IMG/VR virus record: IMGVR_UViG_3300021399_000121
Coordinates: 43,502-107,501 of that record
Origin: a virus
Lineage: Duplodnaviria; Heunggongvirae; Uroviricota; Caudoviricetes
Length of the DNA: 64,000 nt
Reading direction: 5' to 3' (one strand)
Part shown: piece after piece, positions 1-64,000 of the stretch
Numbering within the stretch: position 1 is the first letter of the stretch
How the letters are laid out: each line of letters begins with the position of its first letter
The notes under the pieces: generated by a model
What the model was told of the DNA's origin: nothing
What the model saw: the letters and a program-made list of their open reading frames with translations, nothing else
Databases searched by the model: none
Position numbers and translations under genes: made by a program

Positions 1-3000
1 AAGGGCGAATGATTATGAGTTAAAACTATTTATAGTGATGGTAATATAGCTATTACCAAATCATATATAGGTACAGATGGTCAAGACGGCAATTCTGTTT
101 CTATTGGATCTATTAATAAAGTTAATGGTAAAACAACTATTACACTTATTGATAGTGATGGAACTCAAAGACAGCCAATTGAAATAGAAGATGGTAAAGA
201 TGGTCAACAAGGTATTACGGGGCCAACTGGCGCAGATGGAAAACCATCATATACCCATTTTGCTTGAGCTAATAAAATTGTAATAAAACAAGATAAGTCC
301 ATAGAGCCGCAAAATTCTGGTTTTTCTACTACTATAAGTGCGGGAAAAAGCTATCTTGGTGTTTATACAGATGATAATATCCAAGATTCTGAAGATATTA
401 ATGATTATTCATGAACATTAATTAAAGGTGAAAATGGATATAGTACAGTAAGAATAGTACTGTATAAACGTGCGGCAAGTGAGCCTACCGCGCCATCTGG
501 TACATTAACTTATACTTTTGCTACAAATAGCTTGTCTGGTAATTTGGATGGTTGGTCAATAGAAATCCCAACTGGTAACAATCCTTGTTGAGCTATTGCC
601 GCGACTGCGACGGGTACTGGTAGTACAGATGAAATTAGTAATGAATGAACTTCTCCCGTTAAAGTATTTGAAGATGGTTCCGCAGGTTTAAATCAAGCTA
701 ATATTATGTTATATCAAAGGAGTCTTGCTAAACCAGATAAACCTACAAGTAATCTTACTTATACTTTTGCTACAAATAATTTATCTGGGACTCTTGGAAA
801 TTGAAGTAGAACAATTCCTGCTTCAAATGGTTTGCCTTGTTGAATTACAACAGCTGTAGCAATTTCAACTAATTCTATAGATACAATTGAGCCAAATGAT
901 TGAGCTGACCCAGTTAAATTTGTTGTTGATGGCGAAGATGGTAAAATTTTAAATATCCTTCCAGGTCTTTATAGTGACGATTTTCCTCTTCCTGCTATTG
1001 GAACAGTTCAAGATGGCGATGCTTATCTTTTTGATGATGGCGATGGTCAATATGATCTTTACTATAAAGGTTCTAGAGCTACACAATGGACGATTGTAGA
1101 AAATTGGCAAGGTGTTCAAGGTCCTAAAGGTGAACAGGGTATCCAAGGTGAACAAGGTATTCAAGGTGAGCGAGGGCCGCAAGGTTATTCAATTTCACAA
1201 ATTATAAATTATTATCTTGCAACTTCTGAATCATCAGGTGTAACAATTTCAACAGCTGGATGAAGTACTGACGCAAGTACTCAAATTATGACAGCTACAA
1301 ATAAATATTTATGGAATTATGAAATTACTAAAAACTCTAATAATCAAACAATAAATACTACAAGTCCAATGATTATTGGTGTATATGGTGAAGATGGATC
1401 AACTGGTGAAGATGGTAAAGGTATTGTTTCTATTACAGAATATTATGCTCGTAATAATAGTAATGTAGCTCCTGGAGATAATGACTTTTCTACAACAGTT
1501 GTTGAACCAAATGCAAATAATAGATATTTATGAAATTATGAAATCATTGCTTATACGACTGGTGATCCCTATAAATCAAATAAGCATATTATTGGCGTCT
1601 ATGGTGAAAAAGGAGAGACAGGTGACCAAGGCCCGCGAGGTGAAACTGGTGAAAAGGGTGACACCGGTGCTCAAGGTCCTCAAGGTGAACAAGGGCCAAA
1701 AGGTGATACTCCCGTAATTACAACTACTAAAAATGGTAAAACAACCACCATTAAAGCAGATGGTGCTTCTATTGGTACAATTATAGATGGCGCTGATGGT
1801 CAATCACCAACCGTTTCCAAGAGTGGGAAAGTTGTTACTATTACTGATGCAGCGGGTGCTACTGTTACTATTAGTGATGGTGAAGATGGAACGTCTATTA
1901 AAGGTGATGATGGTGATGATGCTTGATTCCATATAGCTTGAGCTAATAGTGCAGACGGTACTACAGATTTTTCAACTACTGCTGCGGCTAATAAACTATA
2001 TATGGGGACATATACTGACCATATAGAAACAGATTCTCAATCACCTTCAAAATATAAATGAGTAAAAGTTAAAGGTGAACAAGGTGTTCAAGGAGAAAAG
2101 GGTGACACTGGTGTAGGTATACAATCAGTTACAGAGCAATATGTCCGTAATAATAATGGAGAGTCTGCTCCTTTAACTGGTTGAGGGACAACTGTTCTTA
2201 CTCCAATATCATCTGAAAAATATGTTTGAAATCGTGAAATTATTAATTATACAGATGGAACTAGTTCTGATCCGACTCAGCCACACATTATATCAATTTT
2301 TGGTGAACAAGGTACTGCAGGTAAAGGAATTACTTCTATCGTAGAATATTATAAAGTTAATAATTCAACTACGGCTCCGGCAGAAAATGAATTCTCAACT
2401 ACGGTTGCAGTTCCAACTTCAACTAACCGCTATTTGTGAAATTATGAGGTTATAAATTATACTACAGGGAATCCTACAAAAACTGATAGACGAATTATTG
2501 GAGTATATGGTGAGAAAGGTGACCGAGGTTTAACTGGCCCACAAGGTGAGCAAGGGCCTAAAGGCGATACTGGAACAAGTATAACTGTTACATCTAATGT
2601 GACAGAATATACAAGTTCTACAAGTGGAACCATAAAACCAGATTCTGGATGGCAGTCAACTGTTCCAAGTGTAGCTCAGGGTTCTTATTTATGAACAAAA
2701 GTTACTACTATATTTTCAGATTCAACTGAAGCAGTTAGCTATACTGTCTCACGACAGGGTATAAATGGTACTAATGGTACCAATGGAACTTCTGTAACAG
2801 TAAAAAGTATAGAATATAGTTATCAGCTTTCTACCAATGGAACGACACCCCCTCCTGCGGGAGGTTGACAAAGTGATCCGCAAGCACCTACTACAACACA
2901 ATATGCTTGGACAAAAACAGTTACAACTTATAGTGATAATAGTGTAGCTACTACTTATACAGTAGGTGGTAAAACTGGTACTAATGGTACTAGTTCTTAT

Positions 3001-3441
3001 ACTTATGTGCGGTATGGTACTAATTCTTCTGGAGCGGGAATGACCGATACACCAACCGCATCTACTACTTATATTGGTGTATATGTCGGTGATAGCGCTA
3101 CAGCACCTACAACTGCAAATTCATATATTTGATCTAAGTATGTCGGTGATAAAGGAGAAAAAGGTGATAAGGGGGATAAAGGTGACACTGGACAAACTGG
3201 TGCGACTGGCCCTGAAGCCGTTGTAACTATTGTACCTAGTAATATTAATTGAGATAATAATACCGCTACTCTTGGAGTAGTATTGAGAGTTAATGGAGTT
3301 GTAACGACACCAACTTCATATAGTTGAACCAAAACTACAGGTACATTTACAACGGATTTAAATGTTACTACACCTACATTTACATTAGATGGTAGTACAA
3401 ATAAGTTAAATTCTACATATAATTGTACTGTCACATGATAA
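1..3441 (+). CDS. Collagen-like tail-fibre structural protein, 5'-truncated, TGA-recoded. Start lies upstream of the window; stop is TAA at 3439-3441.
   Basis: A single frame (codon phase of position 1) is open across about 3.4 kb only if the roughly 25 in-frame TGA codons are sense. It contains Gly-X-Y collagen runs (1120-1190, 1600-1720, 2510-2580, 3150-3230). The repeated motif RYLWNYEI uses TGG in one copy (1312-1314) and TGA at the same position in others (1531-1533, 2437-2439). YTHFAWAN/WFHIAWANSADG motifs resemble Firmicutes phage tail-fibre motifs. No TAA/TAG occurs in this frame. Confidence 0.6.
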
Positions 3442-3455
3442 GATAAGGAGATAAA

Positions 3456-6400
3456 ATGAGTACACAAACTGGTTCAATTAGTTTTGAATCTACTGGTACA
3501 ATAAGCCAGCATGTAAAACAAAACTATGCGACTTTGTCACAGATAAAAGGACAATTTGCTACAAGTAGTACTGGTGCAAGCACAGCCGCAAAAGTAGCTA
3601 CAATTGTTCCTCAGAATACTGGTTGAACTCTTTATACTGGTGCAACTGTGACAGTAAAATTTACAAGTAAGAATACAACAACAACGGCGCCCACATTAAA
3701 TGTTAATAATACGGGCGCCAAGCCTATTAAAGATTTTAATGGCAATGATTTAGATAGTGATGCTTATAATTGGCCTGCGGGTGCGGCTATGTCATTTACT
3801 TATGATGGAACCTCTTGGAGATTACAAGATAGTGATTTAATGGAACGTGTTCATAGTGCGGAAACAAAAATTGAACAAAATGCAGAAGATATTGCATTAA
3901 GAGCTACTAAAGAAGAAGTTAATAATGCTATAGATGATGTTAAAGTTACTAAATCTACATGTGGTAGAAGTATTGTAACTGAAGATGCTGCAGATTTACC
4001 TTTACTTAATTTAAGTATTTATGGTGAATGCCAGCAGGACGGGACGCCTACGCCAGACGCGCCAGTGGAGATTAGGAGTGTGCGGGGGAGGAACCTGCTG
4101 GACGTGCCAACTATCGATGAGGTAATCGAGAGGGATACGGGCGATAGCGGAACCTACCACACCATGCCGATTCAGCTCAAGCCGAACACGACCTATCACT
4201 TCACACCTTTCGTCGCAGACGGCTACGAAACGAAAATCGCCAACACGTTTATCCTAATCGCCGAATCCAGCAGCAATACCAACTGGAAGTCGTTCGCCCA
4301 TGCTTCGGTAGGAGCGGTAGGCGGCAACCTCAAAACTGGCGAAGATGGCAGGCTGTGGATAAACGTCTACAAGAATTCATCGTGCCGCGAAAACTATCCG
4401 ACCGTCATGGAAAACGTCAAGGGCATGCTCATCGAAGGCGGCGTTGCGGCAACACGCCATACCCCATACGGCACCGTCGCAGTCGTAGCTCGCGGAAGAA
4501 ACGCATGGAACGAAGCCTGGGAACTTGGAGCGTTCAACACGACAACTGGCGCTAACATCAACAATGGCACTCAGATACGCTCGAAGTACAGGCTGGAAGT
4601 GACGCCTGGCGAGACGTACTACATCGCAGCACCGTCGTATATCTGGATGATTTTCTACGACGGACGCAACAACGTCATAACGGAGGTGCCGTCTGGTAGT
4701 TATGCCAAAAACGGTTATTCGATAGGCTGCGGTGCTATTTACAGCCGCACAGTCACGATGCCAGACAATTGCCATAGCGTACGATTCTATTGCCAAAACA
4801 TGTACGGCACCACCTACAACAACGACATCTGCATCAACGTCAGCGACCCAGACTTCAACGGCCAGTACGAACCCTACAGGGAATCCGTGAGCTACATCGA
4901 CCTGAAGGGCGAGGAGCTGTGCAAACACTCGTCCACTGGTTCGAAATACCGCGACGTGCTTACGATTGACGCGAGCGGGCACGTGACGCTTGAGAAGCGC
5001 ACGCAGGTCGAGACGGTGACTGCTGTCGGCACGGCGGGCGGCACCACGACCAAGTACGCCTCTTTGACCGTCACGCCGAGAGCGAAGAGGTGGTCGAGCA
5101 GCGCCGACGCGGCAGCGGACGGCTACGGCAGCCACCTTTGGAACACGATGCTGGCGCAGGACGCAGCCGCCTACATTGGTGCGACGTGGAACAGCCTGTA
5201 CGCCTACGTCCCTCAATCCGAAGAATGGGAGCAAACCGATTTCGACAAGCTCGTGGGGATGAAGCTCGTTGACCTTCTGCCGCCGAAGGATTGGTACACA
5301 ATCGACCTCGGCTACATCGACCCGCCCACCACGTTCGACGGCGGCACCGTCCACGTGGAGGCCGAGATACAACCGCAAATATGTGGTTCATGATGGACAA
5401 AATCTGGTCAAGAAGCAGGTAATGCACATCAATCTTCAGTTAAAGAAAATGCAGAATTACGTATTGCCGCTGATGGAATTACTTCTGAAGTTTCTAAAAT
5501 TTCAAGTGTAAAATATGTTACCACTGTATATAATTATACTTTAACACAAATTAAAACCTATGCGGCAGAAGGGGATTCTTATAATTGAACCATAGCGAGC
5601 GATGATAGCATTAGAGTTGGAGATACTGTATATGTTAAAGTTCAAGATACTACTCGTACTTGCCCAGTATATATTAAAGTTAAAGTTACAGCGATTTCAT
5701 CTCCTGCCAGAATAACTGGTATATCGCATGGTTATGAAGATGTATTACCAGTTGATACTATTAAATCTACTATTAATCAGTCTGCCGATAGCGTTAAGAT
5801 TGCGGCAAATCATGTAGACATTGAGGGTGCCGCAATATTTAGTAGTGGTGGTGCTTATGATAAATCTACTACAGTAGTTAGTACTCAAACACAATGGTAT
5901 AGTTCTACTAGTGCTACATCCAAAAGTGGCGGAAGTTGAGGAACTACTCAACCTACTGTATCAGCTGGCAGATATATATGACAACGTGAGTTAGTAACCT
6001 ATGCTAATGGTACTACGGCTTATAAACCTTCTGAAGCTGGCGTTTGCATTCAAGGTCAAACAGATTTAAGTAGTTATAGCACTACGGCACAAGCAAATAA
6101 TTTATATGATGCTAAAGGTGCGGCAAATACAGTAAATAATGCCCTTGAAAACTATAAATCAACAACAAATACAACTTTACAGTCATTACAAAGTCAAGTT
6201 GATGGTCAAATTGAAGCATGATATATGGATGGAGCTCCCGCAGAAACATCTTATGCGGCAACTGCCACTCCAACAGATAGTGCTGCTAAAACGTGAACTA
6301 CAAAAGAATTAAAAGATAGACACCTCGGTGACATTTATTATGATATTAACACTGGTCATTCTTGGCGTTGGATGGAAGATGGCTCTAATTATAAATGACA

Positions 6401-8429
6401 ACCAATTCCTGACAGTGATGCGACAGCAGCACTAGCCGCAGCACAGGATGCACAAACTATGGCTAATTCCAAGAGAAGGATATTTACAACTCAACCAACA
6501 CCACCTTATGATGAAGGTGATTTATGGGTTAACGGTAGTGAAATTAGATATTGTAATCAACTTAAAACTAATAGCGGTTCTTATGCGGCAAGTGATTGAA
6601 CTTTAACTGCTACTGATGATACTTTAGCCCAGAGTGCTAAAAATATCGCTGATGCGGCGGCTCCAAAAACTTCAGCAGTCTCCCGCACTCAACGAATATA
6701 TTATCGTCAAACTGCCAATGGGGCTAAGCCAGGAATAAATGAAACATGATTAGCTACTAGTGGAACGGGTTATGGTAATTGATCACTTACTGTGCCCCAG
6801 TTAACGAGTGGTAATACTAAATATCCAAAACTTTATACTGCGGTACAAACTCAAACTGTCGCACAGCAAGCTAATAATGGTACTACTTGTTCATGCTCGC
6901 CAGTGCAACTTGATGATTCAACTACTATTATAGATGGTGGAAATATTATCACAGGAAGTGTTGCAGCTAATAAATTAGACGTATATGATGCTACAATTCA
7001 AAAAATTAAATCTAGTGCTATTGATGTTTCAAGTATTAATATTGGTGATTTAGCTGGTGAAATTGGTGGAAGGAATCTTGTTATCCAGGCCACCCGACGA
7101 CTGGGCCGTTGCCAAAACGGGTCTGATGCTGCGTATAATCAAGGCGCTGATGATGGGCAAAAACACTGGCAGTCTGCCCCTATTGCGGTAAAGCCTGGTG
7201 AACAGTATTCGTTGACAACGCATGGCTGGACTGAAGAATCGGGTCACGCTCGATATGTCGCCATGCATTTTACGACAGACGACCTAACGTGGATAAATCG
7301 CCCCGTAATGCAGGCGTGGGCACCAGCGTTCGAAAATTACACATGGACGGTTACTGCTCCCGACAACGCTGCTTTTGCTCGTGTTTCCGCGCCTAAAGAA
7401 GCATATGAAACAAAGATGAAACTCGAAAAGGGCAACAAGCCAACCGACTGGACTCCGGCCCCCGAGGACATAGACTCCGCAATTGACAACGCTAGTAAAG
7501 TTGCTAGTAATTATATTCATACTGATTCAACCGGTATTAATATATATGATAGTAGTCTTACTAATGCTAGTAAATATTATTTAAGACAAACTGCTAGCGG
7601 CACCTATATTTATAGAAATTCATATCTGAAAGCTAAGTATGAAGATACTATTACACTTTATGGTGGTACTGGAGCTACTAATACTAATACAGATGCTAAT
7701 CCAAAAGTAGAGTTAACATCTAGTGATTTTAAAATGACTGATGCGAGTGGTACTCAAAGATTATTGCTTAACTCTACTGACGGTGTTATAATTGGTAATC
7801 CAAATAAAAGTAAGGTACAAATTACTGATGCGGGCATGACTATTTATGATACTAATAAGAAAAAACGTACCGCAATTGATACTTCTGGTTTACATATCTT
7901 TGATGCAAGTAGTACACCTGTAGAAGTTGCACTATTTGGTTCTACTGTTGAAACTGCTGGAACAACAGCTTTTGCAAGAATTGGTGCAAATAATTCATCA
8001 AGATTTGAGATTAGCCCAACCACTTTAAGTGCATACACTGGTACTACTAAATATTTTGAAGTTAGTGCTAGTGGATTAACTTGAGGAAACAATGTGACTG
8101 CAGCATCACAAAATTATGTTACTAGCCAAGGTTATCAAACTTCTAGTCAAGTAACAAATTTAATTAATACTAATCAAAATGTTATAGATGCAAAAAAACA
8201 TACTCAAGTAATTGTTTCAGCAACTAATGTTGATTATACAGCAGACACATGCACATTAACTGCGAGATTATACATAGATGGTGTATTACAAACTGGCACA
8301 TCATTAAAATGACAATGATATAGAGATGGTACTGCTCAAGGAAGTCAAATAACAGGTGCTACAGGAACGTTGAATGTCACATCTACTCTTGGAATAGCTC
8401 ATCGTTATTCTTGTAAATGTACATTCTAG
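3456..8429 (+). CDS. Giant mosaic tail-fibre/tailspike protein (about 1657 codons) in which TGA is read as Trp. It joins standard-code ORFs 3648..5393, 6792..8084 and 8094..8312 in one frame.
   Basis: An AAGGAG ribosome-binding site (RBS) precedes ATG 3456. One frame contains no TAA/TAG until TAG at 8427-8429. About 15 in-frame TGA codons occur, e.g. 3622, 5391, 5586, 5935, 5977, 6217, 6292, 6394, 6595, 6745, 6781, 8082. The protein is Thr/Ser/Asn-rich and fibre-like. It contains embedded GC-rich islands (4015-5395, 7075-7495). Confidence 0.5.
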
Positions 8430-8441
8430 AAAGGAGAAAAT

Positions 8442-10478
8442 ATGGCAGATGAAATAGGTGAGCTTGATTTAACAGCTCAGGCTAGTGCTGCTAAGACTGC
8501 TACTAATTATATGTTTTTTGACTCAACTAACGGACTCAAAATAGCATCTTCTAACCCATCTAGCGCAGAACGTAGAATACAAATTAAATCAAATGGCATC
8601 GGTATATACAATGATAATAATAATTATTCTTATATAGATTCTAACGGTATGAACATTTATAAAAACGGTAATTCTGTTGCCGCCTTTGGTGGTAGTACTA
8701 CTAGAATTGGTGAATCAGATAATCTACATATGACTCTTTTAAATGGTGGCATAAGGATTTATGAAAAAGAAGAAACCCCTTTCGCTGATTCTAGTACAGC
8801 TAAATTTACTGGAACAGAATCTGTCATTGGAGAAGTTAAAGACATTCATACTCAAATTTCATCGAATGGTTTTGGTATTTTAAATGGTGAAACAAAACTT
8901 TTTTCAATAGACACAGAGCAAAAAATGACAACCCATTCTCAAGATAGTTCACGAGAAGTAAAGCAATTAGTTTTTGATGAAGTTATTGGAGAAGGAACTA
9001 TTACAAATTCAACAAATGGTTATCTTAGTGGTAACGGTAATGTTCATACTAGTACTGATGATCCAGAATGATGTTGAATTTCTTCAAGTAAATTAAGAGC
9101 TAAACCTCAAATATTTCTTGATATGGCACAGTATTCAGATGATACTCAAAGAGAATGAGTTCCTATTGAAGAACTTGAAGGATATGCGTATTATAACTAT
9201 ACAGAGCCAGAAATTTATGATTCTGATAATTACCGTTTTTATTTTAGCGTACAAATTTATGATACTAGCTTATTACCTGTTAGATGAAAAATTGGTATTG
9301 CACATTATGAACGAAATTTAACCGTACAAATTGGTAAAAGTAATGAAAGCCACATGGAATTGGATTACCGCAGTCTACAGATGGTGGGCAAAGAAGGCGA
9401 TGCATATTTTAGAGTAAAGGATCTTAGAGATAACAATGGCCTGTACTCGGAGACTGTCGGTCGGCCTCTCGGTCTAACATTTGCTGCTAGTACTTTACCC
9501 AAAGTCGAGTGAGAGTACACGATAACCGACTATAAGGTGAAGCTTGCGAGCGACGGGAGCGATGATACCGCTAACTGACACCTCCAGGAGTCGAATATAT
9601 TAATACGCAATTCTGAGATAACTTCGCAAACTAGATATTTCATAACACTAACTACGAACTCAGAATATGCGAAGTCTTTTACATTCGGCCACAGAGGGTA
9701 CGAAGATGGCGAGATAACTGATGAGATGGAAGGCGGCTTGTCTGCATCCTTCGGTATGTACACATCGGCTACTGGAAGCGCATCTTTCTCAGAAGGAGAA
9801 AGGTCATCGGCATCAGGAGATTGTTCACATGCTCAAGGTGTCGGGACTGCTGCCACAGGGTACTCTTCTCATGCAGAGGGATATGGAACCATTGCGAACG
9901 GCAATTATTCGCACGCCCAAAATAACAGCACTATCGCATCCAGCGATAACCAAACCGCTCTCGGCAAGTATAATATCGAGGATGCCAACAACGAATATGC
10001 TGTAATTATCGGTAACGGCGCCGATGAAGACGATCCCTCTAATGCCCTGGCCGTCAAATGAAATGGCGATGTAGAAATAGACAACGGACGTATTGAGATT
10101 TCCGATAGTGGGTGAATTACTCCAACAATCAATAGCCCATTTGTAAAATATGATAATGCACGCACGCCGAGATACCGCAAGCTCAATGGTATGGTAGAGA
10201 TTCGTGGTGCTGTGAAGCCTACAAGTACAACGGCCATAAATGAAACCGTACGCACGTTATTCACACTCCCCGAAGGCTATCGTCCCACTAATTGCGAAGT
10301 AACAAAATTGTGCCAAGGCTCTAGCCGCAGAATATGGCTTCTTACTGTTAATACGAATGGCACCGTAATGGCAACAAGATTGAGGGATATGGGTGCAACG
10401 ACCTATCAGAGCACAGTCAATAACGAATGAATGATATTCGATGTAGTGTTCATGGCTGGCGGAGAAAACGTCTCATAA
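8442..10478 (+). CDS. Second tail-fibre protein carrying an ...S.A.G..SHAEG... fibre-repeat region, TGA-recoded. An alternative end is at the TGA at 10428-10430.
   Basis: RBS AAAGGAGAAAAT precedes ATG 8442. ORF 8442..9071, ORF 9726..10061 and ORF 10191..10430 share one frame and are linked by sense TGA codons (9069, 9072, 9159, 9282, 9510, 9573, 10059, 10110). The segment 9766-10055 encodes SASGDCSHAQGVGTAATGYSSHAEGYGTIANGNYSHAQ, a repeat typical of phage tail fibres. Confidence 0.5.
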
Positions 10479-10642
10479 AAAATATGTTGTAATTAAGATA
10501 AGACAGCAGTATATCCCATTATACTTATTATATATAAATTAACTAAAAAATTTTTGCATCTGTTAAAAATTTTTACACAAAAACCTATAATCTATATTGG
10601 CTAAAAATTATATATAATAGAAGATAAAAAAGAAAATAAAAG

Positions 10643-10950
10643 GTGGCTAATATGAAAATTATGCGAAAGCTTTATGACCAGTCTATGGAAGAACTAGACG
10701 GTGTAATAGAATATTCTAATTGTGCTACTTCATGTCGAGATAATTCAGATTTATCTAAAATGTACATCAATATGGCTAAGCAAGAATTAGAACATGCACA
10801 AATGTTACATAATATGTCTAAAAAATTAGCTGAAAGTAAGATAGGTGAAAATGTTGATCCTATGCTTATGGAACTTTGAGAAGAGATGGAACAAGCTAAA
10901 ATAGATAAAATGGCTTTAGCAAAAGCATATGTCACCAATGCAGAAGGATA
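10643..10950 (+). CDS. Small hypothetical protein; ORF 10643..10879 extended through an in-frame TGA to TAG.
   Basis: ATG lies behind an A/G-rich RBS. The frame continues past TGA 10877-10879 to TAG at about 10948-10950. Confidence 0.3.
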
Positions 10951-10959
10951 GGTGATTCT

Positions 10960-11374
10960 AATGCCTGTTGGACAATATAATAATTGAACACCAAATAATT
11001 GATCTGGTACATGGCAATGGAATCAACCCTATCAACCGCAAATGTCTTATAATAATAACAACAATAATATACAGCAGCCTGTCAGTAATATTTTACGTGT
11101 AACAGGCCCAGAAAGCGCTAAAGCTTACCCGGTATCTCCAAATTCTGATGTGGTATTATTTGATGGAGAAAAACCTATTTTCTATTGGAAATCTACTGAT
11201 GATAGCGGATTTGCTAGTATAAGAACTTTCACTTTTGAAGAACAAAAACAAGAAGAAGCTCAACCAATAGTTGAACAAATTGATACTTCAAATTTCATTA
11301 CTAGAGATGACTTAAAAGCATTAGAAAAAGATGTCTCTGAACTTAAAGAAATGCTAGAAGGGTTGGTAAATTAA
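10960..11374 (+). CDS. Small Asn/Gln-rich protein with two in-frame TGA codons near its N-terminus (MPVGQYNNWTPNNWSGTWQW...).
   Basis: ATG at about 10960 follows AGGATAGGTGA. The reading is continuous into ORF 11042..11374 when TGA codons at about 10984 and 10999 are sense. Confidence 0.4.
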
Positions 11375-11375
11375 T

Positions 11376-11600
11376 ATGACTAATCCACTATTTGATAAAC
11401 AACCTCAACCTGGAAATCAAGGAATTTTTGGTCTTATGAAACAATTAAAAGGCGGTGGAGCACAACAAATGTTTGATCAAATGTATCAAACGAATCCGCA
11501 ATTTAGAGATTTTGCTAATTCTATGAAAGGCAAAACTCCAGAACAAGCCTTCCAAGAGAGAGGGTTTGATTTTAATTCCTTTAAAGGTATGATAAATTAG
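11376..11600 (+). CDS. Hypothetical 74-aa protein.
   Basis: ORF track entry; the ATG overlaps the upstream stop (TAATATG). Confidence 0.4.
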   Translation: MTNPLFDKQPQPGNQGIFGLMKQLKGGGAQQMFDQMYQTNPQFRDFANSMKGKTPEQAFQERGFDFNSFKGMIN

Positions 11601-11662
11601 GTAACTACTAACAATAGTTAGTGGAAGATATACAAATTATCAAACGAAAGGATGATAACGTT

Positions 11663-12337
11663 ATGGCTGATATGACTTTAAGTGATATTGCTGCTCTAAA
11701 TCATGATAATGACGGTTGGGGAGGCGGTTGCTGGTGAGTTATTGTACTCTTCGCCCTCATTTTTGGTTGGGGTAATAATGGATTTGGCAACAATGGTTTT
11801 GCTAATGCAATTGGCTATGAAAATCTTGCAACTTCTAATGAAGTACAACGTGGTTTTGATAATCAAAACAGCATGGCAAATCAGCGTGAAATCCTTGCTG
11901 CGGTTAATGCTGGTACCGCACAATCTGTTGCAACCACAAATCAGACATTCCATGATATGCTAGGTGCTCTTAGTGATAAATACATGGAACTACAGCGTGA
12001 CATTGCGGGTTTAGCAGTTGGCCAAGCCAATGCTCTTGCTAATCAAAATCAATGTTGCTGTGACACTAAGATGCTAATTCAGGAGAATGCGGCACAGCAA
12101 CGTTATGAATCTGCTATGCAGAACAATGCTGTTATTCAAGCAATTCAAGCTGAAGGTGCTGCTACTCGTGAAATGTATCAGCAAGATAAGATTGAAGCAC
12201 TACAGAATCGTGTTAATCAATTACAGCTAGATCAAGCTATGCAAGGTGTTGTACGTTATCCTAACATGTTTGCATATAATGCTGGCGCCAATCCATTCTG
12301 CGGTTGCGGTAATGGTGGTTGCTGCGGCAATATTTAA
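11663..12337 (+). CDS. Gly/Cys-rich protein with one hydrophobic segment (VIVLFALIFGWG) and a C-terminal CGCGNGGCCGN tail. It contains one in-frame TGA.
   Basis: ATG 11663 lies behind GAAAGGATGA. It is in frame with ORF 11873..12337 when TGA at about 11735 is sense. Confidence 0.4.
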
Positions 12338-12356
12338 TTAAAAATAGTTAGGGGTA

Positions 12357-12824
12357 ATGTTATACATTACCCCTTATTACTATGTCATTCTCGACAAGGA
12401 AGGAAATTACAAAATGACTTGTAAATCCGCAATTTATACTACAAATGATACTGGTACTACTGTTACAGTTACTAATGATATTCCTGTTCAAGTACCTTAT
12501 GGTGCAATAATTCGTCGCTTTGGTCAAAATGTTCAATCACAAGGTGGCTCAATCCAATGTTGTGGTGCTGGATATTTTGATGTAGATCAAATTTTAACTG
12601 TCACACCAACTGAGGCAGGCCCAATTACAGCTAGACTTTATCAAGACGATAAACCTATCCGTGGAGCTTTTATGACTCTTACAGGAGAAGCTAATACTCC
12701 AATAGCTCTTCCAATTAAAGCTCTTATCCGTAATTGTGGATGTGATTGTAGTAGTGTTTTAACAATAACAATTGATGGTAGTTGTGTTATTAATAACTTC
12801 CCAGCAGTTGTAAAGAAACTTTAA
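12357..12824 (+). CDS. Hypothetical 155-aa protein. The true start may be ATG at about 12414, behind AAGGAAATTACAAA.
   Basis: ORF track entry. Confidence 0.4.
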   Translation: MLYITPYYYVILDKEGNYKMTCKSAIYTTNDTGTTVTVTNDIPVQVPYGAIIRRFGQNVQSQGGSIQCCGAGYFDVDQILTVTPTEAGPITARLYQDDKPIRGAFMTLTGEANTPIALPIKALIRNCGCDCSSVLTITIDGSCVINNFPAVVKKL

Positions 12825-12853
12825 AATGACAAGGCGATTGTTAGAAATTTTTC

Positions 12854-12883
12854 TTGACAATCGCCTATATTTTATTTTATAAT
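12854..12883 (+). promoter_or_regulatory. Sigma70-type promoter (TTGACA, 18-nt spacer, TATAAT) firing into an ORF-free block.
   Basis: TTGACA at 12854-12859 and TATAAT at 12878-12883. Confidence 0.5.
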
Positions 12884-12899
12884 ATTTATAGAAAATAAA

Positions 12900-13500
12900 G
12901 ATATACTTTATTTTTATTTGCTCATCTTCCAAGAGAAGAAAGAGTTGCGAGAACGTGCGGTAATGCGTTCTCAGAAATGGTCGCTTCGTGCGGCAACATC
13001 GCATCTAAGGAAAGCCTGCGATGGGACGAAAGTCTTGGGCTCCGGACATATACTATAGTTGGTGGTGAGAAACCCAACACAGGGGTTGGAATCCCCTCCT
13101 GATGAACATCATCGTGCGTGACTGAGCTGCTTTAAGGTTGACGTATATGCCTATGGTCCTCCCGCGCAACAAATAAACAAAATGCGAACACGTGGGAAGT
13201 ATGCCCCGGACCAGAGTAAACTGGGAAGAATTAAATTATATTAAAGTGGATTGAATGCCGCAATGTTTAGGAGGGGCAGGTTCAAATCCTGCTTATGCTA
13301 TAAGCATAAAAGTGTCTTGACTGGCGGAATGGCCTAAACTAAGTTGCTGAGAATGTAACCGAGTCTTGCCGCAAGGGCTAAGTTAGTAGAAATAATGCGG
13401 ACGTGTTTTAATAGGTACACGAACAACACCTATTATTTAAAACAATATAGGGTTTACATAAGTAAGCCCTATTTTTTTTATTGTCTTTAAAAAGTTATAG
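12900..13500 (+). ncRNA. Candidate structured ncRNA. The block is ORF-free, GC-elevated and promoter-driven.
   Basis: No ORF of 60 aa or more in any frame. GC is about 50% against a 35% background. It contains a T-arm-like element GCAGGTTCAAATCCTGC and several hairpins. It lies between two promoters. Confidence 0.3.
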
Positions 13501-13527
13501 ACAGCCGCAATTAATCTATGATATAAT
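13498..13527 (+). promoter_or_regulatory. Early promoter of the conserved family (TAGACA, 18-nt spacer, TATGATATAATATATTTATAAAG).
   Basis: TAGACA at 13498-13503 and TATAAT at 13522-13527; AAAGGGAAATATG follows. Confidence 0.6.
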
Positions 13528-13551
13528 ATATTTATAAAGAGAAAGGGAAAT

Positions 13552-13986
13552 ATGAATAAACGTGATTATAGATTTTTTGGATTGGCTCGTCAAGAAGCAT
13601 TGCGATCGTCTTTTGATAGATTCCATCTTGGTTGTGTAATTACTTATAAAGGTCGAGTAATTGGACGCGGCTCTAATTCAGATAAAACAGATCCATTACA
13701 AAAACGATATAACAAAGAGCGTAAATTTAATAAATGCGGCACGCAGCCTATAAAACATAGCGTTCATGCAGAAATTGCCGCACTTAAATCAATTCCTTAT
13801 CCAATCCAAGAGTCAATAGATTGGAGTAAAGTAAAGGTCTATATTTATAGAATCGCTGTTGGGAAAAAATTGCATATGGGACTTGCTCGTCCATGCGCAG
13901 GATGTATGAAAGCATTGCGAGATAAGGGCATTCAAAAAATTCTTTATACAACAAATGACGGTTTTGCATGTGAAAGGATTTTTTAA
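13552..13986 (+). CDS. Zinc-dependent cytidine/dCMP deaminase-fold protein.
   Basis: The motifs HAEIAAL and PCAGCMKAL match the H(A/C)E and PCxxC signature of the CDA fold. Confidence 0.55.
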   Translation: MNKRDYRFFGLARQEALRSSFDRFHLGCVITYKGRVIGRGSNSDKTDPLQKRYNKERKFNKCGTQPIKHSVHAEIAALKSIPYPIQESIDWSKVKVYIYRIAVGKKLHMGLARPCAGCMKALRDKGIQKILYTTNDGFACERIF

Positions 13987-14213
13987 TGACAAAATGGAAG
14001 GAATTTGCAGATATTACTGGCTTAAGCATTATCAGTACTATTGGTGAAGCTGCATGGACAGGATTTTTAGTATCTACTACCAAAAAGATTCCTCATATTG
14101 GAATTCCAGTTGCAGCAATATTAGGAATAACAGGAATGTTAGGTACTTTATGGTTTGCTAATGCTTGGAGATTTGCTTATCAAGATTGGTATAAAGAATA
14201 TTATACTAGGTAA
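13986..14213 (+). CDS. Small membrane protein with two predicted TM helices.
   Basis: ORF track entry; hydrophobic segments LSIISTIGEAAWTGFLV and IPVAAILGITGMLGTLWF. Confidence 0.45.
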   Translation: MTKWKEFADITGLSIISTIGEAAWTGFLVSTTKKIPHIGIPVAAILGITGMLGTLWFANAWRFAYQDWYKEYYTR

Positions 14214-14674
14214 TAAATTTTAGTAGACAGGTGGTATAATTACATGGTATAATATATTTATAATAAAGACCTAGACCGTATTGCTTATTTTTAAGCTAAG
14301 AAGCCAAAAGGTGATGGTTTGCCCTGGTCAGGCTGCAAATATAGGTAATGCCACTTATATTCTAAGACAATTACTATTACGAGAGCGCAGTACGGAACTT
14401 AGTCGGAGAGTGATCGGCACATGGCATTGTGTGGAAAAACGAGGGCGCTTTACCGCATGCTTCGGACTAAGGAAGTTAAAATGAGAGAGGTTCTTCAGGG
14501 TCAAAACCTTATTACTCCGCAGAGTAGACCAGCAGCTTATTGGTCATTAATAATAAAAGCCCTCTTCACTACTGCGGCTCTGGTGATGTTAAGTGCGGTT
14601 GTCCTAAGATTTTAGTGGACGACCGCATTATTTTTATGCTATAATATATTTATGAGGAAGAGAAAGGATATATT

Positions 14675-14956
14675 ATGGCAGAAGGTTATGTACTTGTAAG
14701 AGAATTTCTTGTCTCTGCTTGGGAAAATTGGGACGGGTCAGATAGTAAGTGTCAATACAAAATTATTCATACAACGACTCTGAATAAAGCTCATGCAGAA
14801 GCACTTGAGTTTGCTTTTACTATGCTTGATCCTTATATGAATGAAATTAAACATTATGCTGAGTACATGGCCGCAAATGGTTATGATTATGATGAAGTTC
14901 TTCATAATACAATGCTCAAATGTGCTCATTATGATTTGTGGGAGAAATGTCTATGA
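14675..14956 (+). CDS. Hypothetical 93-aa protein. It ends at a TGA, one of very few TGA stops in this block.
   Basis: ORF track entry; a promoter of the conserved family lies at about 14622-14650. Confidence 0.4.
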   Translation: MAEGYVLVREFLVSAWENWDGSDSKCQYKIIHTTTLNKAHAEALEFAFTMLDPYMNEIKHYAEYMAANGYDYDEVLHNTMLKCAHYDLWEKCL

Positions 14957-15384
14957 GACAGCGGAATATATATTTAGAGAAAATCAATCCTGATATTCAT
15001 AGTTATGGTATTAACTGGAAACATATGGGTTTTCATCCTGTGCGGCGAATACAGGATTTTATACAGCGCCGCAAATGTGGATATGATTATAGAATAACTT
15101 ATAATCTTGACTCTTGGATGATTGAACAACTTTATACTTGGCTTAATATGTATCTTGAAGCTAGTTATAATACTATTGATCTTGAGTATTATAAATTTAA
15201 TATTGATGGTATGGAATTAACTGAGTTAGAAGCTATTGTTTATATTATGGATAGTTTTGAACAATGGCTTGTTTACGTGGATAATATTGATAAACATACA
15301 AGTGATGAAGATTTTGCAATCCAAGAGCAAGTGAAAAAAGCGTTAAAATGTTTGAGCGAAATAATTTTTTGCCTTTGGTGGTAA
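14938..15384 (+). CDS. Hypothetical 148-aa protein.
   Basis: ORF track entry; the start overlaps the upstream gene. Confidence 0.4.
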   Translation: MGEMSMRQRNIYLEKINPDIHSYGINWKHMGFHPVRRIQDFIQRRKCGYDYRITYNLDSWMIEQLYTWLNMYLEASYNTIDLEYYKFNIDGMELTELEAIVYIMDSFEQWLVYVDNIDKHTSDEDFAIQEQVKKALKCLSEIIFCLWW

Positions 15385-15413
15385 AACAGAAAAAATTTTT
15401 TCTTTTATAGATA

Positions 15414-15455
15414 AATGCGGCTGTGGTAAGATTTTTCTTGCCAGCCGCATTTTAT
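15414..15455 (+). terminator. Rho-independent terminator hairpin.
   Basis: AATGCGGCTGTGG...CCAGCCGCATTTTATTT: a GC stem followed by a T-run. Confidence 0.55.
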
Positions 15456-15491
15456 TTATGTTATAATATATTTATAAGAGGAAGGAGAAGT

Positions 15492-15830
15492 ATGGAAAAG
15501 AATGATTATGTAATTTGTTCATGGTGTGGTGTTGATGTCATACCTGATTTTGAATATAATATTATCTATAATGTTACTCATAATGAAGCTGTGGACATAG
15601 CTAAAAAGGCATCTTTAAAGCAAAGTATTGACAAATATGCAGATTTAATTATTCAGGAGACTGAAAGAGAATTACCACTTGATCCTGCGGATGTTTATGA
15701 AACAGTTATTGATGATTTTATTCGATTTGAAGTATGGAAAATTGATTCTAATATTTCAAAAGAAGCATGGGATGAATTTGATTTTGGCCCTGACACTTTT
15801 TGTAATCGTTATTGTGAACGAGTAGCATAA
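15492..15830 (+). CDS. Hypothetical protein. The start was moved to the ATG behind AGGAAGGAGAAGT.
   Basis: ORF 15423..15830 in the same frame; RBS and promoter at about 15455-15480. Confidence 0.45.
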   Translation: MEKNDYVICSWCGVDVIPDFEYNIIYNVTHNEAVDIAKKASLKQSIDKYADLIIQETERELPLDPADVYETVIDDFIRFEVWKIDSNISKEAWDEFDFGPDTFCNRYCERVA

Positions 15831-15840
15831 GGAGAATGTA

Positions 15841-16017
15841 ATGGATTATGAAGATTACGTATGTGGTGATGATCGCATTTATGATTTTGAATCTGATTTG
15901 TTCTCAAATATGGCCACCGCAGAACCCTGGGATATAAATGAGAATGATTGGGTTGATGATAGGGATTATGAAGAGCAATATATTGAAATGATAGATGCTT
16001 ATAACGATCTCTTTTAA
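15841..16017 (+). CDS. Small acidic 58-aa protein.
   Basis: An ATG lies behind GGAGAATGTA; the open frame runs to a TAA. It is absent from the ORF track because it is shorter than 60 aa. Confidence 0.35.
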   Translation: MDYEDYVCGDDRIYDFESDLFSNMATAEPWDINENDWVDDRDYEEQYIEMIDAYNDLF

Positions 16018-16026
16018 GGAGTAATA

Positions 16027-16953
16027 ATGACTAACTGTTTTAAACCTTACCTCCATGTTGAAAGATTGGGAAAAACAGAAGTTGATAATATTCTTTGTGG
16101 TACTGTAAGACTTACAGCAAAACTTGATGGTACTAATGCATCTGTGTGGGCAGACGAAGATGGTCGTATGCGTTATGGCAGTCGTAAACGTGAAATTTCT
16201 ATTGAAGATGATAATGCTGGTTTTGCCGCATGGATGAAATCTGATGCAGAAGAAGCTGCTCTCCTTATTCGTTTTTGTCAAGCTAATCCTCATATGATTG
16301 TTTATGGCGAATGGGGTGTATCTAAAGTAGGTGCAATTAAAAAGTATACTAAGGAAGCTATAAATAAACTTTGGATTTTTGATATTTATTCTCGTGAAGA
16401 AGAACGCTATCTCACTTGGGATGAATTCAATGCCGCACTTATTATGTATGATCTAATTGACTATCGAGTGAAGCTTCTGGCTACTTTGACTAACCCAACA
16501 CTTGAGGATATTATTAAGGTTGCAAATGAAAATACTTTCCTTCTTGAAGGAACTGACACTCTTGGAGAAGGTGTTGTAATTCGTAGAGACAATTATACAA
16601 ATTGCTATGGACGTTATGCTGTAGCAAAATATGTGCGGGAAGACTTTAGACCTGATACTCCAAGAGTAAAGAGAATTGTTCAGGCTGGCGAGATTGAACA
16701 AGATTTTATTAATCGTTATCTAACCCAATCTGAACTTGAGAAAGCTAAAGCTAAAACTGCTCTGGCTTGCGGTGAAGAATATGTTCCTGGTAATGGCAAG
16801 TTTATTGGTATGTTTCTTAATCTGCTCTGGAAAGATACTCTTGAAGAGAATATTGTAGATTTTTGTAAGCGTGCTAAGAATCCTCGAATTGATTTTGCCG
16901 CACTTAATGGTTTGATTAAAGCAGAAGGCCGCAAGTTCTTAGGGTTGATGTAA
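16027..16953 (+). CDS. ATP-dependent polynucleotide ligase of the Rnl2-like nucleotidyltransferase family.
   Basis: Motif I AKLDGTN (KxDGxN), motif III LWIFDIY, motif IV LGEGVVIRR and motif V YAVAKYV are all present. The length, 308 aa, is close to that of T4 Rnl2. Confidence 0.55.
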   Translation: MTNCFKPYLHVERLGKTEVDNILCGTVRLTAKLDGTNASVWADEDGRMRYGSRKREISIEDDNAGFAAWMKSDAEEAALLIRFCQANPHMIVYGEWGVSKVGAIKKYTKEAINKLWIFDIYSREEERYLTWDEFNAALIMYDLIDYRVKLLATLTNPTLEDIIKVANENTFLLEGTDTLGEGVVIRRDNYTNCYGRYAVAKYVREDFRPDTPRVKRIVQAGEIEQDFINRYLTQSELEKAKAKTALACGEEYVPGNGKFIGMFLNLLWKDTLEENIVDFCKRAKNPRIDFAALNGLIKAEGRKFLGLM

Positions 16954-16954
16954 T

Positions 16955-17236
16955 ATGAAGAAAATTTTATTTTCTCTTTTGGGTATTGTATTATGTTTTA
17001 GTGTGTGTGGCTGTGCTGGTTCAAAATTAGAAGCACATACTTCTAATGGCAAATCTTTGGAACACGATAGATTTAGAGTGATTGAAGGAGATTATGGCTC
17101 TGAAGCTATTATAGTTGACACTGAAACAGGTGTTGAATATTTATGGATTACTCCAGCTTATCGTAAAGCAGGATTAACTGTACTTGTTGACCATGATGGT
17201 AAACCATTAATCGCCCCAGGGTATAAGGATTCTTAA
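16955..17236 (+). CDS. Small lipoprotein.
   Basis: Signal peptide MKKILFSLLGIVLCFSVCGC with a lipobox-like FSVC. Confidence 0.45.
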   Translation: MKKILFSLLGIVLCFSVCGCAGSKLEAHTSNGKSLEHDRFRVIEGDYGSEAIIVDTETGVEYLWITPAYRKAGLTVLVDHDGKPLIAPGYKDS

Positions 17237-17362
17237 TGGATATATATAAAGTAGTATATGATGATGATCTTTGTTATCATTATGTATCATGGTTTTTTGA
17301 TTTGGATACTGCTAAAAAGTGGTGTAAGATAAATAACCATAATTGGATGCGATGGCATATAT

Positions 17363-17695
17363 ATGATAAGAGAGGACATGAAAAACATGGTGGATGTAAT
17401 GGACCATCTTACTTTGGAACGTAAAGAAATTCCTGTATATGTAGAAAATCTTTATAAATGGACACCGAAACCTGCTATATTAAAACGGGATATTTGCTGG
17501 GACATTCCAGTTTTAGAAGAGTTAGATTGTCCTTATTGTGGCAATAAAGATGGCGTTGATCTTTATTATGATAAAGATATATTTATTTATGTTGATCCAA
17601 AGGGATATCTGCGGTTTGGTACTCCTGATGGTGTAGGTAAAACTGAAATTCAGTTTTGTCCTATGTGTGGTAGACAATTAATAGGTGATAACTAA
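17363..17695 (+). CDS. Zinc-ribbon protein (CPYCG ... CPMCG).
   Basis: ORF track entry; two CxxC pairs. Confidence 0.4.
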   Translation: MIREDMKNMVDVMDHLTLERKEIPVYVENLYKWTPKPAILKRDICWDIPVLEELDCPYCGNKDGVDLYYDKDIFIYVDPKGYLRFGTPDGVGKTEIQFCPMCGRQLIGDN

Positions 17696-17985
17696 TGTGT
17701 GATATTGATAAAATATGGCCTAGTTATGAAGATGGCAGTAAAGTCCATGTTGGTGATTATATTTACTTTGAAAAAGAAGATACTGTTGGTTTAGTTACCG
17801 CTATTAGTTTTACAAAAAATAGTTTTCAAAAATATGTTGTCGATATAGATTATGAATGTAAAGGTCATTGGCATTGTGTCTATAAGACTTATGAAGAAAA
17901 ATATGTATATAAAGATGTTTCAGAAGTACCTGCTTATGCTGATGTTTTAGCACTACATAATTTTAAACGACCTCCTATGAAATAA
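17695..17985 (+). CDS. Hypothetical 96-aa protein.
   Basis: ORF track entry; start overlaps the upstream stop. Confidence 0.4.
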   Translation: MCDIDKIWPSYEDGSKVHVGDYIYFEKEDTVGLVTAISFTKNSFQKYVVDIDYECKGHWHCVYKTYEEKYVYKDVSEVPAYADVLALHNFKRPPMK

Positions 17986-18002
17986 TTATTGTTCTTATAA
18001 TA

Positions 18003-18030
18003 AGGTAGCTCTTGTCAGCTACCTTATTTT
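18003..18030 (+). terminator. Rho-independent terminator.
   Basis: GGTAGCTCTTGTCAGCTACC followed by TTATTTTTAT. Confidence 0.5.
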
Positions 18031-18067
18031 TATGTTATAATATTTTTATAAGGAAAGGGGAAATAGT

Positions 18068-18238
18068 ATGTCCAAAAAGAAGTATCATGGGTCTATTACT
18101 ATTGACCCTAAAATTATTTGGAATGCACAAAAGCCGCATTATAATGGTTGGATGTGCGGACATGGTGCGCATGGAAAAAACAAGTATAGCCGCAAACAAA
18201 AATATAAAACTGATTGGAGAAATTATGACCGAGATTAA
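18068..18238 (+). CDS. Small basic 56-aa protein.
   Basis: A conserved promoter at about 18030-18055 and the RBS AAGGGGAAATAGT precede ATG 18068. The ORF track instead shows a different out-of-frame start at 18012. Confidence 0.4.
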   Translation: MSKKKYHGSITIDPKIIWNAQKPHYNGWMCGHGAHGKNKYSRKQKYKTDWRNYDRD

Positions 18239-18581
18239 TCTTCTTGAAGAGACTGAGCGTGCTTTAATTTCTCATTATAAAACTTGGGATGATATTGCCT
18301 GGATTGGTGGGTATGATTTTTATATTAGTGTTGAACAATTTAAAGAAGCCGCAAAAGATACTAATTATGATGCTGGGTACGGTAGTGAAGAAGTTGCAAT
18401 AGATTTAGTTATTTGTTTTTATAATGGATCATGGCTATCTCGTGGATCTTATGATGGAAGTGAGTGGTGGGAATATAACGAATTTCCATCTAAGCCGCGA
18501 ACAAAATTTGAGGGTAGTGTTAAGTTAGCTGATCCTTGTGGGTACGATGCTTGGGAAGGTTTAAAGGGACTTAATAAATAA
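18224..18581 (+). CDS. Hypothetical protein (MTEINLLEE...).
   Basis: Internal ATG of ORF 18012..18581; overlaps the upstream gene in the ATGA arrangement. Confidence 0.4.
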
Positions 18582-18590
18582 GGAGTAATC

Positions 18591-19868
18591 ATGTCTTGGA
18601 ATCCTGTTTTAAATATGTTCATTGAAATAAAGAATGAATTTATTAAGGAGTGCGGCAAGGATGCTTTGTGGCAGTATGGCCGCGAGGATTCCTTTACTAA
18701 TTGTCTTTCCTATTGGGTGTGGACTCTTGGAAATCATGGTCATCCTAAGCGTCATTATTATTCTAAGGTGATTGAGCCTTTGCTTCTCAATGAGAGTATG
18801 GGTATGTTGCTTATTAAGTATAATGATCTTGGCATTGATTGGAATGCTTATGATGGTTTCTATCGTGAATGTCGGTCTGTTGTAATCGATGTACTTAATG
18901 ATTGTTTGGTTCTTACTCCTTTCCGTAAATTCTTTAATATTAATGAGCTTGAAGAAACTCAACTTCATGTTGTCCAAGAGAAGATAGATAATGCATCTAG
19001 GATAGAAATTACTGACAAGATTGATGGAAGTATGTGCGGTGCTCGTTGGTATCGCAAGGATCTTGTTATGTCTGGTTCTCAAGCTCTTGATATTAGTAAA
19101 TCTTATCGTTTGGAAAATTACTATCATTGGATGCATCAGCATGAAAATGCAGTACAAATGCTCAAAGATTATGATAATTTCACTTTTATTTTTGAAGGAG
19201 TTTTTCCTGATGATGTCCATATAGTACAGTATGACGAACAAATGTTCGGCTTGCATCTTCTTGGAATGCGGCGAGTAGAGGATGGCGTAGAATTACCTTA
19301 TAAGGATGTTGTAGAAATTGCAGAAAAGTATGATGTGCCGCATGTCAAAATTTTTGATATGACTTTTGAAGAGGCTTATCAGGATGCCCTTAATGATGGT
19401 CGTAAGGCCAATGAGGGCGAAGGGTATGTCATTGACATAGATGGTCAGAAGTATAAGCTCAAGTATAATGATTATGTTATGCTTCATCATGCTCTTTGTA
19501 AGATGGTTTCTCCTAATGCTATAATTGCAGCTATCCGTGAAGGCCGTTGGGATGATTTCTATTCAAAGATTCCTGTTGCATATCAACCGCAAGCTAAGGA
19601 AAAGGCTGATAATGTTTATAAATACGTACAAATGTTCGATGAACGTGTTATAAAGTGGTATAACCTCACTCGTGATTTTGTAGATTATACTAACGATCGC
19701 AAGACCTTTATGATTGCTGTTGATAAAGTTGTACCTAAGCAATATCAAGGGTCGGTACGTGCTAAGTTCTTAGGTCAAAAAATCGATTATTTCCGTGGTG
19801 TTAAGTACGGAGATATGATTGATTATATCGAGTTAATGCAGACTTTAACTTTAAATATTAAGGCTTGA
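18591..19868 (+). CDS. Second nucleotidyltransferase ligase, Rnl1-like. It ends at a TGA.
   Basis: Motif I KIDGSM (compare T4 Rnl1 KEDGSL), motif IV EGYVIDIDG and motif V KLKYNDYV. Confidence 0.45.
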   Translation: MSWNPVLNMFIEIKNEFIKECGKDALWQYGREDSFTNCLSYWVWTLGNHGHPKRHYYSKVIEPLLLNESMGMLLIKYNDLGIDWNAYDGFYRECRSVVIDVLNDCLVLTPFRKFFNINELEETQLHVVQEKIDNASRIEITDKIDGSMCGARWYRKDLVMSGSQALDISKSYRLENYYHWMHQHENAVQMLKDYDNFTFIFEGVFPDDVHIVQYDEQMFGLHLLGMRRVEDGVELPYKDVVEIAEKYDVPHVKIFDMTFEEAYQDALNDGRKANEGEGYVIDIDGQKYKLKYNDYVMLHHALCKMVSPNAIIAAIREGRWDDFYSKIPVAYQPQAKEKADNVYKYVQMFDERVIKWYNLTRDFVDYTNDRKTFMIAVDKVVPKQYQGSVRAKFLGQKIDYFRGVKYGDMIDYIELMQTLTLNIKA

Positions 19869-19937
19869 GAATGAAATTCTTTATTGACACCTGCATGTTA
19901 AATATGCTATAATATTATTATAAGAAAGGAGAGATAT

Positions 19938-20432
19938 ATGACTCAATGTGATGAAGCTATCCGTCGTCAGTTGCGTAAGCCTACTGTGTATATTATGTGC
20001 GGCGTGCCTGGTTCTGGCAAGACATATTTTTGTAAGAACGTATTGATGGATCATCCTTGGCGTAGTCGAGTCTATATCTCTTCTGATGATATTCGTGAAG
20101 AGCTTTATGGTGATGCTAGTAATCAATCTCTTAATGGTATCGTTTTTGATATTTTTTATGAGCGTGCTCGTGAAGCTATCAAAAATGGTAGTGACGTAAT
20201 TCTTGATGCAACGCATCTGACTAAGAAATCTCGTCGCAAATGCCGCAATCATTTTAAAGATTTGGATTGTAAGTTTATTGTGGTTCAGATGAATACATCG
20301 ATATTGGATGCGGTTTATCGTAATAAGAAACGTGACAGGGTTGTCCCTGCTGATGCGATGAATCGCATGATTGAAGTATATCAGCCTGTTGAAGATAGCG
20401 AAGGTTTTGATTATATCTGGAAGGTAGATTAA
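19938..20432 (+). CDS. P-loop polynucleotide-kinase-like protein.
   Basis: Walker A GVPGSGKT lies near the N-terminus of a 164-aa protein. It is adjacent to a phosphoesterase and two ligases. Confidence 0.5.
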   Translation: MTQCDEAIRRQLRKPTVYIMCGVPGSGKTYFCKNVLMDHPWRSRVYISSDDIREELYGDASNQSLNGIVFDIFYERAREAIKNGSDVILDATHLTKKSRRKCRNHFKDLDCKFIVVQMNTSILDAVYRNKKRDRVVPADAMNRMIEVYQPVEDSEGFDYIWKVD

Positions 20433-20992
20433 TGATTTATCTAAGCTCAGATTTACATTTTGGACATGACCGTGGTTTTATCTATGAGCCGCGAGGATTT
20501 TCTAGTATCCAGGAGCATGATGAAGCAATCATTGAAAGATTTAATAGCGTTGTGCGGCCTGATGATGATCTCTATCTCTTGGGTGATCAAATGCTTGGTG
20601 ATAATGAACATGGTTTAGATTGTTTGCTACGGCTTAATGGTAAACTTCATATTCTTTGGGGTAACCATTGTACTAATGTGCGTAAAGAATTATATTATAC
20701 TCTTTCTAATGTTGTAGAGACTCTTGGATATGCGGGAATACTTAAATATAAAAAGTGGAGGTTTTATCTTTCGCATTATCCTACTATTACGGATAACCTT
20801 AATGATGTGTCTAAGCCTTGGGAACAAGTAAAATGTCTTTATGGACATACTCATCAAAAGACTAATTTCTATAGTGATAATCCTTTGCTTTATCATGTAG
20901 GCGTGGATAGTCATAATTGTTATCCTGTAAGTATTGATCAAATCATTGAAAATATTCAAGCTAAGTTTTTAGAATGTAAACAGATGCTTTAA
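20432..20992 (+). CDS. Calcineurin-like metallophosphoesterase.
   Basis: Motifs DLHFGHD, LGDQ and GNHC are present. The start overlaps the upstream stop. Confidence 0.6.
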   Translation: MIYLSSDLHFGHDRGFIYEPRGFSSIQEHDEAIIERFNSVVRPDDDLYLLGDQMLGDNEHGLDCLLRLNGKLHILWGNHCTNVRKELYYTLSNVVETLGYAGILKYKKWRFYLSHYPTITDNLNDVSKPWEQVKCLYGHTHQKTNFYSDNPLLYHVGVDSHNCYPVSIDQIIENIQAKFLECKQML

Positions 20993-21128
20993 AATTTTTG
21001 TTGACGGCAGTTTAAAAAATATGTTATAATATATTTATCAAAAGGGGATAAAAAAGGTTTTTTGGTTTTTATATAAAATGAAAGTTTTATCCCCTTTAAA
21101 AAAATCTTACGATTGTTAAAAGTTTTTA

Positions 21129-21159
21129 TTGACAATTGAAAAGAAAATATGATATAATA
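21129..21159 (+). promoter_or_regulatory. Strong sigma70 promoter firing into the 1.4-kb ORF-free block upstream of the tRNA array.
   Basis: TTGACA at 21129-21134 and TATGATATAAT ending at 21159. Confidence 0.55.
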
Positions 21160-21165
21160 AATATG

Positions 21166-22600
21166 TAAGGTTGAGAGAGTTAATAAGGTGCTTCTAAAGA
21201 AGAAACACAATATTAGGTTTCTTAACCTAATAACCTTGAAAACAGAATAGTTGAAGATTTAGGTGCAACTCAGTGCAGAGCGGTGTCAACGTGCTGAGGG
21301 TTCTTCTCAATGAGTTGAGACTCCTGAAGGATACTTCCGCAGTCAAGCTTTAAGGTGAATCGTGAGGTTTACTTTAGAAGGTAGGAACTACCAACAAAAT
21401 GAAGAATGCGCTTAGTCTATTTGCTAAGGAAAGATACTTGTAAATTGTCGTCTCCGCAATAGACGCCCCAGTGGGGAAGAATCCAGAACACTTATTAACA
21501 GGTGGTGCTGAATAAGAAAAAGCTGGAAATACCAATAAGGAGATTGAGCTGTTGACTCTCTGGTAACAGAGGGAATAAGACAAGGGCAAGGTTCGAGTAG
21601 CACAAAGCAGCTCCTTATATTAATGAATATTAGGAGAATATATTAATGCTGAAAGACGTGTGAAAGTTGTGGGTAATCATTCCTACGGTAGAGATGGCCT
21701 TAACGGCTGGGGTAAGAAGTATGACGGTCGCTCCGATATACTCAGCCTTATCTCCTACATGATCGAATATCCAGTAAATAGATGCGGTACAGTGAAGACT
21801 GGCATGTATATCTTCAACTATTCTGTTTGAAGGAATTGACGTAATAGTTCGTTCGCGTCATTAAATAAAACGGCATCCTGGTTAGGCAGGTTTATAAAAG
21901 AGAGTAGCCTAACATGCTCTCTAGTGTGATTTAGTGTATACAGAGTAAGGCTTTTTATTGCTGATTGGCCCGCTGCGTACTTCTTGACATGGTTAAAAAC
22001 CGCAGAAAAGAATTCAGCAACCCGGAAGATTGGTCTAAGACTGTGCTAGGAAAAGGCTAAAAAGACTAGTTACGTAACTGGTATGCGGACACCGCTCGGT
22101 AGAGAAAGTCCGCAACGTAGCTTAAAGGGCTGAGATAACTGCTAAACAGTTTATGCCTTAGAGGGCATTTATAAAAAATGCTTTCTTAGGTATATTTAAT
22201 GCCAGTGTAGTGAGAATCGACTACACTATAAAATAAAATCATGATTCTCTGGTTTTGAAATCACCTGAACCAAAAAGAATTTCTGTTTTTATGTGTTTGA
22301 ACGAAATCAAGTACATCCCGCGCAAGATAGGGTGATGATCTTGCCGCAAGTCTATGCGTAAAGTAAAGATCGCTTGTAGGTTAAGAGCGTCAGAACCTTC
22401 TGTAGTTTATACTTTCTCTACGATAAGGGTGGTGCCTATGAAAGTATCTTCTCTTGGAGGATATACCTATATATCTAAAAATCATATCAGCCATAACGGG
22501 TATATCTTCCAAAAGGAGTAATCCTATTGTCGTTGCGAGCATGCCGATAAGACGTTAAACTATTTCGTATGCGGTGGTCGTGTTACACCTTACCCAACAC
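21166..22600 (+). ncRNA. Candidate large structured ncRNA of the GOLLD/ROOL class by genomic context.
   Basis: About 1.4 kb with no ORF longer than about 70 aa in six frames. GC is about 45-50%. A consensus promoter lies directly upstream and the 17-tRNA array directly downstream. Confidence 0.35.
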
Positions 22601-22609
22601 TTTTATTTT

Positions 22610-22685
22610 GGCCTTGTAGTTAAGTTGGTTATAATAATTGTCTTGTAAACAATAGTCCTCAGTTCGAATCTGTGCGAGGCCTCCA
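22610..22685 (+). tRNA. tRNA-Thr (anticodon TGT).
   Basis: Cloverleaf folded by hand: acceptor GGCCTTG/CGAGGCC, anticodon loop CTTGTAA, T-loop TTCGAAT, CCA encoded. Confidence 0.6.
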
Positions 22686-22688
22686 TAC

Positions 22689-22763
22689 CGGGCGTTAGTG
22701 AAGCGGTTATCACAATGGTCTGTCTAACCATTATCACGGGTTCGATTCCCGTACGCCTGGCCA
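22689..22763 (+). tRNA. tRNA-Asp (anticodon GTC); tentative.
   Basis: D-stem GTGA/TCAC, anticodon stem ATGGT/ACCAT with loop CTGTCTA, T-arm ACGGGTTCGATTCCCGT, CCA encoded. Confidence 0.45.
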
Positions 22764-22766
22764 TAT

Positions 22767-22853
22767 GCCGAAGTCGCATAGTCTGGTCAATTGCATCGCG
22801 CTGTAAACGCGACGGCTCGTCCTGCGGGAGTTCAAATCTCTCCTTCGGCACCA
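22767..22853 (+). tRNA. tRNA-Tyr (anticodon GTA), type II with a long variable arm.
   Basis: Acceptor GCCGAAG/CTTCGGC, anticodon loop CTGTAAA, long variable arm, CCA encoded. Confidence 0.6.
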
Positions 22854-22862
22854 GTTAATTAC

Positions 22863-22940
22863 ACCCCAGTAGCTCAGTCTGAAAAGAGCATTGCGCTACG
22901 GACGCAAGTGTCGTGGGTTTGAATCCTACCTGGGGTGCCA
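22863..22940 (+). tRNA. tRNA-Arg (anticodon ACG).
   Basis: Acceptor ACCCCAG/CTGGGGT (7 bp), D-arm TAGCTCAGT, loop CTACGGA, CCA encoded. Confidence 0.6.
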
Positions 22941-22949
22941 ATAATCAAT

Positions 22950-23024
22950 GGGAGTCTAGCTGAGATGGATTAGCAAGGGTCTGAAAAGCCCTGGAGGAGG
23001 GATCGTTACCTTCGGCTCCCACCA
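22950..23024 (+). tRNA. tRNA-Phe (anticodon GAA) with an atypical T-loop, ATCGTTA.
   Basis: Acceptor GGGAGTC/GGCTCCC, anticodon stem AGGGT/GCCCT with loop CTGAAAA, CCA encoded. Confidence 0.5.
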
Positions 23025-23025
23025 T

Positions 23026-23100
23026 GCGGGGTTAGCTCAATGGTGGAGCAGAGGACTCATAATCCTTTGGCTGTAGGTTCAAATCCTACACTCCGCACCA
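23026..23100 (+). tRNA. tRNA-Met/fMet (anticodon CAT).
   Basis: Acceptor GCGGGGT/ACTCCGC, loop CTCATAA, T-loop TTCAAAT, CCA encoded. Confidence 0.6.
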
Positions 23101-23103
23101 AAT

Positions 23104-23180
23104 GCGCTTGTAGCAGAATTGGCATATGCACCGGACTCAAAATCCGGGATTTGTGAGTTCGACTCTCACCAGGCGCACCA
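23104..23180 (+). tRNA. tRNA with a tRNA-Trp-like body but anticodon loop CUCAAAA (nominal anticodon CAA) on a type I scaffold. It is a candidate recoding tRNA.
   Basis: Its anticodon stem CCGGA/TCCGG and T-arm GTGAGTTCGACTCTCAC closely resemble bacterial tRNA-Trp. A CAA anticodon on a short-variable-arm tRNA is anomalous. CCA is encoded. Confidence 0.45.
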
Positions 23181-23183
23181 AAT

Positions 23184-23264
23184 GCCCTTGTGGTGGAATT
23201 GGAAGACACGCGTGCCTTAGGAGCACGTGCTTAGGCGTGGGGGTTCGAATCCCTCCAGGGGCAG
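23184..23264 (+). tRNA. tRNA-Leu (anticodon TAG), type II.
   Basis: Acceptor GCCCTTG/CAGGGGC, anticodon stem CGTGC/GCACG with loop CTTAGGA, long variable arm. Confidence 0.55.
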
Positions 23265-23325
23265 TTGCGAGAATCAGAAACCTCCACGTGGTTCGCAATG
23301 GTTAACACTAATATCTGATATTTAT

Positions 23326-23396
23326 TGGCGATTAGTTCAATAGTAGAACTCGGGCCTTTGGCACCCGTAACGGGGGAGCGTTACCTCCATCGCCAG
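23326..23396 (+). tRNA. tRNA-Gln (anticodon TTG). Position 1 is U, as in bacterial tRNA-Gln.
   Basis: Acceptor TGGCGAT/ATCGCCA, loop CTTTGGC, atypical T-loop AGCGTTA. Confidence 0.5.
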
Positions 23397-23398
23397 CC

Positions 23399-23473
23399 CG
23401 TTCCTTAGTATAAAAGTTATTACAGACGCCTGATAAGCGTCAGAACCAGGAGCGTTACCTGGAGGAACGACCA
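23399..23473 (+). tRNA. tRNA-Ile (anticodon GAT).
   Basis: Acceptor CGTTCCT/AGGAACG, anticodon stem GACGC/GCGTC with loop CTGATAA, T-stem CCAGG/CCTGG, CCA encoded. Confidence 0.55.
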
Positions 23474-23475
23474 AT

Positions 23476-23552
23476 GTCGGCATCGTCTAGTTGGACTAGG
23501 ACACTACCCTTTCAAGGTAGAAACGCGGGATCGTAGCCCGCTGCTGATACCA
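23476..23552 (+). tRNA. tRNA-Glu (anticodon TTC).
   Basis: Anticodon stem CTACC/GGTAG with loop CTTTCAA, T-arm GCGGGATCGTAGCCCGC, CCA encoded. Confidence 0.5.
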
Positions 23553-23869
23553 TAGACACTACCTCCAAAAGTGATGATACTTTTATGTGCGGAGGTCATG
23601 AACCGCACATCCAGTAAAATCATGGATGGACTAATGAGCATAGCGGTGTTAGATGCATGGTTCTGATCATGACAGAGACGGTGGTGATGCTTGTGTAGCT
23701 ATCACCCTATGCGACCATAAAGAGAAAAGAATATAATATGATAGAAAAAATTAAAAATTGAATTACAAAAAGAAAATATCATCACGTTTTAACATGCGGT
23801 GCAGCTTCAATTATTATAAAAAATTAGTTGACTCCTGTTCAATATTTATGATATAATATATTTATAAGG

Positions 23870-24073
23870 TTGAGAGGAGATAATATGGCTGATAAGAAAG
23901 TTGTTCATCGTATTTATCATCCTAAAGGATGGGTTGTGCGGACTTACTCAACTAACAAGCAAGCTAAAGCTTTTATTGAGGGTATTAATTTCAATATTCC
24001 CTCTTGGCATTATGATGAACTTTATAAGATGCGGGCGGAGGTAACGGATAGTGACGAAATCTGCTATGCTTAA
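23870..24073 (+). CDS. Small protein encoded inside the tRNA array (MADKKVVHRIYHPKGW...).
   Basis: Conserved promoter at 23822-23860 and RBS GGAGATAAT. Confidence 0.4.
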   Translation: MRGDNMADKKVVHRIYHPKGWVVRTYSTNKQAKAFIEGINFNIPSWHYDELYKMRAEVTDSDEICYA

Positions 24074-24257
24074 AAAATATATTGTTTGTGAAGAATGCAT
24101 TGATGGAAAATGGGGATTTTATTCTATTCGTATGAATACTGATTGTAGTCCTTCACGTTTTATTATAGTTGCAAGTTTTGATACGTATGAAGAAGCAAAT
24201 GAATACATAGATTATTTATTGCATCCAGAAGATTATTTTAATCATGATGATGATTAG
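24051..24257 (+). CDS. Small hypothetical 68-aa protein.
   Basis: ORF track entry; overlaps the upstream gene. Confidence 0.35.
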   Translation: MTKSAMLKKYIVCEECIDGKWGFYSIRMNTDCSPSRFIIVASFDTYEEANEYIDYLLHPEDYFNHDDD

Positions 24258-24266
24258 CACCTTGTG

Positions 24267-24338
24267 ACGCGGGGTAGAGTACTGGTAACTCAACGTCCTC
24301 ATAAGTCGTGATATACGCGTTCGAATCGCGTCCCCGCG
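24267..24338 (+). tRNA. Second CAT-anticodon tRNA, either an elongator Met or a lysidine-modified Ile2.
   Basis: Acceptor CGCGGGG/CCCCGCG (perfect 7 bp), D-stem GAGT/ACTC, loop CTCATAA, T-arm ACGCGTTCGAATCGCGT. Confidence 0.55.
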
Positions 24339-24471
24339 ACACAGGGTAGCTGCATACCTGTTCGATAAAGTTCAAAAAGATAGCAGAGAGATGAAGGGTG
24401 AAACCGGATAATAGATACAATGTCTGAACTACTAAAGTATCTTTCTCTCTTAAAATTTTATTCCCGGTTCG

Positions 24472-24535
24472 TTCAACGGCAGGACGCGACACTGTTAATG
24501 TCGTTATACTGGTTCGAATCCAGTACTGGGAGCCA
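24472..24535 (+). tRNA. tRNA-Asn (anticodon GTT).
   Basis: Acceptor TCCCGGT/ACTGGGA, anticodon stem CGACA/TGTCG with loop CTGTTAA, T-arm ACTGGTTCGAATCCAGT, CCA encoded. Confidence 0.55.
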
Positions 24536-24538
24536 TAT

Positions 24539-24802
24539 TCGCTCGTGACGCAGCTGGTAGCGTAGTGGACTTTCGATTGGAAGCCTTATAAGGAAACTTA
24601 TAAGTGAACAGCTCGCTAAATCGGTGAAACCTTTAAAATGGTAATACCGAGCAAGGGAAACCGTGTGTAGAGACTTTACACGAGCCACCTAAGTTTTATA
24701 ATATGGTGAAGATAAAGTCCAGACCACAAACAGAAATGGCTATGAAAATAGTAGTGGTATGTAATCCATTAGTCGCGGGTTCGAATCCCGCCGGGCGAAC
24801 CA
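24539..24802 (+). tRNA. Candidate split tRNA with an anticodon-loop intron. The 5' half is at 24539-24572 and the 3' half at 24765-24802, separated by about 190 nt.
   Basis: The acceptor TCGCTCG pairs 7/7 with CGGGCGA across 250 nt. The 5' half has a canonical D-arm (ACGC AGCTGGTA GCGT) and the 5' strand of an anticodon stem, GTGGA. The 3' half has the partner strand TCCAT, T-arm GCGGGTTCGAATCCCGC and an encoded ACCA. One possible splice restores the loop CUUUUAA (Lys-UUU); another restores CUUGUAA (Thr). Confidence 0.35.
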
Positions 24803-24804
24803 AT

Positions 24805-24880
24805 ACCGAGTTAGCTTAATTGGCAAAGCGCGACACTCTTAATGTCGGAGATGTGGGATCGTGGCCCATGCTCGGTACCA
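24805..24880 (+). tRNA. tRNA-Lys (anticodon CTT).
   Basis: Acceptor ACCGAGT/GCTCGGT, D-stem GCTT/AAGC, anticodon stem CGACA/TGTCG with loop CTCTTAA, CCA encoded. Confidence 0.55.
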
Positions 24881-24890
24881 AATAACAAAT

Positions 24891-24967
24891 ACCCGTGTCG
24901 TATAAATGGAAGTATAGCTTGACTCCAAATCAAGAAGGCGTCTGTTCGATTCGGACTGCGGGTGCCA
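24891..24967 (+). tRNA. tRNA-Trp (anticodon CCA).
   Basis: Acceptor ACCCGTG/TGCGGGT, anticodon stem CTTGA/TCAAG with loop CTCCAAA, T-arm GTCTGTTCGATTCGGAC, CCA encoded. The D-stem appears to pair U11-A24. Confidence 0.55.
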
Positions 24968-24975
24968 TATAATAA

Positions 24976-25051
24976 GCCGCATTAGCTCAAGAGGAAGAGC
25001 CGTAGTCTTCTAAACTACTTGTTATAGGTTCGAGTCCTATATGCGGCGCCA
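24976..25051 (+). tRNA. tRNA-Arg (anticodon TCT).
   Basis: Acceptor GCCGCAT/ATGCGGC, D-arm TAGCTCAAGAGGAAGAGC, loop CTTCTAA, CCA encoded. Confidence 0.6.
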
Positions 25052-25064
25052 GTTAATTATAAAC

Positions 25065-25154
25065 GGAAGATTGGCCGAGTCTGGATTATGGCGCCTGCCT
25101 CGAAAGCAGGTGTACCGCTAGGTACCGTGGGTTCAAATCCTACATCTTCCGCCA
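25065..25154 (+). tRNA. tRNA-Ser (anticodon CGA), type II.
   Basis: Acceptor GGAAGAT/ATCTTCC, anticodon stem CCTGC/GCAGG with loop CTCGAAA, long variable arm, CCA encoded. Confidence 0.55.
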
Positions 25155-25261
25155 TTTTTTTCTTTTTTATAATCAATTCTGCCAAATAACAAAAAATTAT
25201 AATCATTTGTGATATAATTTTATATATAATAGAAAAGATATTATTGCAGGAAGGAGAGATT

Positions 25262-27016
25262 ATGAAGAAGTTTTTAGCCATTTTATTAACAATAATGTGT
25301 TTAATGATCATTCCTATCACCGCATATGCCGCAGATGATAATGACGCGACACATGATATTACTGTGGAGTGGTATATTGGAGATTGGGATGGTAACGAAC
25401 AACTCCTAGAGTCAGATTTCATTGAAGATGTTCCTAATGGAGTCTTTAATTATAAAGATTTAGTTTGGAATCCAAAGGGTGGAACTTTTTACCGTGAATA
25501 TGGGATTTTACCTATTATTAGAGTAAATGGAAAATATTATTTGCTCTCTTGGACAGATGTTGAATGCAATTATCCTATGAATAATGATGCCTGGGAAGTT
25601 GAATTTAAACAAGAGCCTAACCATCCTGGAGACGATGAAAATTGTTATATGGGTTTTCATTATTCAGAAGTAAAGTTTGCAACAAAAGAAACTAAAGATA
25701 AAATTAAAGTAAGTATTGATGGCTCAGCCAATGAAAATTTAACAGAACCTACAACTTATCAAGTATATCAAATTTTTGATGTGCGGAAGTCTGCTGATGT
25801 CCAAGAGGATGTAACTACAGATGAAACTGTTGGAAAAACAATAACAAATGAAGATAGCGGATTCGCATATTATATTAAAAGTAATAGTGAATGGTATGAT
25901 GTAATTGCATCAATGCCGCAATATTTCAATTTAATTCAAACAACTGAAGAAGGTTTATATAATGTTGTTCTTGCGGATGGGGTAGTTCCGCAAGAGTCTA
26001 CTGCTATTGAAATTGCTGCAGAGCTTGAAAAACATATCGATGGTAAAACTAGTACAACATTAACCGCAAATGAAGCTAATATGGAAATGAATCCAGGTTA
26101 TTATTTAATTGTCTCTCCAATTAATTCTAATCTCATTTTAGCTACAACGAATATTGATATTACTGAAAAAGCTCAATATCCTACAATAGAAAAAACTATC
26201 GCAGAAGAAGATATTAACTCTTCTATTGGACAATTAGTTCATTTTACAGTAAATGTAAAATTTCCCAGAGGAAGTAAAGCATCTGCGGTTATTACAGATG
26301 TTATGGATGAAGGTTTAACTTTTAAAGAAATTACTTCTATTAATATTAATAATTATAATATTAATACAACTAAAGATGGTTTTGAAATTAATATAGATGC
26401 AGATACTATTAAAGCATTTGCGGCCGATAGTGAAAATACTTTAACTTTTGAATATACTGCTTTAGTTAATAAAAAGGCTATTGTTAATACGGATATCAAT
26501 AATGAAGTTACTTTAACATATGTAAATTATGTTCAATCTGATTCCGTAAAAACATCTGTAACAGAAATGAATCTTTTGAAGTATGCCGCAGAAGATGAAG
26601 ATAAAAATGTCTTATCTGGTGCAGAATTTCAAATTCTAGATGAAGATGGTACTCCTGTTGAACTATATGAAATTACACCTGATACAGAATATAGAGTAGC
26701 AACCGAGGAGGATGCTACTTCAATGAATACCTTTCGCACCAGAAACACACTTATTAGCATCAACGGGCTCGATGCAGATAAACATTACAGATTACGGGAA
26801 ATTAATGCTCCAGCAGGATATAATAAATTGTCCTCTGATGTTTCAGTGGAGCTCCAACAAACTTCCTCAGTCCTTCTAGAAATAGCTAATTTTAAAGGTA
26901 TAGAGCTTCCCTCTACAGGTGGAATTGGCGTTATAATCTTTTATCTGATAGGTGGGGTATTAATTCTTATCGGAATTATCTGTCTCGTCTATCATAAGAA
27001 AAAAACAAAAGAATAA
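25262..27016 (+). CDS. Secreted, sortase-anchored (LPXTG-type) surface protein, adhesin- or pilin-like.
   Basis: RBS AGGAAGGAGAGATT precedes ATG 25262. It has an N-terminal signal peptide. The C-terminus carries LPSTGG, a hydrophobic helix and HKKKTKE. Internal beta-rich repeats are present. Confidence 0.6.
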   Translation: MKKFLAILLTIMCLMIIPITAYAADDNDATHDITVEWYIGDWDGNEQLLESDFIEDVPNGVFNYKDLVWNPKGGTFYREYGILPIIRVNGKYYLLSWTDVECNYPMNNDAWEVEFKQEPNHPGDDENCYMGFHYSEVKFATKETKDKIKVSIDGSANENLTEPTTYQVYQIFDVRKSADVQEDVTTDETVGKTITNEDSGFAYYIKSNSEWYDVIASMPQYFNLIQTTEEGLYNVVLADGVVPQESTAIEIAAELEKHIDGKTSTTLTANEANMEMNPGYYLIVSPINSNLILATTNIDITEKAQYPTIEKTIAEEDINSSIGQLVHFTVNVKFPRGSKASAVITDVMDEGLTFKEITSININNYNINTTKDGFEINIDADTIKAFAADSENTLTFEYTALVNKKAIVNTDINNEVTLTYVNYVQSDSVKTSVTEMNLLKYAAEDEDKNVLSGAEFQILDEDGTPVELYEITPDTEYRVATEEDATSMNTFRTRNTLISINGLDADKHYRLREINAPAGYNKLSSDVSVELQQTSSVLLEIANFKGIELPSTGGIGVIIFYLIGGVLILIGIICLVYHKKKTKE

Positions 27017-27038
27017 TTAAACGAATGGGGATTTTATA

Positions 27039-27257
27039 ATGAGAATTATTAAACAAGGACGTATTCCTAATCTTGAATATTTATTTACTTGTAATACATG
27101 CGGATGTGAATTTGCTGTAACTCGTTATGAATTAATTAATGAAAATTCTTATATTGATAAAAGTTCTTACAAATGTCCTATTTGTGGAGAACAAGCTTAT
27201 GGCCCTATTATGCAAGAGGTTGAAGAGTCTGAATCTGAGAGTGATCGTGAAGAATAA
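27039..27257 (+). CDS. Small zinc-ribbon protein (CNTCG ... CPICG).
   Basis: ORF track entry; RBS GGGGATTTTATA. Confidence 0.4.
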   Translation: MRIIKQGRIPNLEYLFTCNTCGCEFAVTRYELINENSYIDKSSYKCPICGEQAYGPIMQEVEESESESDREE

Positions 27258-27445
27258 TGTCGGAAAATATGATTTTTAATTGTGAAAAATGCGGAAAAGC
27301 TTTTTTTGCTACTCCGCAAGATTATAGAACAACTTTTTGACGAGGGGATTTTATAAAAGAATCTTATTGTCCTTATTGCGGCGCCATTATTCAAATACAT
27401 TCAAAAGATAATTCTTTTTCAAGTTCTAATGGAGGAAAATTTTAA
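27257..27445 (+). CDS. Paralogous zinc-ribbon protein (CEKCG ... CPYCG) with an in-frame TGA at 27338-27340.
   Basis: Overlapping starts and stops (TAATG at both ends). The two Cys pairs are restored only if the TGA is sense. Confidence 0.35.
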
Positions 27446-28413
27446 TGGCAGTATTATTTAATTCTGTTCGTCCACTTTATCGTTGTGAAAATTTAACCGC
27501 CATTTGGAATGCTTATCAAGAAGATAAAACATTTAAACAATATGGATATGGTGATTTAACTAAAAGCTGTAGAGATTTTCCTGTTGTTGTAACAGATGAA
27601 TTTATACGCAATAAGGTTATTGGTCAAAAAATAATTATGATTGCCCATGGTTTAACGGGTGGTAAACTTTATGGAATAGATCAGCCGCATGGGCAATTTA
27701 AACCACAATGCTGTAGATTAACAAACTATTATATTACTAGTAGTGAATACGGTCGTAAATTCGCGTCTAGCGCTGCGGGTATTCCAATTGATAGATGCCT
27801 CGCACTAGGTATGCCTCGTACTGATAATTATATAAATAAACAAAGAGGAGACGGAGGAACCTTCTTAGCAAAAAGCTATAATAGAGTTTATTTATATTTA
27901 CCAACTTTTCGTGCAAAATATAATAAACCAACGCCTAAAATAAATTATGAATATTTAAATTCATTGTTAGAAGAGGATGAGTTATTTGTTGTAAAAAGAC
28001 ATATGATCAGTAAAAAGAGGATATTGCCGCACACAATGTCCAATATTTATGAAGTCGATAGTGTGGAAATAACAACTCCTTATCTCTTGGATTGTGATGT
28101 TGTCGTAACTGATTTTAGTAGCGTTATGTTTGATGCTCATTTTTTAAATAAGCCTGTTGTACTTACTGCAGATGAAAATGATGAATATTTAATTTCTCGT
28201 GGTATGTATATGAATTATCCTTATGATTATAGTTCTAGAGCTATAGCAGTTGAAGGAAATGAAGAGAAACTTGTAGCTCTTATGAGAGACGCTGCTTCAA
28301 ATGGTATGACAGATGTAGAATTACAATGTCGAGAACGCACTTCTGGCGCTTGCGATGGACATTCAAGTGAGCGAGTGGTTAAATTAATTAAAGATATTAT
28401 AAATGAGACTTAA
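27445..28413 (+). CDS. CDP-glycerol glycerophosphotransferase-like (TagB/TagF family) teichoic-acid-type transferase.
   Basis: LYLPTFR resembles the conserved (Y)APT(W/F)R motif of TagB/TagF; 322 aa. Confidence 0.45.
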   Translation: MAVLFNSVRPLYRCENLTAIWNAYQEDKTFKQYGYGDLTKSCRDFPVVVTDEFIRNKVIGQKIIMIAHGLTGGKLYGIDQPHGQFKPQCCRLTNYYITSSEYGRKFASSAAGIPIDRCLALGMPRTDNYINKQRGDGGTFLAKSYNRVYLYLPTFRAKYNKPTPKINYEYLNSLLEEDELFVVKRHMISKKRILPHTMSNIYEVDSVEITTPYLLDCDVVVTDFSSVMFDAHFLNKPVVLTADENDEYLISRGMYMNYPYDYSSRAIAVEGNEEKLVALMRDAASNGMTDVELQCRERTSGACDGHSSERVVKLIKDIINET

Positions 28414-29100
28414 ATGAAAAAAATAATTCTTTTAATATTGATTATTTGTATATGCATTTTAACTGGATGCAATAAATCACAAATAAATGAATCAAAACAA
28501 GAAACTTTTTTATTACCATTAAAAGAACAATTTTTTGAAGAACCAAAGGCACAAAAAGATACGGTTGTAATTAAAAAACAAAAAGAAAAAAAAGAAAACA
28601 ATGGTTTAATAGAAGAAGAAGAAAAAAATAATAATCTAATAGAAGAAGAAAATTATGTTGAAAATGTTGTAACAGAGGAATATATTGAAGATGTTCCAGT
28701 AGAAGAGTATGTTGAAAATGTTCCGACAGAAGAGTATGTTGAAGATACATCTTATAAAGAAGATATTGCTCCAATAGAAGAACAAGAAAATAATGTATCC
28801 ATACAAGAAGAAAAAAATAATAGTGCAGATATAAATAATTCTAATTTAACTCAACAATCTGGGGTTAATTATTATGACGGTCGTACGGAAACATATTATT
28901 CTTCAAATGCTTTATATCATAAAGATACTGATCAATGGACAGTAGATGATGAAGGTTTCTATAGAACTGATGAAGGATATTATGTAGTTGCGGCTAGTGA
29001 TATGCCGCAAGGTACTACTTTTGAAGGTAGTAAAGGTACTTGTATTGTATTAGATAGCGGCTGCGAAGAAGGCGTAACAGACTATTATACTAATTTTTAA
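28414..29100 (+). CDS. Lipoprotein with a Glu-rich repeat region.
   Basis: Signal peptide MKKIILLILIICICILTGC with lipobox LTGC; EEEN repeats. Confidence 0.5.
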   Translation: MKKIILLILIICICILTGCNKSQINESKQETFLLPLKEQFFEEPKAQKDTVVIKKQKEKKENNGLIEEEEKNNNLIEEENYVENVVTEEYIEDVPVEEYVENVPTEEYVEDTSYKEDIAPIEEQENNVSIQEEKNNSADINNSNLTQQSGVNYYDGRTETYYSSNALYHKDTDQWTVDDEGFYRTDEGYYVVAASDMPQGTTFEGSKGTCIVLDSGCEEGVTDYYTNF

Positions 29101-29312
29101 ATATAAACAAATGCCTGTTCGACTCAGGCTCGGTCCTCCTGTGGGCTGATCGTTTAAGTACGGCAAGACTTGTTTTAAAATATTTGTTGACGGTTGTTTA
29201 ATTTTTATGCTATAATATATACATAAGGTAAGGGAGATAATTATTCGAATTAATTGCTGTCTCTCTTGGATGATTAGTTTAAAAGAAAAAATAATTAAGC
29301 CTTAAATTTTTA

Positions 29313-29342
29313 ATTGACAATTAAATAAAAAATATGTTATAA
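29313..29342 (+). promoter_or_regulatory. Consensus promoter firing into an ORF-free block. A second tandem promoter lies at about 29172-29205.
   Basis: TTGACA at 29313-29318 and TATGTTATAAT ending at 29342. Confidence 0.5.
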
Positions 29343-29349
29343 TATAAAT

Positions 29350-30110
29350 ATAGAAAAGGGAAAGTTAAACATTCTCGCCAATATCAACCAAAGCGGTTCC
29401 GGGAGCAACGATTTGGAGAGACGGCCTAGACGCGGGTGTGGGAAGTGATGCCACATAGCGAAAAACGAGAGTGGGGAGTAGCTACCCCAGGAATTGGTCG
29501 GGATACAACGAGAAGGCTCGTACCGAGTAAACCTAAGTCGAAGGTAAGAATGTTTAACTATTCGTTTTCTGAAACGAAGTACAAAAGAGATGGGTTCTCC
29601 ATTCTCGTATAAGGTTGATAGTCCTTTCAAACTAAACTATCCGTCCATGCGTGATGACGTTAAAAGCTAACGTATAGCGAAAGGTTGACGAACCAAGTAG
29701 CGGCGTAAGGGTTTTCTTATGCTTTCTTTTCCAACAATGCTTCGGCCGTAAGCAGCCACGTGATAAGTGGTATAAAGAAAGCGCCATAGAGATGGTGACA
29801 GGTCCGATTGAATGCTGAAGCTCATGCGAACTCGGTAAGCGAGTTAGGGTACAAAGGCTAAACCCTCCGAGTAATGTGCACGTAGTTTGTTAACTCTTCT
29901 TCTGCGAAAGCCGAACCAAAAAAGAAGAGAAATTGATACTGAATGGTCAAGGAAAAGACAGAAAAACCAAAGTCGTGTGAAGACTATAAAGCTCGGCTGG
30001 TTTTGTGGACATAGGCAAAGAACTTCCTACCAGAAAAAATATTAGGAAGGGGTTTTTCCAGCGGCAGGTTGTGAGTCCTGATAAAGTGCGTAAAGACGCC
30101 ACCCGCATTT
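29350..30110 (+). ncRNA. Candidate structured ncRNA (about 760 nt) immediately upstream of tRNA-Cys and tRNA-Ser.
   Basis: No ORF of 75 aa or more. GC is about 48%. It is promoter-driven. The minus-strand ORF 29337..29630 is likely an antisense artefact. Confidence 0.35.
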
Positions 30111-30117
30111 ATTTTAT

Positions 30118-30197
30118 GCGCATATGGCGGAGTCTGGTCGATCGCAACGGCCTGCAAAGCCGTATAATCGTTAGTTCAAATCTAACTATGCGCTCCA
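30118..30197 (+). tRNA. tRNA-Cys (anticodon GCA).
   Basis: Acceptor GCGCATA/TATGCGC, anticodon stem ACGGC/GCCGT with loop CTGCAAA, T-arm GTTAGTTCAAATCTAAC, CCA encoded. Confidence 0.55.
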
Positions 30198-30201
30198 ATA
30201 T

Positions 30202-30294
30202 GGAAGTGTGGCCGAGTGGTTGATGGCGCTTCTCTGCTAAAGAAGTAGGCGATGTAGAGTCGTTTCCGGGGTTCAAATCCCCGCACTTCCTCCA
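30202..30294 (+). tRNA. tRNA-Ser (anticodon GCT), type II.
   Basis: Acceptor GGAAGTG/CACTTCC, anticodon stem CTTCT/AGAAG with loop CTGCTAA, long variable arm, CCA encoded. Confidence 0.55.
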
Positions 30295-30400
30295 GATATT
30301 CTATAGGGTAACTGTAAATTATACAGTTGCCCTATTTTTTTATTTGACAACTTATATTTTATATATTATAATATAAGTATAAAAGAAAGGAGGATAGATA

Positions 30401-31402
30401 ATGGATAATTGAAAAAGTTGTAGTTATTATTGTGATAATACTATAAATGATTATTGGAATTGGACAAATACAACTACTACTCCTAAAGTAACTATTAATA
30501 GTGAAGGAATTAAAGGTAATGGTTTTAGTATTAATGGAAAATCTATTAACTTAAATTCTGATACTTGTATCTCAACTTCTAATAAAATTAGTATAGATGG
30601 AGAAGAATTAGCCACAGACGATATTAAATTTATCCATGAATTACAAAAACAATTACAACAAGAAGTAGAACATACGTGCGATCTTATTAATCAAGATAAA
30701 TTAGAAAATATAAAAAAGAAAATCCAAAACCAAGAGAAAGGAAATAGTGTGAATATTACAAAAAATTTCAATTTTGGTCCATGCGGTGATCGTGCTAAGA
30801 TTTCACATCTTGGCATTGCGGTACAGAATAGTAATGGTGAATGGGTATCTTATGATAAAGAAAATAATGAAATTGTTAATGTTGATTTAATTAATTTTGG
30901 TTGTGATAATTTTGTTTATATGATACCTGTTGCAATTAAAGATGTAACCGAAGGTGACGCAATTGTCCATAATCATCATGTAATGTTTGTCACAAAAGCT
31001 AGAGGAAAGACTATTTCTGTTATTGATGTAACAGATGGTGAGATTAAGAAAATTCTTCCTACTAAGTCTGTATTTGGTTTTGATTTTATTACTAAGATTG
31101 TAAGTTTAATAGATTTTACAGCATCGGCCGCCGATGAAGATAATCCTTTTGGAAATATGCTTCCTTTCCTTCTGTTAAACAATGATAATAACGGGAGCAA
31201 TGATGTCCTCCCTTTAGCCTTTATGCTAATGAACAAGGATGGTCAGGATGGTGGTGGATTGTTCTCCTCTTCTACCTCCTCTACTCAGATGATGGTTATG
31301 GCTATGATGATGACGACAAATGGCAAGAACAATTACGACATGCAGAGCATTCTTCCACTCATGTTTCTGATGAACGAGAATACAAAGACGGTGACTTCGT
31401 AG
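30401..31402 (+). CDS. Hypothetical 333-aa protein whose fourth codon is TGA. It extends ORF 30749..31402 upstream.
   Basis: A consensus promoter at 30345-30380 and the RBS AAAGGAGGATAGATA precede ATG 30401. The frame is continuous into ORF 30749 if TGA 30410-30412 is sense. Confidence 0.4.
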
Positions 31403-31624
31403 AAGTTATTTGGAGTAAAAATCGTCGTATTGTTAAAGAACCTTGGCTAGATATATTAAAAGAGGCTCCATCTTCCCCACATGTAAAAGCGGGTACTAGT
31501 ACAAGAGGTCATATTCTTGAAAATGATGATGGTTTTTGGCTTGATGTTTTTGATCGTGAAACTTTTAATCATAATTTTATTTGGTTAAGTAAAACTGATT
31601 GGGTTATAAAACAATAGGAGATAT

Positions 31625-32575
31625 ATGTTCGCAATTATTGGTATTATTATTTTAATCGCAGGTATTATTTGTGCGGTCTTTTTTGGAAAAACAGAAATAT
31701 ATAAAGTGTGGGATGAAGAAAGAACAAGGCAAGTTACACCGCCAAAGATATATAGTTTAATTCCAATTATTCTTGGTGTTGTTCTTATCTTTAGTTCTTG
31801 TATTTATGCACAATCTGTTGGAGAAGTTGTTGTTTTTCATAATTGGGGTGGTCAGTTAGCTGGACATGATAGTGAAGCTGGCTTTGGTTTAAAGGCTCCT
31901 TGGCAAGAAATTACTCGTTATGATATTCGTAACAACATTCTTTCTTTTATGGGTGAGACAGAAGAAGAGCAGTTTGAAGGTGGCTCCGCAAACGGTTCTG
32001 GTATTATTGTAAATGATCGTGGTGGCGCAAGAGCTGTTGTAGATGTTCAAGTTAACTATTCACTTGACCCAGAAGCTGCAGAAGATCTTTATGTAAATTA
32101 CGGAACTCAAGAAAATTTTGTTAAATCTATTTGTGCGGTTGACATTCGTGCAGTTCCACGCCAGGTTGCCGGTCAGTTTGATACAATTACTATTCTAACC
32201 GCACGTGAAGAATTTGTAAAAGCTATTTGGAAAGCTCTTGAAAAGAAATGGAAGCCTTATGGTTTGGTTATTGAACAGGTAAATGTTCAGCACGTAGAAT
32301 ATCCTGACAACATCAATGAAAGTTATACTAAGGCACAGCAAGCTGAAATTGATAAGCAAACAGCTGAAAATAAAAAGTCTGTTGCTAAAGTTGAAGCACA
32401 GACTAAGGTAGTTCAAGCGCAAGGTGAAGCTGATGCAAATAAAATTCTTAATGATTCTCTAAGCGATAAAGTTATTCAGCAACACTATATCGACGCTCTT
32501 AAAGATATTGGTTCTCATGATAATATTGTTGTAGTTCCAGAGGGAGCAACACCGATGGTTAGTACTAATAAATAA
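31625..32575 (+). CDS. SPFH/band-7 domain membrane protein.
   Basis: N-terminal TM helix followed by an SPFH-like coiled-coil region rich in A/E/Q (AQQAEIDKQTAENKK...AQGEADANKI). Confidence 0.45.
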   Translation: MFAIIGIIILIAGIICAVFFGKTEIYKVWDEERTRQVTPPKIYSLIPIILGVVLIFSSCIYAQSVGEVVVFHNWGGQLAGHDSEAGFGLKAPWQEITRYDIRNNILSFMGETEEEQFEGGSANGSGIIVNDRGGARAVVDVQVNYSLDPEAAEDLYVNYGTQENFVKSICAVDIRAVPRQVAGQFDTITILTAREEFVKAIWKALEKKWKPYGLVIEQVNVQHVEYPDNINESYTKAQQAEIDKQTAENKKSVAKVEAQTKVVQAQGEADANKILNDSLSDKVIQQHYIDALKDIGSHDNIVVVPEGATPMVSTNK

Positions 32576-32667
32576 TTATTAATTTACGCTCGTTAAGGAT
32601 TATTTCTTGACGGGCGTTTTATTTTTATGATATAATATATTTATAAAGAAAAGAGAAAGGATATATT

Positions 32668-32853
32668 ATGGATGAACAATATATTTATATTGTAGAGTAT
32701 CCTGAATTAGACTGTGAAGGAAAATACATTTATGGCTATGATTATTTTTATACAATTTCAGAATCAAAAGCAAAGGACAAAGTAAAACAATTGAATCAAA
32801 ATAGAGATGGATGGCATCTTGAAGCAAGCTATTCTAAACAGAAAATGTTTTAA
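32668..32853 (+). CDS. Small hypothetical protein.
   Basis: Conserved promoter at 32600-32640 and RBS AAAGGATATATT. Confidence 0.4.
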   Translation: MDEQYIYIVEYPELDCEGKYIYGYDYFYTISESKAKDKVKQLNQNRDGWHLEASYSKQKMF

Positions 32854-32866
32854 TTTGGAGGTAATT

Positions 32867-33034
32867 ATGGCTCATTGCTTTGTTGAATTTGGTGCTTATG
32901 GCGTAATTGATGATTTTGAAATTGAAGAAAGAATGACTGAAGAACAAATACTTGAAGAGGTTGAGCAAGTTACTCAAGAATTTGCTTCACAAGAAGCTAG
33001 TTATATAATTGTCGATAATATAGAGGATTATTAA
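32867..33034 (+). CDS. Small acidic protein. The start was moved to the ATG behind GGAGGTAATT.
   Basis: Frame of ORF 32807..33034. Confidence 0.35.
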   Translation: MAHCFVEFGAYGVIDDFEIEERMTEEQILEEVEQVTQEFASQEASYIIVDNIEDY

Positions 33035-33036
33035 GA

Positions 33037-33219
33037 ATGAGTAAAATTAATATAAAAGCATTAATTTGTACTATTATAACTCTTATATTAATTCCTTTAC
33101 TTACCTATGCCGTATTAACGAATGCTATTCTTTTTATAATTGTTGGAATAATATTGGGTATTATTGTAATTATAGTACTTTTTTATGGATTATATGTATT
33201 TTTTGATGAATGCTTTTAA
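33037..33219 (+). CDS. Small membrane protein with two TM helices.
   Basis: ORF track entry; hydrophobic throughout. Confidence 0.4.
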   Translation: MSKINIKALICTIITLILIPLLTYAVLTNAILFIIVGIILGIIVIIVLFYGLYVFFDECF

Positions 33220-34055
33220 AGGAGATAGCAGTGCCATACTTAAATGATATTGATATTAATAAGCGTTTACACGAACATCTTCTTCATTATATAAATACTT
33301 ATAATAAAGATTGGTTTGTTATTTGTGCTCAAGGGTCAATGAATTATGGCCTTGTAGACGAAGAGTCTGATGTAGATTCTAAAGTATTGGTTATTCCTTC
33401 GTTAGAAGATATTGTACTTAATCGCAAACCAATTAGCAATACTCTTGAAATGCCTGATAACCAAGAGCATGTAGATTGTAAGGATGTGCGGGAATACTTT
33501 AAGATTTTCCGCAAGTCAAATATTAACTTTGTTGAAATTTTATTTACTGATTATTTTATTGTAAATAATAAGTATTATGATCTTTGGAATAGGTTGCGGG
33601 AGAATGCGGAAGGATTAGCAAGGATTAATCCTTATGCCGCAGTTTCTTGTATGAAAGGCATGGCGAGTGAGAAACGACATGCTCTGTGCCATGAATACCC
33701 AAGCCGCATGCCCTGGATTGAAAAATTTGGATATGATCCAAAACAGTTATCACATCTAGTTCGTATTAATTATTTTATTAAATGGTATATTGAAGGTGCT
33801 CCATATAAAGATTGTATTAAACCAAAGAAAAAATTTATTCGTGACTCTCTCTTGGGATGTAAACGAAATGGATGGGGACTGTCTAAAGAACAAGCAGAAA
33901 CTAAAGCAGATGAATTAATGGAAGAAATTATTAAAATAGCTGATGATTTCCGCAAAGATCATCCTAATGAAAATGATCCTTTAATGGATTCTCTTTTGGA
34001 TAAAACTCTTTATGATTTAATTAGTAGGTCATTAAAAGCAGAATTAGGAGTATAA
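33210..34055 (+). CDS. Pol-beta-fold nucleotidyltransferase-like protein.
   Basis: GSMNYGLVDEESDVD fits the GS...D.D signature of minimal nucleotidyltransferases. Confidence 0.4.
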   Translation: MLLKEIAVPYLNDIDINKRLHEHLLHYINTYNKDWFVICAQGSMNYGLVDEESDVDSKVLVIPSLEDIVLNRKPISNTLEMPDNQEHVDCKDVREYFKIFRKSNINFVEILFTDYFIVNNKYYDLWNRLRENAEGLARINPYAAVSCMKGMASEKRHALCHEYPSRMPWIEKFGYDPKQLSHLVRINYFIKWYIEGAPYKDCIKPKKKFIRDSLLGCKRNGWGLSKEQAETKADELMEEIIKIADDFRKDHPNENDPLMDSLLDKTLYDLISRSLKAELGV

Positions 34056-34525
34056 TAAATGAGTGGTAAGAAGTATAAGATTTATCAAAATTCACAATTC
34101 CTTGGACATTGGTGTGCTACATCGCCCGCACAAGCTATTGAAAAAATGTCTCGTACTCTATATGCAACAGTATATAATATAAATTTTAATGATTATTTTG
34201 ACGTATATTATGGAAATGATTATAGTCGAATTTATGTAGGTGAAGCATAAATTTAATTGACAAATATCATATAAATATGCTATAATATAAGTACAGAAAA
34301 AGGGAAAGATGGTAGTTTAATAGTATGGTAAGTTTTCCAACAGATATGAATGGAAATTCTATTGAACCTGGTAATAAGTTATTTCTTGAACATAATAAAA
34401 AAGTAATAACAGTAAGGTCTGTAGAATTTTTAGAAGAAGGATGGATTGTTTGGCCTCATGAAAGTGGTGGAGGTATAAAATTACCAGAAGCTTCTTTCGA
34501 TATTAAATGTCTTTAGGAGATTATC

Positions 34526-35068
34526 ATGGGGTTTGATGGTGTTTATAGTATATATCGTAAATGCAATGACAAGTATGAAAAACTGGCTTTTTATGACAAA
34601 GATGGTAAAGAGCTTTATGATCTCTTTCCCAGCCGTGATGGAATGCTGAATCAACTTCTTCTTGGTTATAATCGTCATGGTTATGATTTTGAGGATATTG
34701 GTGCTCGTCGTGGCCTTCCTGAGTGGTATATAGATATTCTTAAAGAAGAGCATCCTGATTGGTTTGATGGTAGTGATGGGTGGTCTTATAATGTAGATGA
34801 GGGCACGTATTATGATTATCTTGAGCTGCGTGGATGGGCACAAGGTGATATTTGTAGTCATAAGGATTGGATGGCTATAGAAGAGCCTGATTATGATTAT
34901 GACGATAATGTTGCACCTGATTGTGATGATAACTACGTTGTACCTGAACCGCCTATGCGGAATGCTCTAAAAGATTTTATGGAGCAAGTAAATATATATC
35001 TATATGCCTATGGTATTTATCGTCCTGAGCCTGGTGAAGTTTACATCATCTGCGAGATGAGCTATTAA
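34526..35068 (+). CDS. Hypothetical acidic 180-aa protein.
   Basis: ORF track entry; RBS AGGAGATTATC. Confidence 0.4.
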   Translation: MGFDGVYSIYRKCNDKYEKLAFYDKDGKELYDLFPSRDGMLNQLLLGYNRHGYDFEDIGARRGLPEWYIDILKEEHPDWFDGSDGWSYNVDEGTYYDYLELRGWAQGDICSHKDWMAIEEPDYDYDDNVAPDCDDNYVVPEPPMRNALKDFMEQVNIYLYAYGIYRPEPGEVYIICEMSY

Positions 35069-35679
35069 TGATTACTTTAGAAGATACTTATAATGATGCA
35101 TTGCATATTACGCATTTTAAAAACATAAACGAGTTAATAGATTATATTAATGATAATCCTTCTGTTAATGATCGTGTCTTAAAGGGGGATGCAGATTTTT
35201 ATTTTTCTACCCAAGAGGAAAGATATGATATGAACATAGAAAATTTCGTAATCTGTGACTGGGAAACTAAGGGCAATGTTGTGCGGCTGTACTGCTGTGA
35301 CCAGAATAAATACAATGATATTTGGGGTGATGACTGGAATGATAAACCTTATGAGCATAATGCGGGTCGGGTATATGATAAATATGTTGATAAGGTAATT
35401 GATATTTATTTTGATTTTGATATTGTTATTCTTGAAGCTGAGAATGATTGGATTTATAACGGTTGTTCTCCATTCAGTAAACAAGATTTTAAAGAAGGTA
35501 AAGCTCCAATTTTCATTGCCTATTGGCCGCAAGAAAATGATCATTGGGAGGGTAATGAATATCATCTTCTAATAGGAGGTAAGAATAACGATCGTATTCT
35601 TAAATTTTATATGGGTGATATGATTAAGCCTATTCTTACTGGTAATAAGAAGATTGTTCATTATATTGTTCATGAATAA
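35068..35679 (+). CDS. Hypothetical 203-aa protein.
   Basis: ORF track entry; ATGA overlap with the upstream gene. Confidence 0.4.
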   Translation: MITLEDTYNDALHITHFKNINELIDYINDNPSVNDRVLKGDADFYFSTQEERYDMNIENFVICDWETKGNVVRLYCCDQNKYNDIWGDDWNDKPYEHNAGRVYDKYVDKVIDIYFDFDIVILEAENDWIYNGCSPFSKQDFKEGKAPIFIAYWPQENDHWEGNEYHLLIGGKNNDRILKFYMGDMIKPILTGNKKIVHYIVHE

Positions 35680-36029
35680 TATTGGAAGGGGCAAGACTTG
35701 CGGGTATTTGCCCCGCATGAGATACTAAACATACATACCTCCGCGTGGTGTATCTTGGGTTATGCTAAAGTGTATGTACCTCTTCTCCCGGAGTTTTGGC
35801 AAGTTTCTCCGTTTTTATAATTATAGTGTTTAACTTGCTGAAGATTGGATTGTCTCTTCGCATAATAGGCCGCATAAACAATCTCGTCCAGCGATAAAGC
35901 GTGAACTGGTGGTATATGCTTATCCCAGAAAACTAAGCAACCTAGTATATTATCGCTCTGCTAGGGCCGCACATACTATCCTTACTACTCTTTAGGGTGG
36001 TAAGGATTTTTTATTATAAGGAGAATAAA

Positions 36030-36623
36030 ATGAAAATTTTAGTTGCAGTACCAACATTTGAGAATATATTACCAGAAACTTTTAAATCAATTTACGATTT
36101 AGATAAAACTGAAAATATGATTGTAGATTTTGATTTTATAAAAGGATATGATTGTGCTAAAGCTAGAAATAAAATTGCCGATAAAGCTATTAAACATAAT
36201 TATGATTATGTATTAATGGTTGATTCTGATATTGTTCTTCCTAATAACACTTTAGTTAAAATGTTAGATAATCCTAAGTCTATTTGTTTAGGATGTTATC
36301 CTCGTAAGAATACTAAAAATGGTACTTTTGAAATTTTTAAATTAAATCAAAAAAATTATGTTAATACTTTTAATTATGATGAAATCATTAATATGACTGG
36401 AAAAATTGAAATTAAAGGTGGCGGTTTTGGTTGCGCTTTAATTGATACTAATATTTTTAAAAATTTAACTTATCCTTATTTTAAATATGTTCAATATAAT
36501 GATGGATCATGTTTATCAGAAGATAATTATTTCTGTAGCAATGCCCGCAAAGCTGGATATAAAATTTATGCACAAACTGATGTACTATGCGGGCATAGTA
36601 TTAAAGGTTTCCAATGGCAATAA
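36030..36623 (+). CDS. Family-2 glycosyltransferase.
   Basis: RBS AAGGAGAATAAA precedes ATG 36030. The N-terminus ILVAVPTFEN and the DxD motif in LMVDSDIV are present. Confidence 0.5.
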   Translation: MKILVAVPTFENILPETFKSIYDLDKTENMIVDFDFIKGYDCAKARNKIADKAIKHNYDYVLMVDSDIVLPNNTLVKMLDNPKSICLGCYPRKNTKNGTFEIFKLNQKNYVNTFNYDEIINMTGKIEIKGGGFGCALIDTNIFKNLTYPYFKYVQYNDGSCLSEDNYFCSNARKAGYKIYAQTDVLCGHSIKGFQWQ

Positions 36624-36703
36624 AATATCAAATTATAATTAAACTAGCATAATAAAATTTATATATTATATAGTATAAATTTTTAAATTAAGGAGAATAC
36701 CGT

Positions 36704-38728
36704 ATGGATCTTATAACTCTTGCTTTAGCAAAGAAAGGCAGCGGTGGCAATAGTAGCAGTAGTGGTAGAACAACTCTTGTTTCTTTCACACGAGAAGGAC
36801 AATCGCTTGATTCTCCTATTAAATTAGCTACTCCTGCTACATATCAAGAATTACTTGACTCAATTGAACGTCATGATGAAATATTTGTAGTTAGTAGTTT
36901 TGGCAGCAGGTCTTTTAATAGCAAACCTATAGATATATGTGTAGATACAGAAAGAAATTTTATTATATTAAACTATATTAATAAAATAGATAATACTGAA
37001 TATAAATGTACAGCAACTATCGCAAGTGATGGTCAAATTTGGTATGAGTCAAAGATGGCACCTGGCATAAAATACCTTCGATTTATAGATGGTTCGACAT
37101 TAAATATTCAAGACCCAGAAAATAATTGGTCTGATGTTCGTGCTAGTGCAATGAAAACATGGATTAATGGTGGTTATACACTAATATTAATAGATTCTGA
37201 ACATCAATATTCTGTGAGTGGTACTTATAAATATGGTGGAGATATTTATGGTGTCTACTTTTCTGGCATTTATGATGAACGGGTATCTTCAAATTTGATT
37301 AATCATTATATTCGTACAATTTTTGTTTCTGATTCTAATATAACAAAAACTGATATACCTATACCTGCTTCAACGGAACTTACACCAGCCACAGCTACTG
37401 AATTGGGCGGTATTAAAGTTGGTGATGGTTTGAGCATTGATAGTAATGGTGTTTTAAATTCAGCTTTTATAAAAACTGAAAAACCAGCTGATACTGTAAA
37501 TTATATTTCGATAAATAAAAAAGGAATTATTAACGAACTTAGATTAAAAGGATTTACCGGACGTGGAAATCATCTAAACTCATATTATCCAGAAAATTTA
37601 TTAGCTAATTCAAAAACGCCCTATTTATTGAATGATATTGATAATATATATATAAGTAAATTAGATAATTATGGGCCTAATAATAGAACTACATTGTTTA
37701 ATGTTAATTATAATAATCCAACTGATATTTCTACAATTGTTTGTGACGAAAAATTACCAAGTCCTAAATCATTTGGTAAAGAAACAGTGGCCGTTTCCGC
37801 ATGCGCTAAATTACTTTCAGGTACTTCATTTGGCAGTATATATATAAAAATATTAGATGAAGATAATAACATTATAACCATGATACCATTTCATACAGCA
37901 AGAGTTGAGAATTATCAAATAGCAGTAGGTCAAGTAGCAGCCAAGTATTTTTCAAATAAACCTGTTTATTTCACAATACAACAGCAATCAGGGATACAAA
38001 ATACAATACAATTTTTTAATTTAACTTATGGTATGGGTGCATATTACAACACTGATGCTTCAATTGATAATCATTATGGTTCATTTCAACCAATGTTAAG
38101 TTATAAATTAGCTTCAGGCGATAGTTTTAATGTGTATAGAACAAATGAAGAAACTCACTTTCTACAATTAGAGAATGAAAAAATAAAATATTTCCCAGCA
38201 GCGGCAACAAATAATCTTCATTATGGGGCTAATGAACTAAAAGGAATAAACATTAGCAATCCATATGAATATAAAGAAGATGATATATATGATGAGATTA
38301 TTGTTAAAGGTAAAAAAATAACAACAATATATAGAACCGATATATATAGATTTAACGATGTTGGTTTGCGTGGAATGATGCATCCTGAACTAGAAAATAC
38401 GGTTCTATTATATATATCTGTTAAAAACGGTACGACTACTGACAATATAATGTGCAATTTATACCCAAACACAGATGATTCTAGTGTAGATAAAAGAATT
38501 TATTGCTCAAATAATAATATTTATATACATGATAGTTCTATAAGTAGTACAGCAGACGCAGAAACAGCATTTGAAAATCTTGAAGTAATTTTTCCAATAC
38601 CTACAGAAGTAGAAGTAACAAGTGAATTACCATCTACAAAAATATTTAATTCTCTATTATGCACTAATGGGAGTGTAGTATTATCACTGGATGCTTTTAC
38701 AGGAAGTTTTATCGATTCGATAGTATAA
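36704..38728 (+). CDS. Large Ser/Thr/Asn-rich 674-aa protein, probably involved in adsorption or structure.
   Basis: Its N-terminus MDLITLALAKKGSGG is shared with the next gene. Confidence 0.45.
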   Translation: MDLITLALAKKGSGGNSSSSGRTTLVSFTREGQSLDSPIKLATPATYQELLDSIERHDEIFVVSSFGSRSFNSKPIDICVDTERNFIILNYINKIDNTEYKCTATIASDGQIWYESKMAPGIKYLRFIDGSTLNIQDPENNWSDVRASAMKTWINGGYTLILIDSEHQYSVSGTYKYGGDIYGVYFSGIYDERVSSNLINHYIRTIFVSDSNITKTDIPIPASTELTPATATELGGIKVGDGLSIDSNGVLNSAFIKTEKPADTVNYISINKKGIINELRLKGFTGRGNHLNSYYPENLLANSKTPYLLNDIDNIYISKLDNYGPNNRTTLFNVNYNNPTDISTIVCDEKLPSPKSFGKETVAVSACAKLLSGTSFGSIYIKILDEDNNIITMIPFHTARVENYQIAVGQVAAKYFSNKPVYFTIQQQSGIQNTIQFFNLTYGMGAYYNTDASIDNHYGSFQPMLSYKLASGDSFNVYRTNEETHFLQLENEKIKYFPAAATNNLHYGANELKGINISNPYEYKEDDIYDEIIVKGKKITTIYRTDIYRFNDVGLRGMMHPELENTVLLYISVKNGTTTDNIMCNLYPNTDDSSVDKRIYCSNNNIYIHDSSISSTADAETAFENLEVIFPIPTEVEVTSELPSTKIFNSLLCTNGSVVLSLDAFTGSFIDSIV

Positions 38729-38903
38729 GAAAATTTAATTATGGCTTATCATAAGTATATTGATTCGCATTAATTAGTTTTTATTATATAGTTTAAATGG
38801 AACATTTTTTTGATTACTCTATTTTTTTGTTTATATAATAAATCTTATTAACTGATGCAATATAAATATGCTATAATATATTTATAGAAAGGAATAGATC
38901 ATT

Positions 38904-39365
38904 ATGAGTGTAGATCTTATAACTCTTGCTTTAGCAAAAAAAGGTAGTAGTGGCGGTGGCGATGAAAGTGGAGATGAAATATTAGTTGTTAAAGCTTGGT
39001 CTAACAACGGTATTCATTTTGACAAAACTCATTCGGAAATTGAACAATTCCTTGTTGATCACAACTTCGATCCCAATAAAGTCATTTTAGAATATTTCAA
39101 CATTATATCCGGTAGCGCCACATCTGCAAACGCGGTTCCAGATATGCCTAATTATCATTTTGATGAATCGGCTCGTTGCTATAGAATCTCACATTTAAGT
39201 TCCTTTTTCCCTTATTATCCTGGTAAACCAAAGACGATAGCTTTTGATGCAACTTATACAGGTCTTGATTCATCTGGTACAAAATATTTATATTATGATA
39301 GGATTTCTACCCATCCTTTTGCTGGGATACAAAGAAATAAAGATAAAATAGCGATAATCGGGTAA
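38904..39365 (+). CDS. Paralogue sharing the N-terminal module MSVDLITLALAKKGSSGGG.
   Basis: Consensus promoter at 38845-38890; identical first 12 residues. Confidence 0.45.
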   Translation: MSVDLITLALAKKGSSGGGDESGDEILVVKAWSNNGIHFDKTHSEIEQFLVDHNFDPNKVILEYFNIISGSATSANAVPDMPNYHFDESARCYRISHLSSFFPYYPGKPKTIAFDATYTGLDSSGTKYLYYDRISTHPFAGIQRNKDKIAIIG

Positions 39366-39989
39366 TAATCATGATTCTAAATGGAATTGACATAGCATTC
39401 TGGCAAGCTCTAGTATACTTAAGACAATCAGGAAGCTTGGTCAAATTCATTTTCAAGAAGAAAAATAATTAATATAGAGCAACCTATTAAGGTTGCTCTT
39501 TTTTTTATTTTGAAATCTTATTGACTAATGCAATATAAATATGATATAATATATTTATAGAAAGGAGAATAGTAATGTCTAAAGTTAAAGATGTACTTTA
39601 TGATTATGATGATGAAGTTTATTTCTCTTTTGATGGAAAAGATTATACTGGAACCATCGAAATAATTGATCGATTTGGATATTTCTTCGATAATTCAGAG
39701 CCATATTATGATATTTATATGAAAGATTCTAATATTCTTGTAAAGCATGTGCCGCAAAGTATTATTAGAAAGGTTGATTAATGATTCGATATAATAGTAT
39801 GAATGATATTGTTGAAAGTATGCGAGTTGCCTGTTTGTGCGGTATCAGAGAAAAAACTTTTGATTGGAAAGAAATTGGTATTAAAGGTTTTAGAAACAAA
39901 CATAAGATTATAAAGTTATGTAAACCATATGGTAAAATTAAACGTGTGCCGCAAGGTTTTATTATTAAGTTTGATCGATAGGAGTAATT

Positions 39990-40496
39990 ATGACCTGGAC
40001 AGTCCAAGAGATAGAGAAATATATGTCTGAATTGGCCGCAAATATTGGCTTAGAATTTGGTACTCCTGTCAAGATTAATGGAAGACTTACTCGTACTCTT
40101 GGAAGGGTTACTGCGGAACCTACGGCATTTGATGTTTATGAACCGCGAGTAATTGAATTTAGTAAACAGTTTCTTGAGACTTCTACTGATGAAAGTGTGC
40201 GGCAAACTATTCTCCATGAGTTTGCACACTGGGCTGTTATAATTGAAACTGGTGAGACTCATGGTCATGATGCAGTTTTCAAAGCTATGTGCCGCAAGAT
40301 AGGTTGTAGTGCAGATCGGCCGCAAACTAAAGTTGAACGTACTGTAAGTGATGATAAAATTTTTAAATATATCGTTAAATGTGATGAGTGCGGCAATGAG
40401 ATGCACTATAATCGAGCCGGAGAAGTTGTTAAACATCCTGACTTGTATGAATGCGGCAACTGTGGAGGAAGCTTAAGGGTGATTCAAAATTGGTAG
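39990..40496 (+). CDS. SprT-like zinc metallopeptidase-fold protein with a C-terminal zinc ribbon.
   Basis: HEFAHW followed by GETHGHD (HExxH...H); CDECG...CGNCG. Confidence 0.45.
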   Translation: MTWTVQEIEKYMSELAANIGLEFGTPVKINGRLTRTLGRVTAEPTAFDVYEPRVIEFSKQFLETSTDESVRQTILHEFAHWAVIIETGETHGHDAVFKAMCRKIGCSADRPQTKVERTVSDDKIFKYIVKCDECGNEMHYNRAGEVVKHPDLYECGNCGGSLRVIQNW

Positions 40497-41952
40497 AAAT
40501 CAATCCTTTAGCAATTTTTATTGGAGTTATTTTTGGATGGATAATTGGTAAATCTTGTTCATCTGATAGAGAACTTACAATATGGCTCATTATTATTATA
40601 TTTCTTTTTATTCTTAGCCTTATAATATGTCTTAATTTTTAGGAAACCTGGTTAGAAGGTTATGATGAAAAACTAAGGGTGGTTCAAAATTGGTAGAGAT
40701 TGTGGTAACATCAATAATAGTGAGTGTTCTTGTTAATATCTTTTTAAATTCTTTATTCGGAGAGAGGTAAGAGATGTTTGAAGATATTGCTAGGAATTGG
40801 CTTGAGAATCGATCTGGTATGCAGTATGATGATATGGTTCTTAATGAACTTGTAGATGACCTTGCGGTTATACTTATGAATGTTTATGAAGCTGGTCGTA
40901 GTTACGGATATAGTGAGGGTTTAGAAGAAAATTTAACTGAACTTCAATGGTAAGGGTTTAATATGAAATTGAAAGAGTTCTGTGTTGATCAAAAATGGTG
41001 TTTAGGCTTTGCAGAAGTTAGACGTTTTATTTCTAGTAAGGTTATTCAAATTAATGATATTACTGCAACAGATGCGGATATAGAACTAAAAAATGGTGAT
41101 ATTGTTAAATTTTTACCATGTCGAGAAGCAATAGTAAAGGAGAATTAAATGATTACTTTATGCCAATTGATTGATTCTGTAGCATGGCTCAATCCGCAAG
41201 AACATATGAAGATTTCTTTGTGGGATAAGTCTAAACTTTATGAGAATGACGAATATAGAGATATTGAATTAACTGTTCGTAATTTTGCTAAGTATGCTAA
41301 TTATCAGATAGGTGATCTTGATATTGAATATGATAATAAAGATAATGCTTACCTTAGCTGTATGATTTGGAAGGATTAATTATGAATTATTGGAGTAGAG
41401 TTACCGGTATTCAAAGTACAATTGGTATTGTACTTTTAATGATTTTTATTATACTTGCGGCGCTTGCTGCTAGTTGGGGACTTACATGTTTGATTGTCTA
41501 TTGGATTAGTTTACTTTGGGCAGGAACCGTATTTGCTTTTGAATGGTCATGGGTATTTGCAACTGGTATTTGGCTTGCTCTTTGTCTTATTGGTAGTTTT
41601 TGTCAAGCGAGGATAAATTTTAATGACTAATGGTGAAGTGTTCGTATCAGTGGCAGAGGCTCTGCGCCGCAAAATCCAAGAGGAAGGTAAGAGCTTAGAT
41701 GATGTAGATTTTATAATGGTTGGTAATTTAGGTTTAGATGTTGATGACTTTTGGGAGATTGCGGAACTTTGGAAATGGGATATTAATCAACTTAAAGATG
41801 AATTTAGAATAGTTTTTAAAGATCATACTTGGATTAGTAAACATTATAGTCGTAATGGTGATGTGCGGCTTAAGTATCATGGGCTATTTGAGAAGCCTAT
41901 GTGTATTCTGACACATCCTATGCCGAGTGAATTTTTAGATGGATAATGTATA

Positions 41953-42291
41953 ATGGATAGTCAATATTTTACTTCTGGTTTTAGTTATGGTTTTATTTTT
42001 GCTGAGATAGCCGCAACTCCAAGTAAATGTAAAAAATGTGGAGAATATCCTAAAATTTGGCATTATAATAATGCTTGGCAGGTTGAATGTGATTGCGGTC
42101 GAGTATCAGATATGTTAATTACTGTTGCTGTAAATAATTGGAATGAAATTTATGGGGATAGTTCTAATTATACTACAGTTCTTAATATTTGTGAACTAAA
42201 TGCTTCAAAAAAGAGTACTACAGATTATTTAAATGAACAGATGCGGCAATGTTGTTGTGATTATAGTCATATAATGAATATAAAAAGTTAA
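41953..42291 (+). CDS. Zinc-finger protein.
   Basis: CKKCG ... CDCG ... CCCDYSH. Confidence 0.4.
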   Translation: MDSQYFTSGFSYGFIFAEIAATPSKCKKCGEYPKIWHYNNAWQVECDCGRVSDMLITVAVNNWNEIYGDSSNYTTVLNICELNASKKSTTDYLNEQMRQCCCDYSHIMNIKS

Positions 42292-42360
42292 TAAAATTTT
42301 TATTGACTGGTGAATAATAATTATGGTATAATATAATTGTTAAGAGGAAGGAATTATATT

Positions 42361-42639
42361 ATGCTTACTGCGGCAGATGCTCGTAAAATTTCTCAAAGTG
42401 TTGGTGAACAAGATCATTTTGAAAAATATGCAAAAAGAATAGTTGATAATATTCTTTATGGAATACGAAGTGATGCTAATGCTGGTTATCATGAACATTC
42501 TATTGATCTTGATCATTGTCCGAAAAAGGTTCGTGGATTAGTGATTTGTAAATTAGAAAATCTTGGTTATAACGTTAAAAAGCGAGGATTCTTTTATAAC
42601 TTTTCATTGAATCCAAATTTGTATGTTGTTAGTTGGTAA
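42361..42639 (+). CDS. Member 1 of a tandem paralogue triplet.
   Basis: Conserved promoter at 42290-42335. The same RBS, AAGGAATTATATT, and the N-terminus MLTAADARK are seen in the triplet. Confidence 0.45.
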   Translation: MLTAADARKISQSVGEQDHFEKYAKRIVDNILYGIRSDANAGYHEHSIDLDHCPKKVRGLVICKLENLGYNVKKRGFFYNFSLNPNLYVVSW

Positions 42640-42650
42640 GGAATTATATT

Positions 42651-42908
42651 ATGCTTACTGCTAAGAAAGCTCGTGAATTAGCTAATGATTTTGAGAGACG
42701 TGAACAAGCTAAAAAATACGTAGGAGATCAGATACTTCCGCAAATTGAGAAACATGCTCTTAGAGGAAATACTGAATTGATTTTTGAAATAAATAAACCT
42801 GAATTAGAGAGTTTTATTGCTAGTGAATTAGAAAATTTAGGTTATTATGTAGAAAAATTAAATGGCAATATTTTTAATTTGCGTGCTATGTATCTTATTA
42901 AATGGTAG
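42651..42908 (+). CDS. Member 2 of the tandem paralogue triplet.
   Basis: Identical RBS; N-terminus MLTAKKARE; the ENLGY motif is shared. Confidence 0.45.
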   Translation: MLTAKKARELANDFERREQAKKYVGDQILPQIEKHALRGNTELIFEINKPELESFIASELENLGYYVEKLNGNIFNLRAMYLIKW

Positions 42909-42917
42909 GAGAGTAAT

Positions 42918-43172
42918 ATGATAAGTGCCGCAGAAGCTCGTGAAATTACTAACAATGGTGATAAGTATACTGATGTTAAAGAAAAAATCGAAAAATTATC
43001 TCCAGTGATTGAAGAAAGGGCTGAACAAGGTTATAATTATATAGTAATTTTTATTTCACCAGAAGTTGAAAATTTATATACTCATGTTTTAAAACGTCTT
43101 GGTTATAAAATTGAGAAAAAGTTAAATATAAAGTATTTAGAATATTATTATATATATCGAATTAGTTGGTAG
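42918..43172 (+). CDS. Member 3 of the tandem paralogue triplet.
   Basis: N-terminus MISAAEARE; the RLGY motif is shared. Confidence 0.45.
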   Translation: MISAAEAREITNNGDKYTDVKEKIEKLSPVIEERAEQGYNYIVIFISPEVENLYTHVLKRLGYKIEKKLNIKYLEYYYIYRISW

Positions 43173-43417
43173 TCCAAAAGAAAGAAAGAAATGAAAGATA
43201 CTTATTATGTGCGGCGTAGTGAGAATGATGATGTAACAAGATTTGATACAACTATTGTTCAAAATTTATCTAAGTTTGTTACTAGATTATCTACTCCGAA
43301 TAGAATGGATGCTTTAAAGAGTGCGGCTGAGAGTGCAATTTTAAATCCTGGTTATGTTTATATAGTTTATAAGAATAATCGTACGATAGCTCAGTTTATA
43401 GTGGTAAAGGAGTAAAC

Positions 43418-43798
43418 ATGACGGCTTGTGGAGCTTTGATTTATGGGTTTGCGGCTAAGGCTGATGATATTACGCAGATGCCGCGAGTAGATTCTTACCG
43501 TGACAGAGACGGCCGCACAGTCCTTATTGATAATGATGATGTTCATCCTATTGAGTGGGCTATGGAACATCATAAGTATGGTCAATATGTATTTGTTGAG
43601 GATGATCAGCTATGGTATTCTGACAGGGTTATTTTCGGTATCTTTCTAGGTGAATCTGGGGATGAACTTGATCTCGAAAATATGGAAGAGGTCAAGGCTA
43701 GAGCTAAGGATATTAGTGAAGCTGTAAAGTTCTTCACTGATTGGGATACTGATATTAGTGATTATGGATATCATATTTGTACTATGTATGATTATTAG
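43418..43798 (+). CDS. Hypothetical 126-aa protein.
   Basis: ORF track entry. Confidence 0.4.
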   Translation: MTACGALIYGFAAKADDITQMPRVDSYRDRDGRTVLIDNDDVHPIEWAMEHHKYGQYVFVEDDQLWYSDRVIFGIFLGESGDELDLENMEEVKARAKDISEAVKFFTDWDTDISDYGYHICTMYDY

Positions 43799-44257
43799 TT
43801 AAAGTTTTTATATTGCAAGAAGTGTGAAATGACTGATAAAAAGCTAATTACAATCGCCTTGCAGCTCGTCCGTTTTCACTATGAAAAGGATGACACGAGA
43901 TTTGATAAGTCGTGCATTGAGCTGGAAAAATGGCTCTATGATTGCGATGAAATTGATCTTGCGGAGTTTGTAATGGCGTGTCGCTGTCCCGCGTATACAT
44001 TTGTGCCGATGGCTAGTAATGATGATGATTAAATCGCATATGTATTAATAAATATTTTGATAATTAAAATTTTTAACAAAATTGAGTTAGGAATTTAGGC
44101 TTAAAATTATATATAATAGAAAAACTTTAAGGGTAATAAAAAAAACCTAAATTTTGGCTGCCATTTTGGTTCACAAATTTTGGTAGACAAATAGTAATTA
44201 TTTAGGTTTTCTTATTACCCTTATTTTTGTTTTAGACAAAGATAAGGTGACAACAAA

Positions 44258-44449
44258 ATGAAAAGAAATAAAACCGTGAGTGTTTCGGTTTCAGAACAAG
44301 AGCTTCAAGCTTGGAAAGATGCTGTGCCGCAAACACAATATAAATCTGTAAGTGAGTTTGTACGTGAAGTAATTAATATGACTATTGAGGTTATTTATTC
44401 AAATGAGGGTAAACAGATGGTAATTCAAGTTGAGGATTGGGATCATTAA
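44258..44449 (+). CDS. Ribbon-helix-helix (CopG/ParG-like) DNA-binding protein.
   Basis: KRNKTVSVSVSEQELQAWKDAV is the typical RHH beta-strand-helix start; 63 aa. Confidence 0.45.
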   Translation: MKRNKTVSVSVSEQELQAWKDAVPQTQYKSVSEFVREVINMTIEVIYSNEGKQMVIQVEDWDH

Positions 44450-44465
44450 TTATGTTTAATAAAAA

Positions 44466-44577
44466 ATGTCCCAAAAGTATCTATTGAATTTTTATTTGAG
44501 CAAAACTGTCCCAAAAGTATCTAATGAAATTAAGTAAAATGTCCCAAAAGTATCTACTGACTGTCCCAAAAGTATCT
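44466..44577 (+). repeat. Iteron array of four 17-bp direct repeats, TGTCCCAAAAGTATCTA, followed by two copies of TACTCATATATA.
   Basis: Copies at 44466-44482, 44516-44532, 44539-44555 and 44561-44577. Confidence 0.7.
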
Positions 44578-44649
44578 AACCTTATTACTCATATATACTC
44601 ATATATATTACTCAAGGATTTTTAAATTTAGAAAGGTAAGATACTAATT

Positions 44650-45456
44650 ATGGGAGTAATTCATATAGAAGTAGATTCAAGTTTTAATAATACTAAAGGA
44701 TTCCTTAGAGCATTTTCATTTTTTGATGGTGAAGAAAGAAAAATTGCAATTAAAGATGCTAGTAGTCGTAAAATAGCAGATGAAATATCTGAAAGTAAAA
44801 ATTTTGCAAATGCTAGAATAAATGAAGCTATTAATGAAGGTTTTATTATTGTTAAAGGAGACTATTATATTGTGCCTGAAGCTAAACCTAGTTATATAGA
44901 ACTTGAAGAAAAATTTTATAAAAGAATGTTAAGCACTTTTTCTTCTAATACGAATAATATTTATGTTTGACTCTATAGGCGTTTTAAATATACTAAGGGT
45001 AATCATAAACCTTGTTATTTTACTTTAGGGGATTTGTGTCGAGCTTTAGGTTTATCAGATCAAAATAAGAATAGACAAAAAATGTCAGATTCTTTAATTC
45101 AATTAGCTTTAAATGGATTAATTGAATTTAGAGTTGTTAGATATGGACGGACTTATTTGCGACAATTAGTAGATATTAGAACAGAGTTTATTGTAATAGA
45201 TACTTGTCAAGAAATTATTGAATCTAAAACAAGTGGCACAAAAGAATTTGAGGGTGATACTGAAACTATTGAACTTGATCCTGAACTTGCGGAAACTGTT
45301 ATGAGTATTGGATTAAGTCAAGATAAAGTTAATGAATTAAAAAGTGGGCAGGAAATTCCTCGGTTAATGGAACCAGAGACTGTTATAGTTGAAATGTCCA
45401 ATAAAGAAGTAAAGAAGAAACCAAAGTCAAATGGACGAATGTGGAATATATGGTAA
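44650..45456 (+). CDS. Rep-like winged-helix protein formed by joining ORF 44650..44970 and ORF 45034..45456 through an in-frame TGA at 44968-44970.
   Basis: The two ORFs are in one frame (the 384-nt offset is divisible by 3). GDLCRALGLSDQNKNRQKMSDSLIQLALNGLIEF looks like a winged HTH. Iterons lie immediately upstream. Confidence 0.35.
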
Positions 45457-45891
45457 TTTCTTATACTTAACAGTGAAATTTCTACTACTCAAATGGAATT
45501 TGGGTGCGCACACAATCACGACCCAGTCAAGAAATTTCCAAATCGAGTCCTAAAAATTTTTTAACGAGTGTAACCGCACGAGTCCCGCACATGATTTTCA
45601 TTTCTGATCCTCTTGGAATAAAATATTAGTTGCCAGCTGTCTAATATTTATGCTATAATATATTTGTAAGAAAGGGAAAGGAAATTTAATCCCAATCTTA
45701 TATATCAAGTTTCCTTCAAGAAGAAATAAAAAACTTCTTGACAATCGAAAAGGAAATATGATATAATATAAATGTAAGAAAGGGAGAGATGCTGGAGAAA
45801 GGAATCCCGTTTGGGACGTCCTCCCAGGAAGTGAAAAGAAATTTCATTTCCAAAACGAGACCGCTCGCAAGAGCAGAAAAGGAGAGCCACC

Positions 45892-46260
45892 ATGGCCGAG
45901 AAGAAGATCACCATCGCTGAGAAGTTTGCTGCTACCATCGCTATCCTTGAGGGTGCTGAGCCTGAGATCGAGTTCGACGCAGTTGATGCAGTCGAGTTCC
46001 TGAAGGATCGTGCGGAGAAGGCCAAGTCCAAGCCGCGTGAGCGCAAGGTTAAGCCTGAGACCGCTAAGTTCCGTGAGGATGTAGGAGAGTTCGTCCTGCA
46101 TCAGCCTGAGCCTGTAACTGCGAAGATTGTTGCTGAGGCTCTCGGAGTTTCCACTCAGAAGGCATCTGCGGCTCTGCGGTTCCTGGTCGCTGAGGGTGAG
46201 GTTGTTGCCCATGACGGCGAAAAGGCTCGCGACGCCAAGACTTACGAGATTGCTCGCTAG
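45892..46260 (+). CDS. GC-rich small HTH-like protein. It is a paralogue of genes 48033..48398 and 49709..50029.
   Basis: All three share the architecture ITIAEKFAATIAILEG / KSKPRERKVKPE / IVAEALGVSTQKASAALRFLVAEG. GC is about 55% against a 35% background. Confidence 0.45.
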   Translation: MAEKKITIAEKFAATIAILEGAEPEIEFDAVDAVEFLKDRAEKAKSKPRERKVKPETAKFREDVGEFVLHQPEPVTAKIVAEALGVSTQKASAALRFLVAEGEVVAHDGEKARDAKTYEIAR

Positions 46261-46427
46261 TCTATAGCGGTAGGGGAGGGTGCAATGGGGCACCCTCCCA
46301 GGAAACAAATTTCAAATCTGATTTTTCATTTTCATTTCTGAGCTTTAAGATTCATATTTGAAATTTTCATTTCCAACTAACCGCAGGTTATTAAAGAAAA
46401 TTTTCATTTCCAAGAGAGAGGAAAATA

Positions 46428-46820
46428 ATGAAATACACTCTTCCTAAGTCATATGCAAATGCGGGATTGCAAGTCAATATTCCTGATGCTACACTTAAAC
46501 AATATAGGAGTGAACTCGGTAGCACCAAGGCCGCGGTTGATAAGTGGCTATATGAAAATGGTCACATGGCTAAGGTTGAGTATGAAGCTTCAGTAGAAAA
46601 GGTTGAAGCTAAAAAGCCTGCTAAGCGTGAATTCAAGGTAGATCAAGAAAAAAGTGAAATCATCAACTTTATCTATGAACGGTTGCGGGAGTATGAAGAC
46701 GAGGAAGGGTCAGCTCTTTTGTCCGAGGTAGAGATCATGAACCGCAACCGCCTAATTTCTTTCTCTCTTGGAGATAATAAGTATGAGCTGACCCTAGTGC
46801 GGAAGAAGCAATCTAAATAG
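46428..46820 (+). CDS. Hypothetical 130-aa protein.
   Basis: ORF track entry; RBS GAGAGGAAAATA. Confidence 0.4.
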   Translation: MKYTLPKSYANAGLQVNIPDATLKQYRSELGSTKAAVDKWLYENGHMAKVEYEASVEKVEAKKPAKREFKVDQEKSEIINFIYERLREYEDEEGSALLSEVEIMNRNRLISFSLGDNKYELTLVRKKQSK

Positions 46821-46904
46821 ATGATACGGAAGGCCATATGGTCGGTTCCTTTCTCTTAGGTGAGTTTCTGACGGCTCACCATATAATACACGGTGATCCT
46901 GACT

Positions 46905-46935
46905 AAGCCGTGGGTTAAGGCGTCCGAAAGGGCGC
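46905..46935 (+). terminator. Rho-independent terminator closing the plus-strand block.
   Basis: GGCGTCCGAAAGGGCGCC followed by TTTTCTTTT. Confidence 0.55.
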
Positions 46936-47621
46936 CTTTTCTTTTATGTGGTGCGGTGCGGTGCGGTGCAGCTGTCTAAAAAACTTTAAACAAATGTAAT
47001 ACTTTTTGGTGAACGGTATTAAATTTGCCGCGGATGGTAAGAATCGCTCTAGACGAATGTAATAAAGATATGATATAATTAATCTTAGAGATTAATTAAT
47101 ATATAAATATATATTTCTATATTATTATTATAGTTATATATATTTCTAATCCCCTAATATAATATATGTTGCGTTTCTCTCTCTTTTAATCTTATAATAA
47201 CTATTTAATAATATTTTATAACGATATTTTTACTAATAATTGCGTGCGGCCCTATACTAAAGTATAGGCCCTTACGCTTATACAGCGCCACTTTGAGCTA
47301 AAGCTCAAGGGCGCTTTTTTTATTGTCTAAAATTATTTTATTTAAAAAATAATTAAACTAAAACTATGCGGCGAACTTGACAAAAGCATAATTTTATGAT
47401 ATAATTAAAATGATTATTTTTTTAAAAAAAAAGAAGCTCTCAAAATAGCTTAAAAAAATCCCTAAAAAGTTGTTTTGTCCCTTGGCAAACCTTATGATAA
47501 ATGAGCTTTTTGCTGGGCAGAGAGCGCACTTCAGCTAAGCTAAAATAAGCTTTCCGACCAAGTAATCAGACCCTTTTTAAAATTGCGCAAATGAGAGCAA
47601 ATCAAGTAGTTTTCCACAACG

Positions 47622-47630
47622 TTATCCACA
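47622..47630 (+). promoter_or_regulatory. Perfect DnaA box TTATCCACA, with flanking TTTCCACA-like half-sites.
   Basis: GTTATCCACA at 47621-47630. Confidence 0.4.
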
Positions 47631-47750
47631 CTTTTTCCACCTATGGCCGCACGCCTTTATTTATTCTCTTCTCTTGGAATTTACTTGACAGAAACACAAA
47701 TTTATGATATAATTAAATGTTAATAAATTATAGCTGGTGTCAATAAATTT

Positions 47751-47839
47751 GCCTATAGCGAGTGCAAATTCGCGGCCTTATAGCGAGCACGGCTCGATGC
47801 GCCTATAGCGAGTGTCATCGTGAGGCCCTATAACGGCAG
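47751..47839 (+). repeat. Four direct repeats of GCC(T)TATAGCGAG (iterons or a centromere-like site).
   Basis: Copies at 47751, 47775, 47801 and 47825. Confidence 0.6.
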
Positions 47840-48032
47840 TCGTACATCCGTTCGGTTTTGGGATTTTAGTGAATTAATTGTGAAGATTTTGTGGAGATCG
47901 AATTTTTCCCTTGACTATGTGGTATAATTTCGCTAGAATGCGCCGCATTCTAGCGCTGAAAGGTTTAAGCAAAAGAAAAACCCCGCCATTACTGGGCGGG
48001 GTTCTCGCCATTACTGGGCGATTGGGTGAGAG

Positions 48033-48398
48033 TTACACCAGCTTGTAGCCGACGTAACGCCCTTTCACCTTTTCGACTTTCTCCACCTTGCCAGCGGAGA
48101 TAAGCACGGCCATAACCTTGGTGCATTTCTGCGAAGTCATGATGCCGTTGACATGCTCCATAATCCACGAGGTCAGCACAGGCTCACCCTCGGGCATAAC
48201 CTTGAGCACTTCACCAGCCAGACGGACGTTTTCCTTGGCCGCCTTGGACGGCTCATCAGACTTTACGCGAGGTTTGGTGATACTTGCTAGCATCTTGGCT
48301 GCGACCTCACGAGCATCCTCACGGGCGAGGGTTTCGTAGTCGCCATTTACGACAGCGGTCAGGACTTCAGCGCGGGTGATGGTGATGTTCTTAGCCAT
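48033..48398 (-). CDS. GC-rich HTH-like paralogue (MAKNITITRAEVL...).
   Basis: The start was trimmed to the ATG behind the conserved leader. The ORF track frame was extended upstream. Confidence 0.45.
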   Translation of the reverse strand: MAKNITITRAEVLTAVVNGDYETLAREDAREVAAKMLASITKPRVKSDEPSKAAKENVRLAGEVLKVMPEGEPVLTSWIMEHVNGIMTSQKCTKVMAVLISAGKVEKVEKVKGRYVGYKLV

Positions 48399-48639
48399 AA
48401 TCGGCTCCTTTCGGTTGTGGGTGAGAACTTTTTTCTCTCTCCCTCTGACAGTTAATATATTACCAGAGATTGCCGCAGGGGTCAACAAAATTTTGTGTCT
48501 ACACATTCTCTCCATAATTTCAGGATTTAAAACAAGCCTCTGACCTGGGGTTTTGGCGATCGATTTTTTTCCATGCCGGCACAAGGGCAAATTCGCTTGA
48601 TTCCGCCGGAATCAAGCGCTGAAAGGGTTCTAGATAGCA

Positions 48640-48668
48640 AAAAACCCGCCTTTTTGGCGGGTTTTGCT
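48640..48668. terminator. Bidirectional rho-independent terminator.
   Basis: AAAAAACCCGCCTTTTTGGCGGGTTTTGCTTT. Confidence 0.6.
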
Positions 48669-49367
48669 TTAGAATTGCTGGAAACGCTTTGAAATTTCTT
48701 TCCAATGGGGATTGTGTAAGCACATTCCAACAAAATCTGAATCAAATTTGCGCTTACGAGAGAGAATTTTGCAGAAAATGAAGGCTTCTATTTCGCAATC
48801 TTCGCGGGCGGTGTGTTTTTCTTCAAATTCAGGCGCATTTTTCAAATATTTGTAAACCGCTTCGGCGCCTGTCTGCGGATGGCCTTTTGCAGTGGTCAGG
48901 CCATGTACCGCGCAGAATTTCAGATAGTTTCGACTATTGCACAGGACGGACAAAGCCATATTCCAAATGTCCATGTATTTGACCTTAGATTTAAAGAAGT
49001 CCTCATATCCAAAATATTTGGCGGTCTTGGTCAGATGCGAAGCGTCAAACCCTGCATTGTAGGCGCACACGGTAGCCTTAAAAGCTTTTTGCACTTTGTT
49101 AATCGTGGAACGAATTTCTGCGAAGGGGAGAACTGTAAACGCTTCGGTTCCCATGAAAAGCTCAAAGTAATATTGAGCGATTTTAGTTTTAGTAAATGGG
49201 TCGTTGAACATGTCAAGCGTTTCAGGGTGATTCATGAACTCTTCACAGACAAAGCTACCCTCAGCGACCATGTTACCCTTGCGGTCGATTACCTTGTAAC
49301 CAAAGTCGAAAACCAGGTCGTTGCACGTTTCAGTGTCAAGAATCATGAAGAACTTTTTGCTTGCCAT
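48669..49367 (-). CDS. DnaQ-like DEDDh 3'-5' exonuclease.
   Basis: Exo I ILDTETCND, Exo II YNAGFDASHL and Exo III HTAREDCE. Confidence 0.55.
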   Translation of the reverse strand: MASKKFFMILDTETCNDLVFDFGYKVIDRKGNMVAEGSFVCEEFMNHPETLDMFNDPFTKTKIAQYYFELFMGTEAFTVLPFAEIRSTINKVQKAFKATVCAYNAGFDASHLTKTAKYFGYEDFFKSKVKYMDIWNMALSVLCNSRNYLKFCAVHGLTTAKGHPQTGAEAVYKYLKNAPEFEEKHTAREDCEIEAFIFCKILSRKRKFDSDFVGMCLHNPHWKEISKRFQQF

Positions 49368-49708
49368 TTTATTTCCTTTCTCTCTCTGACAGTTAATATA
49401 TTACAGCATATGCCGCGCATAGTCAAGCATTAATTTCGGGATTTTGTTTCTTCATAATTTCTTCACAATCGATCGTTTTGTTTTTCCCTTGAGCGTAAAA
49501 AGGCAAATTCGCTCGCTTCCTGCGTAAGCGAGCGCTGAATAAAAAAACTCCCGCGTCCTGTGCGCACAGGCTGATAGCGGGAGGGAGTCTATTCTTCGGG
49601 CACCTTACCATTCCCTTTTGTTTGGCGGGGCTACCGCATTAATAAACTGTTTAATCACCTCTTTTGGATTGTGGGCGGGGAATTTCACCCCGCCCTGTTT
49701 AGATTGGT

Positions 49709-50029
49709 CTAAAGCTTGTAAACTTTGACCTTTTCGGTCGTGGGAATCTCTTCCCACCCCATTGCCTTGCAGATGGCATTTGCCTTGGGTTTCGAGACCT
49801 CCAGAATTTCAGCCACATTTGCAGCCTTAAAAGTCTCTTCATCCCAGACCTCGGCGAACTTTTCACCAAGGGCGATGTTCGCATCATGCTTTGCCGTGTT
49901 AGCCTTGCGGGGACGCGGCTTCGTTACCTGAGCGTACATCTTCTCCAGAACCTCTACTGCTTCGGCATTCTCAACAGCAGCAATCGCGATTTCCAGAGCT
50001 TCCTTGCGGGTCATCTTCTTCTCGGCCAT
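49709..50029 (-). CDS. HTH-like paralogue (MAEKKMTRKEALEIAIAAVEN...).
   Basis: The start was trimmed to the ATG behind the leader AGGAAAATGACATG. Confidence 0.45.
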   Translation of the reverse strand: MAEKKMTRKEALEIAIAAVENAEAVEVLEKMYAQVTKPRPRKANTAKHDANIALGEKFAEVWDEETFKAANVAEILEVSKPKANAICKAMGWEEIPTTEKVKVYKL

Positions 50030-50746
50030 GTCATTTTCCTTTCTTTCGTGGGGAGGTTTTCCTTTTTTCCTCTCCCCTCCTGACACTTAGTATATTACTC
50101 CTGTTGCCCCTCAGAGTCAAGCAAAATTTTCGAGAATCTTTCCCTCCATATTTCCTTCACAATTGCGGTTGTGCCGGCGAATGAGCTCCTGACCTGGGGA
50201 AATGGGATCTTCCTGATGGGTTTAAATGTGAGTGATCTAGTCAACTTTTTCCCTAGTGCGTTTAAAGGGCAATTCGGTCGTTTGCGCCGCAAACGACCGC
50301 TGAAAGCAAATCGCCCTGCCGACCTGACGTGCAGCGGGGCGATAAGTTTTAATTTACCAAGCACGATATTGCTTTTCTGCAATTTCGCGATACCTGCCAT
50401 TTACAGTATTGCGGAAGATACGCCACAGTTTAAAGAATGGGTTTCTAGTTCTAAAGCCGTGTGCCCACAAGAACCAAAAGTTTTCAATTGACTTTTTCTG
50501 TGTCCAAGCAGTAGCAGCACGAATCATTTTGTCTCTTTCAGTAAACATAATTTACCCCACAATCAGAATCGAAATTACCACAAAGATTTTTCAGTTAATT
50601 TTAACCATTCAAAATTACAGTTACGGCAATACTCACAATCATCAGGATACCAAGAACAATCTACCCGTTCAAGTTTAATTAGTCTTTCAACTTCTTTTTG
50701 ACGTTTTTTTGCAAGTCGTTTTTGTTCTTTTTTACTTGGCATAATC

Positions 50747-51043
50747 TTACCCCACAATCAGAATTGAAATTACCAGTCCAGCGGTGAGAGCAGTCAGACA
50801 AGCGTTTTTGATTTTGTCGGCTGCGGGGCGCTCCAAGTAGAAATCACGACCAAGAGCAATGAGGTTTGCGGCCAACCAAATGAGCTGTGCAACTAGTGCG
50901 AGGTCAAAGCGGACGAGCACCTGACCGATAATGGTCAAACCCAGACCCAAGAGTTGAAGATTCTCAACCAGTGCTACGTGCTTGCGGCTTGCCAGTTTGT
51001 TTGCTTGCTTCTCAGTCATTTTTAGTTCCTCTCTCTCTGACAA
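50747..51043 (-). CDS. Small membrane protein with two or three TM helices.
   Basis: ORF track entry; follows the conserved leader CTGTCAGAGAGAGAGGAACTAAAA. Confidence 0.45.
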   Translation of the reverse strand: MSEREELKMTEKQANKLASRKHVALVENLQLLGLGLTIIGQVLVRFDLALVAQLIWLAANLIALGRDFYLERPAADKIKNACLTALTAGLVISILIVG

Positions 51044-51166
51044 TTACATAGTATCATATTGATGGCATAATGTCAACTAATTTTTTAAAATTTCTTTGTT
51101 TCTATAAAATCCTTACAATGGAGCCAAGGCATAAAAACCCCTCGTTTGAGGGGTTTTAGTCATTGT

Positions 51167-51448
51167 TTAATTATTAGTAATTATTATTTGCCAATCATTC
51201 CCCCAATAGGGCTCAATGCTCAATATTTTGTAATTAAACCATCGTTTTATGCAAATAGGGCAATTATCTTTTTCGTTAGTCCAATTAATCATATTACCAA
51301 TTCTTTGTTCAGAGCTTGCTGAATAATCCCAATCTTCAATATTTTTGTTCAAATAAGTTTGATTATCGGATACGATAAAAAGATATATTGTAGCGTCATC
51401 ATCAAGTTCGTTTTTTTGTTCTGTTAGCCAATTTTGCAAGCTCATCAT
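51167..51448 (-). CDS. Hypothetical 93-aa protein.
   Basis: ORF track entry; conserved leader. Confidence 0.45.
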   Translation of the reverse strand: MMSLQNWLTEQKNELDDDATIYLFIVSDNQTYLNKNIEDWDYSASSEQRIGNMINWTNEKDNCPICIKRWFNYKILSIEPYWGNDWQIIITNN

Positions 51449-52179
51449 CTTAGTTCCTTTCTCTCTCTCAGTGATTACATCTTACACTAATTGCGGCGTG
51501 GTGTCAATTAGAATTTCAGGATTTTTTTGTCTCTACAGAATCTTCACAATCGCGATCGATCTTTTCTGGCCCGGGTGTAATGGTAAAATCGTGCGCTTTG
51601 GCCGAAAGCGCACGCTAAAAGCACTTAGGGCGGGTCACTACTCCCGCCCTCCCGTTGCATCACTTTTTATTTTAACGCCAAGAGCAACGCTGGACAACGA
51701 ACTTGGCGAGTGAACACTAAAGAGAAGCCCAGAGCTGGCACAAAATAGGGCCAAAAATCAAGCTGATAAAAACGAGATACACAACACATACAACTGGCAC
51801 GGCGATTTTCATAATTAGTCCTTCCAAAAGAAGTGGCGTAGGTGGAGATTGCCTAGCGCCCCGCTCAGGTTTAAAGAGGTTGTCTGACTGCCCCTACATG
51901 GAGGTCTTACTGCACATAGCACCTTGGGTGCCCCTCGGGTCTTACCCGTCTCCGAGCTCCGTCCTCTGACACTGTTAATATTACAGGAGTGCGGCCCATT
52001 TGTCAACCAGAATTGGTGTCTCCATAGGTTCTTCACATTTCAGGATTCCGATCGATCAGTGAGTGCGGTTTGTGCCGGTGATTAAATCTCTGACCTGCGG
52101 AAATAGCGAAAATCGTTCGCGTGGGCCGCACGCGAACGCAACCAGGATGGCTTTCTGGCTGCGTTCTGCGGTTTTTGGT

Positions 52180-52356
52180 TTAGACTTCCACATCCTCTAC
52201 AAAATCGCCATCTTCATCATAAATATCTGCGTGACCTCCGCCCATTTCGCGCAATTCAGCTTCGACCGCATTAATCAAAGACTTGTAGTTGTCATAATAG
52301 AAATAACTGCTGCCGCAATCATCGATGCCGTCAAATTCTACATAGTAAGTATTCAT
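52180..52356 (-). CDS. Small acidic 58-aa protein.
   Basis: Conserved leader GGAAAGAGGATG. It is absent from the ORF track because it is shorter than 60 aa. Confidence 0.35.
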   Translation of the reverse strand: MNTYYVEFDGIDDCGSSYFYYDNYKSLINAVEAELREMGGGHADIYDEDGDFVEDVEV

Positions 52357-52442
52357 CCTCTTTCCTTTCTCTTTACCTTACGGGTAAATTGTATCATAGA
52401 AAACAGTAGAAGTGAAGACCCCTTGCGGAGTCTTCACATTTT

Positions 52443-52640
52443 CTACACGTAGTATTCTTTACCAGAGGGGGTTACAATTCTCGCGACTTGCACATGATTA
52501 ACATAAACGAACTTTTTAGCTTCATCCATGACTTCAACGATGCAAGTTGCTTTGTATTCCCGCACACAGGAGCGACCAATAAAATCTTTGTACTTGAGCT
52601 GATAAACAACCTTTTTTGCGACTTTCTTTTTCATGGTCAC
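52443..52640 (-). CDS. Small basic 65-aa protein.
   Basis: ORF track entry; leader AGAGAAGGGAGTGACCATG. Confidence 0.4.
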   Translation of the reverse strand: MTMKKKVAKKVVYQLKYKDFIGRSCVREYKATCIVEVMDEAKKFVYVNHVQVARIVTPSGKEYYV

Positions 52641-52667
52641 TCCCTTCTCTCTTGGACTACGTCCAGT

Positions 52668-52916
52668 TTACCAGAGGTCTACCACAATATCAAGGTCGTT
52701 TTTGTCCTTCACATCTTCTCCACAATCGCGAAGTTGTGGCAAAAGATTTTCGCTTAATGGCATAGTAATTTCTGCCCCGACAAAGTCTTCTGAATCGAGA
52801 ACAATCTCTTCAGCAGCAATACGACGTTCGATTTCTTGAATAGCATCAGCCATAGTATCGGCTTCAATTACAATACGACGTTCGAGAGTTTCTTTGTAAT
52901 CAAAAGTGAATTTCAT
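52668..52916 (-). CDS. Hypothetical 82-aa protein.
   Basis: ORF track entry; leader AAGGAGAATTCATT. Confidence 0.4.
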   Translation of the reverse strand: MKFTFDYKETLERRIVIEADTMADAIQEIERRIAAEEIVLDSEDFVGAEITMPLSENLLPQLRDCGEDVKDKNDLDIVVDLW

Positions 52917-53458
52917 AATGAATTCTCCTTAACGATGACGATTGACCAACATACTGACTAAAAAAGGAGGAATAAATCCAGCTAAAAAGGGAACGAGTAC
53001 ATTACAAATAAATGCAGTCATAATTAATCCTCCTGCCCTTCTTCATCTTCATCTTCATACCGATGAGTAAAAATACTTTCAATCTCTCCATTCTTCATTT
53101 TTTGCTCAAAAAATTTTTGCGATTCTTGACTTTTTTTCTGAAGAAATTCGAACAGCGTCATGATTAATCCTTTCCTTTCTCTCTTGGATACATAATATCA
53201 TAGTCAGTTTCAGGATGCAATACTCTTCACAAAATCGTCACAATTGGAGTGATTTTTTTCAGCCTCGCGATAAACGTAATTTCGCTCGCTTGCGCCGCAA
53301 GCGAGCGCCCAAAGGTTTGGGCGCTCTTTTCATTTTTATTTTTTAAAAATTTTATTTTGCCAAATTGCAATTTCATCTTCATTCAAAAAGAGGGCTATTG
53401 CAATTATGATTATGAAAATGAATGCAATAATCAAATCAGAAAGTAACATTTCAATTTC

Positions 53459-53671
53459 CTAAGCTTTAAATTTGTTTCCCCAACCATCAGACAAATACAG
53501 CGGTTTAATAGTGTCTTTACAATTCCCTATAAAGGAAACAGCTTTATTAATGGCTTCTGCAACACCCAAGCATTTTCCGAGGTCGGTTTGACGATTGACC
53601 CATTCATTTTTATAGCTATAGTAAATCGCATAATGGAGCTTGTAATTGCCAACCCATTCCCGTTTCACCAT
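53459..53671 (-). CDS. Hypothetical 70-aa protein.
   Basis: ORF track entry; conserved leader. Confidence 0.4.
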   Translation of the reverse strand: MVKREWVGNYKLHYAIYYSYKNEWVNRQTDLGKCLGVAEAINKAVSFIGNCKDTIKPLYLSDGWGNKFKA

Positions 53672-53875
53672 TTCAGTTCCTTTCCTTTAACTTACAAATA
53701 AATTGTACTATAGATTATTTCCATTGTCAAGAAGAATTTCAGGATTTGGCTTCTTCATAATTACTTCATAAGTGCGGAAGATCTTTTTTCTGATGTAATT
53801 AAATGTAAAATCGTCCGCTGTGGCCGACAGCGGACGCGGAGCCTTTTTTGACTCCGCGTCCAAAAGAGAGAAGAA

Positions 53876-54082
53876 CTAGAAAAGTCTTTCGAGGTCTGCC
53901 CAGCTGTAGCCAATCGCAGGGGAGAGAATCAAGCGGCCAATTCCGATTTGCCATTTGAATTGCTCTTCTGCCTTCTTTTTAGCTTCAAGCAAATCTTCCT
54001 TGGTTGCGAAGAAGTCTACTCGCTGTTCATACAACTCAAAGGTGTCCTCATCTATCCATTCCCAAACCAGCATGAACTCCAT
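53876..54082 (-). CDS. Hypothetical 68-aa protein.
   Basis: ORF track entry; conserved leader. Confidence 0.4.
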   Translation of the reverse strand: MEFMLVWEWIDEDTFELYEQRVDFFATKEDLLEAKKKAEEQFKWQIGIGRLILSPAIGYSWADLERLF

Positions 54083-54277
54083 GATTTTTCCTTTCTCTCT
54101 CTCCCTGATGAATACATAATACTACAAAACATTACAGGATGCGGCATTTCCACATAATCTTCACAATTGCGATATTTTCTTTCTCTACCGGGTGTAAAGT
54201 GAATTTCGTTCGCGCTGGGCCCAGCGCGAACGCTGAGAGAGTTGCGGCTCTCTCGCGTTCATGATTTAAGCTCTTTT

Positions 54278-54724
54278 TTACAGCAGCTCCCGCAAAGCTG
54301 CAATCATCTTTTTAGTATCGGATGCATCTATCGTTTCACCCTTCCAAGCATTCCGCACGTCTGAATTATCGTCTACCAGAATAGAGTCTTTCACATTCCG
54401 CACATAATGTTTAGGAGTACCATATTTCACAACATGAAATTCAGAAAATACGCCAGGGAAGTATTCATCGCACCATATCTTTTTGGCTTTGCGGGTACGC
54501 CTACAATATTCACGGCTACCACCCATAGCACCCCAAGAGATAACACCAAGAATAAAACCTGCGGCCAGCAGTGCATTGAAAAGTTGCCGCAACTCTTCTA
54601 TATCAAAGATAACCGCGCAATCTTTATATGGAGTTGTATCTTCTACTTTCAGCATTTCCAGCCATCCCTCATATCCGTAGAGGTCTGCAATTGTTCCGTC
54701 CATGTCAAAATAGATAGCCTGCAT
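54278..54724 (-). CDS. HAD-superfamily phosphatase.
   Basis: FDMDGTIADL matches HAD motif I (DxDGT); 148 aa. Confidence 0.5.
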   Translation of the reverse strand: MQAIYFDMDGTIADLYGYEGWLEMLKVEDTTPYKDCAVIFDIEELRQLFNALLAAGFILGVISWGAMGGSREYCRRTRKAKKIWCDEYFPGVFSEFHVVKYGTPKHYVRNVKDSILVDDNSDVRNAWKGETIDASDTKKMIAALRELL

Positions 54725-55264
54725 TTGATTTCCTTTCTCTCAGTGATTACATACTACCATAATTCGTCTCTTGGAGTTATGGGATTCGCATATTCATAAT
54801 ATATACATATATTGCGAGTACGATTTTTCCCTGTTCATGCAAAAGGGCAATTCGGCCATTTGCTCTGAAAAACGCGCCGCAAATGGCCGGTTAAGCCTTA
54901 TACGCTTATAATTACATTATATCATAGCTTGAATTATATGTCAACCAGTTTGTCAAAAAATTTCTTATATTCACAAAATTCACACATTTGACCTTATAGT
55001 ACTGTATGTTTGCTTTATGTGCTTTATATGGAGATTTTGTGGAGATATTGTGTAGTTTCAGGATTGTAAAATAATTGTGTAGATATTGTGAAGACTCTTG
55101 ATTTTTCTCTATGTATATGGCACAATATCTCGCCCAACTTGTGGAGATTTTGTGGAGATATTGTGAAGATAATTGTGGAAATATTATGTTTTCAATGTGC
55201 AATTATTGAGGAGAAGCGACCCCTTTGTGGGGCCGCCCCCCTTTAAAACATGTGAATATTGAGC

Positions 55265-55561
55265 TTACAACTCAACAATAGAGATAAACTCATCGCCGTT
55301 CGGGTAACGCACGCCACCGCACATATACCCGAACATGTCCGCCAATTCGTCCAACGTCTCAATATAATCATCGTCGCTAGGAAACAGGCCATCAAACACG
55401 ACTTCGCAGCCCTGATACGAATACAGAATGTTTTCGTAAGCATACAGAGACAAGACATTGTCGCCGTATGTATTTGTATGCGAGTAGTTCATCATTTCGT
55501 CGAACAGGCTCTCAAGGTGATTTTTAACGCTTGCGTTGTTGGTGTTCATTTGGTAGGTCAT
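55265..55561 (-). CDS. GC-rich small protein (MTYQMNTNNASVKN...).
   Basis: Trimmed start; the 5' leader hairpin is TTGACCCGAAGGGTCAA. Confidence 0.4.
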   Translation of the reverse strand: MTYQMNTNNASVKNHLESLFDEMMNYSHTNTYGDNVLSLYAYENILYSYQGCEVVFDGLFPSDDDYIETLDELADMFGYMCGGVRYPNGDEFISIVEL

Positions 55562-56032
55562 CTTAGTTCCTCTCTCTTTCGGTTGACCCTTCGGGTCAAT
55601 TATAGCGTTGTCAATACTTTTTTTCAATGTTTTTTAAAATTAATCGGTGAGCGGTTAAATTAATCGGTAAATGGTAATTTTAGGATAGTATAAAATAATT
55701 GTGTAGATTTTGTGTAGACTATTGTTTTTTCTTTGCAAGTGTGGTATAATTTTTCGCTGAGATATGTAGATTTTGTGGAGATTTTGTGGAAATAAATTCA
55801 TAGAAAAAACATAATAATTTACATAATAAAAACATAATTAATTCATACAATCCTCATAATTATTTTACATAATCTCCATAATCAGGATACAAAATAAATT
55901 GTGTAAATGTTGTGAAGAGTCTTGATTTTTCTCTACATATGTGGTATAATATTTCGCCAATTGTGGAGATTTTGTGAAGATTTTGTGGAGATAATCGTGG
56001 GGAGGCCGAAGCCTCCCCTCATGGTCATGTTG

Positions 56033-56311
56033 TTAGAGTTCTTGAACCCTTACATATTTGAACATGTACCAGTATCCATTAATAAGTGCGGACTCATGCT
56101 CAATAAACAATTCATATCCAAACTCTGGGAGAATGTCGGCAAGTTCGTACATGTCAATGTACCCCGTTTTCTCACTCTGTAACACTTGCCATGTCCCACT
56201 GTTTTGCAATTCATCCATCGAAGCCCACGTGTTTGCGCTAGCGTCTGTTTCGACCTGATGCGCGAGGATTGTCTCTATAATCTCGTTGATGTAGTTTTTC
56301 ATGTTCGCCAT
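56033..56311 (-). CDS. GC-rich small protein (MANMKNYINE...).
   Basis: Trimmed start; the leader hairpin is GGCCCTACGGGCC. Confidence 0.4.
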   Translation of the reverse strand: MANMKNYINEIIETILAHQVETDASANTWASMDELQNSGTWQVLQSEKTGYIDMYELADILPEFGYELFIEHESALINGYWYMFKYVRVQEL

Positions 56312-56799
56312 TTGAGTTCCTTCCACTCGGTTTTTGTTTGGCCCGTAGGGCCATTTTACTCTTGTCAATAGGTAAAATCAACGTTTTTTAAAATTAATCG
56401 GTAAACGGTTAAATTAATCGGTAAATGACAATTTAAGATAATATAAAATAATTATGTAGATTTTGTGGAGATTTTATAAAGATTTTGTGAAGATTAATTC
56501 ACAGAAAAAACATAATAAAAGCATAATTAATTCATACAATCTTCATACAATCTCCGGTTTTAGGACACATAATCTACATAAAATCTACATACTATCTTCA
56601 TATTTTCTTCACAATTGCGTGGTATAATTTTTTCGCCGAGATATGCAGATTTTGTGAAGATTCTGCATTTAGTCTTGATTTTTTTCTACAGGCGTGGTAT
56701 AATTTTTTCGCTAGTCATGGAGATTTTGTGGAGATATTACATTTAATATTGACAAATAAAAAGCCCCTCATTTGAGGGGCTTTTGAATCACAATTCATT

Positions 56800-57132
56800 T
56801 TAGCGGCTGTTGTACGTTTCACGCGCTGGACGATTCATAAAGTCGTTGAGGTCTTTCAACAAGGGGAGTAATTCAGAGTTGAAAAATGACTCATCGTCCC
56901 ACACAGTAGCAGCAGTTTGCTTTGCGAGGAAGTGAAGCGCCATCCCAGCAGTTTTACCCTCAGTGTGCGCTTGAGGGTGGTCATAAGTGTACAGGCTCGC
57001 AAGGTAACCGCACTCATAAGGAGAAACCCAAATTTCTACATTACCACGAGTAGCGATATAGCGCATGCCCTCGCGCGTGTTCAGAGCTTCAAATGTTCCG
57101 TTGTTCTTCGTTGCTTTAGTCATTTCAATCAT
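56800..57132 (-). CDS. Hypothetical 110-aa protein.
   Basis: Leader hairpin GAACCCTACGGGTTC. A bidirectional terminator lies at 56760-56786. Confidence 0.45.
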   Translation of the reverse strand: MIEMTKATKNNGTFEALNTREGMRYIATRGNVEIWVSPYECGYLASLYTYDHPQAHTEGKTAGMALHFLAKQTAATVWDDESFFNSELLPLLKDLNDFMNRPARETYNSR

Positions 57133-57618
57133 CCTTCCTGTTGAACCCTACGGGTTCATTGTAGTCTTGTCAATAGGTAAAATCAATATTCTACATAAAT
57201 CTCCATACAAATAACATAATTAAAATTACATACAATCTACATAATTAATTCACATAATCTACATAATGAAAACATAATTAATCCATACGATCTACACAAT
57301 TAGGACACAAAATAAATTGTGGAGATTTTGTGTAGGCTCTTGACATTTTTCTGCGGGTGTAGTATAATATTTCGCCAATTGTGGAGATTTTGTGGAGATT
57401 TTGTGGAGATTAATCCACAGAAAAAACATAATTAATTCACACAATCTACATAATAAAAACATAATTAATTCACACGATCTACACAATTTCAGGATACTTT
57501 AATTGTGTAAAAGTTGTGGAGTTTTTGTGGATTTTTTATGGAGAGCGCGTCAAAATGGTAAAATCGCTCGTTTGCCCTATGCGTGGGTCCGCAAACGAGC
57601 GGCCAGCCCTTTCAAGCT

Positions 57619-57768
57619 GGCCAGGTTGTATTCAGCTACACTCTAGAACGGAGCGTAGGCCAGTTCTCCAGCGTTGGGCTGTGCCGCAATCCACATCTCG
57701 CAGTCAACCTCACAGACCAACCCTTCCTTGACGACCTTGCCAGTAGCCTTCTCGAATACTGTCCACAT
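57619..57768 (-). CDS. About 49-aa protein, MWTVFEKATGKVV...APF. It is paralogue 1 of a pair.
   Basis: Conserved leader AGGAAAGGACAGGACATG. Its sequence aligns with the product of 57960..58091. Confidence 0.35.
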
Positions 57769-57959
57769 GTCCTGTCCTTTCCTCTCCTGCTGACAGGTCT
57801 ATTATACACCTGTGCCCCTGCCGCATGTATGAGAATCAGGATACTCCACAATCTCTACACAACTATATAGATCGCTTGATCTTTCTCTTGGTGCGTGTAA
57901 AGGACATTTCGCTCGCCTAGGCCCGTAGGCGAGCGCTGGGAGGTCTTACTATCCCAGTG

Positions 57960-58091
57960 CTCTGAGCAGGACTAGAATGGCGCGCAATCCAGTTCGTCTC
58001 TATTCTCCTGCGCGTCAATCCACATCATCGCATCTACCTCAGTCTCGAACCCGTCCGCTACGACCTTGCCCGTGTTCTTGTTGAAGACCGT
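57960..58091 (-). CDS. About 43-aa protein, MWTVFNKNTGKVV...APF. It is paralogue 2 of the pair.
   Basis: Forms the C-terminal part of ORF 57972..58385; follows its own leader and promoter. Confidence 0.35.
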
Positions 58092-58302
58092 CCACATATT
58101 CTTTCCTCTCTCTCTTTCTGACATAATCATTGTACCACAAGTCGTGCCGCATGTAAAGATAGATTCAGGACTCTCCACAATCTCTACACAACTCTTTCTC
58201 TTGGATGATCTTTCTTGTGGTGCGCATAAACGATAATTCGCTCGCTGCGGCCCACAGCGAGCGGCCAGGTCTTTGTAGTTTACTGTGCGGTACTGGGGCA
58301 GG

Positions 58303-58526
58303 CTAGTTGCCCAGCCCCATAGCGTCCAGCATATCCCACACTTTGTAGTCATCTGCAGTGGTTCCTGTGGGAGTGAAGTCTGCAATCTCTACTATCCGTA
58401 CGCTTCCGCGCTTGTAGCACGAGTATGTACGAGCTTCTGCCGCATTGTTCTTGCAGGTGGAGAGAGAACCCCACCAGTGCAGGCAGGTCTCGGTGGAGTT
58501 GGCGAAGGTGGCGATGACTGCGAACA
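58303..58526 (-). CDS. GC-rich small protein (MFAVIATFANSTETC...).
   Basis: Trimmed start behind the leader GAGAGAAAGGATACAACATG. Confidence 0.4.
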
Positions 58527-59212
58527 TGTTGTATCCTTTCTCTCTGACAAGTACATAATACACCTTAACTGTATCTGTGTACAGTCTCTTCACAATCTTT
58601 TCATAAGTTTCAGGATATGAAAGATCATATTAGAATATGTATTTGGAAACTATTTTTATTTCTAGTATGCGTAAGTGACAATTCGCTCGTGTTGGCCCAA
58701 CACGAGCGAGCATCGTGAGAGTGTGCACGAGAGAGCGTGCGCGCAAGACCGCACAAAGCCTGCAAAGACGTGCCAGCAAGCGAGACAGCCGGGCTGCACG
58801 AACTGTCCTCTCTTGGGGTGATGGGAGGGTGTAGACATTGTTGCTATTATTTTATCGGTCGAGTATAGAAGACTGTTACATCATTATGATGATAAATAAA
58901 CTTCCTAGTAGGGGGGGTGATTATGGGATTTTTTAATATTGACTTGTGAAATGTCTTTTGCCTCGCAATCCAAAGAACGTACTTTAAATTTTAAATTTCA
59001 AGAACGTACTTAAGAATCCAAATCAAAATTTCCTATATTAAAATTTCCCAATATATCAAATTTCGGAAAACTTACCTCTCTAAAAATTATATTATATAGC
59101 TTAAAATTTTATGTTTCTATCCAAAAAAGTCATAGACAGTGTTGCTTTGTCAGTGATATAATAAGAATAGAAATAAAAGATTTGAGCTTAGCTTAAATCG
59201 GAAAGGAAGCAG

Positions 59213-60310
59213 ATGACAAAAAAATTAGATTATTCACTTAAAACACCAAAAGAGAGAGCTAAATGTGTTGAAGAAGTCATAGCATCCACTCCTAAAGAAC
59301 AATTAACACAAACATATCTTAATTATTTAGGCGATTATATATTATTTATTAGAGAAAAGGGGCAAACAAAAGGACATAACCTTCTTACTAAAAATAGAGA
59401 AACTATAATTAAAAGAAGAGAAAAATCATATGAAGATATTGTTAATAGTCTAGAAGGTGGTGAAGATGCTCTCCATAACCTTATAAACAATGATAAAAAT
59501 CAATTGTTAGATTATAAAGAAAAAATATCAGAAGAAGAAGCTTTAGCTGACCCGAGATTTCAAGAAAAAATGCGAACTATACAATCTCTTAAAAAAGCTT
59601 TTGATGCGGCAACTGATAGTTCTAAACGTTTTAAATTAAAACAGCAAATTATTGAAACATGACAAGAAATTTATATTATTAAAGCATCATACAAACAAAC
59701 AACAACAGGACGACTTTCTCCGCAAATGCGGCAAATGGGATATATAGATTTAGAAGAAAAAGTTGAGGTACTCCCAGATGGTAAGCTAGATATTAAATCA
59801 ACATTAACTCTTTTAAAACCAGAACATATATCTTTTTTATTAAATTATTATGCTCAACTAAAAGAAGAAATAAATGAAGATCTTAATAGCGATTTGCGGT
59901 GATTATTAGTTGATTTAGAAGATTTAGTTCATAGGACTTTGTCTGGACCAGATCAAACAGCTGTAAACAATGAAATTCTTTATGACTTAATTATTTGAAA
60001 AATAGATGGATTAAAAAATAAAGAAATAGTTGAACTTATGCGGCAAAGATATGGAGTGGTTCATTCAGAACAATATTATTCTACACTTTGACGCAAAAAT
60101 ATTCCCAATCTTTTAGCAAGACAAGCTCAAAAAGAATGACTTATTTGACATTTTTCTCAAGAAGAATATGGGGATTGGAAAAAATGTACAAAGTGCGGCG
60201 AATGGAAAATCGCAAGTCCTTATTTCTATGACCGTTCTCCAATTTCTAAAGATGGCTATTATCCTCAATGTAAGGAGTGTCGTTCTACTCGTAAAAAAAA
60301 TAAAAAGTAA
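59213..60310 (+). CDS. TGA-recoded late protein with a C-terminal zinc ribbon; six in-frame TGA codons.
   Basis: ORF 59213..59662 continues through the TGA at 59660 and five further TGA codons to TAA at 60308-60310, ending KCTKCGEW...CKECRS. Confidence 0.45.
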
Positions 60311-60324
60311 AGGAGGAAGGATAT

Positions 60325-61536
60325 ATGCCAGAAAAAATTATTTGTACACAGTGCGGCAGAGAAAAAGCAGAAAAAGAATTCTTTATGATGAAAACTCATG
60401 AACGTTATCCTGTTTGTAAAACCTGCCTTACTATGTATATAGATAATACAGATCCATCAACTTTTAAATGAATCCTTGAAAAATTTGATGTACCCTATAT
60501 TGAGCGAGATTGAAAAGAAGAAGCTCAGAATGCCTATGATAAGAATCCCGCAAACTTTTCAGGAGCTTCAGTTATTGGTCGCTATTTGCGGCGTATGAAT
60601 ATGACGCAATATCGTAATCTCACCTATGCAGATACAGCACGTCTAGCCGCAGAAGAAGAAAAACGTCAACAAGAAGCAGCCGCACGAGTAAGTTTAGCAT
60701 CTGAAGATGAGCAAGAAGAATTTATGAATCTTCAAGCTAAACTTGATGCGGGAGAGATTTCTCAAGCTGAATTTGATACCCTTAATCCTCTTATGCGGGG
60801 AGTAGAAAGACAGCAAAGCCGCAAATATACTTTTGACCAAGAGCAGATAGGTATAAATGAAGATGATATTTTAGCAGAATTAACTGAAGAAGATAAAAAG
60901 ATGCTCGCTACTAAATGAGGTATAGTGTATAAGCCTTCTGAATGAGTTCATATGGAAGAAACATATACAAAGTATGCTAATGAATATGAGCTTAATGTAG
61001 ACCGTGAACTTACTCTTAAACAAATCTGTAAACTTGAATTAAAGATGGATCAAGCTTTAGATGTTGGTGATACAGGGGCATATAAATCATTACAGCAATC
61101 ATATGATGCTCTTCGCAAATCATCTAAATTTACAGAGGTTCAAAATAAAGAAGGTCAAACACGTTATCTTGATTCTATCGGAGAATTGGTACAATTCTGC
61201 GAACGCGAAGGTGGGTTAATTAATCAATTACCAGACCCAGACGAGTATCCCGAAGATAAAATAGATTTTACAATTAAAGATATGAAAGCATATATCCGTA
61301 ATCTTGTAACCAATGAACTTGGTCTTGGTGATTTGATTGAATCATATGTTAAGAAACTTGAAGATGCGGAGAGAGAAAAAGAAAAATCTCTTGATGCGGG
61401 ACTATACACATCTATCGAAGAAGAACTTGCGGATCAAGTAACGCCGCAAGAAGAAATAGAATTCCAAGAATACCTAGATAATGAAGTAGAAGAAGAAGCT
61501 GCTCGTCTCTTGGAAATGCTTGGTGGTGATGCATAA
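60325..61536 (+). CDS. Putative small terminase subunit with an N-terminal zinc ribbon, TGA-recoded.
   Basis: RBS AAGGAGGAAGGATAT precedes ATG 60325. It joins ORFs 60586..60918 and 60952..61536 through four sense TGA codons. It lies immediately upstream of the large terminase. Confidence 0.35.
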
Positions 61537-63293
61537 TGGCATTAAAGGATTTATTGTCAGTATCTAATAACCAAATAAAAGATATTGAAATATCTGAAGA
61601 ATTGTTGCGGCGAGACCTCGACAAATATCGTGAGCTTATCGCATATTGAAGAATGTATCCAGATAGATTAATTGATTATTATTGCAGCTTAAATCCAGAT
61701 AATAGATTTCATTTATTCTTTTATCAAAGATTATTCCTTCGTTGTCTTATGCGGCACAAGATAGTTTATGCAACATTCGTTCGTGCTTGGTCTAAATCTT
61801 TTATGTCTGTTATGGGATTAATGCTTAAATGTATTCTTTATCCAGGAGCTAAAGTATTTACTGTTGCGGGCGGTAAGGAACAGTCTGCGTCGATTGTATC
61901 ATCTAAAATAGATGAAATTTGTACTTTAATTCCGGCTATGGAGCGTGAAATTATATGAGATACGCGTGGTAAACGAGCTACAACAAGACAAACAAAAGAT
62001 AGTGTAACCTATTCCTTCAAGAATGGTTCTCAATTATCTAACGTTGCGGCGAGTGAGAAAACTCGTGGTGCTCGTTTCCATTCAGGTCTTATGGAAGAAT
62101 GTGTTGGTATTGATCAAGATATATTAAATGAAGTTATAGTTCCTACAATGAATGTTAATCGCATGGTCAATGGTGAAACTGATCCAAAAGAACCATTAAA
62201 TAAATCTCAAGTATTCATTACTACTGCTGGTTATAAAAATACTTATTCATATGAAAAACTTATTCAAATACTTTGTCAAGCTGTTGCACGTCCAAAAGAA
62301 GCTATAGTTTTAGGTGGGTCATGAAGAGTTCCTGTTGTTGAAGGTCTCTTGGACCGTGATTTCGTTACTCAGTTGCGGCTTGATGGTACATTTAATGAAG
62401 CTGCTTTTGATCGTGAGTATGAATCTCGTTGAACTGGTGATATTGAATCAGCATTCTTTAATAGTGAAATTTTTGATAAACATAGAGTGCTTAATCTTGC
62501 AGAGTATAAACCTAATGGTCGTATGTCTGCAAAAGGTTATTATTTAATGGGTGTTGACGTTGGACGTTTTGGATGTACCACAGAAGCTTGTATATTTAAA
62601 GTTACACCAGCTCCATCAGGAGTACCATTAAAACAATTAGTTAATATTTATACTTTTGAAGCAGAGCATTTTGGTTTACAAGCTATTAAACTTAAGAAAT
62701 TATTTAATCAATATAAATGTCGTGCAGCTGTTATTGACGGGAATGGTCTCGGTGCAGGGCTAGTAGATTTTCTTGTTACAGATCAAATTGATCCAGATAC
62801 AGATGAAGTATTATATAATTGAGGTGTTATAAATGACGAAGACCGTAAATATAAAAAATTTCAAACACCTGAAACAATTTATGATGCTATGTATATTATG
62901 AAAGCAAATGCTCAATTAAATACTGAAATGTATGCTTATTGTCAATCACAGATGCGGAATGGTAAAATTAAATTTTTAATTCCTGATAATCTTGCTAAAG
63001 ACAAATTAATGCAACAGGCACAGGGGAAGAAGATGTCGCCAGAACAACGTGCAAGTTATTTGCTTCCCTATGTTCAAACAAATATTCTTAAAGATCAAAT
63101 GCTTAATATGATTGAAGAATCTGAAGGTGCCAATATTATTTTAAAGCCTGCAAATAAAAAAATTAAACACGATAAATTTTCTGCTTTAATATATGGATTA
63201 TACTATTGTAAGTTAGAAGAAGATAAAGGTAAAAAACGTTCTGGCCGCAATATTTCAGATTTTATGATGTATACAAAACCTATTATGCACTAA
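61536..63293 (+). CDS. terL: Terminase large subunit, TGA-recoded. It joins ORFs 61653.., 62091.., 62487.. and 62889..63293.
   Basis: A single frame of 586 codons contains five sense TGA codons (61647, 61956, 62322, 62430, 62820). An N-terminal ATPase-like region is present. The C-terminus has RNase-H-like nuclease motifs VGVDVGRFG and AAVIDGNGLGAG. Confidence 0.55.
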
Positions 63294-63385
63294 AAAAATT
63301 TTTTAGTATTTTTATCAAAATCTAATAATTCTTATCTCGTGAAATTTATATATATTAGAACGTAAGATGTTAAGGAGGTGGTTAA

Positions 63386-63745
63386 ATGTTATCAAGCCAA
63401 GGTGAAATTAAAATTCATGAATTTTTAACCTATGGAAATATTCCTTTTGAAGAAGAATATATTTTTGATGATTTAACCGCAGAAAATGGTAAGCATTTAC
63501 GTTTTGATTTTTGTTGTTTTGATGATGATGGAAATATTGATTGTCTTATTGAATATAATGGGCGTCAACATTATGTACCAGTTAGTAAATTTGGTGGTAA
63601 AAAAGGGCTTTTCCGTCAGCAGCATAATGATGCATTAAAACGAAGATACTGCTTAGAACATGGATATAGATTAATAACTATTCCATTTACAGAAGAAAAC
63701 CGATTAAGTTATGATTATTTAATGAATTTAATTAACGGTTATTAG
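63386..63745 (+). CDS. Small PD-(D/E)xK/DUF559-type nuclease-like protein, possibly a homing endonuclease.
   Basis: RFDF ... IEYNGRQHY ... QHNDALK ... GYRLITI resembles restriction-endonuclease-like small nucleases. It lies between the terminase and portal genes. Confidence 0.35.
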   Translation: MLSSQGEIKIHEFLTYGNIPFEEEYIFDDLTAENGKHLRFDFCCFDDDGNIDCLIEYNGRQHYVPVSKFGGKKGLFRQQHNDALKRRYCLEHGYRLITIPFTEENRLSYDYLMNLINGY

Positions 63746-63755
63746 GAGGTGCGGT

Positions 63756-64000
63756 TTGGCTTTTTATAAAGAAAAGCATCAAAGAGATTTTCGATTACAT
63801 TCTAATACAACAAATACCTCCACTCTTGACTTTTCTAAAATTAAAGTAGGTAAAAATACTTTAAATGGTGAGATTGCAACTTTAATTAATTATTATAAAT
63901 CTTCCAATCGTCTTTATGATAAACAAATCGTTGAACGCGCAATTAATAGACGCGATATCAAAGAAATGAGACGTATTTCAAATTATTTCTTTGAAACAAG
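63756..64000 (+). CDS. Probable portal protein, 3'-truncated at the window edge.
   Basis: RBS TTAGGAGGTG precedes TTG 63756; the reading frame is still open at the window end; it directly follows terL. Confidence 0.3.
   Translation, partial: MAFYKEKHQRDFRLHSNTTNTSTLDFSKIKVGKNTLNGEIATLINYYKSSNRLYDKQIVERAINRRDIKEMRRISNYFFET

What the first reader, a model, noticed from the sequence alone, without database searches (positions are those of the whole stretch)
1..64000. TGA is read as Trp in the late/structural modules, while early genes avoid TGA altogether
In 1-12.8 kb and 59.2-63.3 kb, long frames (tail fibres, terminase) stay open only when TGA is sense. The repeated peptide RYLWNYEI uses TGG at 1312-1314 but TGA at the equivalent position at 1531, 2227 and 2437, which points to TGA = Trp rather than Gly or a stop. 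In the 13-47 kb early/middle block, Trp is encoded by TGG in essentially every gene checked, and about 50 genes stop with TAA or TAG. Only three genes there end at TGA, and in each case reading through it runs on in frame. This matches phage-driven late-phase code switching on a standard-code host rather than a code-4 host.
Basis: partly seen in the sequence, partly recalled or inferred. Interest (0 to 1): 0.85.

Follow-up and report, generated by a model that had tools for sequence, protein, structure and literature searches.

The report
Phage late genes read TGA as tryptophan
This is part of a ~136 kb gut or rumen phage that writes tryptophan as the stop codon TGA in its virion and packaging genes but not in most other genes, a trick already known in phages; a near-identical copy of the genome carries the matching suppressor tRNA next to its cell-lysis genes, and that tRNA has a second, tryptophan-type anticodon arm that I could not find described in the papers I could search.

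Summary
In 1-12.9 kb and 59.2-64 kb, 12 plus-strand ORFs stay open only if TGA is sense: 61 in-frame TGA against 39 TGG, and no TGA stops. The other 62 ORFs have 152 TGG, at most 3 in-frame TGA and 59 TAA/TAG stops (Fisher p = 4e-28).

TGA means Trp. All 5 TGAs in the terminase align with W in 116-119 of 119 homologues. Across late genes, standard-code relatives show W at 813 aligned positions, and Ser or Gly at about 10 each.

The phage is SPbeta-like. Its terminase clade mixes standard-code, TGA-recoded and TAG-recoded members (phAss-1 group). The case matches Borges et al. 2022, so it is a new member of a known kind.

The window has no tRNA(UCA). Contigs 98.6-98.9% identical to it carry one about 11.6 kb past the right end, directly upstream of the holin and a heavily recoded GH25 endolysin.

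That tRNA has a long variable arm whose loop copies the Trp anticodon loop (UCCAAA). In IMG/VR, 23 of 23 long tRNA(UCA) carry CCA there and 30 of 31 long tRNA(CUA) carry CUG/UUG. I found no description of this. It suggests how host TrpRS/GlnRS still charge these suppressors.

The parts
1..3441 (+). 3' part of a collagen-like tail-fibre gene. It has 23 in-frame TGA and 6 TGG, and includes the RYLWNYEI-type repeats.
   Evidence: L009 shows it belongs to an 1863-aa gene
3456..8429 (+). Tail-fibre gene of 1657 aa with 14 TGA and 23 TGG. It is a mosaic: TGG-only stretches at 3771-5394 (about 50% GC) and 7167-7449, and TGA-rich stretches elsewhere.
8442..10478 (+). Receptor-binding tail protein of 678 aa with 9 TGA and 1 TGG.
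   Evidence: (phrog_7127, phrog_3285)
10643..12337 (+). Four small late ORFs. 10643-10951 has 1 TGA, 10952-11374 has 2, 11376-11600 has 0, and 11621-12337 has 1.
59213..60310 (+). Sigma-factor-like protein with a C-terminal zinc finger; 6 TGA and 2 TGG.
   Evidence: phrog_5767, 1.5e-32
60325..61536 (+). YonG-like protein; 4 TGA and 0 TGG.
   Evidence: YonG_N in relatives; (W 109 opposite TGA)
61536..63293 (+). Terminase large subunit (YonF-like). Five TGA at 61647, 61956, 62322, 62430 and 62820, and one TGG at 61788.
   Evidence: each TGA column is W in 116-119 of 119 homologues
63756..64000 (+). Start of the portal gene; no TGA in the part inside the window.
12900..47300 (+). Block of 53 ORFs that is standard-code apart from the two or three in-frame TGAs listed as separate parts: 129 TGG, stops TAA 40, TAG 10 and TGA 3. 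It holds the tRNA array, ROOL RNA, RNA-repair genes and host-surface genes.
47000..59200 (-). Cluster of small minus-strand standard-code genes: 23 TGG, no TGA in frame, and no TGA stops.
   Evidence: (relatives' proteins map here on the minus strand)
30401..31402 (+). Exception: a gene with TGA as codon 4 (30410-30412), behind the RBS AAAGGAGG and a TTGACA/TATAAT promoter. The TGA is probably sense.
44650..45456 (+). Exception: a DNA-binding-like gene with TGA at codon 107 (44968-44970), probably sense. Four direct repeats lie upstream of it.
27258..27445 (+). Possible exception: a small zinc-ribbon ORF whose two CxxC pairs lie on either side of TGA 27338.
   Evidence: weak coding score, undecided
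14954..14956 (+). Genuine TGA stop of gene 14675-14956.
19866..19868 (+). Genuine TGA stop of the RNA-ligase gene 18591-19868.
24891..24967 (+). Phage tRNA-Trp(CCA), anticodon loop CUCCAAA, with A1-U72 and G73. It is the only Trp tRNA in the window. No tRNA(UCA) is present, even at relaxed thresholds.

Best explanation
The window is about half of a ~136 kb SPbeta-like siphophage of a walled Gram-positive gut or rumen bacterium. In this lineage many Trp codons of the virion, packaging and lysis genes have changed from TGG to TGA.

Under the host's standard code these genes end early. They are read in full only when a phage tRNA with anticodon UCA is present. That tRNA is not in the window. In near-identical contigs it lies about 11.6 kb beyond the right end, in a short unit made of a consensus promoter, a 57-aa ORF, the tRNA and a terminator. 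The unit sits directly upstream of the holin and a GH25 endolysin that has 12 TGA against 3 TGG. Most other genes stay readable in standard code.

Shown here: TGA stands at ancestral Trp positions; recoding is restricted to certain modules; close relatives use the standard code; and near-identical genomes carry the suppressor gene.

Inferred: the tRNA is charged with Trp by the host TrpRS, possibly through its second, CCA-bearing arm; the host uses the standard code; and the arrangement gates late and lysis proteins, as Borges et al. proposed.
For: - Module contrast: 61 TGA to 39 TGG in late ORFs, against at most 3 TGA to 152 TGG elsewhere, p = 4e-28. Of 50 TGAs with coding sequence on both sides, all lie in 1-12.9 kb or 59.15-64 kb.
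- Trp meaning. Trp content equalises only if TGA is Trp.
- Relatives: L001 is standard-code. The clade mixes codes 4, 11 and 15.
- Suppressor: tRNA(UCA) at L128:13428-13524, with homologues in L129, L130, L214-216 and L220-222. L048 is 98.6-98.9% identical to the window and 100% identical to ENA contig L003.
- Compensated changes in the acceptor and anticodon stems of the tRNA.
- Promoter and terminator around the tRNA; GH25 endolysin next to it.
- Standard-code relatives L217-219 lack the small ORF and the tRNA at that site.
- Walled-host genes.
- Published precedent for the whole pattern.
Against: - No protein or expression data exist for this phage.
- The suppressor was seen in 98.6-98.9% identical contigs, not in the window's own molecule.
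- The host is unknown. MAG bin labels for relatives include Bacilli, Clostridia and 'Mollicutes/Tenericutes'.
- The tRNA's shape would predict a Ser acceptor by the criteria of Mukai et al.: 8-bp acceptor stem, 4-bp T stem, long variable arm and G73.
- Its promoters look like ordinary sigma-70 consensus sites, so late timing is not established.
- Two or three in-frame TGAs lie outside the late modules.
Confidence: 0.85

Rival explanations
1. The host itself uses code 4 (UGA = Trp, as in Mycoplasma or Spiroplasma), and the phage simply follows it.
For: Some relatives' contigs were binned into MAGs labelled Mollicutes, Tenericutes or Bacilli. The two real TGA stops are backed up by TAA/TAG within a few codons.
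Against: - TGA is absent from the reading frame of about 60 non-late ORFs, although those ORFs hold 152 TGG and hundreds of off-frame TGAs.
- Sister phages use TGA as a stop.
- The phage carries its own tRNA(UCA).
- The GH25 muramidase, TagF-like enzyme and LPXTG pilin imply a cell wall.
- Bin labels of whole-phage contigs are weak evidence.
Confidence: 0.05
2. TGA is read as Gly (code 25, a Gracilibacteria or Absconditabacteria host) or as Ser, inserted by an allo-tRNA-like suppressor charged by SerRS.
For: The suppressor has a long variable arm, G73 and an 8/4 shape. Its best Rfam match is tRNA-Sec at 39.3 bits. Mukai et al. found that such tRNAs insert Ser in E. coli. In L226 the small ORF has Ser (AGT) where the others have TGA.
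Against: - Opposite TGA, standard-code homologues have W 813, then F, Y and L. Ser is at 10 and Gly no higher.
- Four of the five terminase TGA sites are invariant W.
- TGG to TGA is a single transition.
- A1-U72, G73, C35 and A36 fit bacterial Trp identity, an inference from published identity rules.
- The variable-arm loop copies the Trp anticodon loop.
Confidence: 0.05
3. No dedicated suppressor is needed. UGA is read through by the phage tRNA-Trp(CCA), in the manner of the Hirsh suppressor, or through weak RF2 activity.
For: The window holds a tRNA-Trp(CCA) and no tRNA(UCA). Only 35% of TGA-recoded phages had a detectable suppressor in Borges et al..
Against: A tRNA(UCA) is present in near-identical genomes and in TGA-recoded relatives, and it is absent at that site from standard-code relatives. 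Sixty or more read-through events per virion gene set would need near-complete suppression.
Confidence: 0.04
4. The late frames are pseudogenes, assembly errors or a chimeric contig.
For: None found.
Against: The same TGAs recur in independent assemblies from ENA, Logan and IMG/VR. Homology is continuous across every TGA. Coding statistics continue in frame on both sides.
Confidence: 0.01

Closest known systems
TGA-recoded 'Agate' and 'Jade' phages of gut Firmicutes (Borges et al. 2022; bioRxiv 10.1101/2021.08.26.457843)
   Same: TGA read as Trp in structural and lysis genes while other genes stay in standard code. Clades mix codes 4, 11 and 15. Very close standard-code relatives use few TGA stops. 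Homing-endonuclease genes are recoded. [quoted passage not shown] Genomes are about 127 kb or larger.
   Different: Membership in Agate was not tested, because no reference sequences were available. No TrpRS or RF1 was found in the window. The odd architecture of the suppressor tRNA is not mentioned in that paper.
phAss-1 / 'Phassvirus' group (Babkin et al. 2023, PMC10607447; OQ749652)
   Same: Same broad terminase clade (43% identity) and a similar genome size (135,976 bp). It is a gut phage whose recoding affects virion genes and which carries suppressor tRNAs.
   Different: phAss-1 recodes TAG to Gln (code 15). Its suppressors are tRNA(CUA) and lie next to nrdD. This phage recodes TGA to Trp.
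Bacillus phage SPbeta and relatives (Enterococcus phages H1 and EF1, Geobacillus virus E3)
   Same: The YonG, YonF (terminase), YonD, YonB, YomW, YomV and YomU gene order and Pfam families.
   Different: Those phages use the standard code.
allo-tRNAs and tRNA-Sec-like tRNAs (Mukai et al. 2017, PMC5389517)
   Same: 8-bp acceptor stem with a 4-bp T stem, a long variable arm, a longer anticodon stem and G73. They are found in phages and rumen Clostridia.
   Different: Those are predicted or shown to be Ser, Ala or Cys acceptors. Here the decoded residue is Trp by conservation, A1-U72 is present, and the variable-arm loop carries the Trp anticodon. Some relatives have a 7/5 version with a group I intron.
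Code 4 of Mycoplasma and Spiroplasma and their phages
   Same: UGA = Trp, read by a tRNA(UCA).
   Different: There the whole genome and the host share the code. Here only certain modules do.

Membership tests
Stop-codon-recoded phage, TGA to Trp (as defined by Borges et al. 2022) | In-frame TGA in conserved genes, aligning best with Trp | tested here: met
Stop-codon-recoded phage, TGA to Trp (as defined by Borges et al. 2022) | Recoding concentrated in structural and lysis genes, with other modules in standard code | tested here: met
   two or three exceptions
Stop-codon-recoded phage, TGA to Trp (as defined by Borges et al. 2022) | Close relatives that use the standard code | tested here: met
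   L001, L011, L031 and others
Stop-codon-recoded phage, TGA to Trp (as defined by Borges et al. 2022) | Phage-encoded suppressor tRNA(UCA) | tested here: met
   Absent from the window. Present in 98.6-98.9% identical contigs at L128:13428-13524.
Stop-codon-recoded phage, TGA to Trp (as defined by Borges et al. 2022) | Host uses the standard code | tested here: inconclusive
   Cell-wall-directed genes argue against Mollicutes. No host genome or spacer match was obtained.
Stop-codon-recoded phage, TGA to Trp (as defined by Borges et al. 2022) | Trp found at TGA positions in peptides | not testable with these tools
   Needs metaproteomics, as in Peters et al. 2022 (PMC9523058).
'Agate' clade | Terminase groups with the Agate reference genomes | not tested
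The resemblance rests on size, host phylum and code mix only.
Phage of a code-4 host | TGA used for Trp throughout the genome | tested here: not met
   At most 3 in-frame TGA against 152 TGG in 62 non-late ORFs.
Code 25 phage (TGA = Gly) | TGA aligns with Gly | tested here: not met
   Gly does not reach 10 of about 1,070 aligned residues.
SPbeta-like phages | YonG/YonF/YonD/YonB/YomW/YomU module | tested here: met
   Pfam families in relatives' syntenic loci, and PHROG and tblastn hits.
tRNA-Sec (Rfam RF01852) | Score at or above the gathering threshold | tested here: not met
   39.3 and 34.4 bits against a threshold of 47.
(8/4) allo-tRNA (Mukai et al. 2017) | 8-bp acceptor stem, 4-bp T stem and a long variable arm | tested here: met
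   L128, L130 and L220 types. L129 folds 8/4 by hand parse and 7/5 by ARAGORN and RNAfold. L214 and L216 types are 7/5.
(8/4) allo-tRNA (Mukai et al. 2017) | Serine identity | not testable with these tools
   Conservation argues for Trp. Charging assays are needed.

The most novel reading that the evidence does not exclude
Phage nonsense-suppressor tRNAs may keep their amino-acid identity by carrying a second anticodon stem-loop as the variable arm. That arm displays the original, cognate anticodon: CCA in UGA-reading tRNAs and CUG/UUG in UAG-reading tRNAs. Host TrpRS or GlnRS would then still recognise the tRNA, while the true anticodon arm reads the stop codon.

The pattern itself is observed:
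- All six tRNA(UCA) variants of this lineage show it.
- So do three tRNA(CUA) variants of the phAss-1 group.
- In a scan of IMG/VR that left the variable region free, 23 of 23 long tRNA(UCA) and 30 of 31 long tRNA(CUA) show it. Neither set carries the other set's triplet in the arm's loop.
- The stems are diverse and compensated, and the loops are often exactly 7 nt with the triplet at loop positions 3-5.

The functional reading, as a synthetase identity mimic, is inference. I found no description of the pattern in the searchable literature.
Probability: 0.4. Interest if true: 0.85.

Novelty: new member of a known kind. Interest (0 to 1): 0.5.

Why it matters
The recoding itself adds one more lineage to a known phenomenon: SPbeta-like phages, with all three code states side by side. 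It also shows that annotating such contigs under table 11 shreds their virion genes.

The more useful outcome concerns an open question that Borges et al. stated themselves: how are phage suppressor tRNAs charged with the right amino acid by host synthetases that read the anticodon? The two-anticodon-arm architecture gives a concrete hypothesis that can be tested by mutation. It also gives a simple sequence signature, a long variable arm bearing CCA or CUG, for finding suppressors and predicting which amino acid they insert. If it works as proposed, it is also a natural design for orthogonal suppressor tRNAs.

Tried and rejected
1. **47-59 kb as a third code or a giant RNA.** The region is ORF-poor in every stop-codon set, and Rfam finds nothing there. 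Proteins of relative L001 map to its minus strand, so it is a cluster of small standard-code genes.
2. **Megablast of 22 kb of the window against GenBank phages.** No match. An exact 33-mer from the window's left end is not in IMG/VR.
3. **Prophage or host search.** The terminase alone found nothing in genomes. With an alignment, only whole-phage contigs binned into MAGs came back, so no host was assigned.
4. **The 166-aa standard-code gene upstream of the suppressor as a code-change factor.** Rejected. It has no Pfam or PHROG hit, and it is present at the same place in standard-code relatives that lack the tRNA.
5. **The 57-aa ORF with a conserved TGA as an obligatory leader of the tRNA.** Weakened. 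The ORF occurs without a following tRNA in L226, L229 and L230, and in L226 it has Ser in place of TGA.
6. **Hirsh-type read-through by the window's tRNA-Trp(CCA).** I considered this from the D-stem pairing but did not pursue it once a tRNA(UCA) was found.
7. **Homologue search for gene 44650-45456.** Only one hit came back, so the sense reading of TGA 44968 rests on coding statistics and on that one in-frame fusion.
8. **BLAST of the suppressor tRNAs against GenBank phages.** Only phAss-1 itself was found.
Full report
**1. What the window is**

The window is 36% G+C and almost all of its genes are on the plus strand. The exception is 47-59 kb, which carries small minus-strand genes.

- The terminase large subunit (61536-63293) is YonF-like. 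Its best annotated relatives, at 42-45% identity, are Enterococcus phage H1, Geobacillus virus E3, Alicyclobacillus phage KKP_3916 and the human-gut phage phAss-1.
- Relatives' loci carry the SPbeta module YonG, YonF, YonD, YonB, YomW, YomV and YomU.
- Near-identical contigs of 135,661 and 135,697 bp exist in ENA, so the window is about half of a ~136 kb genome.
- It runs from the end of the tail-fibre genes (1-12.8 kb), through an accessory block (13-47 kb) and a minus-strand cluster of small genes (47-59 kb), to the start of the packaging and head genes (59.2-64 kb).
- The accessory block holds 19 tRNAs, a ROOL RNA, two RNA ligases, a kinase, a phosphoesterase, a dCMP deaminase, an LPXTG pilin-like protein, a TagF-like enzyme, an SPFH protein and a glycosyltransferase.

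**2.

- With TGA as sense, six long frames open in 1-10.5 kb and 59.2-63.3 kb.
- The 12 late ORFs hold 61 in-frame TGA and 39 TGG, and none ends in TGA.
- The 62 other ORFs hold 152 TGG. Their stops are 47 TAA, 12 TAG and 3 TGA.
- A test that uses no gene calls asked for coding-like codon usage in the 30 codons on each side of a TGA, with no TAA or TAG among them. It finds 50 such TGAs: 38 in 1-12.9 kb, 12 in 59.15-64 kb, and none in between.
- Composition does not explain this. The plus-strand non-late genes carry 757 off-frame TGAs.

**3. TGA means tryptophan**

- All five terminase TGAs sit in columns where 116-119 of 119 homologues have W. Four of these columns are invariant in a 38-sequence alignment.
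- I aligned the late proteins of the window and of near-identical contigs against the loci of 67 standard-code relatives. The residues opposite TGA are W 813, F 59, Y 56 and L 44; Ser is at 10 and Gly no higher.
- Trp content of the late genes is 1.82% if TGA is Trp and 0.71% otherwise. The other genes have 1.61-2.86%.
- This excludes Gly (code 25), Ser and termination.

**4. Exceptions and corrections**

- TGA 14954 and 19866 are true stops. Coding statistics collapse after them, and TAA or TAG follows within a few codons.
- TGA 44968 is probably sense. The coding signal continues in the same frame and there is no start codon for 37 codons. The only relative found has a different N-terminal segment fused in frame at exactly that point.
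- TGA 30410 is codon 4 of a 333-aa ORF that follows a strong RBS and a consensus-like promoter.
- TGA 27338 lies between the two CxxC pairs of a small zinc-ribbon ORF and remains undecided.
- So the non-late genes avoid TGA almost entirely, but not completely.
- Nothing shows that the 13-47 kb block is 'early'.

**5. The recoding belongs to the phage, not to a code-4 host**

- Relative L001 (terminase 74% identical) has 8 TGG and 0 TGA in its terminase, no in-frame TGA in 26 genes, and two TGA stops.
- An ORF-gain test on 127 loci shows that the terminase clade mixes three states. Its standard-code members include the closest relative at 77% identity.
- The TGA-recoded members are this species and others at 65-70% identity.
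- The TAG-recoded members lie mostly at 50-57% identity and include phAss-1, which NCBI files under 'code 15 clade'.
- The phage encodes a GH25 muramidase endolysin, a TagF-like teichoic-acid polymerase and an LPXTG pilin-like protein. These make a wall-less Mollicute host unlikely.
- The host itself was not identified. Relatives in genome collections are whole-phage contigs binned into MAGs with mixed labels.

**6. Where the suppressor is**

- The window has a tRNA-Trp(CCA) but no tRNA(UCA), even at relaxed thresholds. No window ORF I scanned matches a release factor or TrpRS.
- IMG/VR contig 3300021256_000149 is 98.6-98.9% identical to window 58.7-64 kb and 100% identical to the 135.7 kb ENA contig over 15.5 kb.
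- Walking along that contig found a 97-nt tRNA with anticodon UCA at L128:13428-13524. This is about 11.6 kb beyond the window's right end.
- The gene order there is: tail tube; a 515-aa gene; a 166-aa standard-code gene behind a perfect TTGACA-18-TGnTATAAT promoter; a second consensus-like promoter; a 57-aa ORF; the tRNA, starting 2-3 nt after that ORF's stop; a strong terminator; a holin-like gene; and a GH25 endolysin with 12 TGA and 3 TGG.
- Standard-code relatives have the 166-aa gene followed directly by a terminator and the holin, with no small ORF and no tRNA.
- Placing the code-change gene immediately upstream of the lysis cassette is what Borges et al. reported for Jade phages.

**7. 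Comparison with the literature**

- Borges et al. already describe each of the following: TGA-to-Trp recoding confined to structural and lysis genes of gut phages of Firmicutes; clades that mix codes 4, 11 and 15; standard-code relatives above 90% ANI; scarce TGA stops in those relatives; recoded intron endonucleases; and suppressor tRNAs detected in only 35% of TGA-recoded genomes.
- Babkin et al. describe the TAG-recoded phAss-1 group in the same broad clade.
This is a new member, possibly of the 'Agate' clade, though I could not test that.

**8. The unexpected part: the shape of the suppressor**

- ARAGORN calls it tRNA-SeC. Its best Rfam match is tRNA-Sec, below threshold (39.3 against 47 bits).
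- It has an 8-bp acceptor stem, a 4-bp T stem, a 6-bp anticodon stem, a long variable arm, A1-U72, G73 and an encoded CCA end. This is an 'allo-tRNA' shape, which Mukai et al. associate with serine.
- Conservation nonetheless says Trp is inserted (point 3).
- Six variants of this tRNA exist in relatives. The L128 and L130 versions differ only by four fully compensated anticodon-stem pairs. L129 and L220 have other acceptor stems.
- L214 and L216 are 7/5-type, and a group I intron splits their anticodon loop after CUU (Rfam RF00028, E = 1.4e-7).
- In all six, the variable arm is a 5-8-bp hairpin whose stem differs between variants but whose loop keeps UCCA(A/C)A. Three variants have exactly CUCCAAA or GUCCAAA, which is the anticodon loop of tRNA-Trp, including the window's own copy.
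- The TAG-recoded relatives have the mirror image. phAss-1 and its IMG/VR relatives carry long tRNA(CUA) whose variable-arm loops read YCUGAA, the Gln anticodon.

**9. Is the two-anticodon-arm pattern general?**

- I scanned IMG/VR with two patterns that fix only the anticodon loop, the T loop and a 28-52-nt spacer. The variable region was left free.
- Of 23 distinct long tRNA(UCA), with 14 different 5' ends, all 23 have CCA in the variable region, and 22 have it as U-CCA-R.
- In their minimum-energy hairpins, 11 have a 7-nt loop with CCA at loop positions 3-5, and 6 have a 9-nt loop with CCA at positions 4-6. Nineteen have G73 and 17 have A1-U72.
- Of 31 distinct long tRNA(CUA), with 22 different 5' ends, 30 have CUG or UUG there.
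- Neither set has the other's triplet in the arm's loop.
- Where the surrounding locus gave a clear answer, UCA tRNAs sit in TGA-recoded DNA (9 to 0) and CUA tRNAs in TAG-recoded DNA (13 to 1).
- Ordinary Leu, Ser and Tyr tRNAs from the same loci have 4-6-nt variable-arm loops without such triplets.
- The stems printed differ widely and are compensated.
- Seven literature searches found no description of this. The library lacks most subscription journals, so novelty is not certain.

**10. Reading of the extra arm**

- TrpRS and GlnRS both use the anticodon as a main identity element; this is established knowledge. Borges et al. noted that only Trp and Gln reassignments occur in phages whose code differs from the host's.
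- A second arm that shows the cognate anticodon would let the host enzyme charge a tRNA whose real anticodon now reads a stop codon.
- This is inference. How the enzyme would reach that arm is open: by direct contact, or by the two equal-sized arms swapping places.
- Alternatives are an evolutionary relic of an arm duplication, or a decoy for some other anticodon-binding protein. The conservation of the loop against diverging stems argues against a mere relic.

**11. Verdict**

The phenomenon is already described, so the finding as written is a new member of a known kind.
- The mechanism is completed by a suppressor tRNA that lies outside the window.
- That tRNA's architecture is the item that deserves follow-up.

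Noticed in passing
L128:13428-13524 (outside the window, about 11.6 kb past its right end); also L129, L130, L214-L216, L220-L222, L232:16546-16633 and IMG/VR loci L242-L481: Phage suppressor tRNAs with a long variable arm whose loop copies the cognate anticodon: CCA in tRNA(UCA) and CUG/UUG in tRNA(CUA). Seen in 23 of 23 and 30 of 31 distinct long tRNAs from an IMG/VR scan that did not constrain the arm.
   Followed up: yes
L214:~6790-7080 and L216:1440-1626: In some TGA-recoded relatives, a group I intron interrupts the anticodon loop of the suppressor tRNA(UCA) after CUU. Rfam RF00028 gives 41.8 bits, E = 1.4e-7, in L216.
   Followed up: partly
L128:13252-13425 and homologues: A 57-62-aa ORF with its own consensus promoter and a conserved in-frame TGA at codon 23 ends 2-3 nt before the suppressor tRNA. 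It also occurs without the tRNA (L226, L229, L230), and in L226 it has Ser in place of the TGA. A feedback role is possible but unsupported.
   Followed up: partly
window 21245-21821 (+): A full-length ROOL RNA (Rfam RF03087, 331 bits) lies just upstream of the tRNA array.
   Followed up: no
window 22610-25154 and 30118-30294: An array of 19 tRNA genes. One of them, a tRNA-Gln(UUG)-like gene at 23326-23396 with a C31-A39 mismatch, is missed by default ARAGORN. Five tRNAs (Phe, Gln, Ile at 23399, Glu, Lys) have non-canonical T loops: ATCGTTA, AGCGTTA, ATCGTAG or ATCGTGG.
   Followed up: no
window 16027-20992 and 33210-34055: An RNA-repair gene set lies near the tRNAs: two RNA ligases, an AAA_33/zeta-like kinase, a Metallophos_2 phosphoesterase and an RlaP-like nucleotidyltransferase. 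It is plausibly a counter-measure to host anticodon nucleases.
   Followed up: no
window ~44455-44580: Four direct repeats of TGTCCCAAAAGTATCTA lie upstream of the DNA-binding-like gene 44650-45456. They look like iterons or operator sites.
   Followed up: no
window 3456-8429: The tail-fibre gene is a mosaic. The stretches 3771-5394 (about 50% GC) and 7167-7449 use almost only TGG (one TGA, at 5391), while the remaining stretches hold nearly all the TGAs. This suggests recently imported standard-code segments.
   Followed up: partly
window 61876 (terminase); L002, L003, L048: The terminase shows intron polymorphism between strains. The window is intron-less. L003 and L048 carry a LAGLIDADG insertion. 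L002 carries an HNH/NUMOD intron whose endonuclease gene itself contains in-frame TGAs.
   Followed up: partly
window 25244-28413, 31625-32575, 35997-36623: Host-surface accessory genes: an LPXTG/Cna-B pilin-like protein, a TagF-like glycerophosphotransferase, an SPFH protein and a family-2 glycosyltransferase. They point to a Gram-positive host.
   Followed up: partly
window 59213-60310: The sigma-factor-like gene at the head of the late module is itself recoded (6 TGA). Its product would therefore also depend on the suppressor.
   Followed up: no
L209, L210, L213 (unrelated IMG/VR contigs): Elements with CTTCAAA, a spacer of about 40 nt and GGGGTTCGACTCC. ARAGORN does not call them tRNAs. 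They are unresolved.
   Followed up: no

What the first reader, a model, noticed from the sequence alone, without database searches (positions are those of the whole stretch)
4015..10440. GC-rich islands embedded in-frame in the AT-rich tail-fibre genes
Inside the giant fibre gene 3456..8429, segments 4015-5395 (about 60% GC) and 7075-7495 (about 58% GC) are flanked by about 33% GC sequence without breaking the frame. The C-terminal half of the next fibre gene (about 9340-10440) is also GC-shifted. The two strong islands encode Trp only with TGG (about 14 Trp, no TGA), unlike the flanks. The 3' junction of island A falls exactly at a recoded TGA (5391-5393). This looks like recent in-frame acquisition of receptor-binding modules from a standard-code, GC-rich donor.
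Basis: seen in the sequence. Interest (0 to 1): 0.65.

Follow-up and report, generated by a model that had tools for sequence, protein, structure and literature searches.

The report
Foreign GC-rich cassettes in phage tail fibres
An AT-rich rumen-type phage that reads the stop codon TGA as tryptophan carries, spliced in-frame into its tail-fibre genes, GC-rich domain cassettes that came from ordinary-code, GC-rich phages; this is a clean example of the well-known swapping of host-recognition modules, not a new kind of system.

Summary
Inside the TGA-recoded fibre ORF 3456-8429, third-codon-position GC jumps from 0.14 (backbone) to 0.74 in island A (4029-5366) and 0.51 in island B (7083-7490). 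In island C (9348-10472, next ORF) it is 0.45. GC2 does not change, so amino-acid composition is not the cause.

A near-identical relative (L005/L006/L008; 14 differences in window 1-3900) carries unrelated sequence exactly at A, B and the middle of ORF3. Breakpoints lie in conserved linker motifs (TPDAPVEIRSVRGRNL; IDLGYID...EIQPQICGSWWTK). These are therefore exchangeable cassettes.

The commonest domain of island A tracks local GC in 19 standard-code contigs, so its GC-richness here is imported. A 455-nt piece of A is 84% identical to a 64% GC contig; a related 64% GC contig (L029) demonstrably uses standard code.

Islands A and B use TGG only (16 Trp), against 41 TGA : 13 TGG in the late-gene backbone. 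Island C contains TGA codons and does not look like a standard-code import. The TGA at 5391 lies 25 nt beyond the composition switch, in a conserved WW motif; it is not a junction scar.

No close donor was found, and the window's own cassette has no independent assembly.

Verdict: ordinary tail-fibre mosaicism with an unusually sharp composition and genetic-code contrast. Interest is moderate to low.

The parts
1..3441 (+). 3' part of a collagen-repeat tail-fibre ORF (cut at the window start). AT-rich, with 23 in-frame TGA. Serves as backbone reference.
   Evidence: ORF, TGA list; PHROG tail-fibre families, E down to 1e-77; the W of the recurrent YLWNYE motif is encoded by TGG twice and TGA five times, so TGA = Trp.
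3456..8429 (+). Giant tail-fibre ORF, 1657 aa, with 14 in-frame TGA. Contains islands A and B.
   Evidence: residues 829-1078 hit PHROG tail-protein families. Relatives have 1710-3296 aa versions.
3456..4028 (+). AT-rich N-terminal anchor of the giant fibre (GC3 about 0.14-0.20). Differs from relative L005 at only a handful of positions up to 3919.
3990..4097 (+). 5' linker motif LPLLNLSIYGECQQDGTPTPDAPVEIRSVRGRNL. The AT-to-GC switch is at 4029. Positions 4050-4097 are identical to L005, and similarity ends at 4098.
   Evidence: codon view and alignment; the motif is 46-63% identical in P0014, P0043, P0044, P0056; 77% nt identity to L002 and L004 over this stretch.
4029..5366 (+). Island A: GC-rich cassette, 57% GC, GC3 0.74, 10 TGG and 0 TGA. 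It is itself mosaic. The 5' domain (about 4098-4480) is poorly modelled. Window 4485-4880 encodes a CBM-like domain of the WDEEWELG...YGTTYNNDICIN family and is 73% nt-identical to L001. Window 4866-5320 is 84.4% nt-identical to the 64% GC contig L004.
5300..5425 (+). 3' linker motif IDLGYIDPPTTFDGGTVHVEAEIQPQICGSWWTKSGQEAGNAH. The GC-to-AT switch is at about 5366. The TGA at 5391-5393 encodes the first W of a conserved WW. Positions 5352-5425 are identical to L005.
   Evidence: P0006 and P0017 carry WW at this position; the table-11 fragments P0010, P0004 and P0014 end there.
7083..7490 (+). Island B: about 136-aa domain cassette, 53% GC, GC3 0.51, 6 TGG and 0 TGA. It ends in the conserved motif MKLEKGNKPTDWTPAPEDI. 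L005 carries an unrelated, longer domain here.
   Evidence: similarity to L005 collapses over about 7080-7414; 2218 proteins with E<=1e-3, mostly 1000-5500 aa with several copies each; 39% identity to P0009 residues 207-341.
8442..10478 (+). Second fibre ORF, 678 aa, with 9 TGA and 1 TGG. The C-terminal part resembles receptor-binding tail proteins.
   Evidence: phrog_7127 'receptor binding tail protein' at residues 560-657, and phrog_25468.
8507..10004 (+). Segment of ORF3 that cannot be aligned with L005. It is AT-rich with 4 TGA up to about 9340, then moderately GC-rich. L005 has a strongly GC-rich (GC3 0.60-0.85), TGA-free segment here instead.
9348..10472 (+). Island C: moderate GC shift (46% GC, GC3 0.45) with 5 TGA and 1 TGG. 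Its 3' part (10005-10478) is shared with L005 at 85-99% identity per 100-nt block.

Best explanation
The islands are exchangeable domain cassettes of phage tail-fibre (host-recognition) proteins.

The phage is an AT-rich (36% GC) siphophage of the roughly 120-150 kb class. It infects a Gram-positive (Bacillota) host and reads TGA as Trp in its late genes. Its fibre proteins are strings of beta-sandwich domains joined by short linker motifs. Those motifs are conserved across many phages, including GC-rich, standard-code ones.

Recombination within or next to the linkers replaces the domain(s) between them without breaking the frame. Cassettes A and B originated in GC-rich (about 60-64% GC) standard-code phage or prophage genomes. 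That is why they keep GC3 of 0.5-0.86 and contain no TGA. After entry, cassettes are passed between members of the AT-rich clade and slowly drift toward AT and acquire TGA. Island C and the alternative cassettes of relatives look like such older or intra-clade pieces.

The likely functional result is a changed receptor (probably glycan) specificity.

Shown: the composition step, the swap relative to a near-identical phage, breakpoints at conserved motifs, GC of the domain family tracking its genome, and the TGA deficit.

Inferred: the recombination mechanism, the direction and timing of transfer, receptor binding, and the host.
For: 1. The shift sits at third codon positions: backbone 0.14, A 0.74, B 0.51, with GC2 unchanged.

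2. L005, L006 and L008 are three assemblies of one relative. They differ from the window at 14 positions in 1-3900 and are about 97% identical over 10100-14373. They cannot be aligned at 4098-5299, about 7080-7414 and 8507-10004. Identical stretches 4050-4097 and 5352-5425 bracket cassette A.

3. The alternative cassettes in L005 have other GC levels: A' GC3 0.41-0.64, B' 0.31-0.40 with TGA, and the ORF3 N-terminal part 0.60-0.85 without TGA. More distant relatives (L007, L035, L036) have no or only mild GC elevation at slot A, while L035 has a GC-rich island at another fibre position.

4. In 19 standard-code contigs, the GC3 of the island-A domain follows local GC: 0.21-0.26 in 27-34% GC loci and 0.5-0.63 in 53-61% GC loci.

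5. Window 4866-5320 matches L004 (64% GC, GC3 0.89) at 84.4% nt without gaps. Third-position differences lean toward AT in the window, 22 to 11.

6. L029 (64% GC) has a homologous fibre gene and the motif-bearing next gene as separate standard-code genes, with a TGA stop overlapping the next ATG.

7. Trp codons: A+B have 0 TGA and 16 TGG, against 41:13 in the backbone. Across four related phages, stretches with GC3 >= 0.5 have 7 TGA and 42 TGG although only 53% of Lys/Glu/Gln codons end in G.

8. TGA = Trp. In-frame TGA occurs only in late genes, as described for code-4 gut phages (bioRxiv 10.1101/2021.08.26.457843).

Against: - No donor closer than 84% nt over 455 nt was found. The rest of island A has at most 54-64% aa identity to anything in the databases. 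GenBank phages give no match at the DNA or protein level.
- Island B has no homologue above about 46% identity over its full length.
- The window's own cassette A was not found in any other assembly. Its linkage to the backbone therefore rests on this one sequence.
- GC-rich linker edges are shared with L005, and the exchanged tract includes AT-rich flank. The last event was thus probably intra-clade, and 'recent acquisition from a GC-rich donor' is two steps, not one.
- Which of the window and L005 carries the derived cassette cannot be decided.
Confidence: 0.77

Rival explanations
1. Assembly chimera. The assembler left the AT-rich phage at the shared 48-nt linker, ran through a co-occurring GC-rich phage's fibre gene, and returned at the next shared linker. 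Cassette A would then not be physically part of this phage.
For: The linkers flanking the cassette are identical over 48 and 74 nt between different haplotypes. That is long enough to join paths in a de Bruijn graph. The window's cassette was not recovered in any other assembly.
Against: - The AT/GC junctions at 4029 and about 5366 are present in three other assemblies (L005, L006, L008), and similar ones occur in L002/L003. Such hybrids therefore exist.
- The window haplotype already differs from L005 in the AT-rich stretch 3920-4049 (20 differences in 130 nt) and in 5300-5351. That fits a real variant of the same phage, not a detour through a GC-rich genome.
- The frame and the domain architecture are intact.
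Confidence: 0.07
2. Intrinsic cause. The high GC3 is maintained in place by selection (codon or mRNA requirements of these domains) or by GC-biased gene conversion at a recombination hot spot, without any GC-rich donor.
For: - The cassette slots of several relatives are GC-elevated to differing degrees (L005, L002, L001).
- The locus is a recombination hot spot, with at least five mosaic blocks between genomes that are 99.6% identical upstream.
Against: - The same domain family has GC3 of 0.21-0.26 in AT-rich standard-code genomes.
- Relatives L007, L035 and L036 have no or only mild elevation at slot A.
- The AT-rich part of ORF3 (8507-9340) is also swapped without any GC gain.
- Homologous sequence exists in uniformly 64% GC contigs.
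- The TGA deficit exceeds what GC3 bias predicts.
Confidence: 0.05
3. The donor of A and B was another TGA-recoded phage of higher GC. The absence of TGA would then be a by-product of composition and small numbers, not evidence for a standard-code origin.
For: - Island C and L005's cassette B' are GC-shifted yet contain TGA.
- The last exchange was probably within the clade.
- Early genes of this same phage also use only TGG while being AT-rich, so TGG-only usage is not in itself foreign.
Against: - All-TGG has p = 0.004 for each island under the local A/G third-position preference.
- Pooled over four phages, 42 of 49 Trp codons in GC-rich stretches are TGG, against 53% G-ending Lys/Glu/Gln codons.
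- L029, a 64% GC relative in hand, uses TGA as a stop; L004, the other, shows no in-frame TGA in its homologous gene.
Confidence: 0.1
4. Programmed variation. The islands would be variable regions of a diversity-generating retroelement, or alternative segments of an invertible (Gin/Cin-type) fibre switch.
For: Phage fibre C-terminal domains are common targets of both systems (established knowledge).
Against: - No template/variable-repeat pair touches the islands in a whole-window direct-repeat search.
- No inverted repeats flank them; only two short weak pairs occur elsewhere.
- Opposite-strand ORFs in the islands have no family match and are the shadow ORFs expected in GC-rich DNA.
- The variation against L005 is wholesale replacement, not point changes at adenines.
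Confidence: 0.01

Closest known systems
Modular exchange of tail-fibre / receptor-binding protein domains by recombination at conserved motifs. From my own knowledge, not checked here: T-even gp37/gp38 adhesin swapping between conserved motifs, and P2/Mu/P1 fibre mosaics. Papers seen only as search listings (title and abstract start): PMC10579305, PMC10408124.
   Same: - A conserved N-terminal anchor with replaceable distal domains.
- Breakpoints at short conserved motifs.
- Near-identical phages that differ only in these segments.
- Cassettes shared with otherwise unrelated phages.
   Different: - The composition contrast is extreme: GC3 0.14 against 0.74-0.86 within one ORF.
- The cassettes sit in the interior of a 1657-aa multi-domain fibre rather than only at its tip.
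- The exchange crosses a genetic-code boundary.
TGA-recoded (code 4) animal-gut phages with recoding confined to structural and lysis genes (Borges et al., bioRxiv 10.1101/2021.08.26.457843; clades such as Agate, including a cattle-derived genome).
   Same: - Low GC.
- In-frame TGA only in late genes.
- Standard-code early genes.
- A Firmicutes-type host.
- Relatives on contigs up to 151 kb, from sheep-rumen and other rumen-type metagenome samples.
   Different: - Clade membership was not tested.
- No UCA suppressor tRNA lies within these 64 kb.
- The passages of that paper retrieved here do not mention TGA-free, GC-rich cassettes inside recoded genes. The paper was searched by terms only, not read in full.
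Compositional (GC3 / codon-usage) islands as markers of horizontal transfer followed by amelioration. This is the classical bacterial-genome concept, cited from established knowledge.
   Same: - An abrupt GC3 step with unchanged GC2.
- Codon usage typical of the donor.
- A mild AT-ward asymmetry of third-position differences relative to the GC-rich homologue (22 to 11).
   Different: - The unit transferred is a sub-genic domain cassette joined in-frame, not a gene or an operon.
- TGA content provides a second, code-based marker in addition to GC.

Membership tests
Modular tail-fibre / RBP cassette exchange | The segment lies in a phage tail-fibre or receptor-binding protein gene. | tested here: met
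   PHROG tail-fibre, tail-protein and receptor-binding families hit the three ORFs. Homologues of island A are fibre-like proteins on phage contigs that also carry terminase, portal and holin genes.
Modular tail-fibre / RBP cassette exchange | Close relatives share flanks but carry unrelated sequence in the segment. | tested here: met
   Window against L005/L006/L008: 99.6% identity over 1-3900 and about 97% over 10100-14373, but 26-50% (unalignable) at 4098-5299, 7080-7414 and 8507-10004.
Modular tail-fibre / RBP cassette exchange | Breakpoints coincide with conserved linker motifs or domain boundaries, and the frame is kept. | tested here: met
   Breakpoints lie in TPDAPVEIRSVRGRNL, in IDLGYID...EIQPQICGSWW, and in GGRNL / MKLEKGN..TDWTPAPEDI. 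All of these are conserved in distant homologues.
Modular tail-fibre / RBP cassette exchange | The swapped domain binds the host receptor. | tested here: inconclusive
Code-4 (TGA to Trp) recoded gut/rumen phage | Reading TGA as sense restores long ORFs in late genes, while early genes lack in-frame TGA. | tested here: met
   Summed length of ORFs of 150 aa or more rises from 9670 to 16949 aa when TGA is read as sense. TGA is concentrated in 1-12 kb and 59-63 kb, and almost absent from 12-46 kb.
Code-4 (TGA to Trp) recoded gut/rumen phage | TGA aligns with Trp, not Gly, at conserved positions. | tested here: met
   The W of the recurrent motif YLWNYE / YxWTK is encoded by TGG twice and by TGA five times. 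The TGA at 5391 aligns with W of the WW motif in P0006 and P0017.
Code-4 (TGA to Trp) recoded gut/rumen phage | A phage-encoded suppressor tRNA with anticodon UCA. | tested here: not met
   There are 19 tRNAs in the window and none has a UCA anticodon. tRNA-Trp has CCA, and the extra tRNA at 23326-23396 is Gln(UUG). The window is only part of the genome, and only 35% of code-4 phages had a detectable suppressor in the survey read. This does not exclude membership.
Diversity-generating retroelement target | A template repeat and a variable repeat that differ at adenines, plus a reverse transcriptase. | tested here: not met
   No repeat pair involves the islands. Reverse transcriptase genes were not searched for systematically.
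Invertible fibre segment (Mu G / P1 C type) | Inverted crossover repeats flanking alternative fibre ends on opposite strands, plus an invertase. | tested here: not met
   Only two short weak inverted pairs were found, and neither is at the island borders. Opposite-strand ORFs have no family match.

The most novel reading that the evidence does not exclude
Stop-codon recoding acts as a one-way valve for gene flow. A TGA-recoded phage can read any standard-code cassette, so it harvests host-recognition domains from standard-code (here GC-rich) phages. Its own TGA-containing late-gene segments cannot function in standard-code phages.

TGA density together with residual GC3 would then work as a double clock for how long a cassette has resided in the recoded lineage. 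On that scale A would be the youngest, then B, then C.

A stronger corollary is that the AT-rich phage and the GC-rich donors meet in the same cell. The 36% GC phage would then infect a host, or co-infect with phages of a host, that is more than 20 GC points richer than itself.
Probability: 0.25. Interest if true: 0.6.

Novelty: new member of a known kind. Interest (0 to 1): 0.35.

Why it matters
This is a very clean natural example of sub-genic, in-frame domain exchange in phage host-recognition proteins. The foreign origin can be read directly from two independent marks, synonymous-site GC and the absence of the recoded codon.

- For annotation: giant fibre genes of recoded phages are broken into fragments by standard gene callers. 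Several database 'proteins' (P0004, P0010, P0014) are such fragments ending at TGA.
- For phage ecology: recoded rumen/gut phages appear to draw on the receptor-binding repertoire of standard-code phages. The conserved linker motifs mark natural splice points that could guide engineering of chimeric fibres.

It does not reveal a new mechanism.

Tried and rejected
- **Hypothesis that the TGA at 5391 is the donor gene's stop codon, read through to fuse two fibre genes.** It was suggested by P0010 and P0004 ending there. Rejected because those proteins are table-11 fragments of other recoded phages. P0006 and P0017 carry WW at that position, and the stretch 5352-5425 is identical in L005.
- **Amino-acid composition as the cause.** Rejected: GC2 is unchanged, and the domain is AT-rich in AT-rich genomes.
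- **blastn and tblastn of island A, and megablast of window 1-12000, against GenBank phages.** No match.
- **Exact searches of IMG/VR for a junction 38-mer and a linker 35-mer.** No match.
- **Pfam on seven pieces of the fibre ORFs.** No hit.
- **Foldseek of the island A model against the PDB.** Nothing significant.
- **Word-indexed protein search with island B.** One partial hit only. The exhaustive HMMER search then showed a very large repeated-domain family, but no close relative.
- **Protein search with the N-terminal anchor, to collect more cassette variants.** It returned only short fragments. Two of them gave useful distant relatives, L035 and L036.
- **First alignment for the genome scan.** Too diverse to use; it was replaced by a six-sequence domain alignment.
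- **Backbone query in IMG/VR and in metagenome contigs.** One locus each.
- **Hirsh-type tRNA-Trp idea.** I checked whether the phage tRNA-Trp(CCA) could be a UGA reader of the Hirsh type through its 11:24 pair. It has U11:A24. By my recollection that pair is normal in Bacillota tRNA-Trp, so it is not informative.
- **DGR and invertible-segment models.** Not supported.

Full report
**1. Observation**

The window is 36.4% GC. Under the bacterial code its first 10.5 kb is broken into fragments. Reading TGA as sense gives three long plus-strand ORFs:
- 1-3441, cut at the window start.
- 3447-8429, with ATG at 3456, 1657 aa.
- 8430-10478, with ATG at 8442, 678 aa.

A 300-nt profile shows GC rising from 0.33-0.40 to 0.51-0.64 over about 4050-5400, to 0.51-0.52 over about 7050-7500, and to 0.43-0.50 over about 9300-10500. 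CUSUM change-points on third positions place the islands at 4029-5366 (A), 7083-7490 (B) and 9348-10472 (C).

The shift is at synonymous sites. Backbone GC1/GC2/GC3 is 0.43/0.47/0.14. Island A is 0.51/0.47/0.74, island B has GC3 0.51 and island C has GC3 0.45. Fisher p values for GC3 run from 5e-123 to 3e-21, and GC2 is unchanged. Within A, GC3 is about 0.67 in the 5' part and 0.77-0.86 in the 3' part.

**2. Genetic code**

TGA means Trp here. The W of a motif that recurs in the fibre proteins (YLWNYE / YxWTK) is encoded by TGG twice and by TGA five times. The TGA at 5391 aligns with the first W of a WW pair in P0006 and P0017.

In-frame TGA is confined to the fibre genes (1-12 kb) and to 59-63 kb, which holds a sigma-factor-like gene and the large terminase. 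Genes between 12 and 46 kb use TGG almost exclusively. This is the pattern described for code-4 phages of animal guts, where recoding is limited to structural and lysis genes (bioRxiv 10.1101/2021.08.26.457843).

**3. Trp codons in the islands**

A has 10 TGG and B has 6 TGG, and neither has a TGA. The late-gene backbone has 41 TGA and 13 TGG (Fisher p = 8e-6 and 5e-4). A GC3-rich segment would prefer TGG anyway, so I compared with the local share of G-ending Lys/Glu/Gln codons (0.57 in A, 0.41 in B). All-TGG then has p = 0.004 for each island.

Pooled over four related phages, fibre stretches with local GC3 >= 0.5 have 7 TGA and 42 TGG, although only 53% of Lys/Glu/Gln codons there end in G. 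Island C is different, with 5 TGA and 1 TGG.

**4. The decisive comparison**

Protein search with island A found only distant relatives, at most 50% identity. Two of them, P0010 and P0004, align to residues 65-646 of the giant ORF. They turned out to be table-11 fragments, bounded by in-frame TGA codons, of other recoded phages.

The contig of P0010 (L005, sample label SHIW14), together with L006 (Logan run SRR873596) and L008, is a near-identical relative of the window. The comparison shows:
- 14 differences in window 1-3900.
- About 97% identity over 10100-14373.
- 97-100% identity in most 100-nt blocks between the islands, and 61-92% in several short mosaic patches (5500-5800, 6700-6900, 7500-7700, 8200-8400).
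- Collapse to 26-50% (unalignable) at 4098-5299, about 7080-7414 and 8507-10004.

The alignment at the edges is very clean. Both phages share the identical GC-rich 48-mer at 4050-4097, which encodes TPDAPVEIRSVRGRNL, and then diverge completely. They come together again at 5300 (IDLGYID...) and are identical over 5352-5425.

Island B is bounded by GGRNL on one side and by MKLEKGN..TDWTPAPEDI on the other. These motifs are conserved in distant homologues, including GC-rich ones.

The islands are therefore cassettes that differ between otherwise almost identical phages, with breakpoints at conserved inter-domain linkers.

**5. Is the GC-richness imported or intrinsic?**

Four lines of evidence point to import.

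- *The alternative cassettes in L005 have other compositions.* A' has GC3 0.41-0.64. B' has GC3 0.31-0.40 and contains TGA. The N-terminal part of L005's ORF3 has GC3 0.60-0.85 and no TGA, whereas the window is AT-rich there.
- *More distant clade members differ again.* These are L007, L035 and L036 (73-77% nt identity, with giant fibre ORFs of 2948-3296 aa). They show no or only mild elevation at slot A. L035 has a GC-rich island at the C-terminal end of its fibre instead. L002/L003 have a GC3 0.55-0.70 cassette at slot A.
- *The commonest domain of island A follows the GC of its genome.* This is the WDEEWELG...YGTTYNNDICIN domain (giant residues about 345-480). It was located in 19 standard-code MAG contigs, labelled Acutalibacteraceae, Lachnospiraceae, Oscillospiraceae, Bacteroidales and others. 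Its GC3 is 0.21-0.26 in loci of 27-34% GC and 0.5-0.63 in loci of 53-61% GC.
- *A matching GC-rich sequence exists.* Window 4866-5320 matches L004, a 64% GC contig, at 84.4% nt and 82% aa without gaps. L004 has GC3 0.89 there against 0.81 in the window. Third-position differences lean toward AT in the window, 22 to 11.

A related 64% GC contig, L029 (sample label STEW19), carries a 607-aa fibre gene, then a 364-aa homologue of cassette A, then a gene with the GRNLL...MKLEYG..PAPEDL motifs. All are separate standard-code genes, and a TGA stop overlaps the next ATG.

**6. Two layers of exchange**

The divergent tract between the window and L005 starts at about 3920, roughly 110 nt upstream of the AT-to-GC switch. 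There are 20 differences in 3920-4049, against 14 in the 3900 nt before. The tract ends at about 5351. The GC-rich linker edges are shared.

The last exchange was therefore most likely between two AT-rich clade members that each already carried a GC-rich cassette. The original entry of GC-rich DNA, marked by the scar at 4029, was an earlier event or events. I cannot tell which of the two phages carries the derived state.

**7. The TGA at 5391**

I first suspected a read-through donor stop codon, because several homologues end there. That is wrong. Those homologues are truncated gene calls. The WW is conserved, and the composition switch is 25 nt upstream. This TGA is simply the first Trp codon in native-type sequence after the cassette.

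**8. What the cassettes are**

- Pfam finds nothing.
- PHROGs label the ORFs as tail fibre, tail protein and receptor-binding tail protein.
- An AlphaFold model of island A is confident for residues about 150-450 and is all-beta.
- Foldseek finds nothing significant.
- Island B belongs to a huge family: 2218 proteins at E <= 1e-3. Most are 1000-5500 aa and have up to 11 copies each.

Glycan-binding receptor recognition is a reasonable inference, but it is not shown.

**9. The phage and its surroundings**

- The terminase is 43-53% identical to those of 120-142 kb siphophages of Enterococcus, Geobacillus and Alicyclobacillus, to an unannotated human-faecal 'Bacteriophage sp.' record (53%, the best hit), and to the TAG-recoded gut phage phAss-1.
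- The window encodes an LPSTG-anchored surface protein.
- It carries more than 15 copies of a TTGAC-N17-TGnTATAAT promoter, 19 tRNAs and a ROOL RNA.
- Relatives come from samples whose labels point to rumen studies. Reading the labels this way is my own interpretation.

A Gram-positive Bacillota host in a rumen-type habitat is the best guess.

**10. Rivals**

- *Assembly chimera.* A chimera through the shared linkers cannot be formally excluded for the window's own cassette, because I found no second assembly of it. However, the hybrid junctions themselves are seen in several independent assemblies, and the window haplotype already differs in the AT-rich flank.
- *Intrinsic maintenance of GC3.* This is contradicted.
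- *A recoded donor.* This is disfavoured by the TGA statistics and by L029's use of TGA as a stop.
- *DGR or invertible-segment models.* No repeats support either.

**11. Verdict**

This is tail-fibre domain shuffling, which is well known. It is seen here with an unusually sharp synonymous-site contrast and across a genetic-code boundary. It is a new member of a known kind.

The more interesting reading remains open: that recoding makes gene flow one-directional, and that TGA density plus GC3 date the imports.

Noticed in passing
window 21245-21821 (+): A full-length ROOL RNA (Rfam RF03087, 331 bits, E 2e-75) sits just upstream of the tRNA cluster.
   Followed up: no
window 22610-25154 and 30118-30294 (+): 19 tRNA genes. 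ARAGORN finds 18. Rfam adds one at 23326-23396 with anticodon loop CUUUGGC, i.e. Gln(UUG), and an odd T-loop. None has a UCA anticodon. tRNA-Trp at 24891-24964 has CCA, so no TGA suppressor is visible in these 64 kb.
   Followed up: partly
window 12843-47104 (+), about 20 sites, e.g. 13495, 14605, 15427, 21119, 29304, 39511, 45728: A strongly conserved promoter-like element, TTGAC-N17-TATGnTATAAT, followed by AAGGAG. It precedes the TGA-free early/middle genes and does not occur inside the fibre genes.
   Followed up: no
window 47000-59000: About 12 kb at 40-48% GC with reversed GC skew and almost no long ORF under either code. It is filled with repeat families: 33-nt-spaced ACATAATTAATTCA / TTGTGGAGATTTTGTGGAGAT iteron-like units at 55.0-57.5 kb, and five hairpin units TTTTTCCC...AATTCGCT...GCGCTGAA at 47.9-53.3 kb. 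No Rfam family matches. Unexplained.
   Followed up: partly
window 25262-27016 (+): A 584-aa phage ORF without TGA. It has a signal peptide and a C-terminal LPSTG sortase motif followed by a hydrophobic stretch and KKKTKE. This is a cell-wall-anchored surface protein, which points to a Gram-positive host.
   Followed up: no
window 59213-63293 (+): Late-type genes rich in in-frame TGA: a sigma-factor-like protein with a C-terminal zinc/HNH-like tail (6 TGA), a phrog_3314 protein (4 TGA) and the large terminase (5 TGA).
   Followed up: partly
L005 9032-14164; L002 9800-17719; L007 5429-14272; L035 4892-14047; L036 1355-11245: The fibre ORFs of clade members are fused or split differently (1657 to 3296 aa). 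In the GC-rich standard-code contig L029, homologous parts are separate genes with ATGA stop/start overlaps.
   Followed up: partly
proteins P0004, P0010, P0014 (database entries): These public 'proteins' are artefacts of table-11 gene calling on TGA-recoded phages. They begin after one in-frame TGA and end at the next, at ...CGS* or ...SW*.
   Followed up: yes
window 5500-5800, 6700-6900, 7500-7700, 8200-8400: Additional short mosaic patches, 61-92% identical to L005, lie within otherwise 97-100% identical AT-rich fibre sequence. Recombination at this locus therefore also shuffles AT-rich (intra-clade) pieces.
   Followed up: partly
window 4254-5456 (-) and 9905-10264 (-): Long opposite-strand ORFs inside the GC-rich islands (400 aa when TGA is read as sense). 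They have no family match and are best read as shadow ORFs of GC-rich coding DNA.
   Followed up: yes

Follow-up and report, generated by a model that had tools for sequence, protein, structure and literature searches.

The closest described counterparts of the locus analysed here are RNA repair systems of phages and bacteria. Phage T4 encodes Pnkp, in which a 5'-kinase is fused to a 3'-phosphatase domain of the DxDxT (HAD) type, together with the RNA ligases Rnl1 and Rnl2. In the bacterial Pnkp/Hen1 and Pnkp1-Rnl-Hen1 systems (Clostridium thermocellum, Capnocytophaga gingivalis), 3' ends are healed by a metallophosphoesterase and sealed by an Rnl4 ligase, which in Pnkp1-Rnl-Hen1 sits on its own protein; the 2',3'-phosphatase of bacterial Pnkp is supplied by the lambda-phosphatase clade. 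According to Iyer et al. 2021 (PMC7824862), jumbo and other tRNA-rich phages possess Rnl1, Rnl2 and RtcB in various combinations, together with polynucleotide kinases, phosphoesterases (calcineurin-like or HD in a minority), RlaP, TROVE and many tRNAs; in tRNA-rich phages, the kinases, phosphoesterases, RlaP and TROVE track the RNA ligases. There, such sets are interpreted as countering defences that cleave tRNAs (PMC7824862; Burroughs & Aravind 2016 cited therein). The Rnl5 family (Naegleria gruberi and Deinococcus radiodurans RNA ligase), whose enzymes seal nicks, is defined by its N-terminal domain and has no C-terminal appendage (PMC4408790).

The window, that is, the whole 64-kb stretch of DNA analysed here, belongs to a phage of gut or rumen Firmicutes of ~136-141 kb, which is below the jumbo range. 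In what is probably its early, host-promoter-driven region, four ORFs on the + strand encode two RNA ligases, a kinase and a metallophosphoesterase (MPE) (Table 1). All four were found where an earlier note had placed them, Pfam and PHROG profile searches agree with the families it had guessed, and all four enzymes keep their catalytic residues intact. Our preferred reading, held with moderate confidence, is that the cluster is a phage RNA break-repair module consisting of a split Pnkp and two RNA ligases, possibly with an RlaP-like helper. The kinase would phosphorylate 5'-OH ends and the MPE would take off 2',3'-cyclic or 3'-phosphates, so that the pair would make up the split Pnkp. Broken single-stranded loops, for example anticodon loops, would then be rejoined by the Rnl1-family ligase, nicks in duplex RNA would be sealed by the PF09414 ligase in the manner of Rnl2 and Rnl5 enzymes, and the borderline RlaP-like nucleotidyltransferase may restore excised nucleotides.

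Table 1 Features of the repair gene cluster and its surroundings in the window.
Feature	Position	Strand	Details
PF09414 RNA ligase	16027-16953	+	308 aa; Pfam PF09414, PHROG 548
Rnl1-family RNA ligase	18591-19868	+	425 aa; PF09511, PHROG 562
Putative consensus extended -10 promoter	19884-19913	+	TTGACA, 18 nt, TG-n-TATAAT; heads the kinase-MPE two-gene unit
P-loop kinase, polynucleotide 5'-kinase type	19938-20432	+	164 aa; PF13671 AAA_33, PHROG 505
Small binuclear metallophosphoesterase (MPE)	20432-20992	+	186 aa; PF12850 Metallophos_2, PHROG 547
ROOL RNA	21245-21821	+	Rfam RF03087; own consensus promoter 21129-21158; between repair genes and tRNA array
Main tRNA array	22610-25154	+	16 tRNAs (ARAGORN) and one Rfam-only tRNA
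RlaP-like nucleotidyltransferase, borderline	33210-34055	+	PF10127 RlaP, PHROG 388
HAD-type ORF	54278-54724	-	DxDGT motif at start

The locus shares with T4 a 5'-kinase, a predicted 3'-phosphoesterase and an Rnl1-family ligase working by the same logic, another ligase from the nick-sealing Rnl2/Rnl5 superfamily, and the combination of phage-encoded repair enzymes with tRNA genes in one genome. In contrast to T4 Pnkp, the kinase is a separate protein and the phosphatase domain of the HAD type is replaced by a binuclear metallophosphoesterase. Similarly, whereas 3'-end healing by a metallophosphoesterase (a predicted role in the window) and a ligase on its own protein recall the bacterial systems, kinase and phosphoesterase are encoded by separate, overlapping genes, the ligases are of the Rnl1 and PF09414 types, and the surroundings of the cluster showed no Hen1 methyltransferase. 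The window, with its borderline RlaP, and the relative L010, with TROVE, fit the jumbo and tRNA-rich phage sets described in PMC7824862. In our view, the cluster adds one more case to the RNA break-repair kits of T4 and other large phages, and it does so with a kinase-phosphoesterase pair that is uncharacterised yet very widespread.

Two RNA ligases of different families

The PF09414 ligase, an ATP-dependent type, matched Pfam RNA_ligase (E = 7.8e-19) and PHROG 548 (E = 1e-33). Its N-terminal nucleotidyltransferase domain carries a KLDG motif with the lysine nucleophile K32, and the AF2 model (pLDDT 89) places a four-helix domain at the C-terminus (residues ~222-304). Motifs I, Ia, III, IIIa, IV and V, including K32, D34, S52/R53, G94-E95, F118-D119, E181-G182 and K201, are invariant in a 25-sequence alignment of the family. 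The earlier note had called this ligase Rnl2-like, which holds for its two-domain architecture and for the Foldseek ranking of its model, where full-length T4 Rnl2 came first (E = 4e-11). By sequence, however, the PDB entry nearest to the nucleotidyltransferase domain in profile searches was the Rnl5 enzyme NgrRnl (E = 3e-10), which superposes on the model with a TM-score of 0.51 (rmsd = 4.0 Å, ~220 columns), while hhalign against T4 Rnl2 gave 91% probability confined to residues 5-143. The protein is therefore not an orthologue of T4 Rnl2 and forms a separate phage clade with Rnl2-like architecture; compared with Rnl5, its domain layout is the opposite.

The second ligase, described as Rnl1-like in the earlier note, proved to be just that. 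It matched PF09511 RNA_lig_T4_1 (E = 7e-20), PHROG 562 (E = 4e-40) and, by phmmer, T4 Rnl1 2c5u (E = 3e-9), and its score against TIGR02308 (E = 1e-15) was far below the NCBIfam equivalog cut-off (57.5 vs 242 bits). The nucleotidyltransferase core, with a KIDG motif at K143, lies between an N-terminal helical region and an all-helical C-terminal domain. Counterparts of T4 Rnl1 R54, K75, F77, K99, D101, G102, E159, E227, G228, K240 and K242 are invariant, so that all essential residues of T4 Rnl1 are kept. In Foldseek, the AF2 model (pLDDT 90) was matched best by T4 Rnl1 (388 columns, E = 1.5e-14) and next by the ligase domains of fungal Trl1. The overall fold is that of T4 Rnl1, from which the protein differs by an extra N-terminal helical region of ~85 aa.

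Neither ligase belongs to the DNA-ligase or capping families, because both C-terminal domains are all-helical and an OB fold is absent, and the relatives of the kinase are the CthPnkp kinase, PSTK and Pnkp1 rather than an unrelated NTPase; the assignments named beforehand as fatal to the repair reading were thus not what the searches returned. The suggestion that two distinct ligase families are unusual has to be dropped, since T4 itself has Rnl1 as well as Rnl2 (rnlB was confirmed in genome NC_000866) and reviews describe any combination. Rnl2 is carried by 1353 phage records, and two ligase families within one phage are ordinary. Here, they presumably divide the labour between loop breaks and duplex nicks.

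A coupled kinase and metallophosphoesterase

The P-loop protein predicted at this locus has polynucleotide and tRNA kinases as its best relatives. It matched AAA_33 (E = 1.7e-21) and PHROG 505 'polynucleotide kinase' (E = 3e-21), in the PDB it is nearest to the CthPnkp kinase domain 4gp7 (E = 7e-8), PSTK and Pnkp1, and NCBIfam returned PSTK (E = 8e-13) and the bacterial Pnkp kinase domain (E = 4.7e-10). The P-loop G22-x4-G27-K28-T, S-x-D50-x-x-R53, D90-A-T92 and R-N129 are kept across nine lineages, and the D-x-x-R motif is common to CthPnk, Pnkp1 and PSTK, which are RNA-repair or tRNA kinases. Upstream, a consensus scan and reading of the sequence identified a 12/12 match to a promoter that probably drives the kinase-MPE unit; similar promoters are found at 15438, 18012, 21001 and 21129.

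The MPE is of the binuclear type, and its metal-ligand motifs D7-x-H9, G-D52, G-N78-H79, H115 and G-H139-x-H141 are all invariant within the family. It matched Metallophos_2 (E = 1e-6) and PHROG 547 'phosphoesterase' (E = 4.6e-42). A profile search of the PDB retrieved aq_1665 (1xm7, E = 2.6e-18), with the phosphodiesterases GpdQ and YfcE as the only other solved relatives and without a match to lambda-phosphatase or CthPnkp. In contrast to the lambda-phosphatase-type domain of CthPnkp, the MPE belongs to the uncharacterised aq_1665 clade. We infer that it is a 3'-end healing enzyme for 2',3'-cyclic phosphate or 3'-phosphate. The healing-and-sealing kit envisaged in the earlier note fits the profile, structure and synteny evidence; that the MPE acts as a 2',3'-phosphatase is a prediction. 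A larger second phosphoesterase (PF00149) usually accompanies the cassette in other loci and may be the enzyme that really removes RNA 3'-phosphates; the window lacks it.

The kinase stop and MPE start codons overlap by one base (TAATG at 20430-20434), and the MPE is translationally coupled to the kinase. Both genes abut in L006, L064-L068 and L070, and they are adjacent in 14 of the 17 related genome loci selected by their MPE. Furthermore, AAA_33-Metallophos_2 fusion proteins form five independent clusters at 50% identity, in which the order, N-terminal kinase and C-terminal phosphoesterase, is that of T4 Pnkp. Together, the overlap, the adjacency and the fusions indicate that kinase and MPE are a Pnkp-like unit. 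In Bacillus phage KLEB27-3, a related kinase is fused to another phosphohydrolase (AAA_33-HD protein). The cassette is abundant, with ~10,900 representative hits at E ≤ 1e-3; the available part of PMC7824862 does not single out a coupled stand-alone kinase and aq_1665-type MPE, its abundance or its fusions.

Recurrence and neighbours of the module

The repair gene set recurs, rearranged, in divergent lineages. The order is kinase-MPE-ROOL ... ligase-ligase in L006, MPE, kinase, ligase, TROVE, Rnl1 in L010, and ligase ... kinase-MPE-tRNAs in L064, while in Vibrio phage VPT02 an Rnl1-like ligase is followed by kinase-MPE. The PF09414-type ligases of L006 and L010 are 53% and 42% identical to that of the window, and the small MPE of L064 is 63% identical. 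Because the families recur jointly in these four relatives, their clustering, pointed out in the earlier note, is more than chance. In several phages (L065-L068, L094), no RNA ligase was found within 6-8 kb of the pair, a soft count because each ligase profile is specific to its clade, and the ligase that Pfam annotates in L064 escaped them.

The MPE gene ends 1.6 kb before the first tRNA. ARAGORN detected 18 tRNAs, including Cys and Ser at 30118-30294, and Rfam supplies a 19th (23326-23396; Gln-UUG, anticodon read by eye), in line with the 19 or more announced. The array tRNAs are candidate beneficiaries or substrates of repair, and the module would serve to counter ribotoxins; the adjacency could also arise simply because early auxiliary genes are grouped together.

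The earlier note had overlooked a ROOL RNA located between the cluster and the tRNAs. ROOL RNAs are large, ornate and non-coding, and they assemble into nanocages. The copy is full length (model positions 1-574 of 574; 331 bits vs a gathering score of 99.1). L006 shares the order kinase, MPE, ROOL, which 47 other ROOL loci lack; ROOL is a physical neighbour of the repair genes in a lineage-specific association.

The RlaP-like product is a possible fifth repair component. It fell just short of the PF10127 cut-off (22.8 vs 23 bits, E = 8.3e-5), matched PHROG 388 'nucleotidyltransferase' (E = 2.7e-16) and found no match in a PDB sequence search; RlaP restores nucleotides lost from damaged RNA 3' ends (PMC12776372). 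The ORF proposed as a HAD phosphatase is present with its DxDGT motif, but it lies 33 kb away on the opposite strand. It gave no Pfam match and only weak ones to HAD-IIIC and a 5'-3' deoxyribonucleotidase PHROG, and we rejected it as a Pnkp phosphatase, since the family it matches is of the deoxyribonucleotidase type; its product looks like a nucleotidase.

Alternative roles of the enzymes

T4 Pnkp and eukaryotic PNKP can clean DNA nick ends, and there is a minor but real chance that the pair is a general polynucleotide end-healing unit serving mainly DNA repair or replication, which cleans 5'-OH and 3'-phosphate nicks for DNA ligase, with the RNA-ligase proximity incidental or reflecting dual use. 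This rival is live because elsewhere the pair adjoins DNA-replication or NAD-salvage genes: the fusion P0437 (L094), present on six contigs of ~114 kb, stands first in a gene cluster with gyrase B, gyrase A and NAD-dependent DNA ligase, the L067 cassette lies 4 kb upstream of gyrase, and one member of the family carries a fused TatD nuclease domain. Rnl2-/Rnl5-type ligases can also join an RNA 3'-OH to a DNA 5'-phosphate (PMC4408790). However, the cassette lies 0.1-10 kb from RNA ligases in the window, L006, L010, L064 and VPT02, adjoins tRNAs in the window and L064, and has RNA-acting kinases as the top curated matches of its kinase; RNA is probably the substrate rather than DNA. It is doubtful, in turn, that the pair acts on small molecules in counter-defence (NAD/ADP-ribose derivatives, cyclic nucleotide signals, nucleoside phosphorylation), leaving RNA repair to the ligases alone. 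NAMPT, NAD synthase, NADAR, Macro, SIR2, PARG and PRPP-kinase genes surround the cassette in L065-L068, NAMPT and PRPP kinase follow it in VPT02, and in Staphylococcus phage JD007 both lie ~3-4 kb downstream of a small MPE without kinase. The relationship of the MPE to GpdQ and YfcE is consistent with such a role, as are calcineurin-like phosphodiesterases such as T5 A1, predicted by Iyer et al. (PMC7824862) to degrade nucleotide signals. Yet the same authors connect NAD and ADP-ribose enzymes with RNA repair, and the kinase retains the D-x-x-R polynucleotide-kinase signature, is matched better by CthPnk, Pnkp and PSTK than by nucleoside or NRK kinases, and precedes the phosphoesterase in fusions as in T4 Pnkp.

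It is very improbable that, instead of repairing damage, the enzymes serve to process RNAs of the phage itself, whether by maturing the ends of ROOL, circularising or maintaining it, or by acting on downstream tRNA precursors. Neither a function nor a protein partner is known for ROOL (PMC12286853), none of the papers searched mentions it together with 'RNA ligase', and the kinase, MPE, ROOL order is kept in the window and L006 though the ligase genes switched sides. Nevertheless, most cassette loci are without ROOL, and the kinase, the small MPE and these ligases occur in the flanks of none of the 47 independent ROOL loci, 37 of which extend upstream by 1.5 kb or more. The window and L006, moreover, come from related phages, as their ligase identity indicates, so the shared order may simply be inherited.

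Two RNA ligases of different families

The four open reading frames that an earlier note had read as an RNA-repair toolkit beside a tRNA array all lie on the plus strand, with boundaries exactly as claimed: two RNA ligases (ORF1 and an Rnl1-like enzyme), followed by a kinase and a small metallophosphoesterase (MPE). The small ORFs between the two ligases gave no RNA-related signal in Pfam or PHROGs and encode DUF6440 lipoprotein-like, zinc-ribbon and PHROG 3972 proteins. Megablast of the cluster against 50,697 phage genomes returned no nucleotide-level relatives. ARAGORN called 18 tRNAs between 22610 and 30294, and Rfam added a 19th at 23326-23396 (+; 42 bits) that ARAGORN did not call, so that the claimed count of "19+" was right; read by eye, the added tRNA is Gln-UUG, and its anticodon stem starts from a mismatched C31·A39 pair at the base.

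Repair genes and ROOL RNA of the window, and the larger PF00149 MPE of related loci
Feature	Position	Strand	Description
RNA ligase ORF1	16027-16953	+	308 aa; PF09414 RNA_ligase, E = 7.8e-19; PHROG 548 "RNA ligase"
Rnl1-like ligase	18591-19868	+	425 aa; PF09511 RNA_lig_T4_1, E = 7e-20; PHROG 562 "RNA ligase and tail fiber protein attachment catalyst"
Kinase	19938-20432	+	164 aa; PF13671 AAA_33, E = 1.7e-21; PHROG 505 "polynucleotide kinase"
Small MPE	20432-20992	+	186 aa; PF12850 Metallophos_2, E = 1e-6; PHROG 547 "phosphoesterase"
ROOL RNA	21245-21821	+	RF03087, 331 bits vs gathering 99.1; model positions 1-574 of 574
Larger PF00149 MPE	L006 7836-8615; L010 3981-4724; L065 4480-5217; L067 4325-5032		in L006 just after ROOL
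Larger PF00149 MPE	L068 4513-5232; L070 3967-4707; many of L072-L087		

The second ligase aligned with T4 Rnl1 structures at E = 3e-9 (phmmer; 2c5u aligned). Across 24 members of its family, K143-x-D145-G146, E202, E277-G278 and K289-x-K291 (motifs I, III, IV and V) are invariant and align to T4 K99, D101, G102, E159, E227-G228 and K240/K242, while R95, K113 and F114/F115, which align to T4 R54, K75 and F77 in the phmmer alignment with 2c5u, are invariant or nearly so. All of these T4 residues are reportedly essential in T4 Rnl1, according to mutagenesis by the Shuman laboratory. AlphaFold predicted (pLDDT 90) an N-terminal helical region, a nucleotidyltransferase core and an all-helical C-terminal region (residues 293-424); in T4 Rnl1 the all-helical C-terminal domain confers tRNA specificity. 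Foldseek ranked T4 Rnl1 (375 residues) first for this model (E = 1.5e-14 over 388 columns), followed by the ligase domains of the fungal tRNA ligase Trl1. The global rmsd was high (~13 Å), and the C-terminal domains are thus only putatively equivalent. The phmmer match, the conserved essential residues and the structural comparison thus identify the protein as a member of the Rnl1 family, and its PF09511 score exceeds gathering (72.3 vs 28.3). It is not an orthologue-level match to T4 RnlA, since the NCBIfam model TIGR02308 scored 57.5 bits over model positions 43-334 of 373, far under its equivalog cut-off of 242.25. Among cultured phages, Bacillus phage vB_BauM_KLEB27-3 has the nearest relative, gp190 (37% identity).

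The description of ORF1 as "Rnl2-like" is favoured by its two-domain architecture and Foldseek ranking, but not by its sequence grouping. The ORF1 model (pLDDT 89) places a nucleotidyltransferase domain at the very N terminus, followed by a four-helix C-terminal domain of ~100 aa. Foldseek retrieved full-length T4 Rnl2 first (E = 4e-11, 341 columns, rmsd ~15 Å) and then the Naegleria Rnl5 ligase NgrRnl, over the nucleotidyltransferase domain only. Within that N-terminal domain, K32-x-D34-G, S52-R53, G94-E95, F118-D119, E181-G182 and K201 (motifs I-V) are invariant in the family. At the sequence level, phmmer with ORF1 found no direct match in the PDB, and a profile of 25 homologues matched NgrRnl at E = 3e-10, again over the nucleotidyltransferase domain alone; T4 Rnl2 was absent from the PDB matches at E ≤ 1 in both the phmmer and the hmmsearch profile searches. 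When the family profile was aligned by hhalign with T4 Rnl2 (a sequence 100% identical to rnlB of the T4 record), the match had 91% probability over residues 5-143 only, starting at residue 5 vs T4 residue 2. In the absence of sequence-level grouping, ORF1 was rejected as a T4 Rnl2 orthologue. By the published definition, Rnl5 has its defining N-domain without a C-terminal appendage and Rnl2 has a signature C-domain (PMC4408790); ORF1, whose K32 lies only 32 residues from the N terminus and which carries the helical C-terminal domain, is therefore not an Rnl5 member either. Its tblastn matches were to "RNA ligases" from phages of Staphylococcus, Listeria, Bacillus and Mycobacterium rather than from T4-like phages, and ORF1 belongs to the separate clade common to these phages while resembling Rnl2 in architecture.

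The DNA ligase or capping-enzyme assignment that the earlier note had named as the contrary outcome did not arise for either ligase, because both models lack an OB fold and have all-helical C-terminal regions; Foldseek ranked DNA ligases below every RNA ligase family for both. The claim that two ligase families in one phage are unusual was wrong. T4 encodes Pnkp, Rnl1 and Rnl2, and Rnl2 alone occurs in 1353 phage records. For large phages, Iyer et al. (PMC7824862) describe any combination of Rnl1, Rnl2 and RtcB, together with RlaP, TROVE and many tRNAs. They give the ligases' companions as polynucleotide kinases and phosphoesterases, the latter usually HAD and in a few cases calcineurin-like or HD, and read the set as a counter to host attack on the translation apparatus. 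Compared with T4 and this description, the predicted RNA-repair kit of the window is thus of an already known kind, one that is among the few known phage counter-measures against host tRNA-cutting defences. Modestly new are the defined kinase/MPE cassette, with an MPE of the Aquifex aq_1665 type, its abundance and fusions, and its juxtaposition in one clade with the large ornate non-coding RNA ROOL.

The kinase and small metallophosphoesterase as a unit

Among solved structures, the kinase is most closely related to the Pnkp kinase domain from Clostridium thermocellum (CthPnkp; E = 7e-8), archaeal PSTK (5.6e-5) and Pnkp1 of Pnkp1-Rnl-Hen1 (5e-4). NCBIfam returned PSTK (8e-13), the bacterial Pnkp kinase domain (4.7e-10) and PNK-3'Pase, all under their equivalog cut-offs. 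The protein contains a P-loop, D50-x-x-R53, D90-A-T92 and R-N129, with D50 and R53 aligning to CthPnk D38 and R41. In the T4 Pnk/CthPnk clade, D-x-x-R provides the Asp general base and the Arg for binding of the 5'-OH nucleoside, and lid arginines are also expected. All nine independent lineages compared have G22, G27, K28, R53, T92 and N129; D50 and D90 are each kept in eight of the nine. Its predicted activity as a polynucleotide 5'-kinase is supported at the level of sequence. In contrast to T4-type Pnkp, the kinase is an unfused single domain of 164 aa, and its partner is an MPE rather than a DxDxT (HAD) 3'-phosphatase. The ORF at 54278 that the earlier note had counted in the kit, the sole HAD-like one, was rejected as the 3'-phosphatase: it has no Pfam match, gave only weak nucleotidase-type and HAD-IIIC matches, and lies 33 kb away on the opposite strand.

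The metal ligands of the small MPE (D7, H9, D52, N78, H79, H115, H139 and H141, in the five motifs D-x-H, G-D, G-N-H, H and G-H-x-H) are invariant in nine lineages, and the protein passes the PF12850 gathering score (29.3 vs 27). Its family profile matched aq_1665 at E = 2.6e-18 and gave weak matches to GpdQ and YfcE; neither the CthPnkp phosphatase nor lambda phosphatase, the 3'-end-healing type of bacterial Pnkp, was matched. A literature search on aq_1665 found nothing relevant. Whereas bacterial Pnkp, which has Hen1 as its partner, joins kinase, lambda-phosphatase-like and Rnl4 modules in one polypeptide, the kinase and MPE of the window are separate genes and the MPE falls outside the lambda-phosphatase clade.

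The two genes are nevertheless tightly linked. In the window the kinase stop and MPE start codons share one base (TAATG), and an AAA_33 kinase gene abuts the small MPE in the compared loci L006, L064, L065/L066, L067 and L068 and in Vibrio phage VPT02. When bacterial-genome contigs were scanned with a six-sequence MPE alignment, so that loci were selected by MPE alone, the kinase abutted it in 14 of 17 and lay 1.3 kb upstream in one more. AAA_33-Metallophos_2 fusions of 341-348 aa, in the same order, form five separate clusters among the best 150 representatives from a 1.84-billion-protein library; one such fusion, P0437 (347 aa), is found on six contigs of ~114 kb. Among cultured phages, a concatenated kinase and MPE query found no place with at least 80% coverage, and only VPT02 spanned both halves. 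The overlap, the abutting genes across lineages and the fusions show that the small MPE works with the kinase, the pair forming a Pnkp-like unit built on a different phosphoesterase. Overlapping, abutting or fused in many lineages, with thousands of homologues listed as "hypothetical" or "phosphohydrolase" in public records, the pair offers a clearly delimited candidate for another chemistry of 3'-end healing, which would be the third beside the HAD enzyme of T4 and the lambda-phosphatase type of bacterial Pnkp.

Kinase relatives are also fused to other phosphohydrolases. One example is gp186 of KLEB27-3 (L001, 11555-12550), annotated "polynucleotide kinase", which consists of an AAA_33 kinase and an HD phosphohydrolase domain; besides an Rnl1-like ligase, its region encodes a nucleotidyltransferase, a CCA-adding enzyme and two metallophosphoesterases. 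A small-MPE homologue, P0381 (502 aa), carries a C-terminal TatD nuclease domain.

The substrate of the cassette and the ROOL RNA

RNA would be the substrate of the cassette in the window, an assignment made from the neighbouring genes. By the same kind of evidence, the cassette may instead be a general polynucleotide unit that heals DNA ends: in L094 (8001-15788) the gene for the fused P0437 comes first in a cluster with those for gyrase B, gyrase A and NAD-dependent DNA ligase, an arrangement that hints at a DNA-end role in some phages, gyrase also follows the cassette in L067, and one family member is fused to the TatD nuclease. The cassette may also act on small molecules, as in L065-L068 its neighbours serve NAD salvage and ADP-ribose processing and no ligase was seen within 6 kb, although such absences are soft, since our own ligase profiles missed the Pfam-annotated ligase of L064 and iterative widening over fetched loci added nothing. 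These neighbourhoods and the TatD fusion keep a DNA or small-molecule role viable alongside RNA repair, and its neighbours from DNA replication and NAD salvage in other phages turn the choice between RNA and DNA into a concrete, testable question.

Genes for NAMPT, PRPP kinase, NAD synthase, NADAR, Macro, SIR2 and PARG are often found beside the cassette, in L065-L068 and also in L070 (8067-10982) and L069 (10949-13344). In Staphylococcus phage JD007 the small MPE stands alone beside genes of this NAD-salvage/ADP-ribose-processing type.

ROOL is a phage and prophage RNA, often near tRNA islands, that forms nanocages and has no known function or protein partner (PMC5737381, PMC12286853). In the window it has a consensus promoter of its own at 21129-21158 (TTGACA-18-TATAAT) and is flanked by the MPE gene on one side and the tRNA array on the other. 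The order kinase-MPE-ROOL recurs in L006 (6034-7720), a relative with an ORF1-type ligase. ROOL had no blastn match among 50,697 phage genomes, and a literature search found no paper mentioning ROOL together with "RNA ligase". Two conserved-block DNA patterns, run over viral contigs, picked out 52 candidate ROOL loci, in which nhmmer confirmed the RNA; 47 were independent of the window's clade. A tRNA lay within 1.5 kb in 24 of the 47, and none had the kinase, the small MPE or either ligase in its flanks, with at least 1.5 kb of upstream sequence present in 37. A general association of ROOL with repair genes was therefore rejected, and the link between ROOL and the cassette is specific to this phage lineage. 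It is very improbable, in our estimate, that the kinase and aq_1665-type MPE constitute a very widespread, so far uncharacterised Pnkp-like end-healing class that in this lineage is wired directly upstream of ROOL because ROOL is a substrate, scaffold or compartment for tRNA or RNA repair. If this were true, it would give ROOL a function and the first proteins to partner it. As a neighbour of the cassette, the RNA presents a specific but long-shot lead to what it does.

Between ROOL and the first tRNA, ~790 nt (21822-22609, +) contain no convincing ORF and no Rfam match. L002 and L003 share this conserved stretch, although whole blocks are inserted or deleted, and its 3' 320 nt fold only modestly better than shuffled sequences (z = -1.86). 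Additional small RNAs, or a leader of the tRNA transcript, may lie here.

Relatives, host and genomic setting

The four-gene grouping is conserved in rearranged form. In L006, whose ORF1-type ligase is 53% identical, the kinase, MPE and ROOL are followed by a larger PF00149 phosphoesterase, a tRNA and then both ligases side by side. In the second such relative, L010 (42% identical), the order is PF00149 phosphoesterase, kinase, PF09414 ligase, TROVE (Ro60-like) and Rnl1-like ligase. In L064 the cassette is preceded at a distance of 3 kb by a PF09414 ligase and followed by tRNAs, and in T5-like VPT02 it comes directly after a Ser/Thr-phosphatase-type MPE and a divergent Rnl1-like ligase.

The larger PF00149 MPE (235-263 aa), which the VPT02 annotation lists as a Ser/Thr phosphatase, repeatedly precedes the cassette by 0.1-2 kb and is also present 1-3 kb downstream of ROOL in L017, L040 and L055; none is encoded anywhere in the 64-kb window.

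Near-consensus extended -10 promoters with 18-nt spacers and TG before the -10 element were found on the plus strand at 13498, 14224, 15438, 18012, 19884, 21001 and 21129, and the series would split the region into short early transcription units. Between the tRNA blocks lie genes for a Gram-positive pilin-like protein with SpaA and Cna-B-type domains (25244-27016, +) and a CDP-glycerol glycerophosphotransferase (27445-28413, +), which suggests cell-surface modification in a Gram-positive host. Together with the promoters and the MAG bins, which are Clostridia and Bacilli from gut, rumen and caecum, these teichoic-acid and pilin-like genes point to a Gram-positive host. An identical Rnl1-like ligase is encoded on a contig of ~135.5 kb, which points to a virulent-type phage of ~136-141 kb. 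So read, the locus shows RNA repair in an uncultured clade of ~136-141 kb phages of gut or rumen Firmicutes.

Two further genes of the window lie on either side of the cluster. The 144-aa product of 13552-13986 (+) has a cytidine/deoxycytidylate-deaminase fold with HAE and PCxxC motifs; PHROGs assign it as dCMP deaminase and NCBIfam gave no match. A role as a tRNA A34 deaminase is conceivable because the phage also encodes tRNA-Arg(ACG), the substrate of bacterial TadA. Downstream of the cluster by 12 kb, ORF 33210-34055 (+) encodes a 281-aa Pol-beta-type nucleotidyltransferase (PHROG 388 "nucleotidyltransferase", E = 2.7e-16) that scored 22.8 bits against the RlaP family PF10127, whose cut-off is 23 (E = 8.3e-5, model positions 7-143 of 249). 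Damaged RNA 3' ends are extended by RlaP, which co-travels with RNA ligases, by one or two nucleotides (PMC12776372), and the ORF is a possible additional RNA-repair component.

Related contigs hold other RNA-associated genes. In L010, a relative of ~142 kb, the TROVE gene (14323-15777) immediately precedes that of the Rnl1-like ligase. L064, a phage-like contig of ~167 kb, carries a 99-nt CUA-anticodon tRNA at 11677-11775, called "tRNA-Pyl" by ARAGORN and possibly an amber-suppressor tRNA; a non-coding RNA in the gap after its cassette was rejected, as an uncalled 347-aa ORF fills the gap and Rfam gave no match. A tmRNA gene is present at 19228-19547 of L008, a related phage contig, and in L006 (18088-19198) an RT-18 RNA motif lies directly upstream of a reverse transcriptase (RVT_1) gene.

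What the first reader, a model, noticed from the sequence alone, without database searches (positions are those of the whole stretch)
21166..22600. 1.4-kb promoter-driven ORF-free block abutting the tRNA array
A perfect consensus promoter at 21129-21159 fires into 1.4 kb with no ORF above about 70 aa in any frame. The block has about 10-15% higher GC than its surroundings and many short hairpins, and it ends exactly at the first tRNA. Large ornate ncRNAs of the GOLLD and ROOL classes are characteristically found next to tRNA clusters in phages and prophages of Firmicutes.
Basis: partly seen in the sequence, partly recalled or inferred. Interest (0 to 1): 0.7.

Follow-up and report, generated by a model that had tools for sequence, protein, structure and literature searches.

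The report
ROOL RNA heading a phage tRNA operon
The gene-free 1.4 kb is not one unknown RNA: its first 40% is a textbook copy of the known cage-forming phage RNA "ROOL", and the rest is a chain of conserved, folded but unannotated RNA modules that link ROOL to the phage's tRNA genes.

Summary
A perfect promoter conserved in all 11 related loci (21129..21158) leads into about 1.44 kb with no credible ORF, ending at tRNA-Thr (22610).

ROOL covers only 577 nt.

The other 790 nt (21822..22609) match no Rfam family. They consist of self-contained folded domains on the + strand:
- **Module A**, nearly invariant, follows ROOL in every relative.
- **Modules B1, B2 and C** come and go between relatives.
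- **Module D**, a covarying hairpin/pseudoknot plus U-run, abuts tRNA-Thr.

Compensatory base changes support B1, B2 and D. Covariance models of A, B2 and D hit only this phage clade, not other ROOL phages. Relatives without a tRNA array keep ROOL plus A and then have a clean terminator.

Most likely this is one non-coding operon: promoter, leader, ROOL plus A, structured spacer, tRNAs. It sits directly after an RNA-repair gene cassette in a phage that reads TGA as Trp.

Verdict: ROOL is a known family; the trailer modules are new but clade-restricted, and their function is unknown. Moderate interest.

The parts
21001..21030 (+). Upstream promoter P1 (TTGACG-18-TATAAT with TG)
   Evidence: 11/12 matches. 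Conserved in the 11-locus alignment.
21041..21097 (+). Conserved hairpin between P1 and P2 (AAAGGGGAUAAA...UUUAUCCCCUUU): a short RNA or a terminator
   Evidence: The stem changes on both sides in L117 (AGGGAGAGAU/AUCUCUCCU) and L129 (AAAGGAUAAG/CUUAUCUUU).
21129..21158 (+). Promoter P2, perfect sigma-70 consensus with extended -10 (TATGATATAAT)
   Evidence: 12/12 matches. Invariant in 11 of 11 loci.
21166..21244 (+). 5' leader of the ROOL transcript. AAGGUU pairs with AACCUU around one or two hairpins. These hairpins are optional or expanded in relatives.
   Evidence: Read directly from the sequence and the alignment. The transcription start is inferred from the -10 box.
21245..21821 (+). ROOL RNA (RF03087), full length. 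The closing helix extends to 17 bp (21238..21254 with 21812..21828).
   Evidence: 331 bits, gathering score 99.1, E = 1.7e-75, model 1-574/574. Orthologous ROOL hits of 333-359 bits in L001, L002, L117-L120, L129 and L132. The helix extension is read from the sequence.
21837..21926 (+). Module A, the ROOL 3' appendage. It comprises stem UGACG/CGUCA, with a possible pseudoknot CCGUU/AACGG, then two hairpins whose loops are complementary (GUUAGGC/GCCUAAC). The last hairpin (21899..21922) is terminator-like.
   Evidence: Present after ROOL in all 12 loci. The core CGTTCGCGTCATTAAANAAAACGGC is invariant. Covariance model R3 scores 103-181 bits and hits only this clade. There is one compensatory loop-loop change, in L120. 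Terminator-like call. Seven relatives carry a 63-nt covarying insert in the first loop.
21935..22114 (+). Module B1: a self-contained multi-branch domain plus the hairpin GCGGAC...GUCCGC. It is optional: absent in L001, L120 and L132.
   Evidence: RNAalifold predicts 40 pairs, 4 with changes on both sides, and many G.U pairs that fit only the + strand. Presence and absence.
22124..22234 (+). Module B2: a small hairpin, a 15-bp long hairpin with a variable tip, and the hairpin AGUGUAGU...ACUACACU followed by AUAAAAUAAAAU.
   Evidence: 31 pairs, 8 with changes on both sides. Covariance model R2 scores 110-127 bits in 9 loci of the clade and nowhere else.
22239..22524 (+). Module C. The variable part is found only in window-type loci, with a divergent longer version in L120 and L132. 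The conserved long hairpin CUCUUGGAGG...CUUCCAAAAGGAG (22451..22518) is present in all tRNA-linked loci, with a variable tip.
   Evidence: Alignments. 1-2 nt indels between window, L001 and L002 rule out coding. No separate covariation count was made.
22527..22609 (+). Module D. It contains helix 22539..22544 with 22567..22572, and a 5-bp stem 22580..22584 with 22596..22600. The invariant GGUG (22573..22576) and CACC (22586..22589) could form an H-type pseudoknot or a competing helix. A U-run UUUUAUUUU follows at 22601..22609.
   Evidence: 98.8% of cells paired against 86.1% in shuffles (0 of 500 as high). 7 pairs change on both sides. Slid controls give 20-54% paired. Covariance model R1 scores 88-107 bits in 10 loci, always directly before tRNA-Thr and nowhere else.
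22610..23552 (+). tRNA array: Thr, Asp, Tyr, Arg, Phe, Met, Leu, Leu, (Gln-like), Ile, Glu. It has no promoter box of its own and is inferred to be co-transcribed from P2.
   Evidence: The phage's ~50-nt promoter box recurs at ~20990, ~21148 and ~23811 but not in between. The only promoter-like sites inside the block are not conserved.

Best explanation
The block is the non-coding head of a phage RNA operon.

A strong conserved promoter (21129..21158) starts a transcript with this order:
1. An ~80-nt leader.
2. A canonical ROOL RNA (21245..21821). This family is known to self-assemble into RNA-only cages; its function is unknown.
3. A nearly invariant 90-nt 3' appendage (module A) that always travels with ROOL in this phage clade and ends in a weak terminator-like hairpin.
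4. About 600 nt of autonomous folded RNA domains (B1, B2, C), which are gained and lost between relatives.
5. Module D, a covarying hairpin/pseudoknot with a U-run placed 0 nt from tRNA-Thr.
6. The 10-11 tRNA array, reached by read-through.

Shown: ROOL identity, promoter conservation, + strand RNA structure with compensatory changes in B1, B2 and D, modularity, and restriction of the modules to this clade.

Inferred:
- ROOL, the modules and the tRNAs are one primary transcript.
- RNase P cutting at tRNA-Thr leaves the upstream RNA with a protective hairpin and U tail.
- The hairpins of modules A and D act as partial terminators or insulators. They would let ROOL accumulate above the tRNAs and keep its fold separate from theirs.
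- Homing endonucleases, which populate such arrays, drive the module shuffling.
For: ROOL:
- for the window, and for orthologues.

Promoter:
- (11 of 11 loci).

Structure:
- for D: 7 covarying pairs, 0 of 500 shuffles as high.
- for B2: 8 covarying pairs.
- for B1: 4 covarying pairs.
- for A.
- The + strand fold has z = -3.76, the - strand -1.84.
- G.U pairs in these helices fit only the + strand.

Not coding:
-.

A belongs with ROOL, B-D with the tRNAs:
- L118 and L130 have ROOL plus A and no B-D or tRNAs. A terminator-like hairpin AAACCCUAUUUUUAUAGGGUUU plus a T-run follows in L118, and then phage ORFs.
- All loci with B-D have tRNA-Thr immediately after D.

No internal promoter:
- (promoter-box map).
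- The promoter-like site at 21984 lies in a window-specific insertion.

Endonucleases in arrays:
- PDDEXK_5 and GIY-YIG ORFs.

ROOL biology:
- PMC5737381 and PMC12286853: cages, proximity to tRNA islands, and possible co-transcription suggested there.
Against: - There are no transcript data. Co-transcription, processing and attenuation are inferences.
- The module D stem is only 5 bp with an 11-nt loop, which is weak for an intrinsic terminator. The scan did not flag it.
- Module A is almost invariant, so its helices and pseudoknot have almost no covariation support. Only one loop-loop compensatory event was seen.
- The alignments hold just 6-12 closely related sequences (79-100% identity in ROOL). 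The covariation therefore rests on few independent events.
- At the DNA level B-D are not more conserved than the neighbouring genes (80-90% against 70-92%).
- Rfam's speed filters missed a real group I intron elsewhere in this window. The negative Rfam result for 21780..22640 used laxer filters on 861 nt but is still not absolute.
Confidence: 0.8

Rival explanations
1. The 3' 790 nt hold one or more independent new functional RNAs rather than spacers. Module D, and perhaps the invariant module A pseudoknot, could be a ligand- or tRNA-sensing attenuator that gates read-through into the tRNA array. Alternatively, the whole trailer could be a tether or cargo domain that travels with the ROOL cage.
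For: - The module A core is invariant across loci whose ROOL differs by up to 21%.
- Module D has strictly invariant single-stranded-looking segments (GCGGUGG, ACACCUUAYCC) around a freely covarying stem followed by a U-run. This is the layout of an expression platform.
- D always sits directly before tRNA-Thr.
- PMC12286853 proposes that such cages hold covalently linked tRNAs or linkers.
Against: - No known aptamer or T-box match.
- There is no alternative-structure covariation, because the GGUG/CACC helix never varies.
- Modules B1 and C are dispensable in relatives.
- The modules are absent from other ROOL phages, where tRNAs flank ROOL directly.
Confidence: 0.25
2. The trailer is evolutionary debris: scars of homing-endonuclease traffic, decayed tRNAs or decayed introns. 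On this view the hairpins are incidental and it is conserved only because the phages are close relatives.
For: - Mosaic presence and absence of modules.
- Endonuclease genes sit in these arrays.
- DNA identity of B-D is similar to that of the neighbouring genes.
- The modules are restricted to one clade.
Against: - Compensatory double changes keep the helices in D, B2 and B1.
- Indels fall at domain boundaries or hairpin tips, not inside stems.
- Module A is more conserved than ROOL and the genes in the divergent loci.
- No tRNA-like or intron-like Rfam signal in the block.
Confidence: 0.1
3. Part of the block encodes protein under an alternative genetic code.
For: This phage does read TGA as Trp in its structural genes. 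With TGA read through, frames of 141 codons (21624..22047) and 94 codons (22237..22519) open on the + strand.
Against: - The 141-codon frame overlaps the 3' third of the ROOL match and module A.
- The 94-codon frame is broken by 1- and 2-nt indels in L001 and L002.
- Substitutions are compensatory in stems rather than three-periodic.
- No frame approaches the length of real genes here (control).
Confidence: 0.02
4. The trailer is a very divergent RNase P RNA or another known ribozyme serving the tRNA array.
For: B1 contains GUAGAG(G/A)AAGUCC, which resembles the RNase P CR-I motif (recalled from memory, a lead only). It lies next to tRNAs.
Against: - No RNase P, group I or group II hit in 21780..22640 at E <= 10.
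- The motif sits in a local hairpin, not a long-range P4.
- B1 is missing from L001, L120 and L132.
Confidence: 0.03

Closest known systems
ROOL RNA (Rfam RF03087; Weinberg et al. 2017, PMC5737381; cryo-EM cages, PMC12286853)
   Same: 21245..21821 matches the whole model far above threshold. It is phage-borne, next to a tRNA array, in sequences related to rumen or gut metagenome contigs, and has its own strong promoter.
   Different: - In this clade ROOL heads the array rather than sitting between tRNAs, as it does in L137-L139.
- It carries a structured 5' leader and an invariant 90-nt 3' appendage outside the Rfam model.
- It is separated from the first tRNA by about 700 nt of further structured modules.
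- It lies directly after an RNA ligase, kinase and phosphoesterase cassette.
GOLLD RNA (RF02032)
   Same: A large ornate phage RNA in tRNA arrays. It has a conserved part plus a variable part, and tRNAs are sometimes embedded or adjacent. The modular conserved-plus-variable layout of ROOL plus trailer is reminiscent of this.
   Different: There is no GOLLD match in the window, whereas GOLLD was detected in another locus with the same tool (L138). There is no sequence or structure similarity.
Small stable RNAs co-transcribed with the phage T4 tRNA cluster (species 1 and 2 / RNAs C and D; from my own knowledge, not checked here)
   Same: Non-tRNA structured RNAs of unknown function encoded inside a phage tRNA transcription unit and released by tRNA-processing enzymes.
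   Different: No sequence relation was tested. The T4 RNAs are about 140 nt single units, not a 790-nt chain of modules behind a ROOL.
Intrinsic terminators and transcription attenuators
   Same: The last hairpin of module A and the module D stem are each followed by U-rich tracts. A clean terminator replaces B-D in the relative L118, which lacks tRNAs.
   Different: The module D stem is short (5 bp, 2-3 G-C pairs) with an 11-nt conserved loop. No alternative antiterminator is supported by covariation. Function is untested.

Membership tests
ROOL RNA (RF03087) | Covariance-model score at or above the curated gathering score, over the whole model | tested here: met
   331 bits against 99.1, E = 1.7e-75, model 1-574/574, not truncated.
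ROOL RNA (RF03087) | Orthologues in related genomes also score as ROOL at the same place | tested here: met
   333-359 bits in L001, L002, L117, L118, L119, L120, L129 and L132, all between the phosphoesterase gene and module A.
ROOL RNA (RF03087) | Genomic setting: phage or prophage, near tRNA genes | tested here: met
   tRNA array from 22610. The closest relatives found are IMG/VR viral contigs. Context as described in PMC5737381 and PMC12286853.
ROOL RNA (RF03087) | Self-assembly into a hexameric or octameric RNA cage | not testable with these tools
   Requires cryo-EM or native gels. Inferred only from family membership.
GOLLD RNA (RF02032) | Covariance-model match to the conserved 3' domain | tested here: not met
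   No hit in the window at the gathering score, nor at E <= 10 in 21780..22640. The tool did find GOLLD in L138.
Any other Rfam 15 family (riboswitches, T-box, RNase P, tmRNA, group I/II introns, HEARO, raiA, OLE) for 21822..22609 | Covariance-model match | tested here: not met
   Only chance-level miRNA and snoRNA hits at E 1.5-6. Same result for the divergent orthologue L132. Caveat: the speed filters missed a true group I intron elsewhere in larger searches.
Intrinsic terminator (module D, 22580..22609) | G+C-rich stem-loop immediately followed by a U-run | tested here: inconclusive
   The U-run UUUUAUUUU is present and the stem covaries. However, the stem is 5 bp with an 11-nt loop and was not called by the terminator scan.
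Protein-coding gene (standard or TGA=Trp code) | Long conserved open frame without frame-breaking indels | tested here: not met
   No ORF above 73 aa. Stop-to-stop frames reach 81 codons under the standard code and 141 codons under TGA read-through. 1-2 nt indels occur among relatives.

The most novel reading that the evidence does not exclude
The ROOL flanks are functional additions to the cage RNA, not packaging. On this reading the invariant module A pseudoknot and the module D pseudoknot with its U-run form a new cis-acting device. It would either sense something (a tRNA or a metabolite) to gate read-through from ROOL into the tRNA array, or physically tether the tRNA precursor to the ROOL cage. 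That would tie ROOL to the neighbouring RNA-repair cassette and to the phage's TGA-to-Trp recoding as one translation-takeover module.
Probability: 0.2. Interest if true: 0.7.

Novelty: new variant of a known kind. Interest (0 to 1): 0.45.

Why it matters
ROOL has been known since 2017 and its cage structure since 2025, but its function is still unknown.

This clade offers a natural experiment:
- The same ROOL occurs with and without a downstream tRNA array.
- It occurs with and without individual flanking modules.
- It is always behind the same promoter and always next to two RNA ligases, a polynucleotide-kinase-like protein and a phosphoesterase.
- The phage recodes TGA.

This gives concrete constructs for testing several questions. 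Is ROOL made as one precursor with tRNAs? Where do its real ends lie? Do appended RNA domains sit inside or outside the cage?

The trailer modules A, B1, B2 and D are also candidate new motifs for RNA family databases.

Tried and rejected
1. **Cultured-phage relatives.** blastn of the block against 50,697 phage records found no match.
2. **Exact-pattern scans.**
   - The module C pattern found only the two known IMG/VR relatives.
   - A ROOL 16-mer gave about 110 chance loci.
   - The module A core found 5 metagenome loci, one of them chance (L133).
   - In genomes it found only a chance hit (L135).
3. **More distant phosphoesterase homologues** (58-63% identity; L121-L128) carry no ROOL or modules.
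4. **Covariance models** of modules D, B2 and A over 468 kb found nothing outside the clade, no second copy in the window, and nothing next to other phages' ROOLs.
5. **RNase P idea** from the CR-I-like motif in B1: rejected (and B1 is dispensable).
6. **Degenerate tRNA or intron-containing tRNA** inside the block: none, by ARAGORN with introns allowed and by Rfam.
7. **Alternative genetic code:** rejected for the block, although the phage does recode TGA.
8. **Small ORF behind the AAGGAG at 22513:** the start codon is not conserved.
9. **RNA-ligase linkage to ROOL in other ROOL phages:** not seen within the short loci available. No paper in the library mentions ROOL together with RNA ligase.
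10. **'More conserved than proteins' argument:** withdrawn after a like-for-like DNA comparison.

Full report
**Observation**

- A TTGACA-18-TATAAT promoter (12/12 matches, with the TG of an extended -10) lies at 21129..21158.
- No ORF above 73 aa overlaps 21166..22600.
- tRNA-Thr(UGU) starts at 22610 and opens an array of 10-11 tRNAs.
- GC is 0.400 in the block, against 0.364 for the window, 0.353 for the upstream genes and 0.314 downstream. The excess is real but modest: 4-9 points.
- ORF-freeness alone is what random AT-rich DNA gives. What makes the block stand out is its setting in a dense phage genome, and the promoter, which is invariant in all 11 related loci I could align.

**Identity of the first part**

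A scan of the whole window against Rfam 15 finds ROOL RNA (RF03087) at 21245..21821 on the + strand. The score is 331 bits against a gathering score of 99.1, E = 1.7e-75, covering model positions 1-574 of 574.
- The closing helix is longer than in the model: 21238..21254 pairs perfectly with 21812..21828 over 17 bp (read).
- The same ROOL, at 333-359 bits, sits at the same place in relatives from IMG/VR, ENA, JGI and Logan assemblies: L001, L002, L117-L120, L129 and L132.
- ROOL is a known family. It averages 581 nt, is found in phages and prophages near tRNAs (PMC5737381), and forms hexameric or octameric RNA-only cages (PMC12286853, PMC12990946). Its function is unknown.

**The remaining 790 nt**

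21822..22609 has no Rfam match. This holds even at E <= 10 with permissive filters on an 861-nt query, and for the more divergent orthologue L132.
- The + strand folds better than shuffles (z = -3.76), the - strand less so (z = -1.84).
- I collected related loci through the flanking RNA ligase and phosphoesterase proteins and through an invariant 22-mer. Aligning 12 of them shows that the stretch is a chain of autonomous domains.

*Module A (21837..21926)* follows ROOL in every locus.
- Its core CGTTCGCGTCATTAAANAAAACGGC never varies.
- Seven relatives carry a 63-nt covarying insert in its first loop.
- Its two terminal hairpins have complementary loops (GUUAGGC/GCCUAAC), with one compensatory change in L120.

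*Module B1 (21935..22114)* is a closed multi-branch domain. It has 40 predicted pairs, 4 covarying, and many G.U pairs. It is absent from L001, L120 and L132.

*Module B2 (22124..22234)* has 31 pairs, 8 covarying.

*Module C (22239..22524)* is specific to window-type loci, except for a conserved long hairpin at 22451..22518.

*Module D (22527..22609)* is the best supported.
- It has 19 pairs with 98.8% of cells paired, against 86.1% in shuffles (0 of 500 as high).
- Seven pairs change on both sides, and slid controls give 20-54% paired.
- It holds a 6-bp helix, a freely covarying 5-bp stem and a U-run ending at the first base before tRNA-Thr.
- The invariant GGUG and CACC could make an H-type pseudoknot.

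**Not coding, and not something else known**
- Frames stay short under the standard code and under TGA, TAG or TAA read-through.
- Relatives differ by 1-2 nt indels inside the longest candidates.
- This check matters because the phage does read TGA as Trp in its structural genes.
- ARAGORN with introns allowed finds no tRNA in the block.
- A resemblance of GUAGAG(G/A)AAGUCC in B1 to the RNase P CR-I motif led nowhere, and B1 is dispensable.

**Distribution**

Covariance models built from D, B2 and A were searched over the window plus 40 loci, 468 kb in all. They hit only the loci of this phage clade, each at the expected position.
- They do not hit the ROOL-bearing loci L137, L138 and L139/L145. 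There, tRNAs flank ROOL directly, and GOLLD, drum and OLE-like matches share the arrays.
- Two relatives, L118 and L130, have ROOL plus module A but no B-D and no tRNAs.
- In L118 a terminator-like hairpin with a T-run follows module A, and then phage ORFs.
- So A belongs to ROOL, and B-D belong with the tRNA array.

**Mechanism**

The phage's ~50-nt promoter box recurs at about 20990, 21148 and 23811 but not in between. The promoter-like sites inside the block are not conserved. I therefore infer a single primary transcript in this order: P2, leader, ROOL plus A, B-D, then the tRNAs.

Further inferences:
- RNase P cutting at tRNA-Thr would leave the upstream RNA ending in the module D hairpin and U tail.
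- The weak terminator-like hairpins at 21899..21922 and 22580..22600 could let ROOL accumulate above the tRNAs.
- The modules could also keep the ROOL fold insulated from the tRNAs.
- Homing-endonuclease genes (PDDEXK_5, GIY-YIG) sit in these arrays. They give a plausible cause for the mosaic gain and loss of modules.

None of these steps is shown by transcript data.

**Context**

Immediately upstream lies a cassette conserved with ROOL in L117-L120 and L129:
- an Rnl2-type RNA ligase (16027..16953)
- an Rnl1-type RNA ligase (18591..19868)
- an AAA_33 kinase (19938..20432)
- a Metallophos_2 phosphoesterase (20432..20992)

Together with the tRNA array and the TGA recoding, this looks like a translation-maintenance region. 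The library searched holds no paper linking ROOL to RNA ligases. The link did not show up in the short loci available for other ROOL phages.

**Limits**
- The alignments hold 6-12 close relatives, so the covariation rests on few events.
- Module A's helices are invariant and therefore untested.
- At the DNA level B-D are no more conserved than the neighbouring genes.
- Rfam's filters missed a true group I intron in larger searches. A full-sensitivity scan of the trailer is still owed.

**Verdict**

What is new is the conserved promoter-driven architecture, with a structured leader, an invariant 3' appendage, and about 700 nt of unannotated, covarying, clade-restricted RNA modules bridging to the tRNAs. 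Interest is moderate.

Noticed in passing
window 24539..24802 (intron 24562..24743): A tRNA gene split by a ~190-nt group I intron. RF00028 scores 59.9 bits (gathering score 50), E = 4.7e-15, but only when the 281-nt stretch is searched alone. The whole-window and 7-kb scans missed it. ARAGORN reads it as Tyr. However, relatives L156 and L158 have an intron-less tRNA-Lys(UUU) at exactly this position, and the exon junction CUUU|UAA fits group I rules. It is therefore tRNA-Lys(UUU).
   Followed up: yes
window 1..10478, + strand: TGA is read as an amino acid, evidently Trp. Three consecutive frames of 1146, 1660 and 682 codons have no TAA or TAG but 23, 14 and 9 in-frame TGAs. They translate into continuous proteins that include collagen-like Gly-X-Y runs. 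In a four-fold repeat YLWNYE, the W is TGG once and TGA three times. No tRNA with anticodon UCA is in the window. ORFs between 11 and 45 kb mostly end in TAA.
   Followed up: partly
window 29187..30117: A second unit with the same layout as the ROOL unit: promoter plus hairpin (29187..29270), second promoter (29306..29343), then about 770 nt that are ORF-free, GC 0.44-0.46, and end at tRNA-Cys/tRNA-Ser. There was no Rfam hit at E <= 0.1 in a 7-kb search. It is conserved in L156/L157 (93%), L004, L161/L162 and L160, with modular indels. RNAalifold gives 66 pairs, 15 covarying. L004 and L161 carry tRNA-like inserts whose 'anticodon' loop is a 4-6 nt loop. The fold z-score is not significant. This is a candidate unannotated large RNA.
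   Followed up: partly
window 23264..23341: A weak HDV-like ribozyme match (RF02682, 28.2 bits against a gathering score of 44, E = 0.04). It starts at the last base of tRNA-Leu(UAG). The 61-nt spacer is 95% conserved in L001 and L131. This position is the one described for theta ribozymes in recoded gut phages (PMC10879173).
   Followed up: no
window 16027..20992: An RNA-repair-type cassette directly upstream of ROOL: Rnl2-like ligase, DUF6440, Rnl1-like ligase, AAA_33 (polynucleotide-kinase-like) and Metallophos_2 phosphoesterase. It is syntenic with ROOL in L117-L120 and L129. In L119 it is interrupted by GIY-YIG and HNH-like endonuclease genes.
   Followed up: partly
window ~13514, 14630, 15453, 18026, 20990, 21148, 23811, 29170, 29306, 32601, 39505, 42291, 45618: A ~50-nt promoter box (A/T-rich UP-like stretch, TTGAC, extended -10 TATGATATAAT) recurs at least 12 times on the + strand. 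It looks like a phage promoter family.
   Followed up: no
L138 2541..2667, 7558..8229, 12269..12780; L139 10084..10167; L137 187..276: Other large phages carry ROOL inside big tRNA arrays. The same arrays hold GOLLD, drum RNA and partial OLE-like matches, along with PDDEXK_5 and GIY-YIG endonuclease ORFs.
   Followed up: no
window 23326..23396: A tRNA found by Rfam (42 bits) but not by ARAGORN. The same position holds tRNA-Gln(UUG) in L001 and L131.
   Followed up: no
window 25244..27016 and 27445..28413: A phage-encoded protein with Gram-positive pilin domains (SpaA, Cna-B-like) and a CDP-glycerol glycerophosphotransferase. Both point to a Gram-positive host.
   Followed up: no
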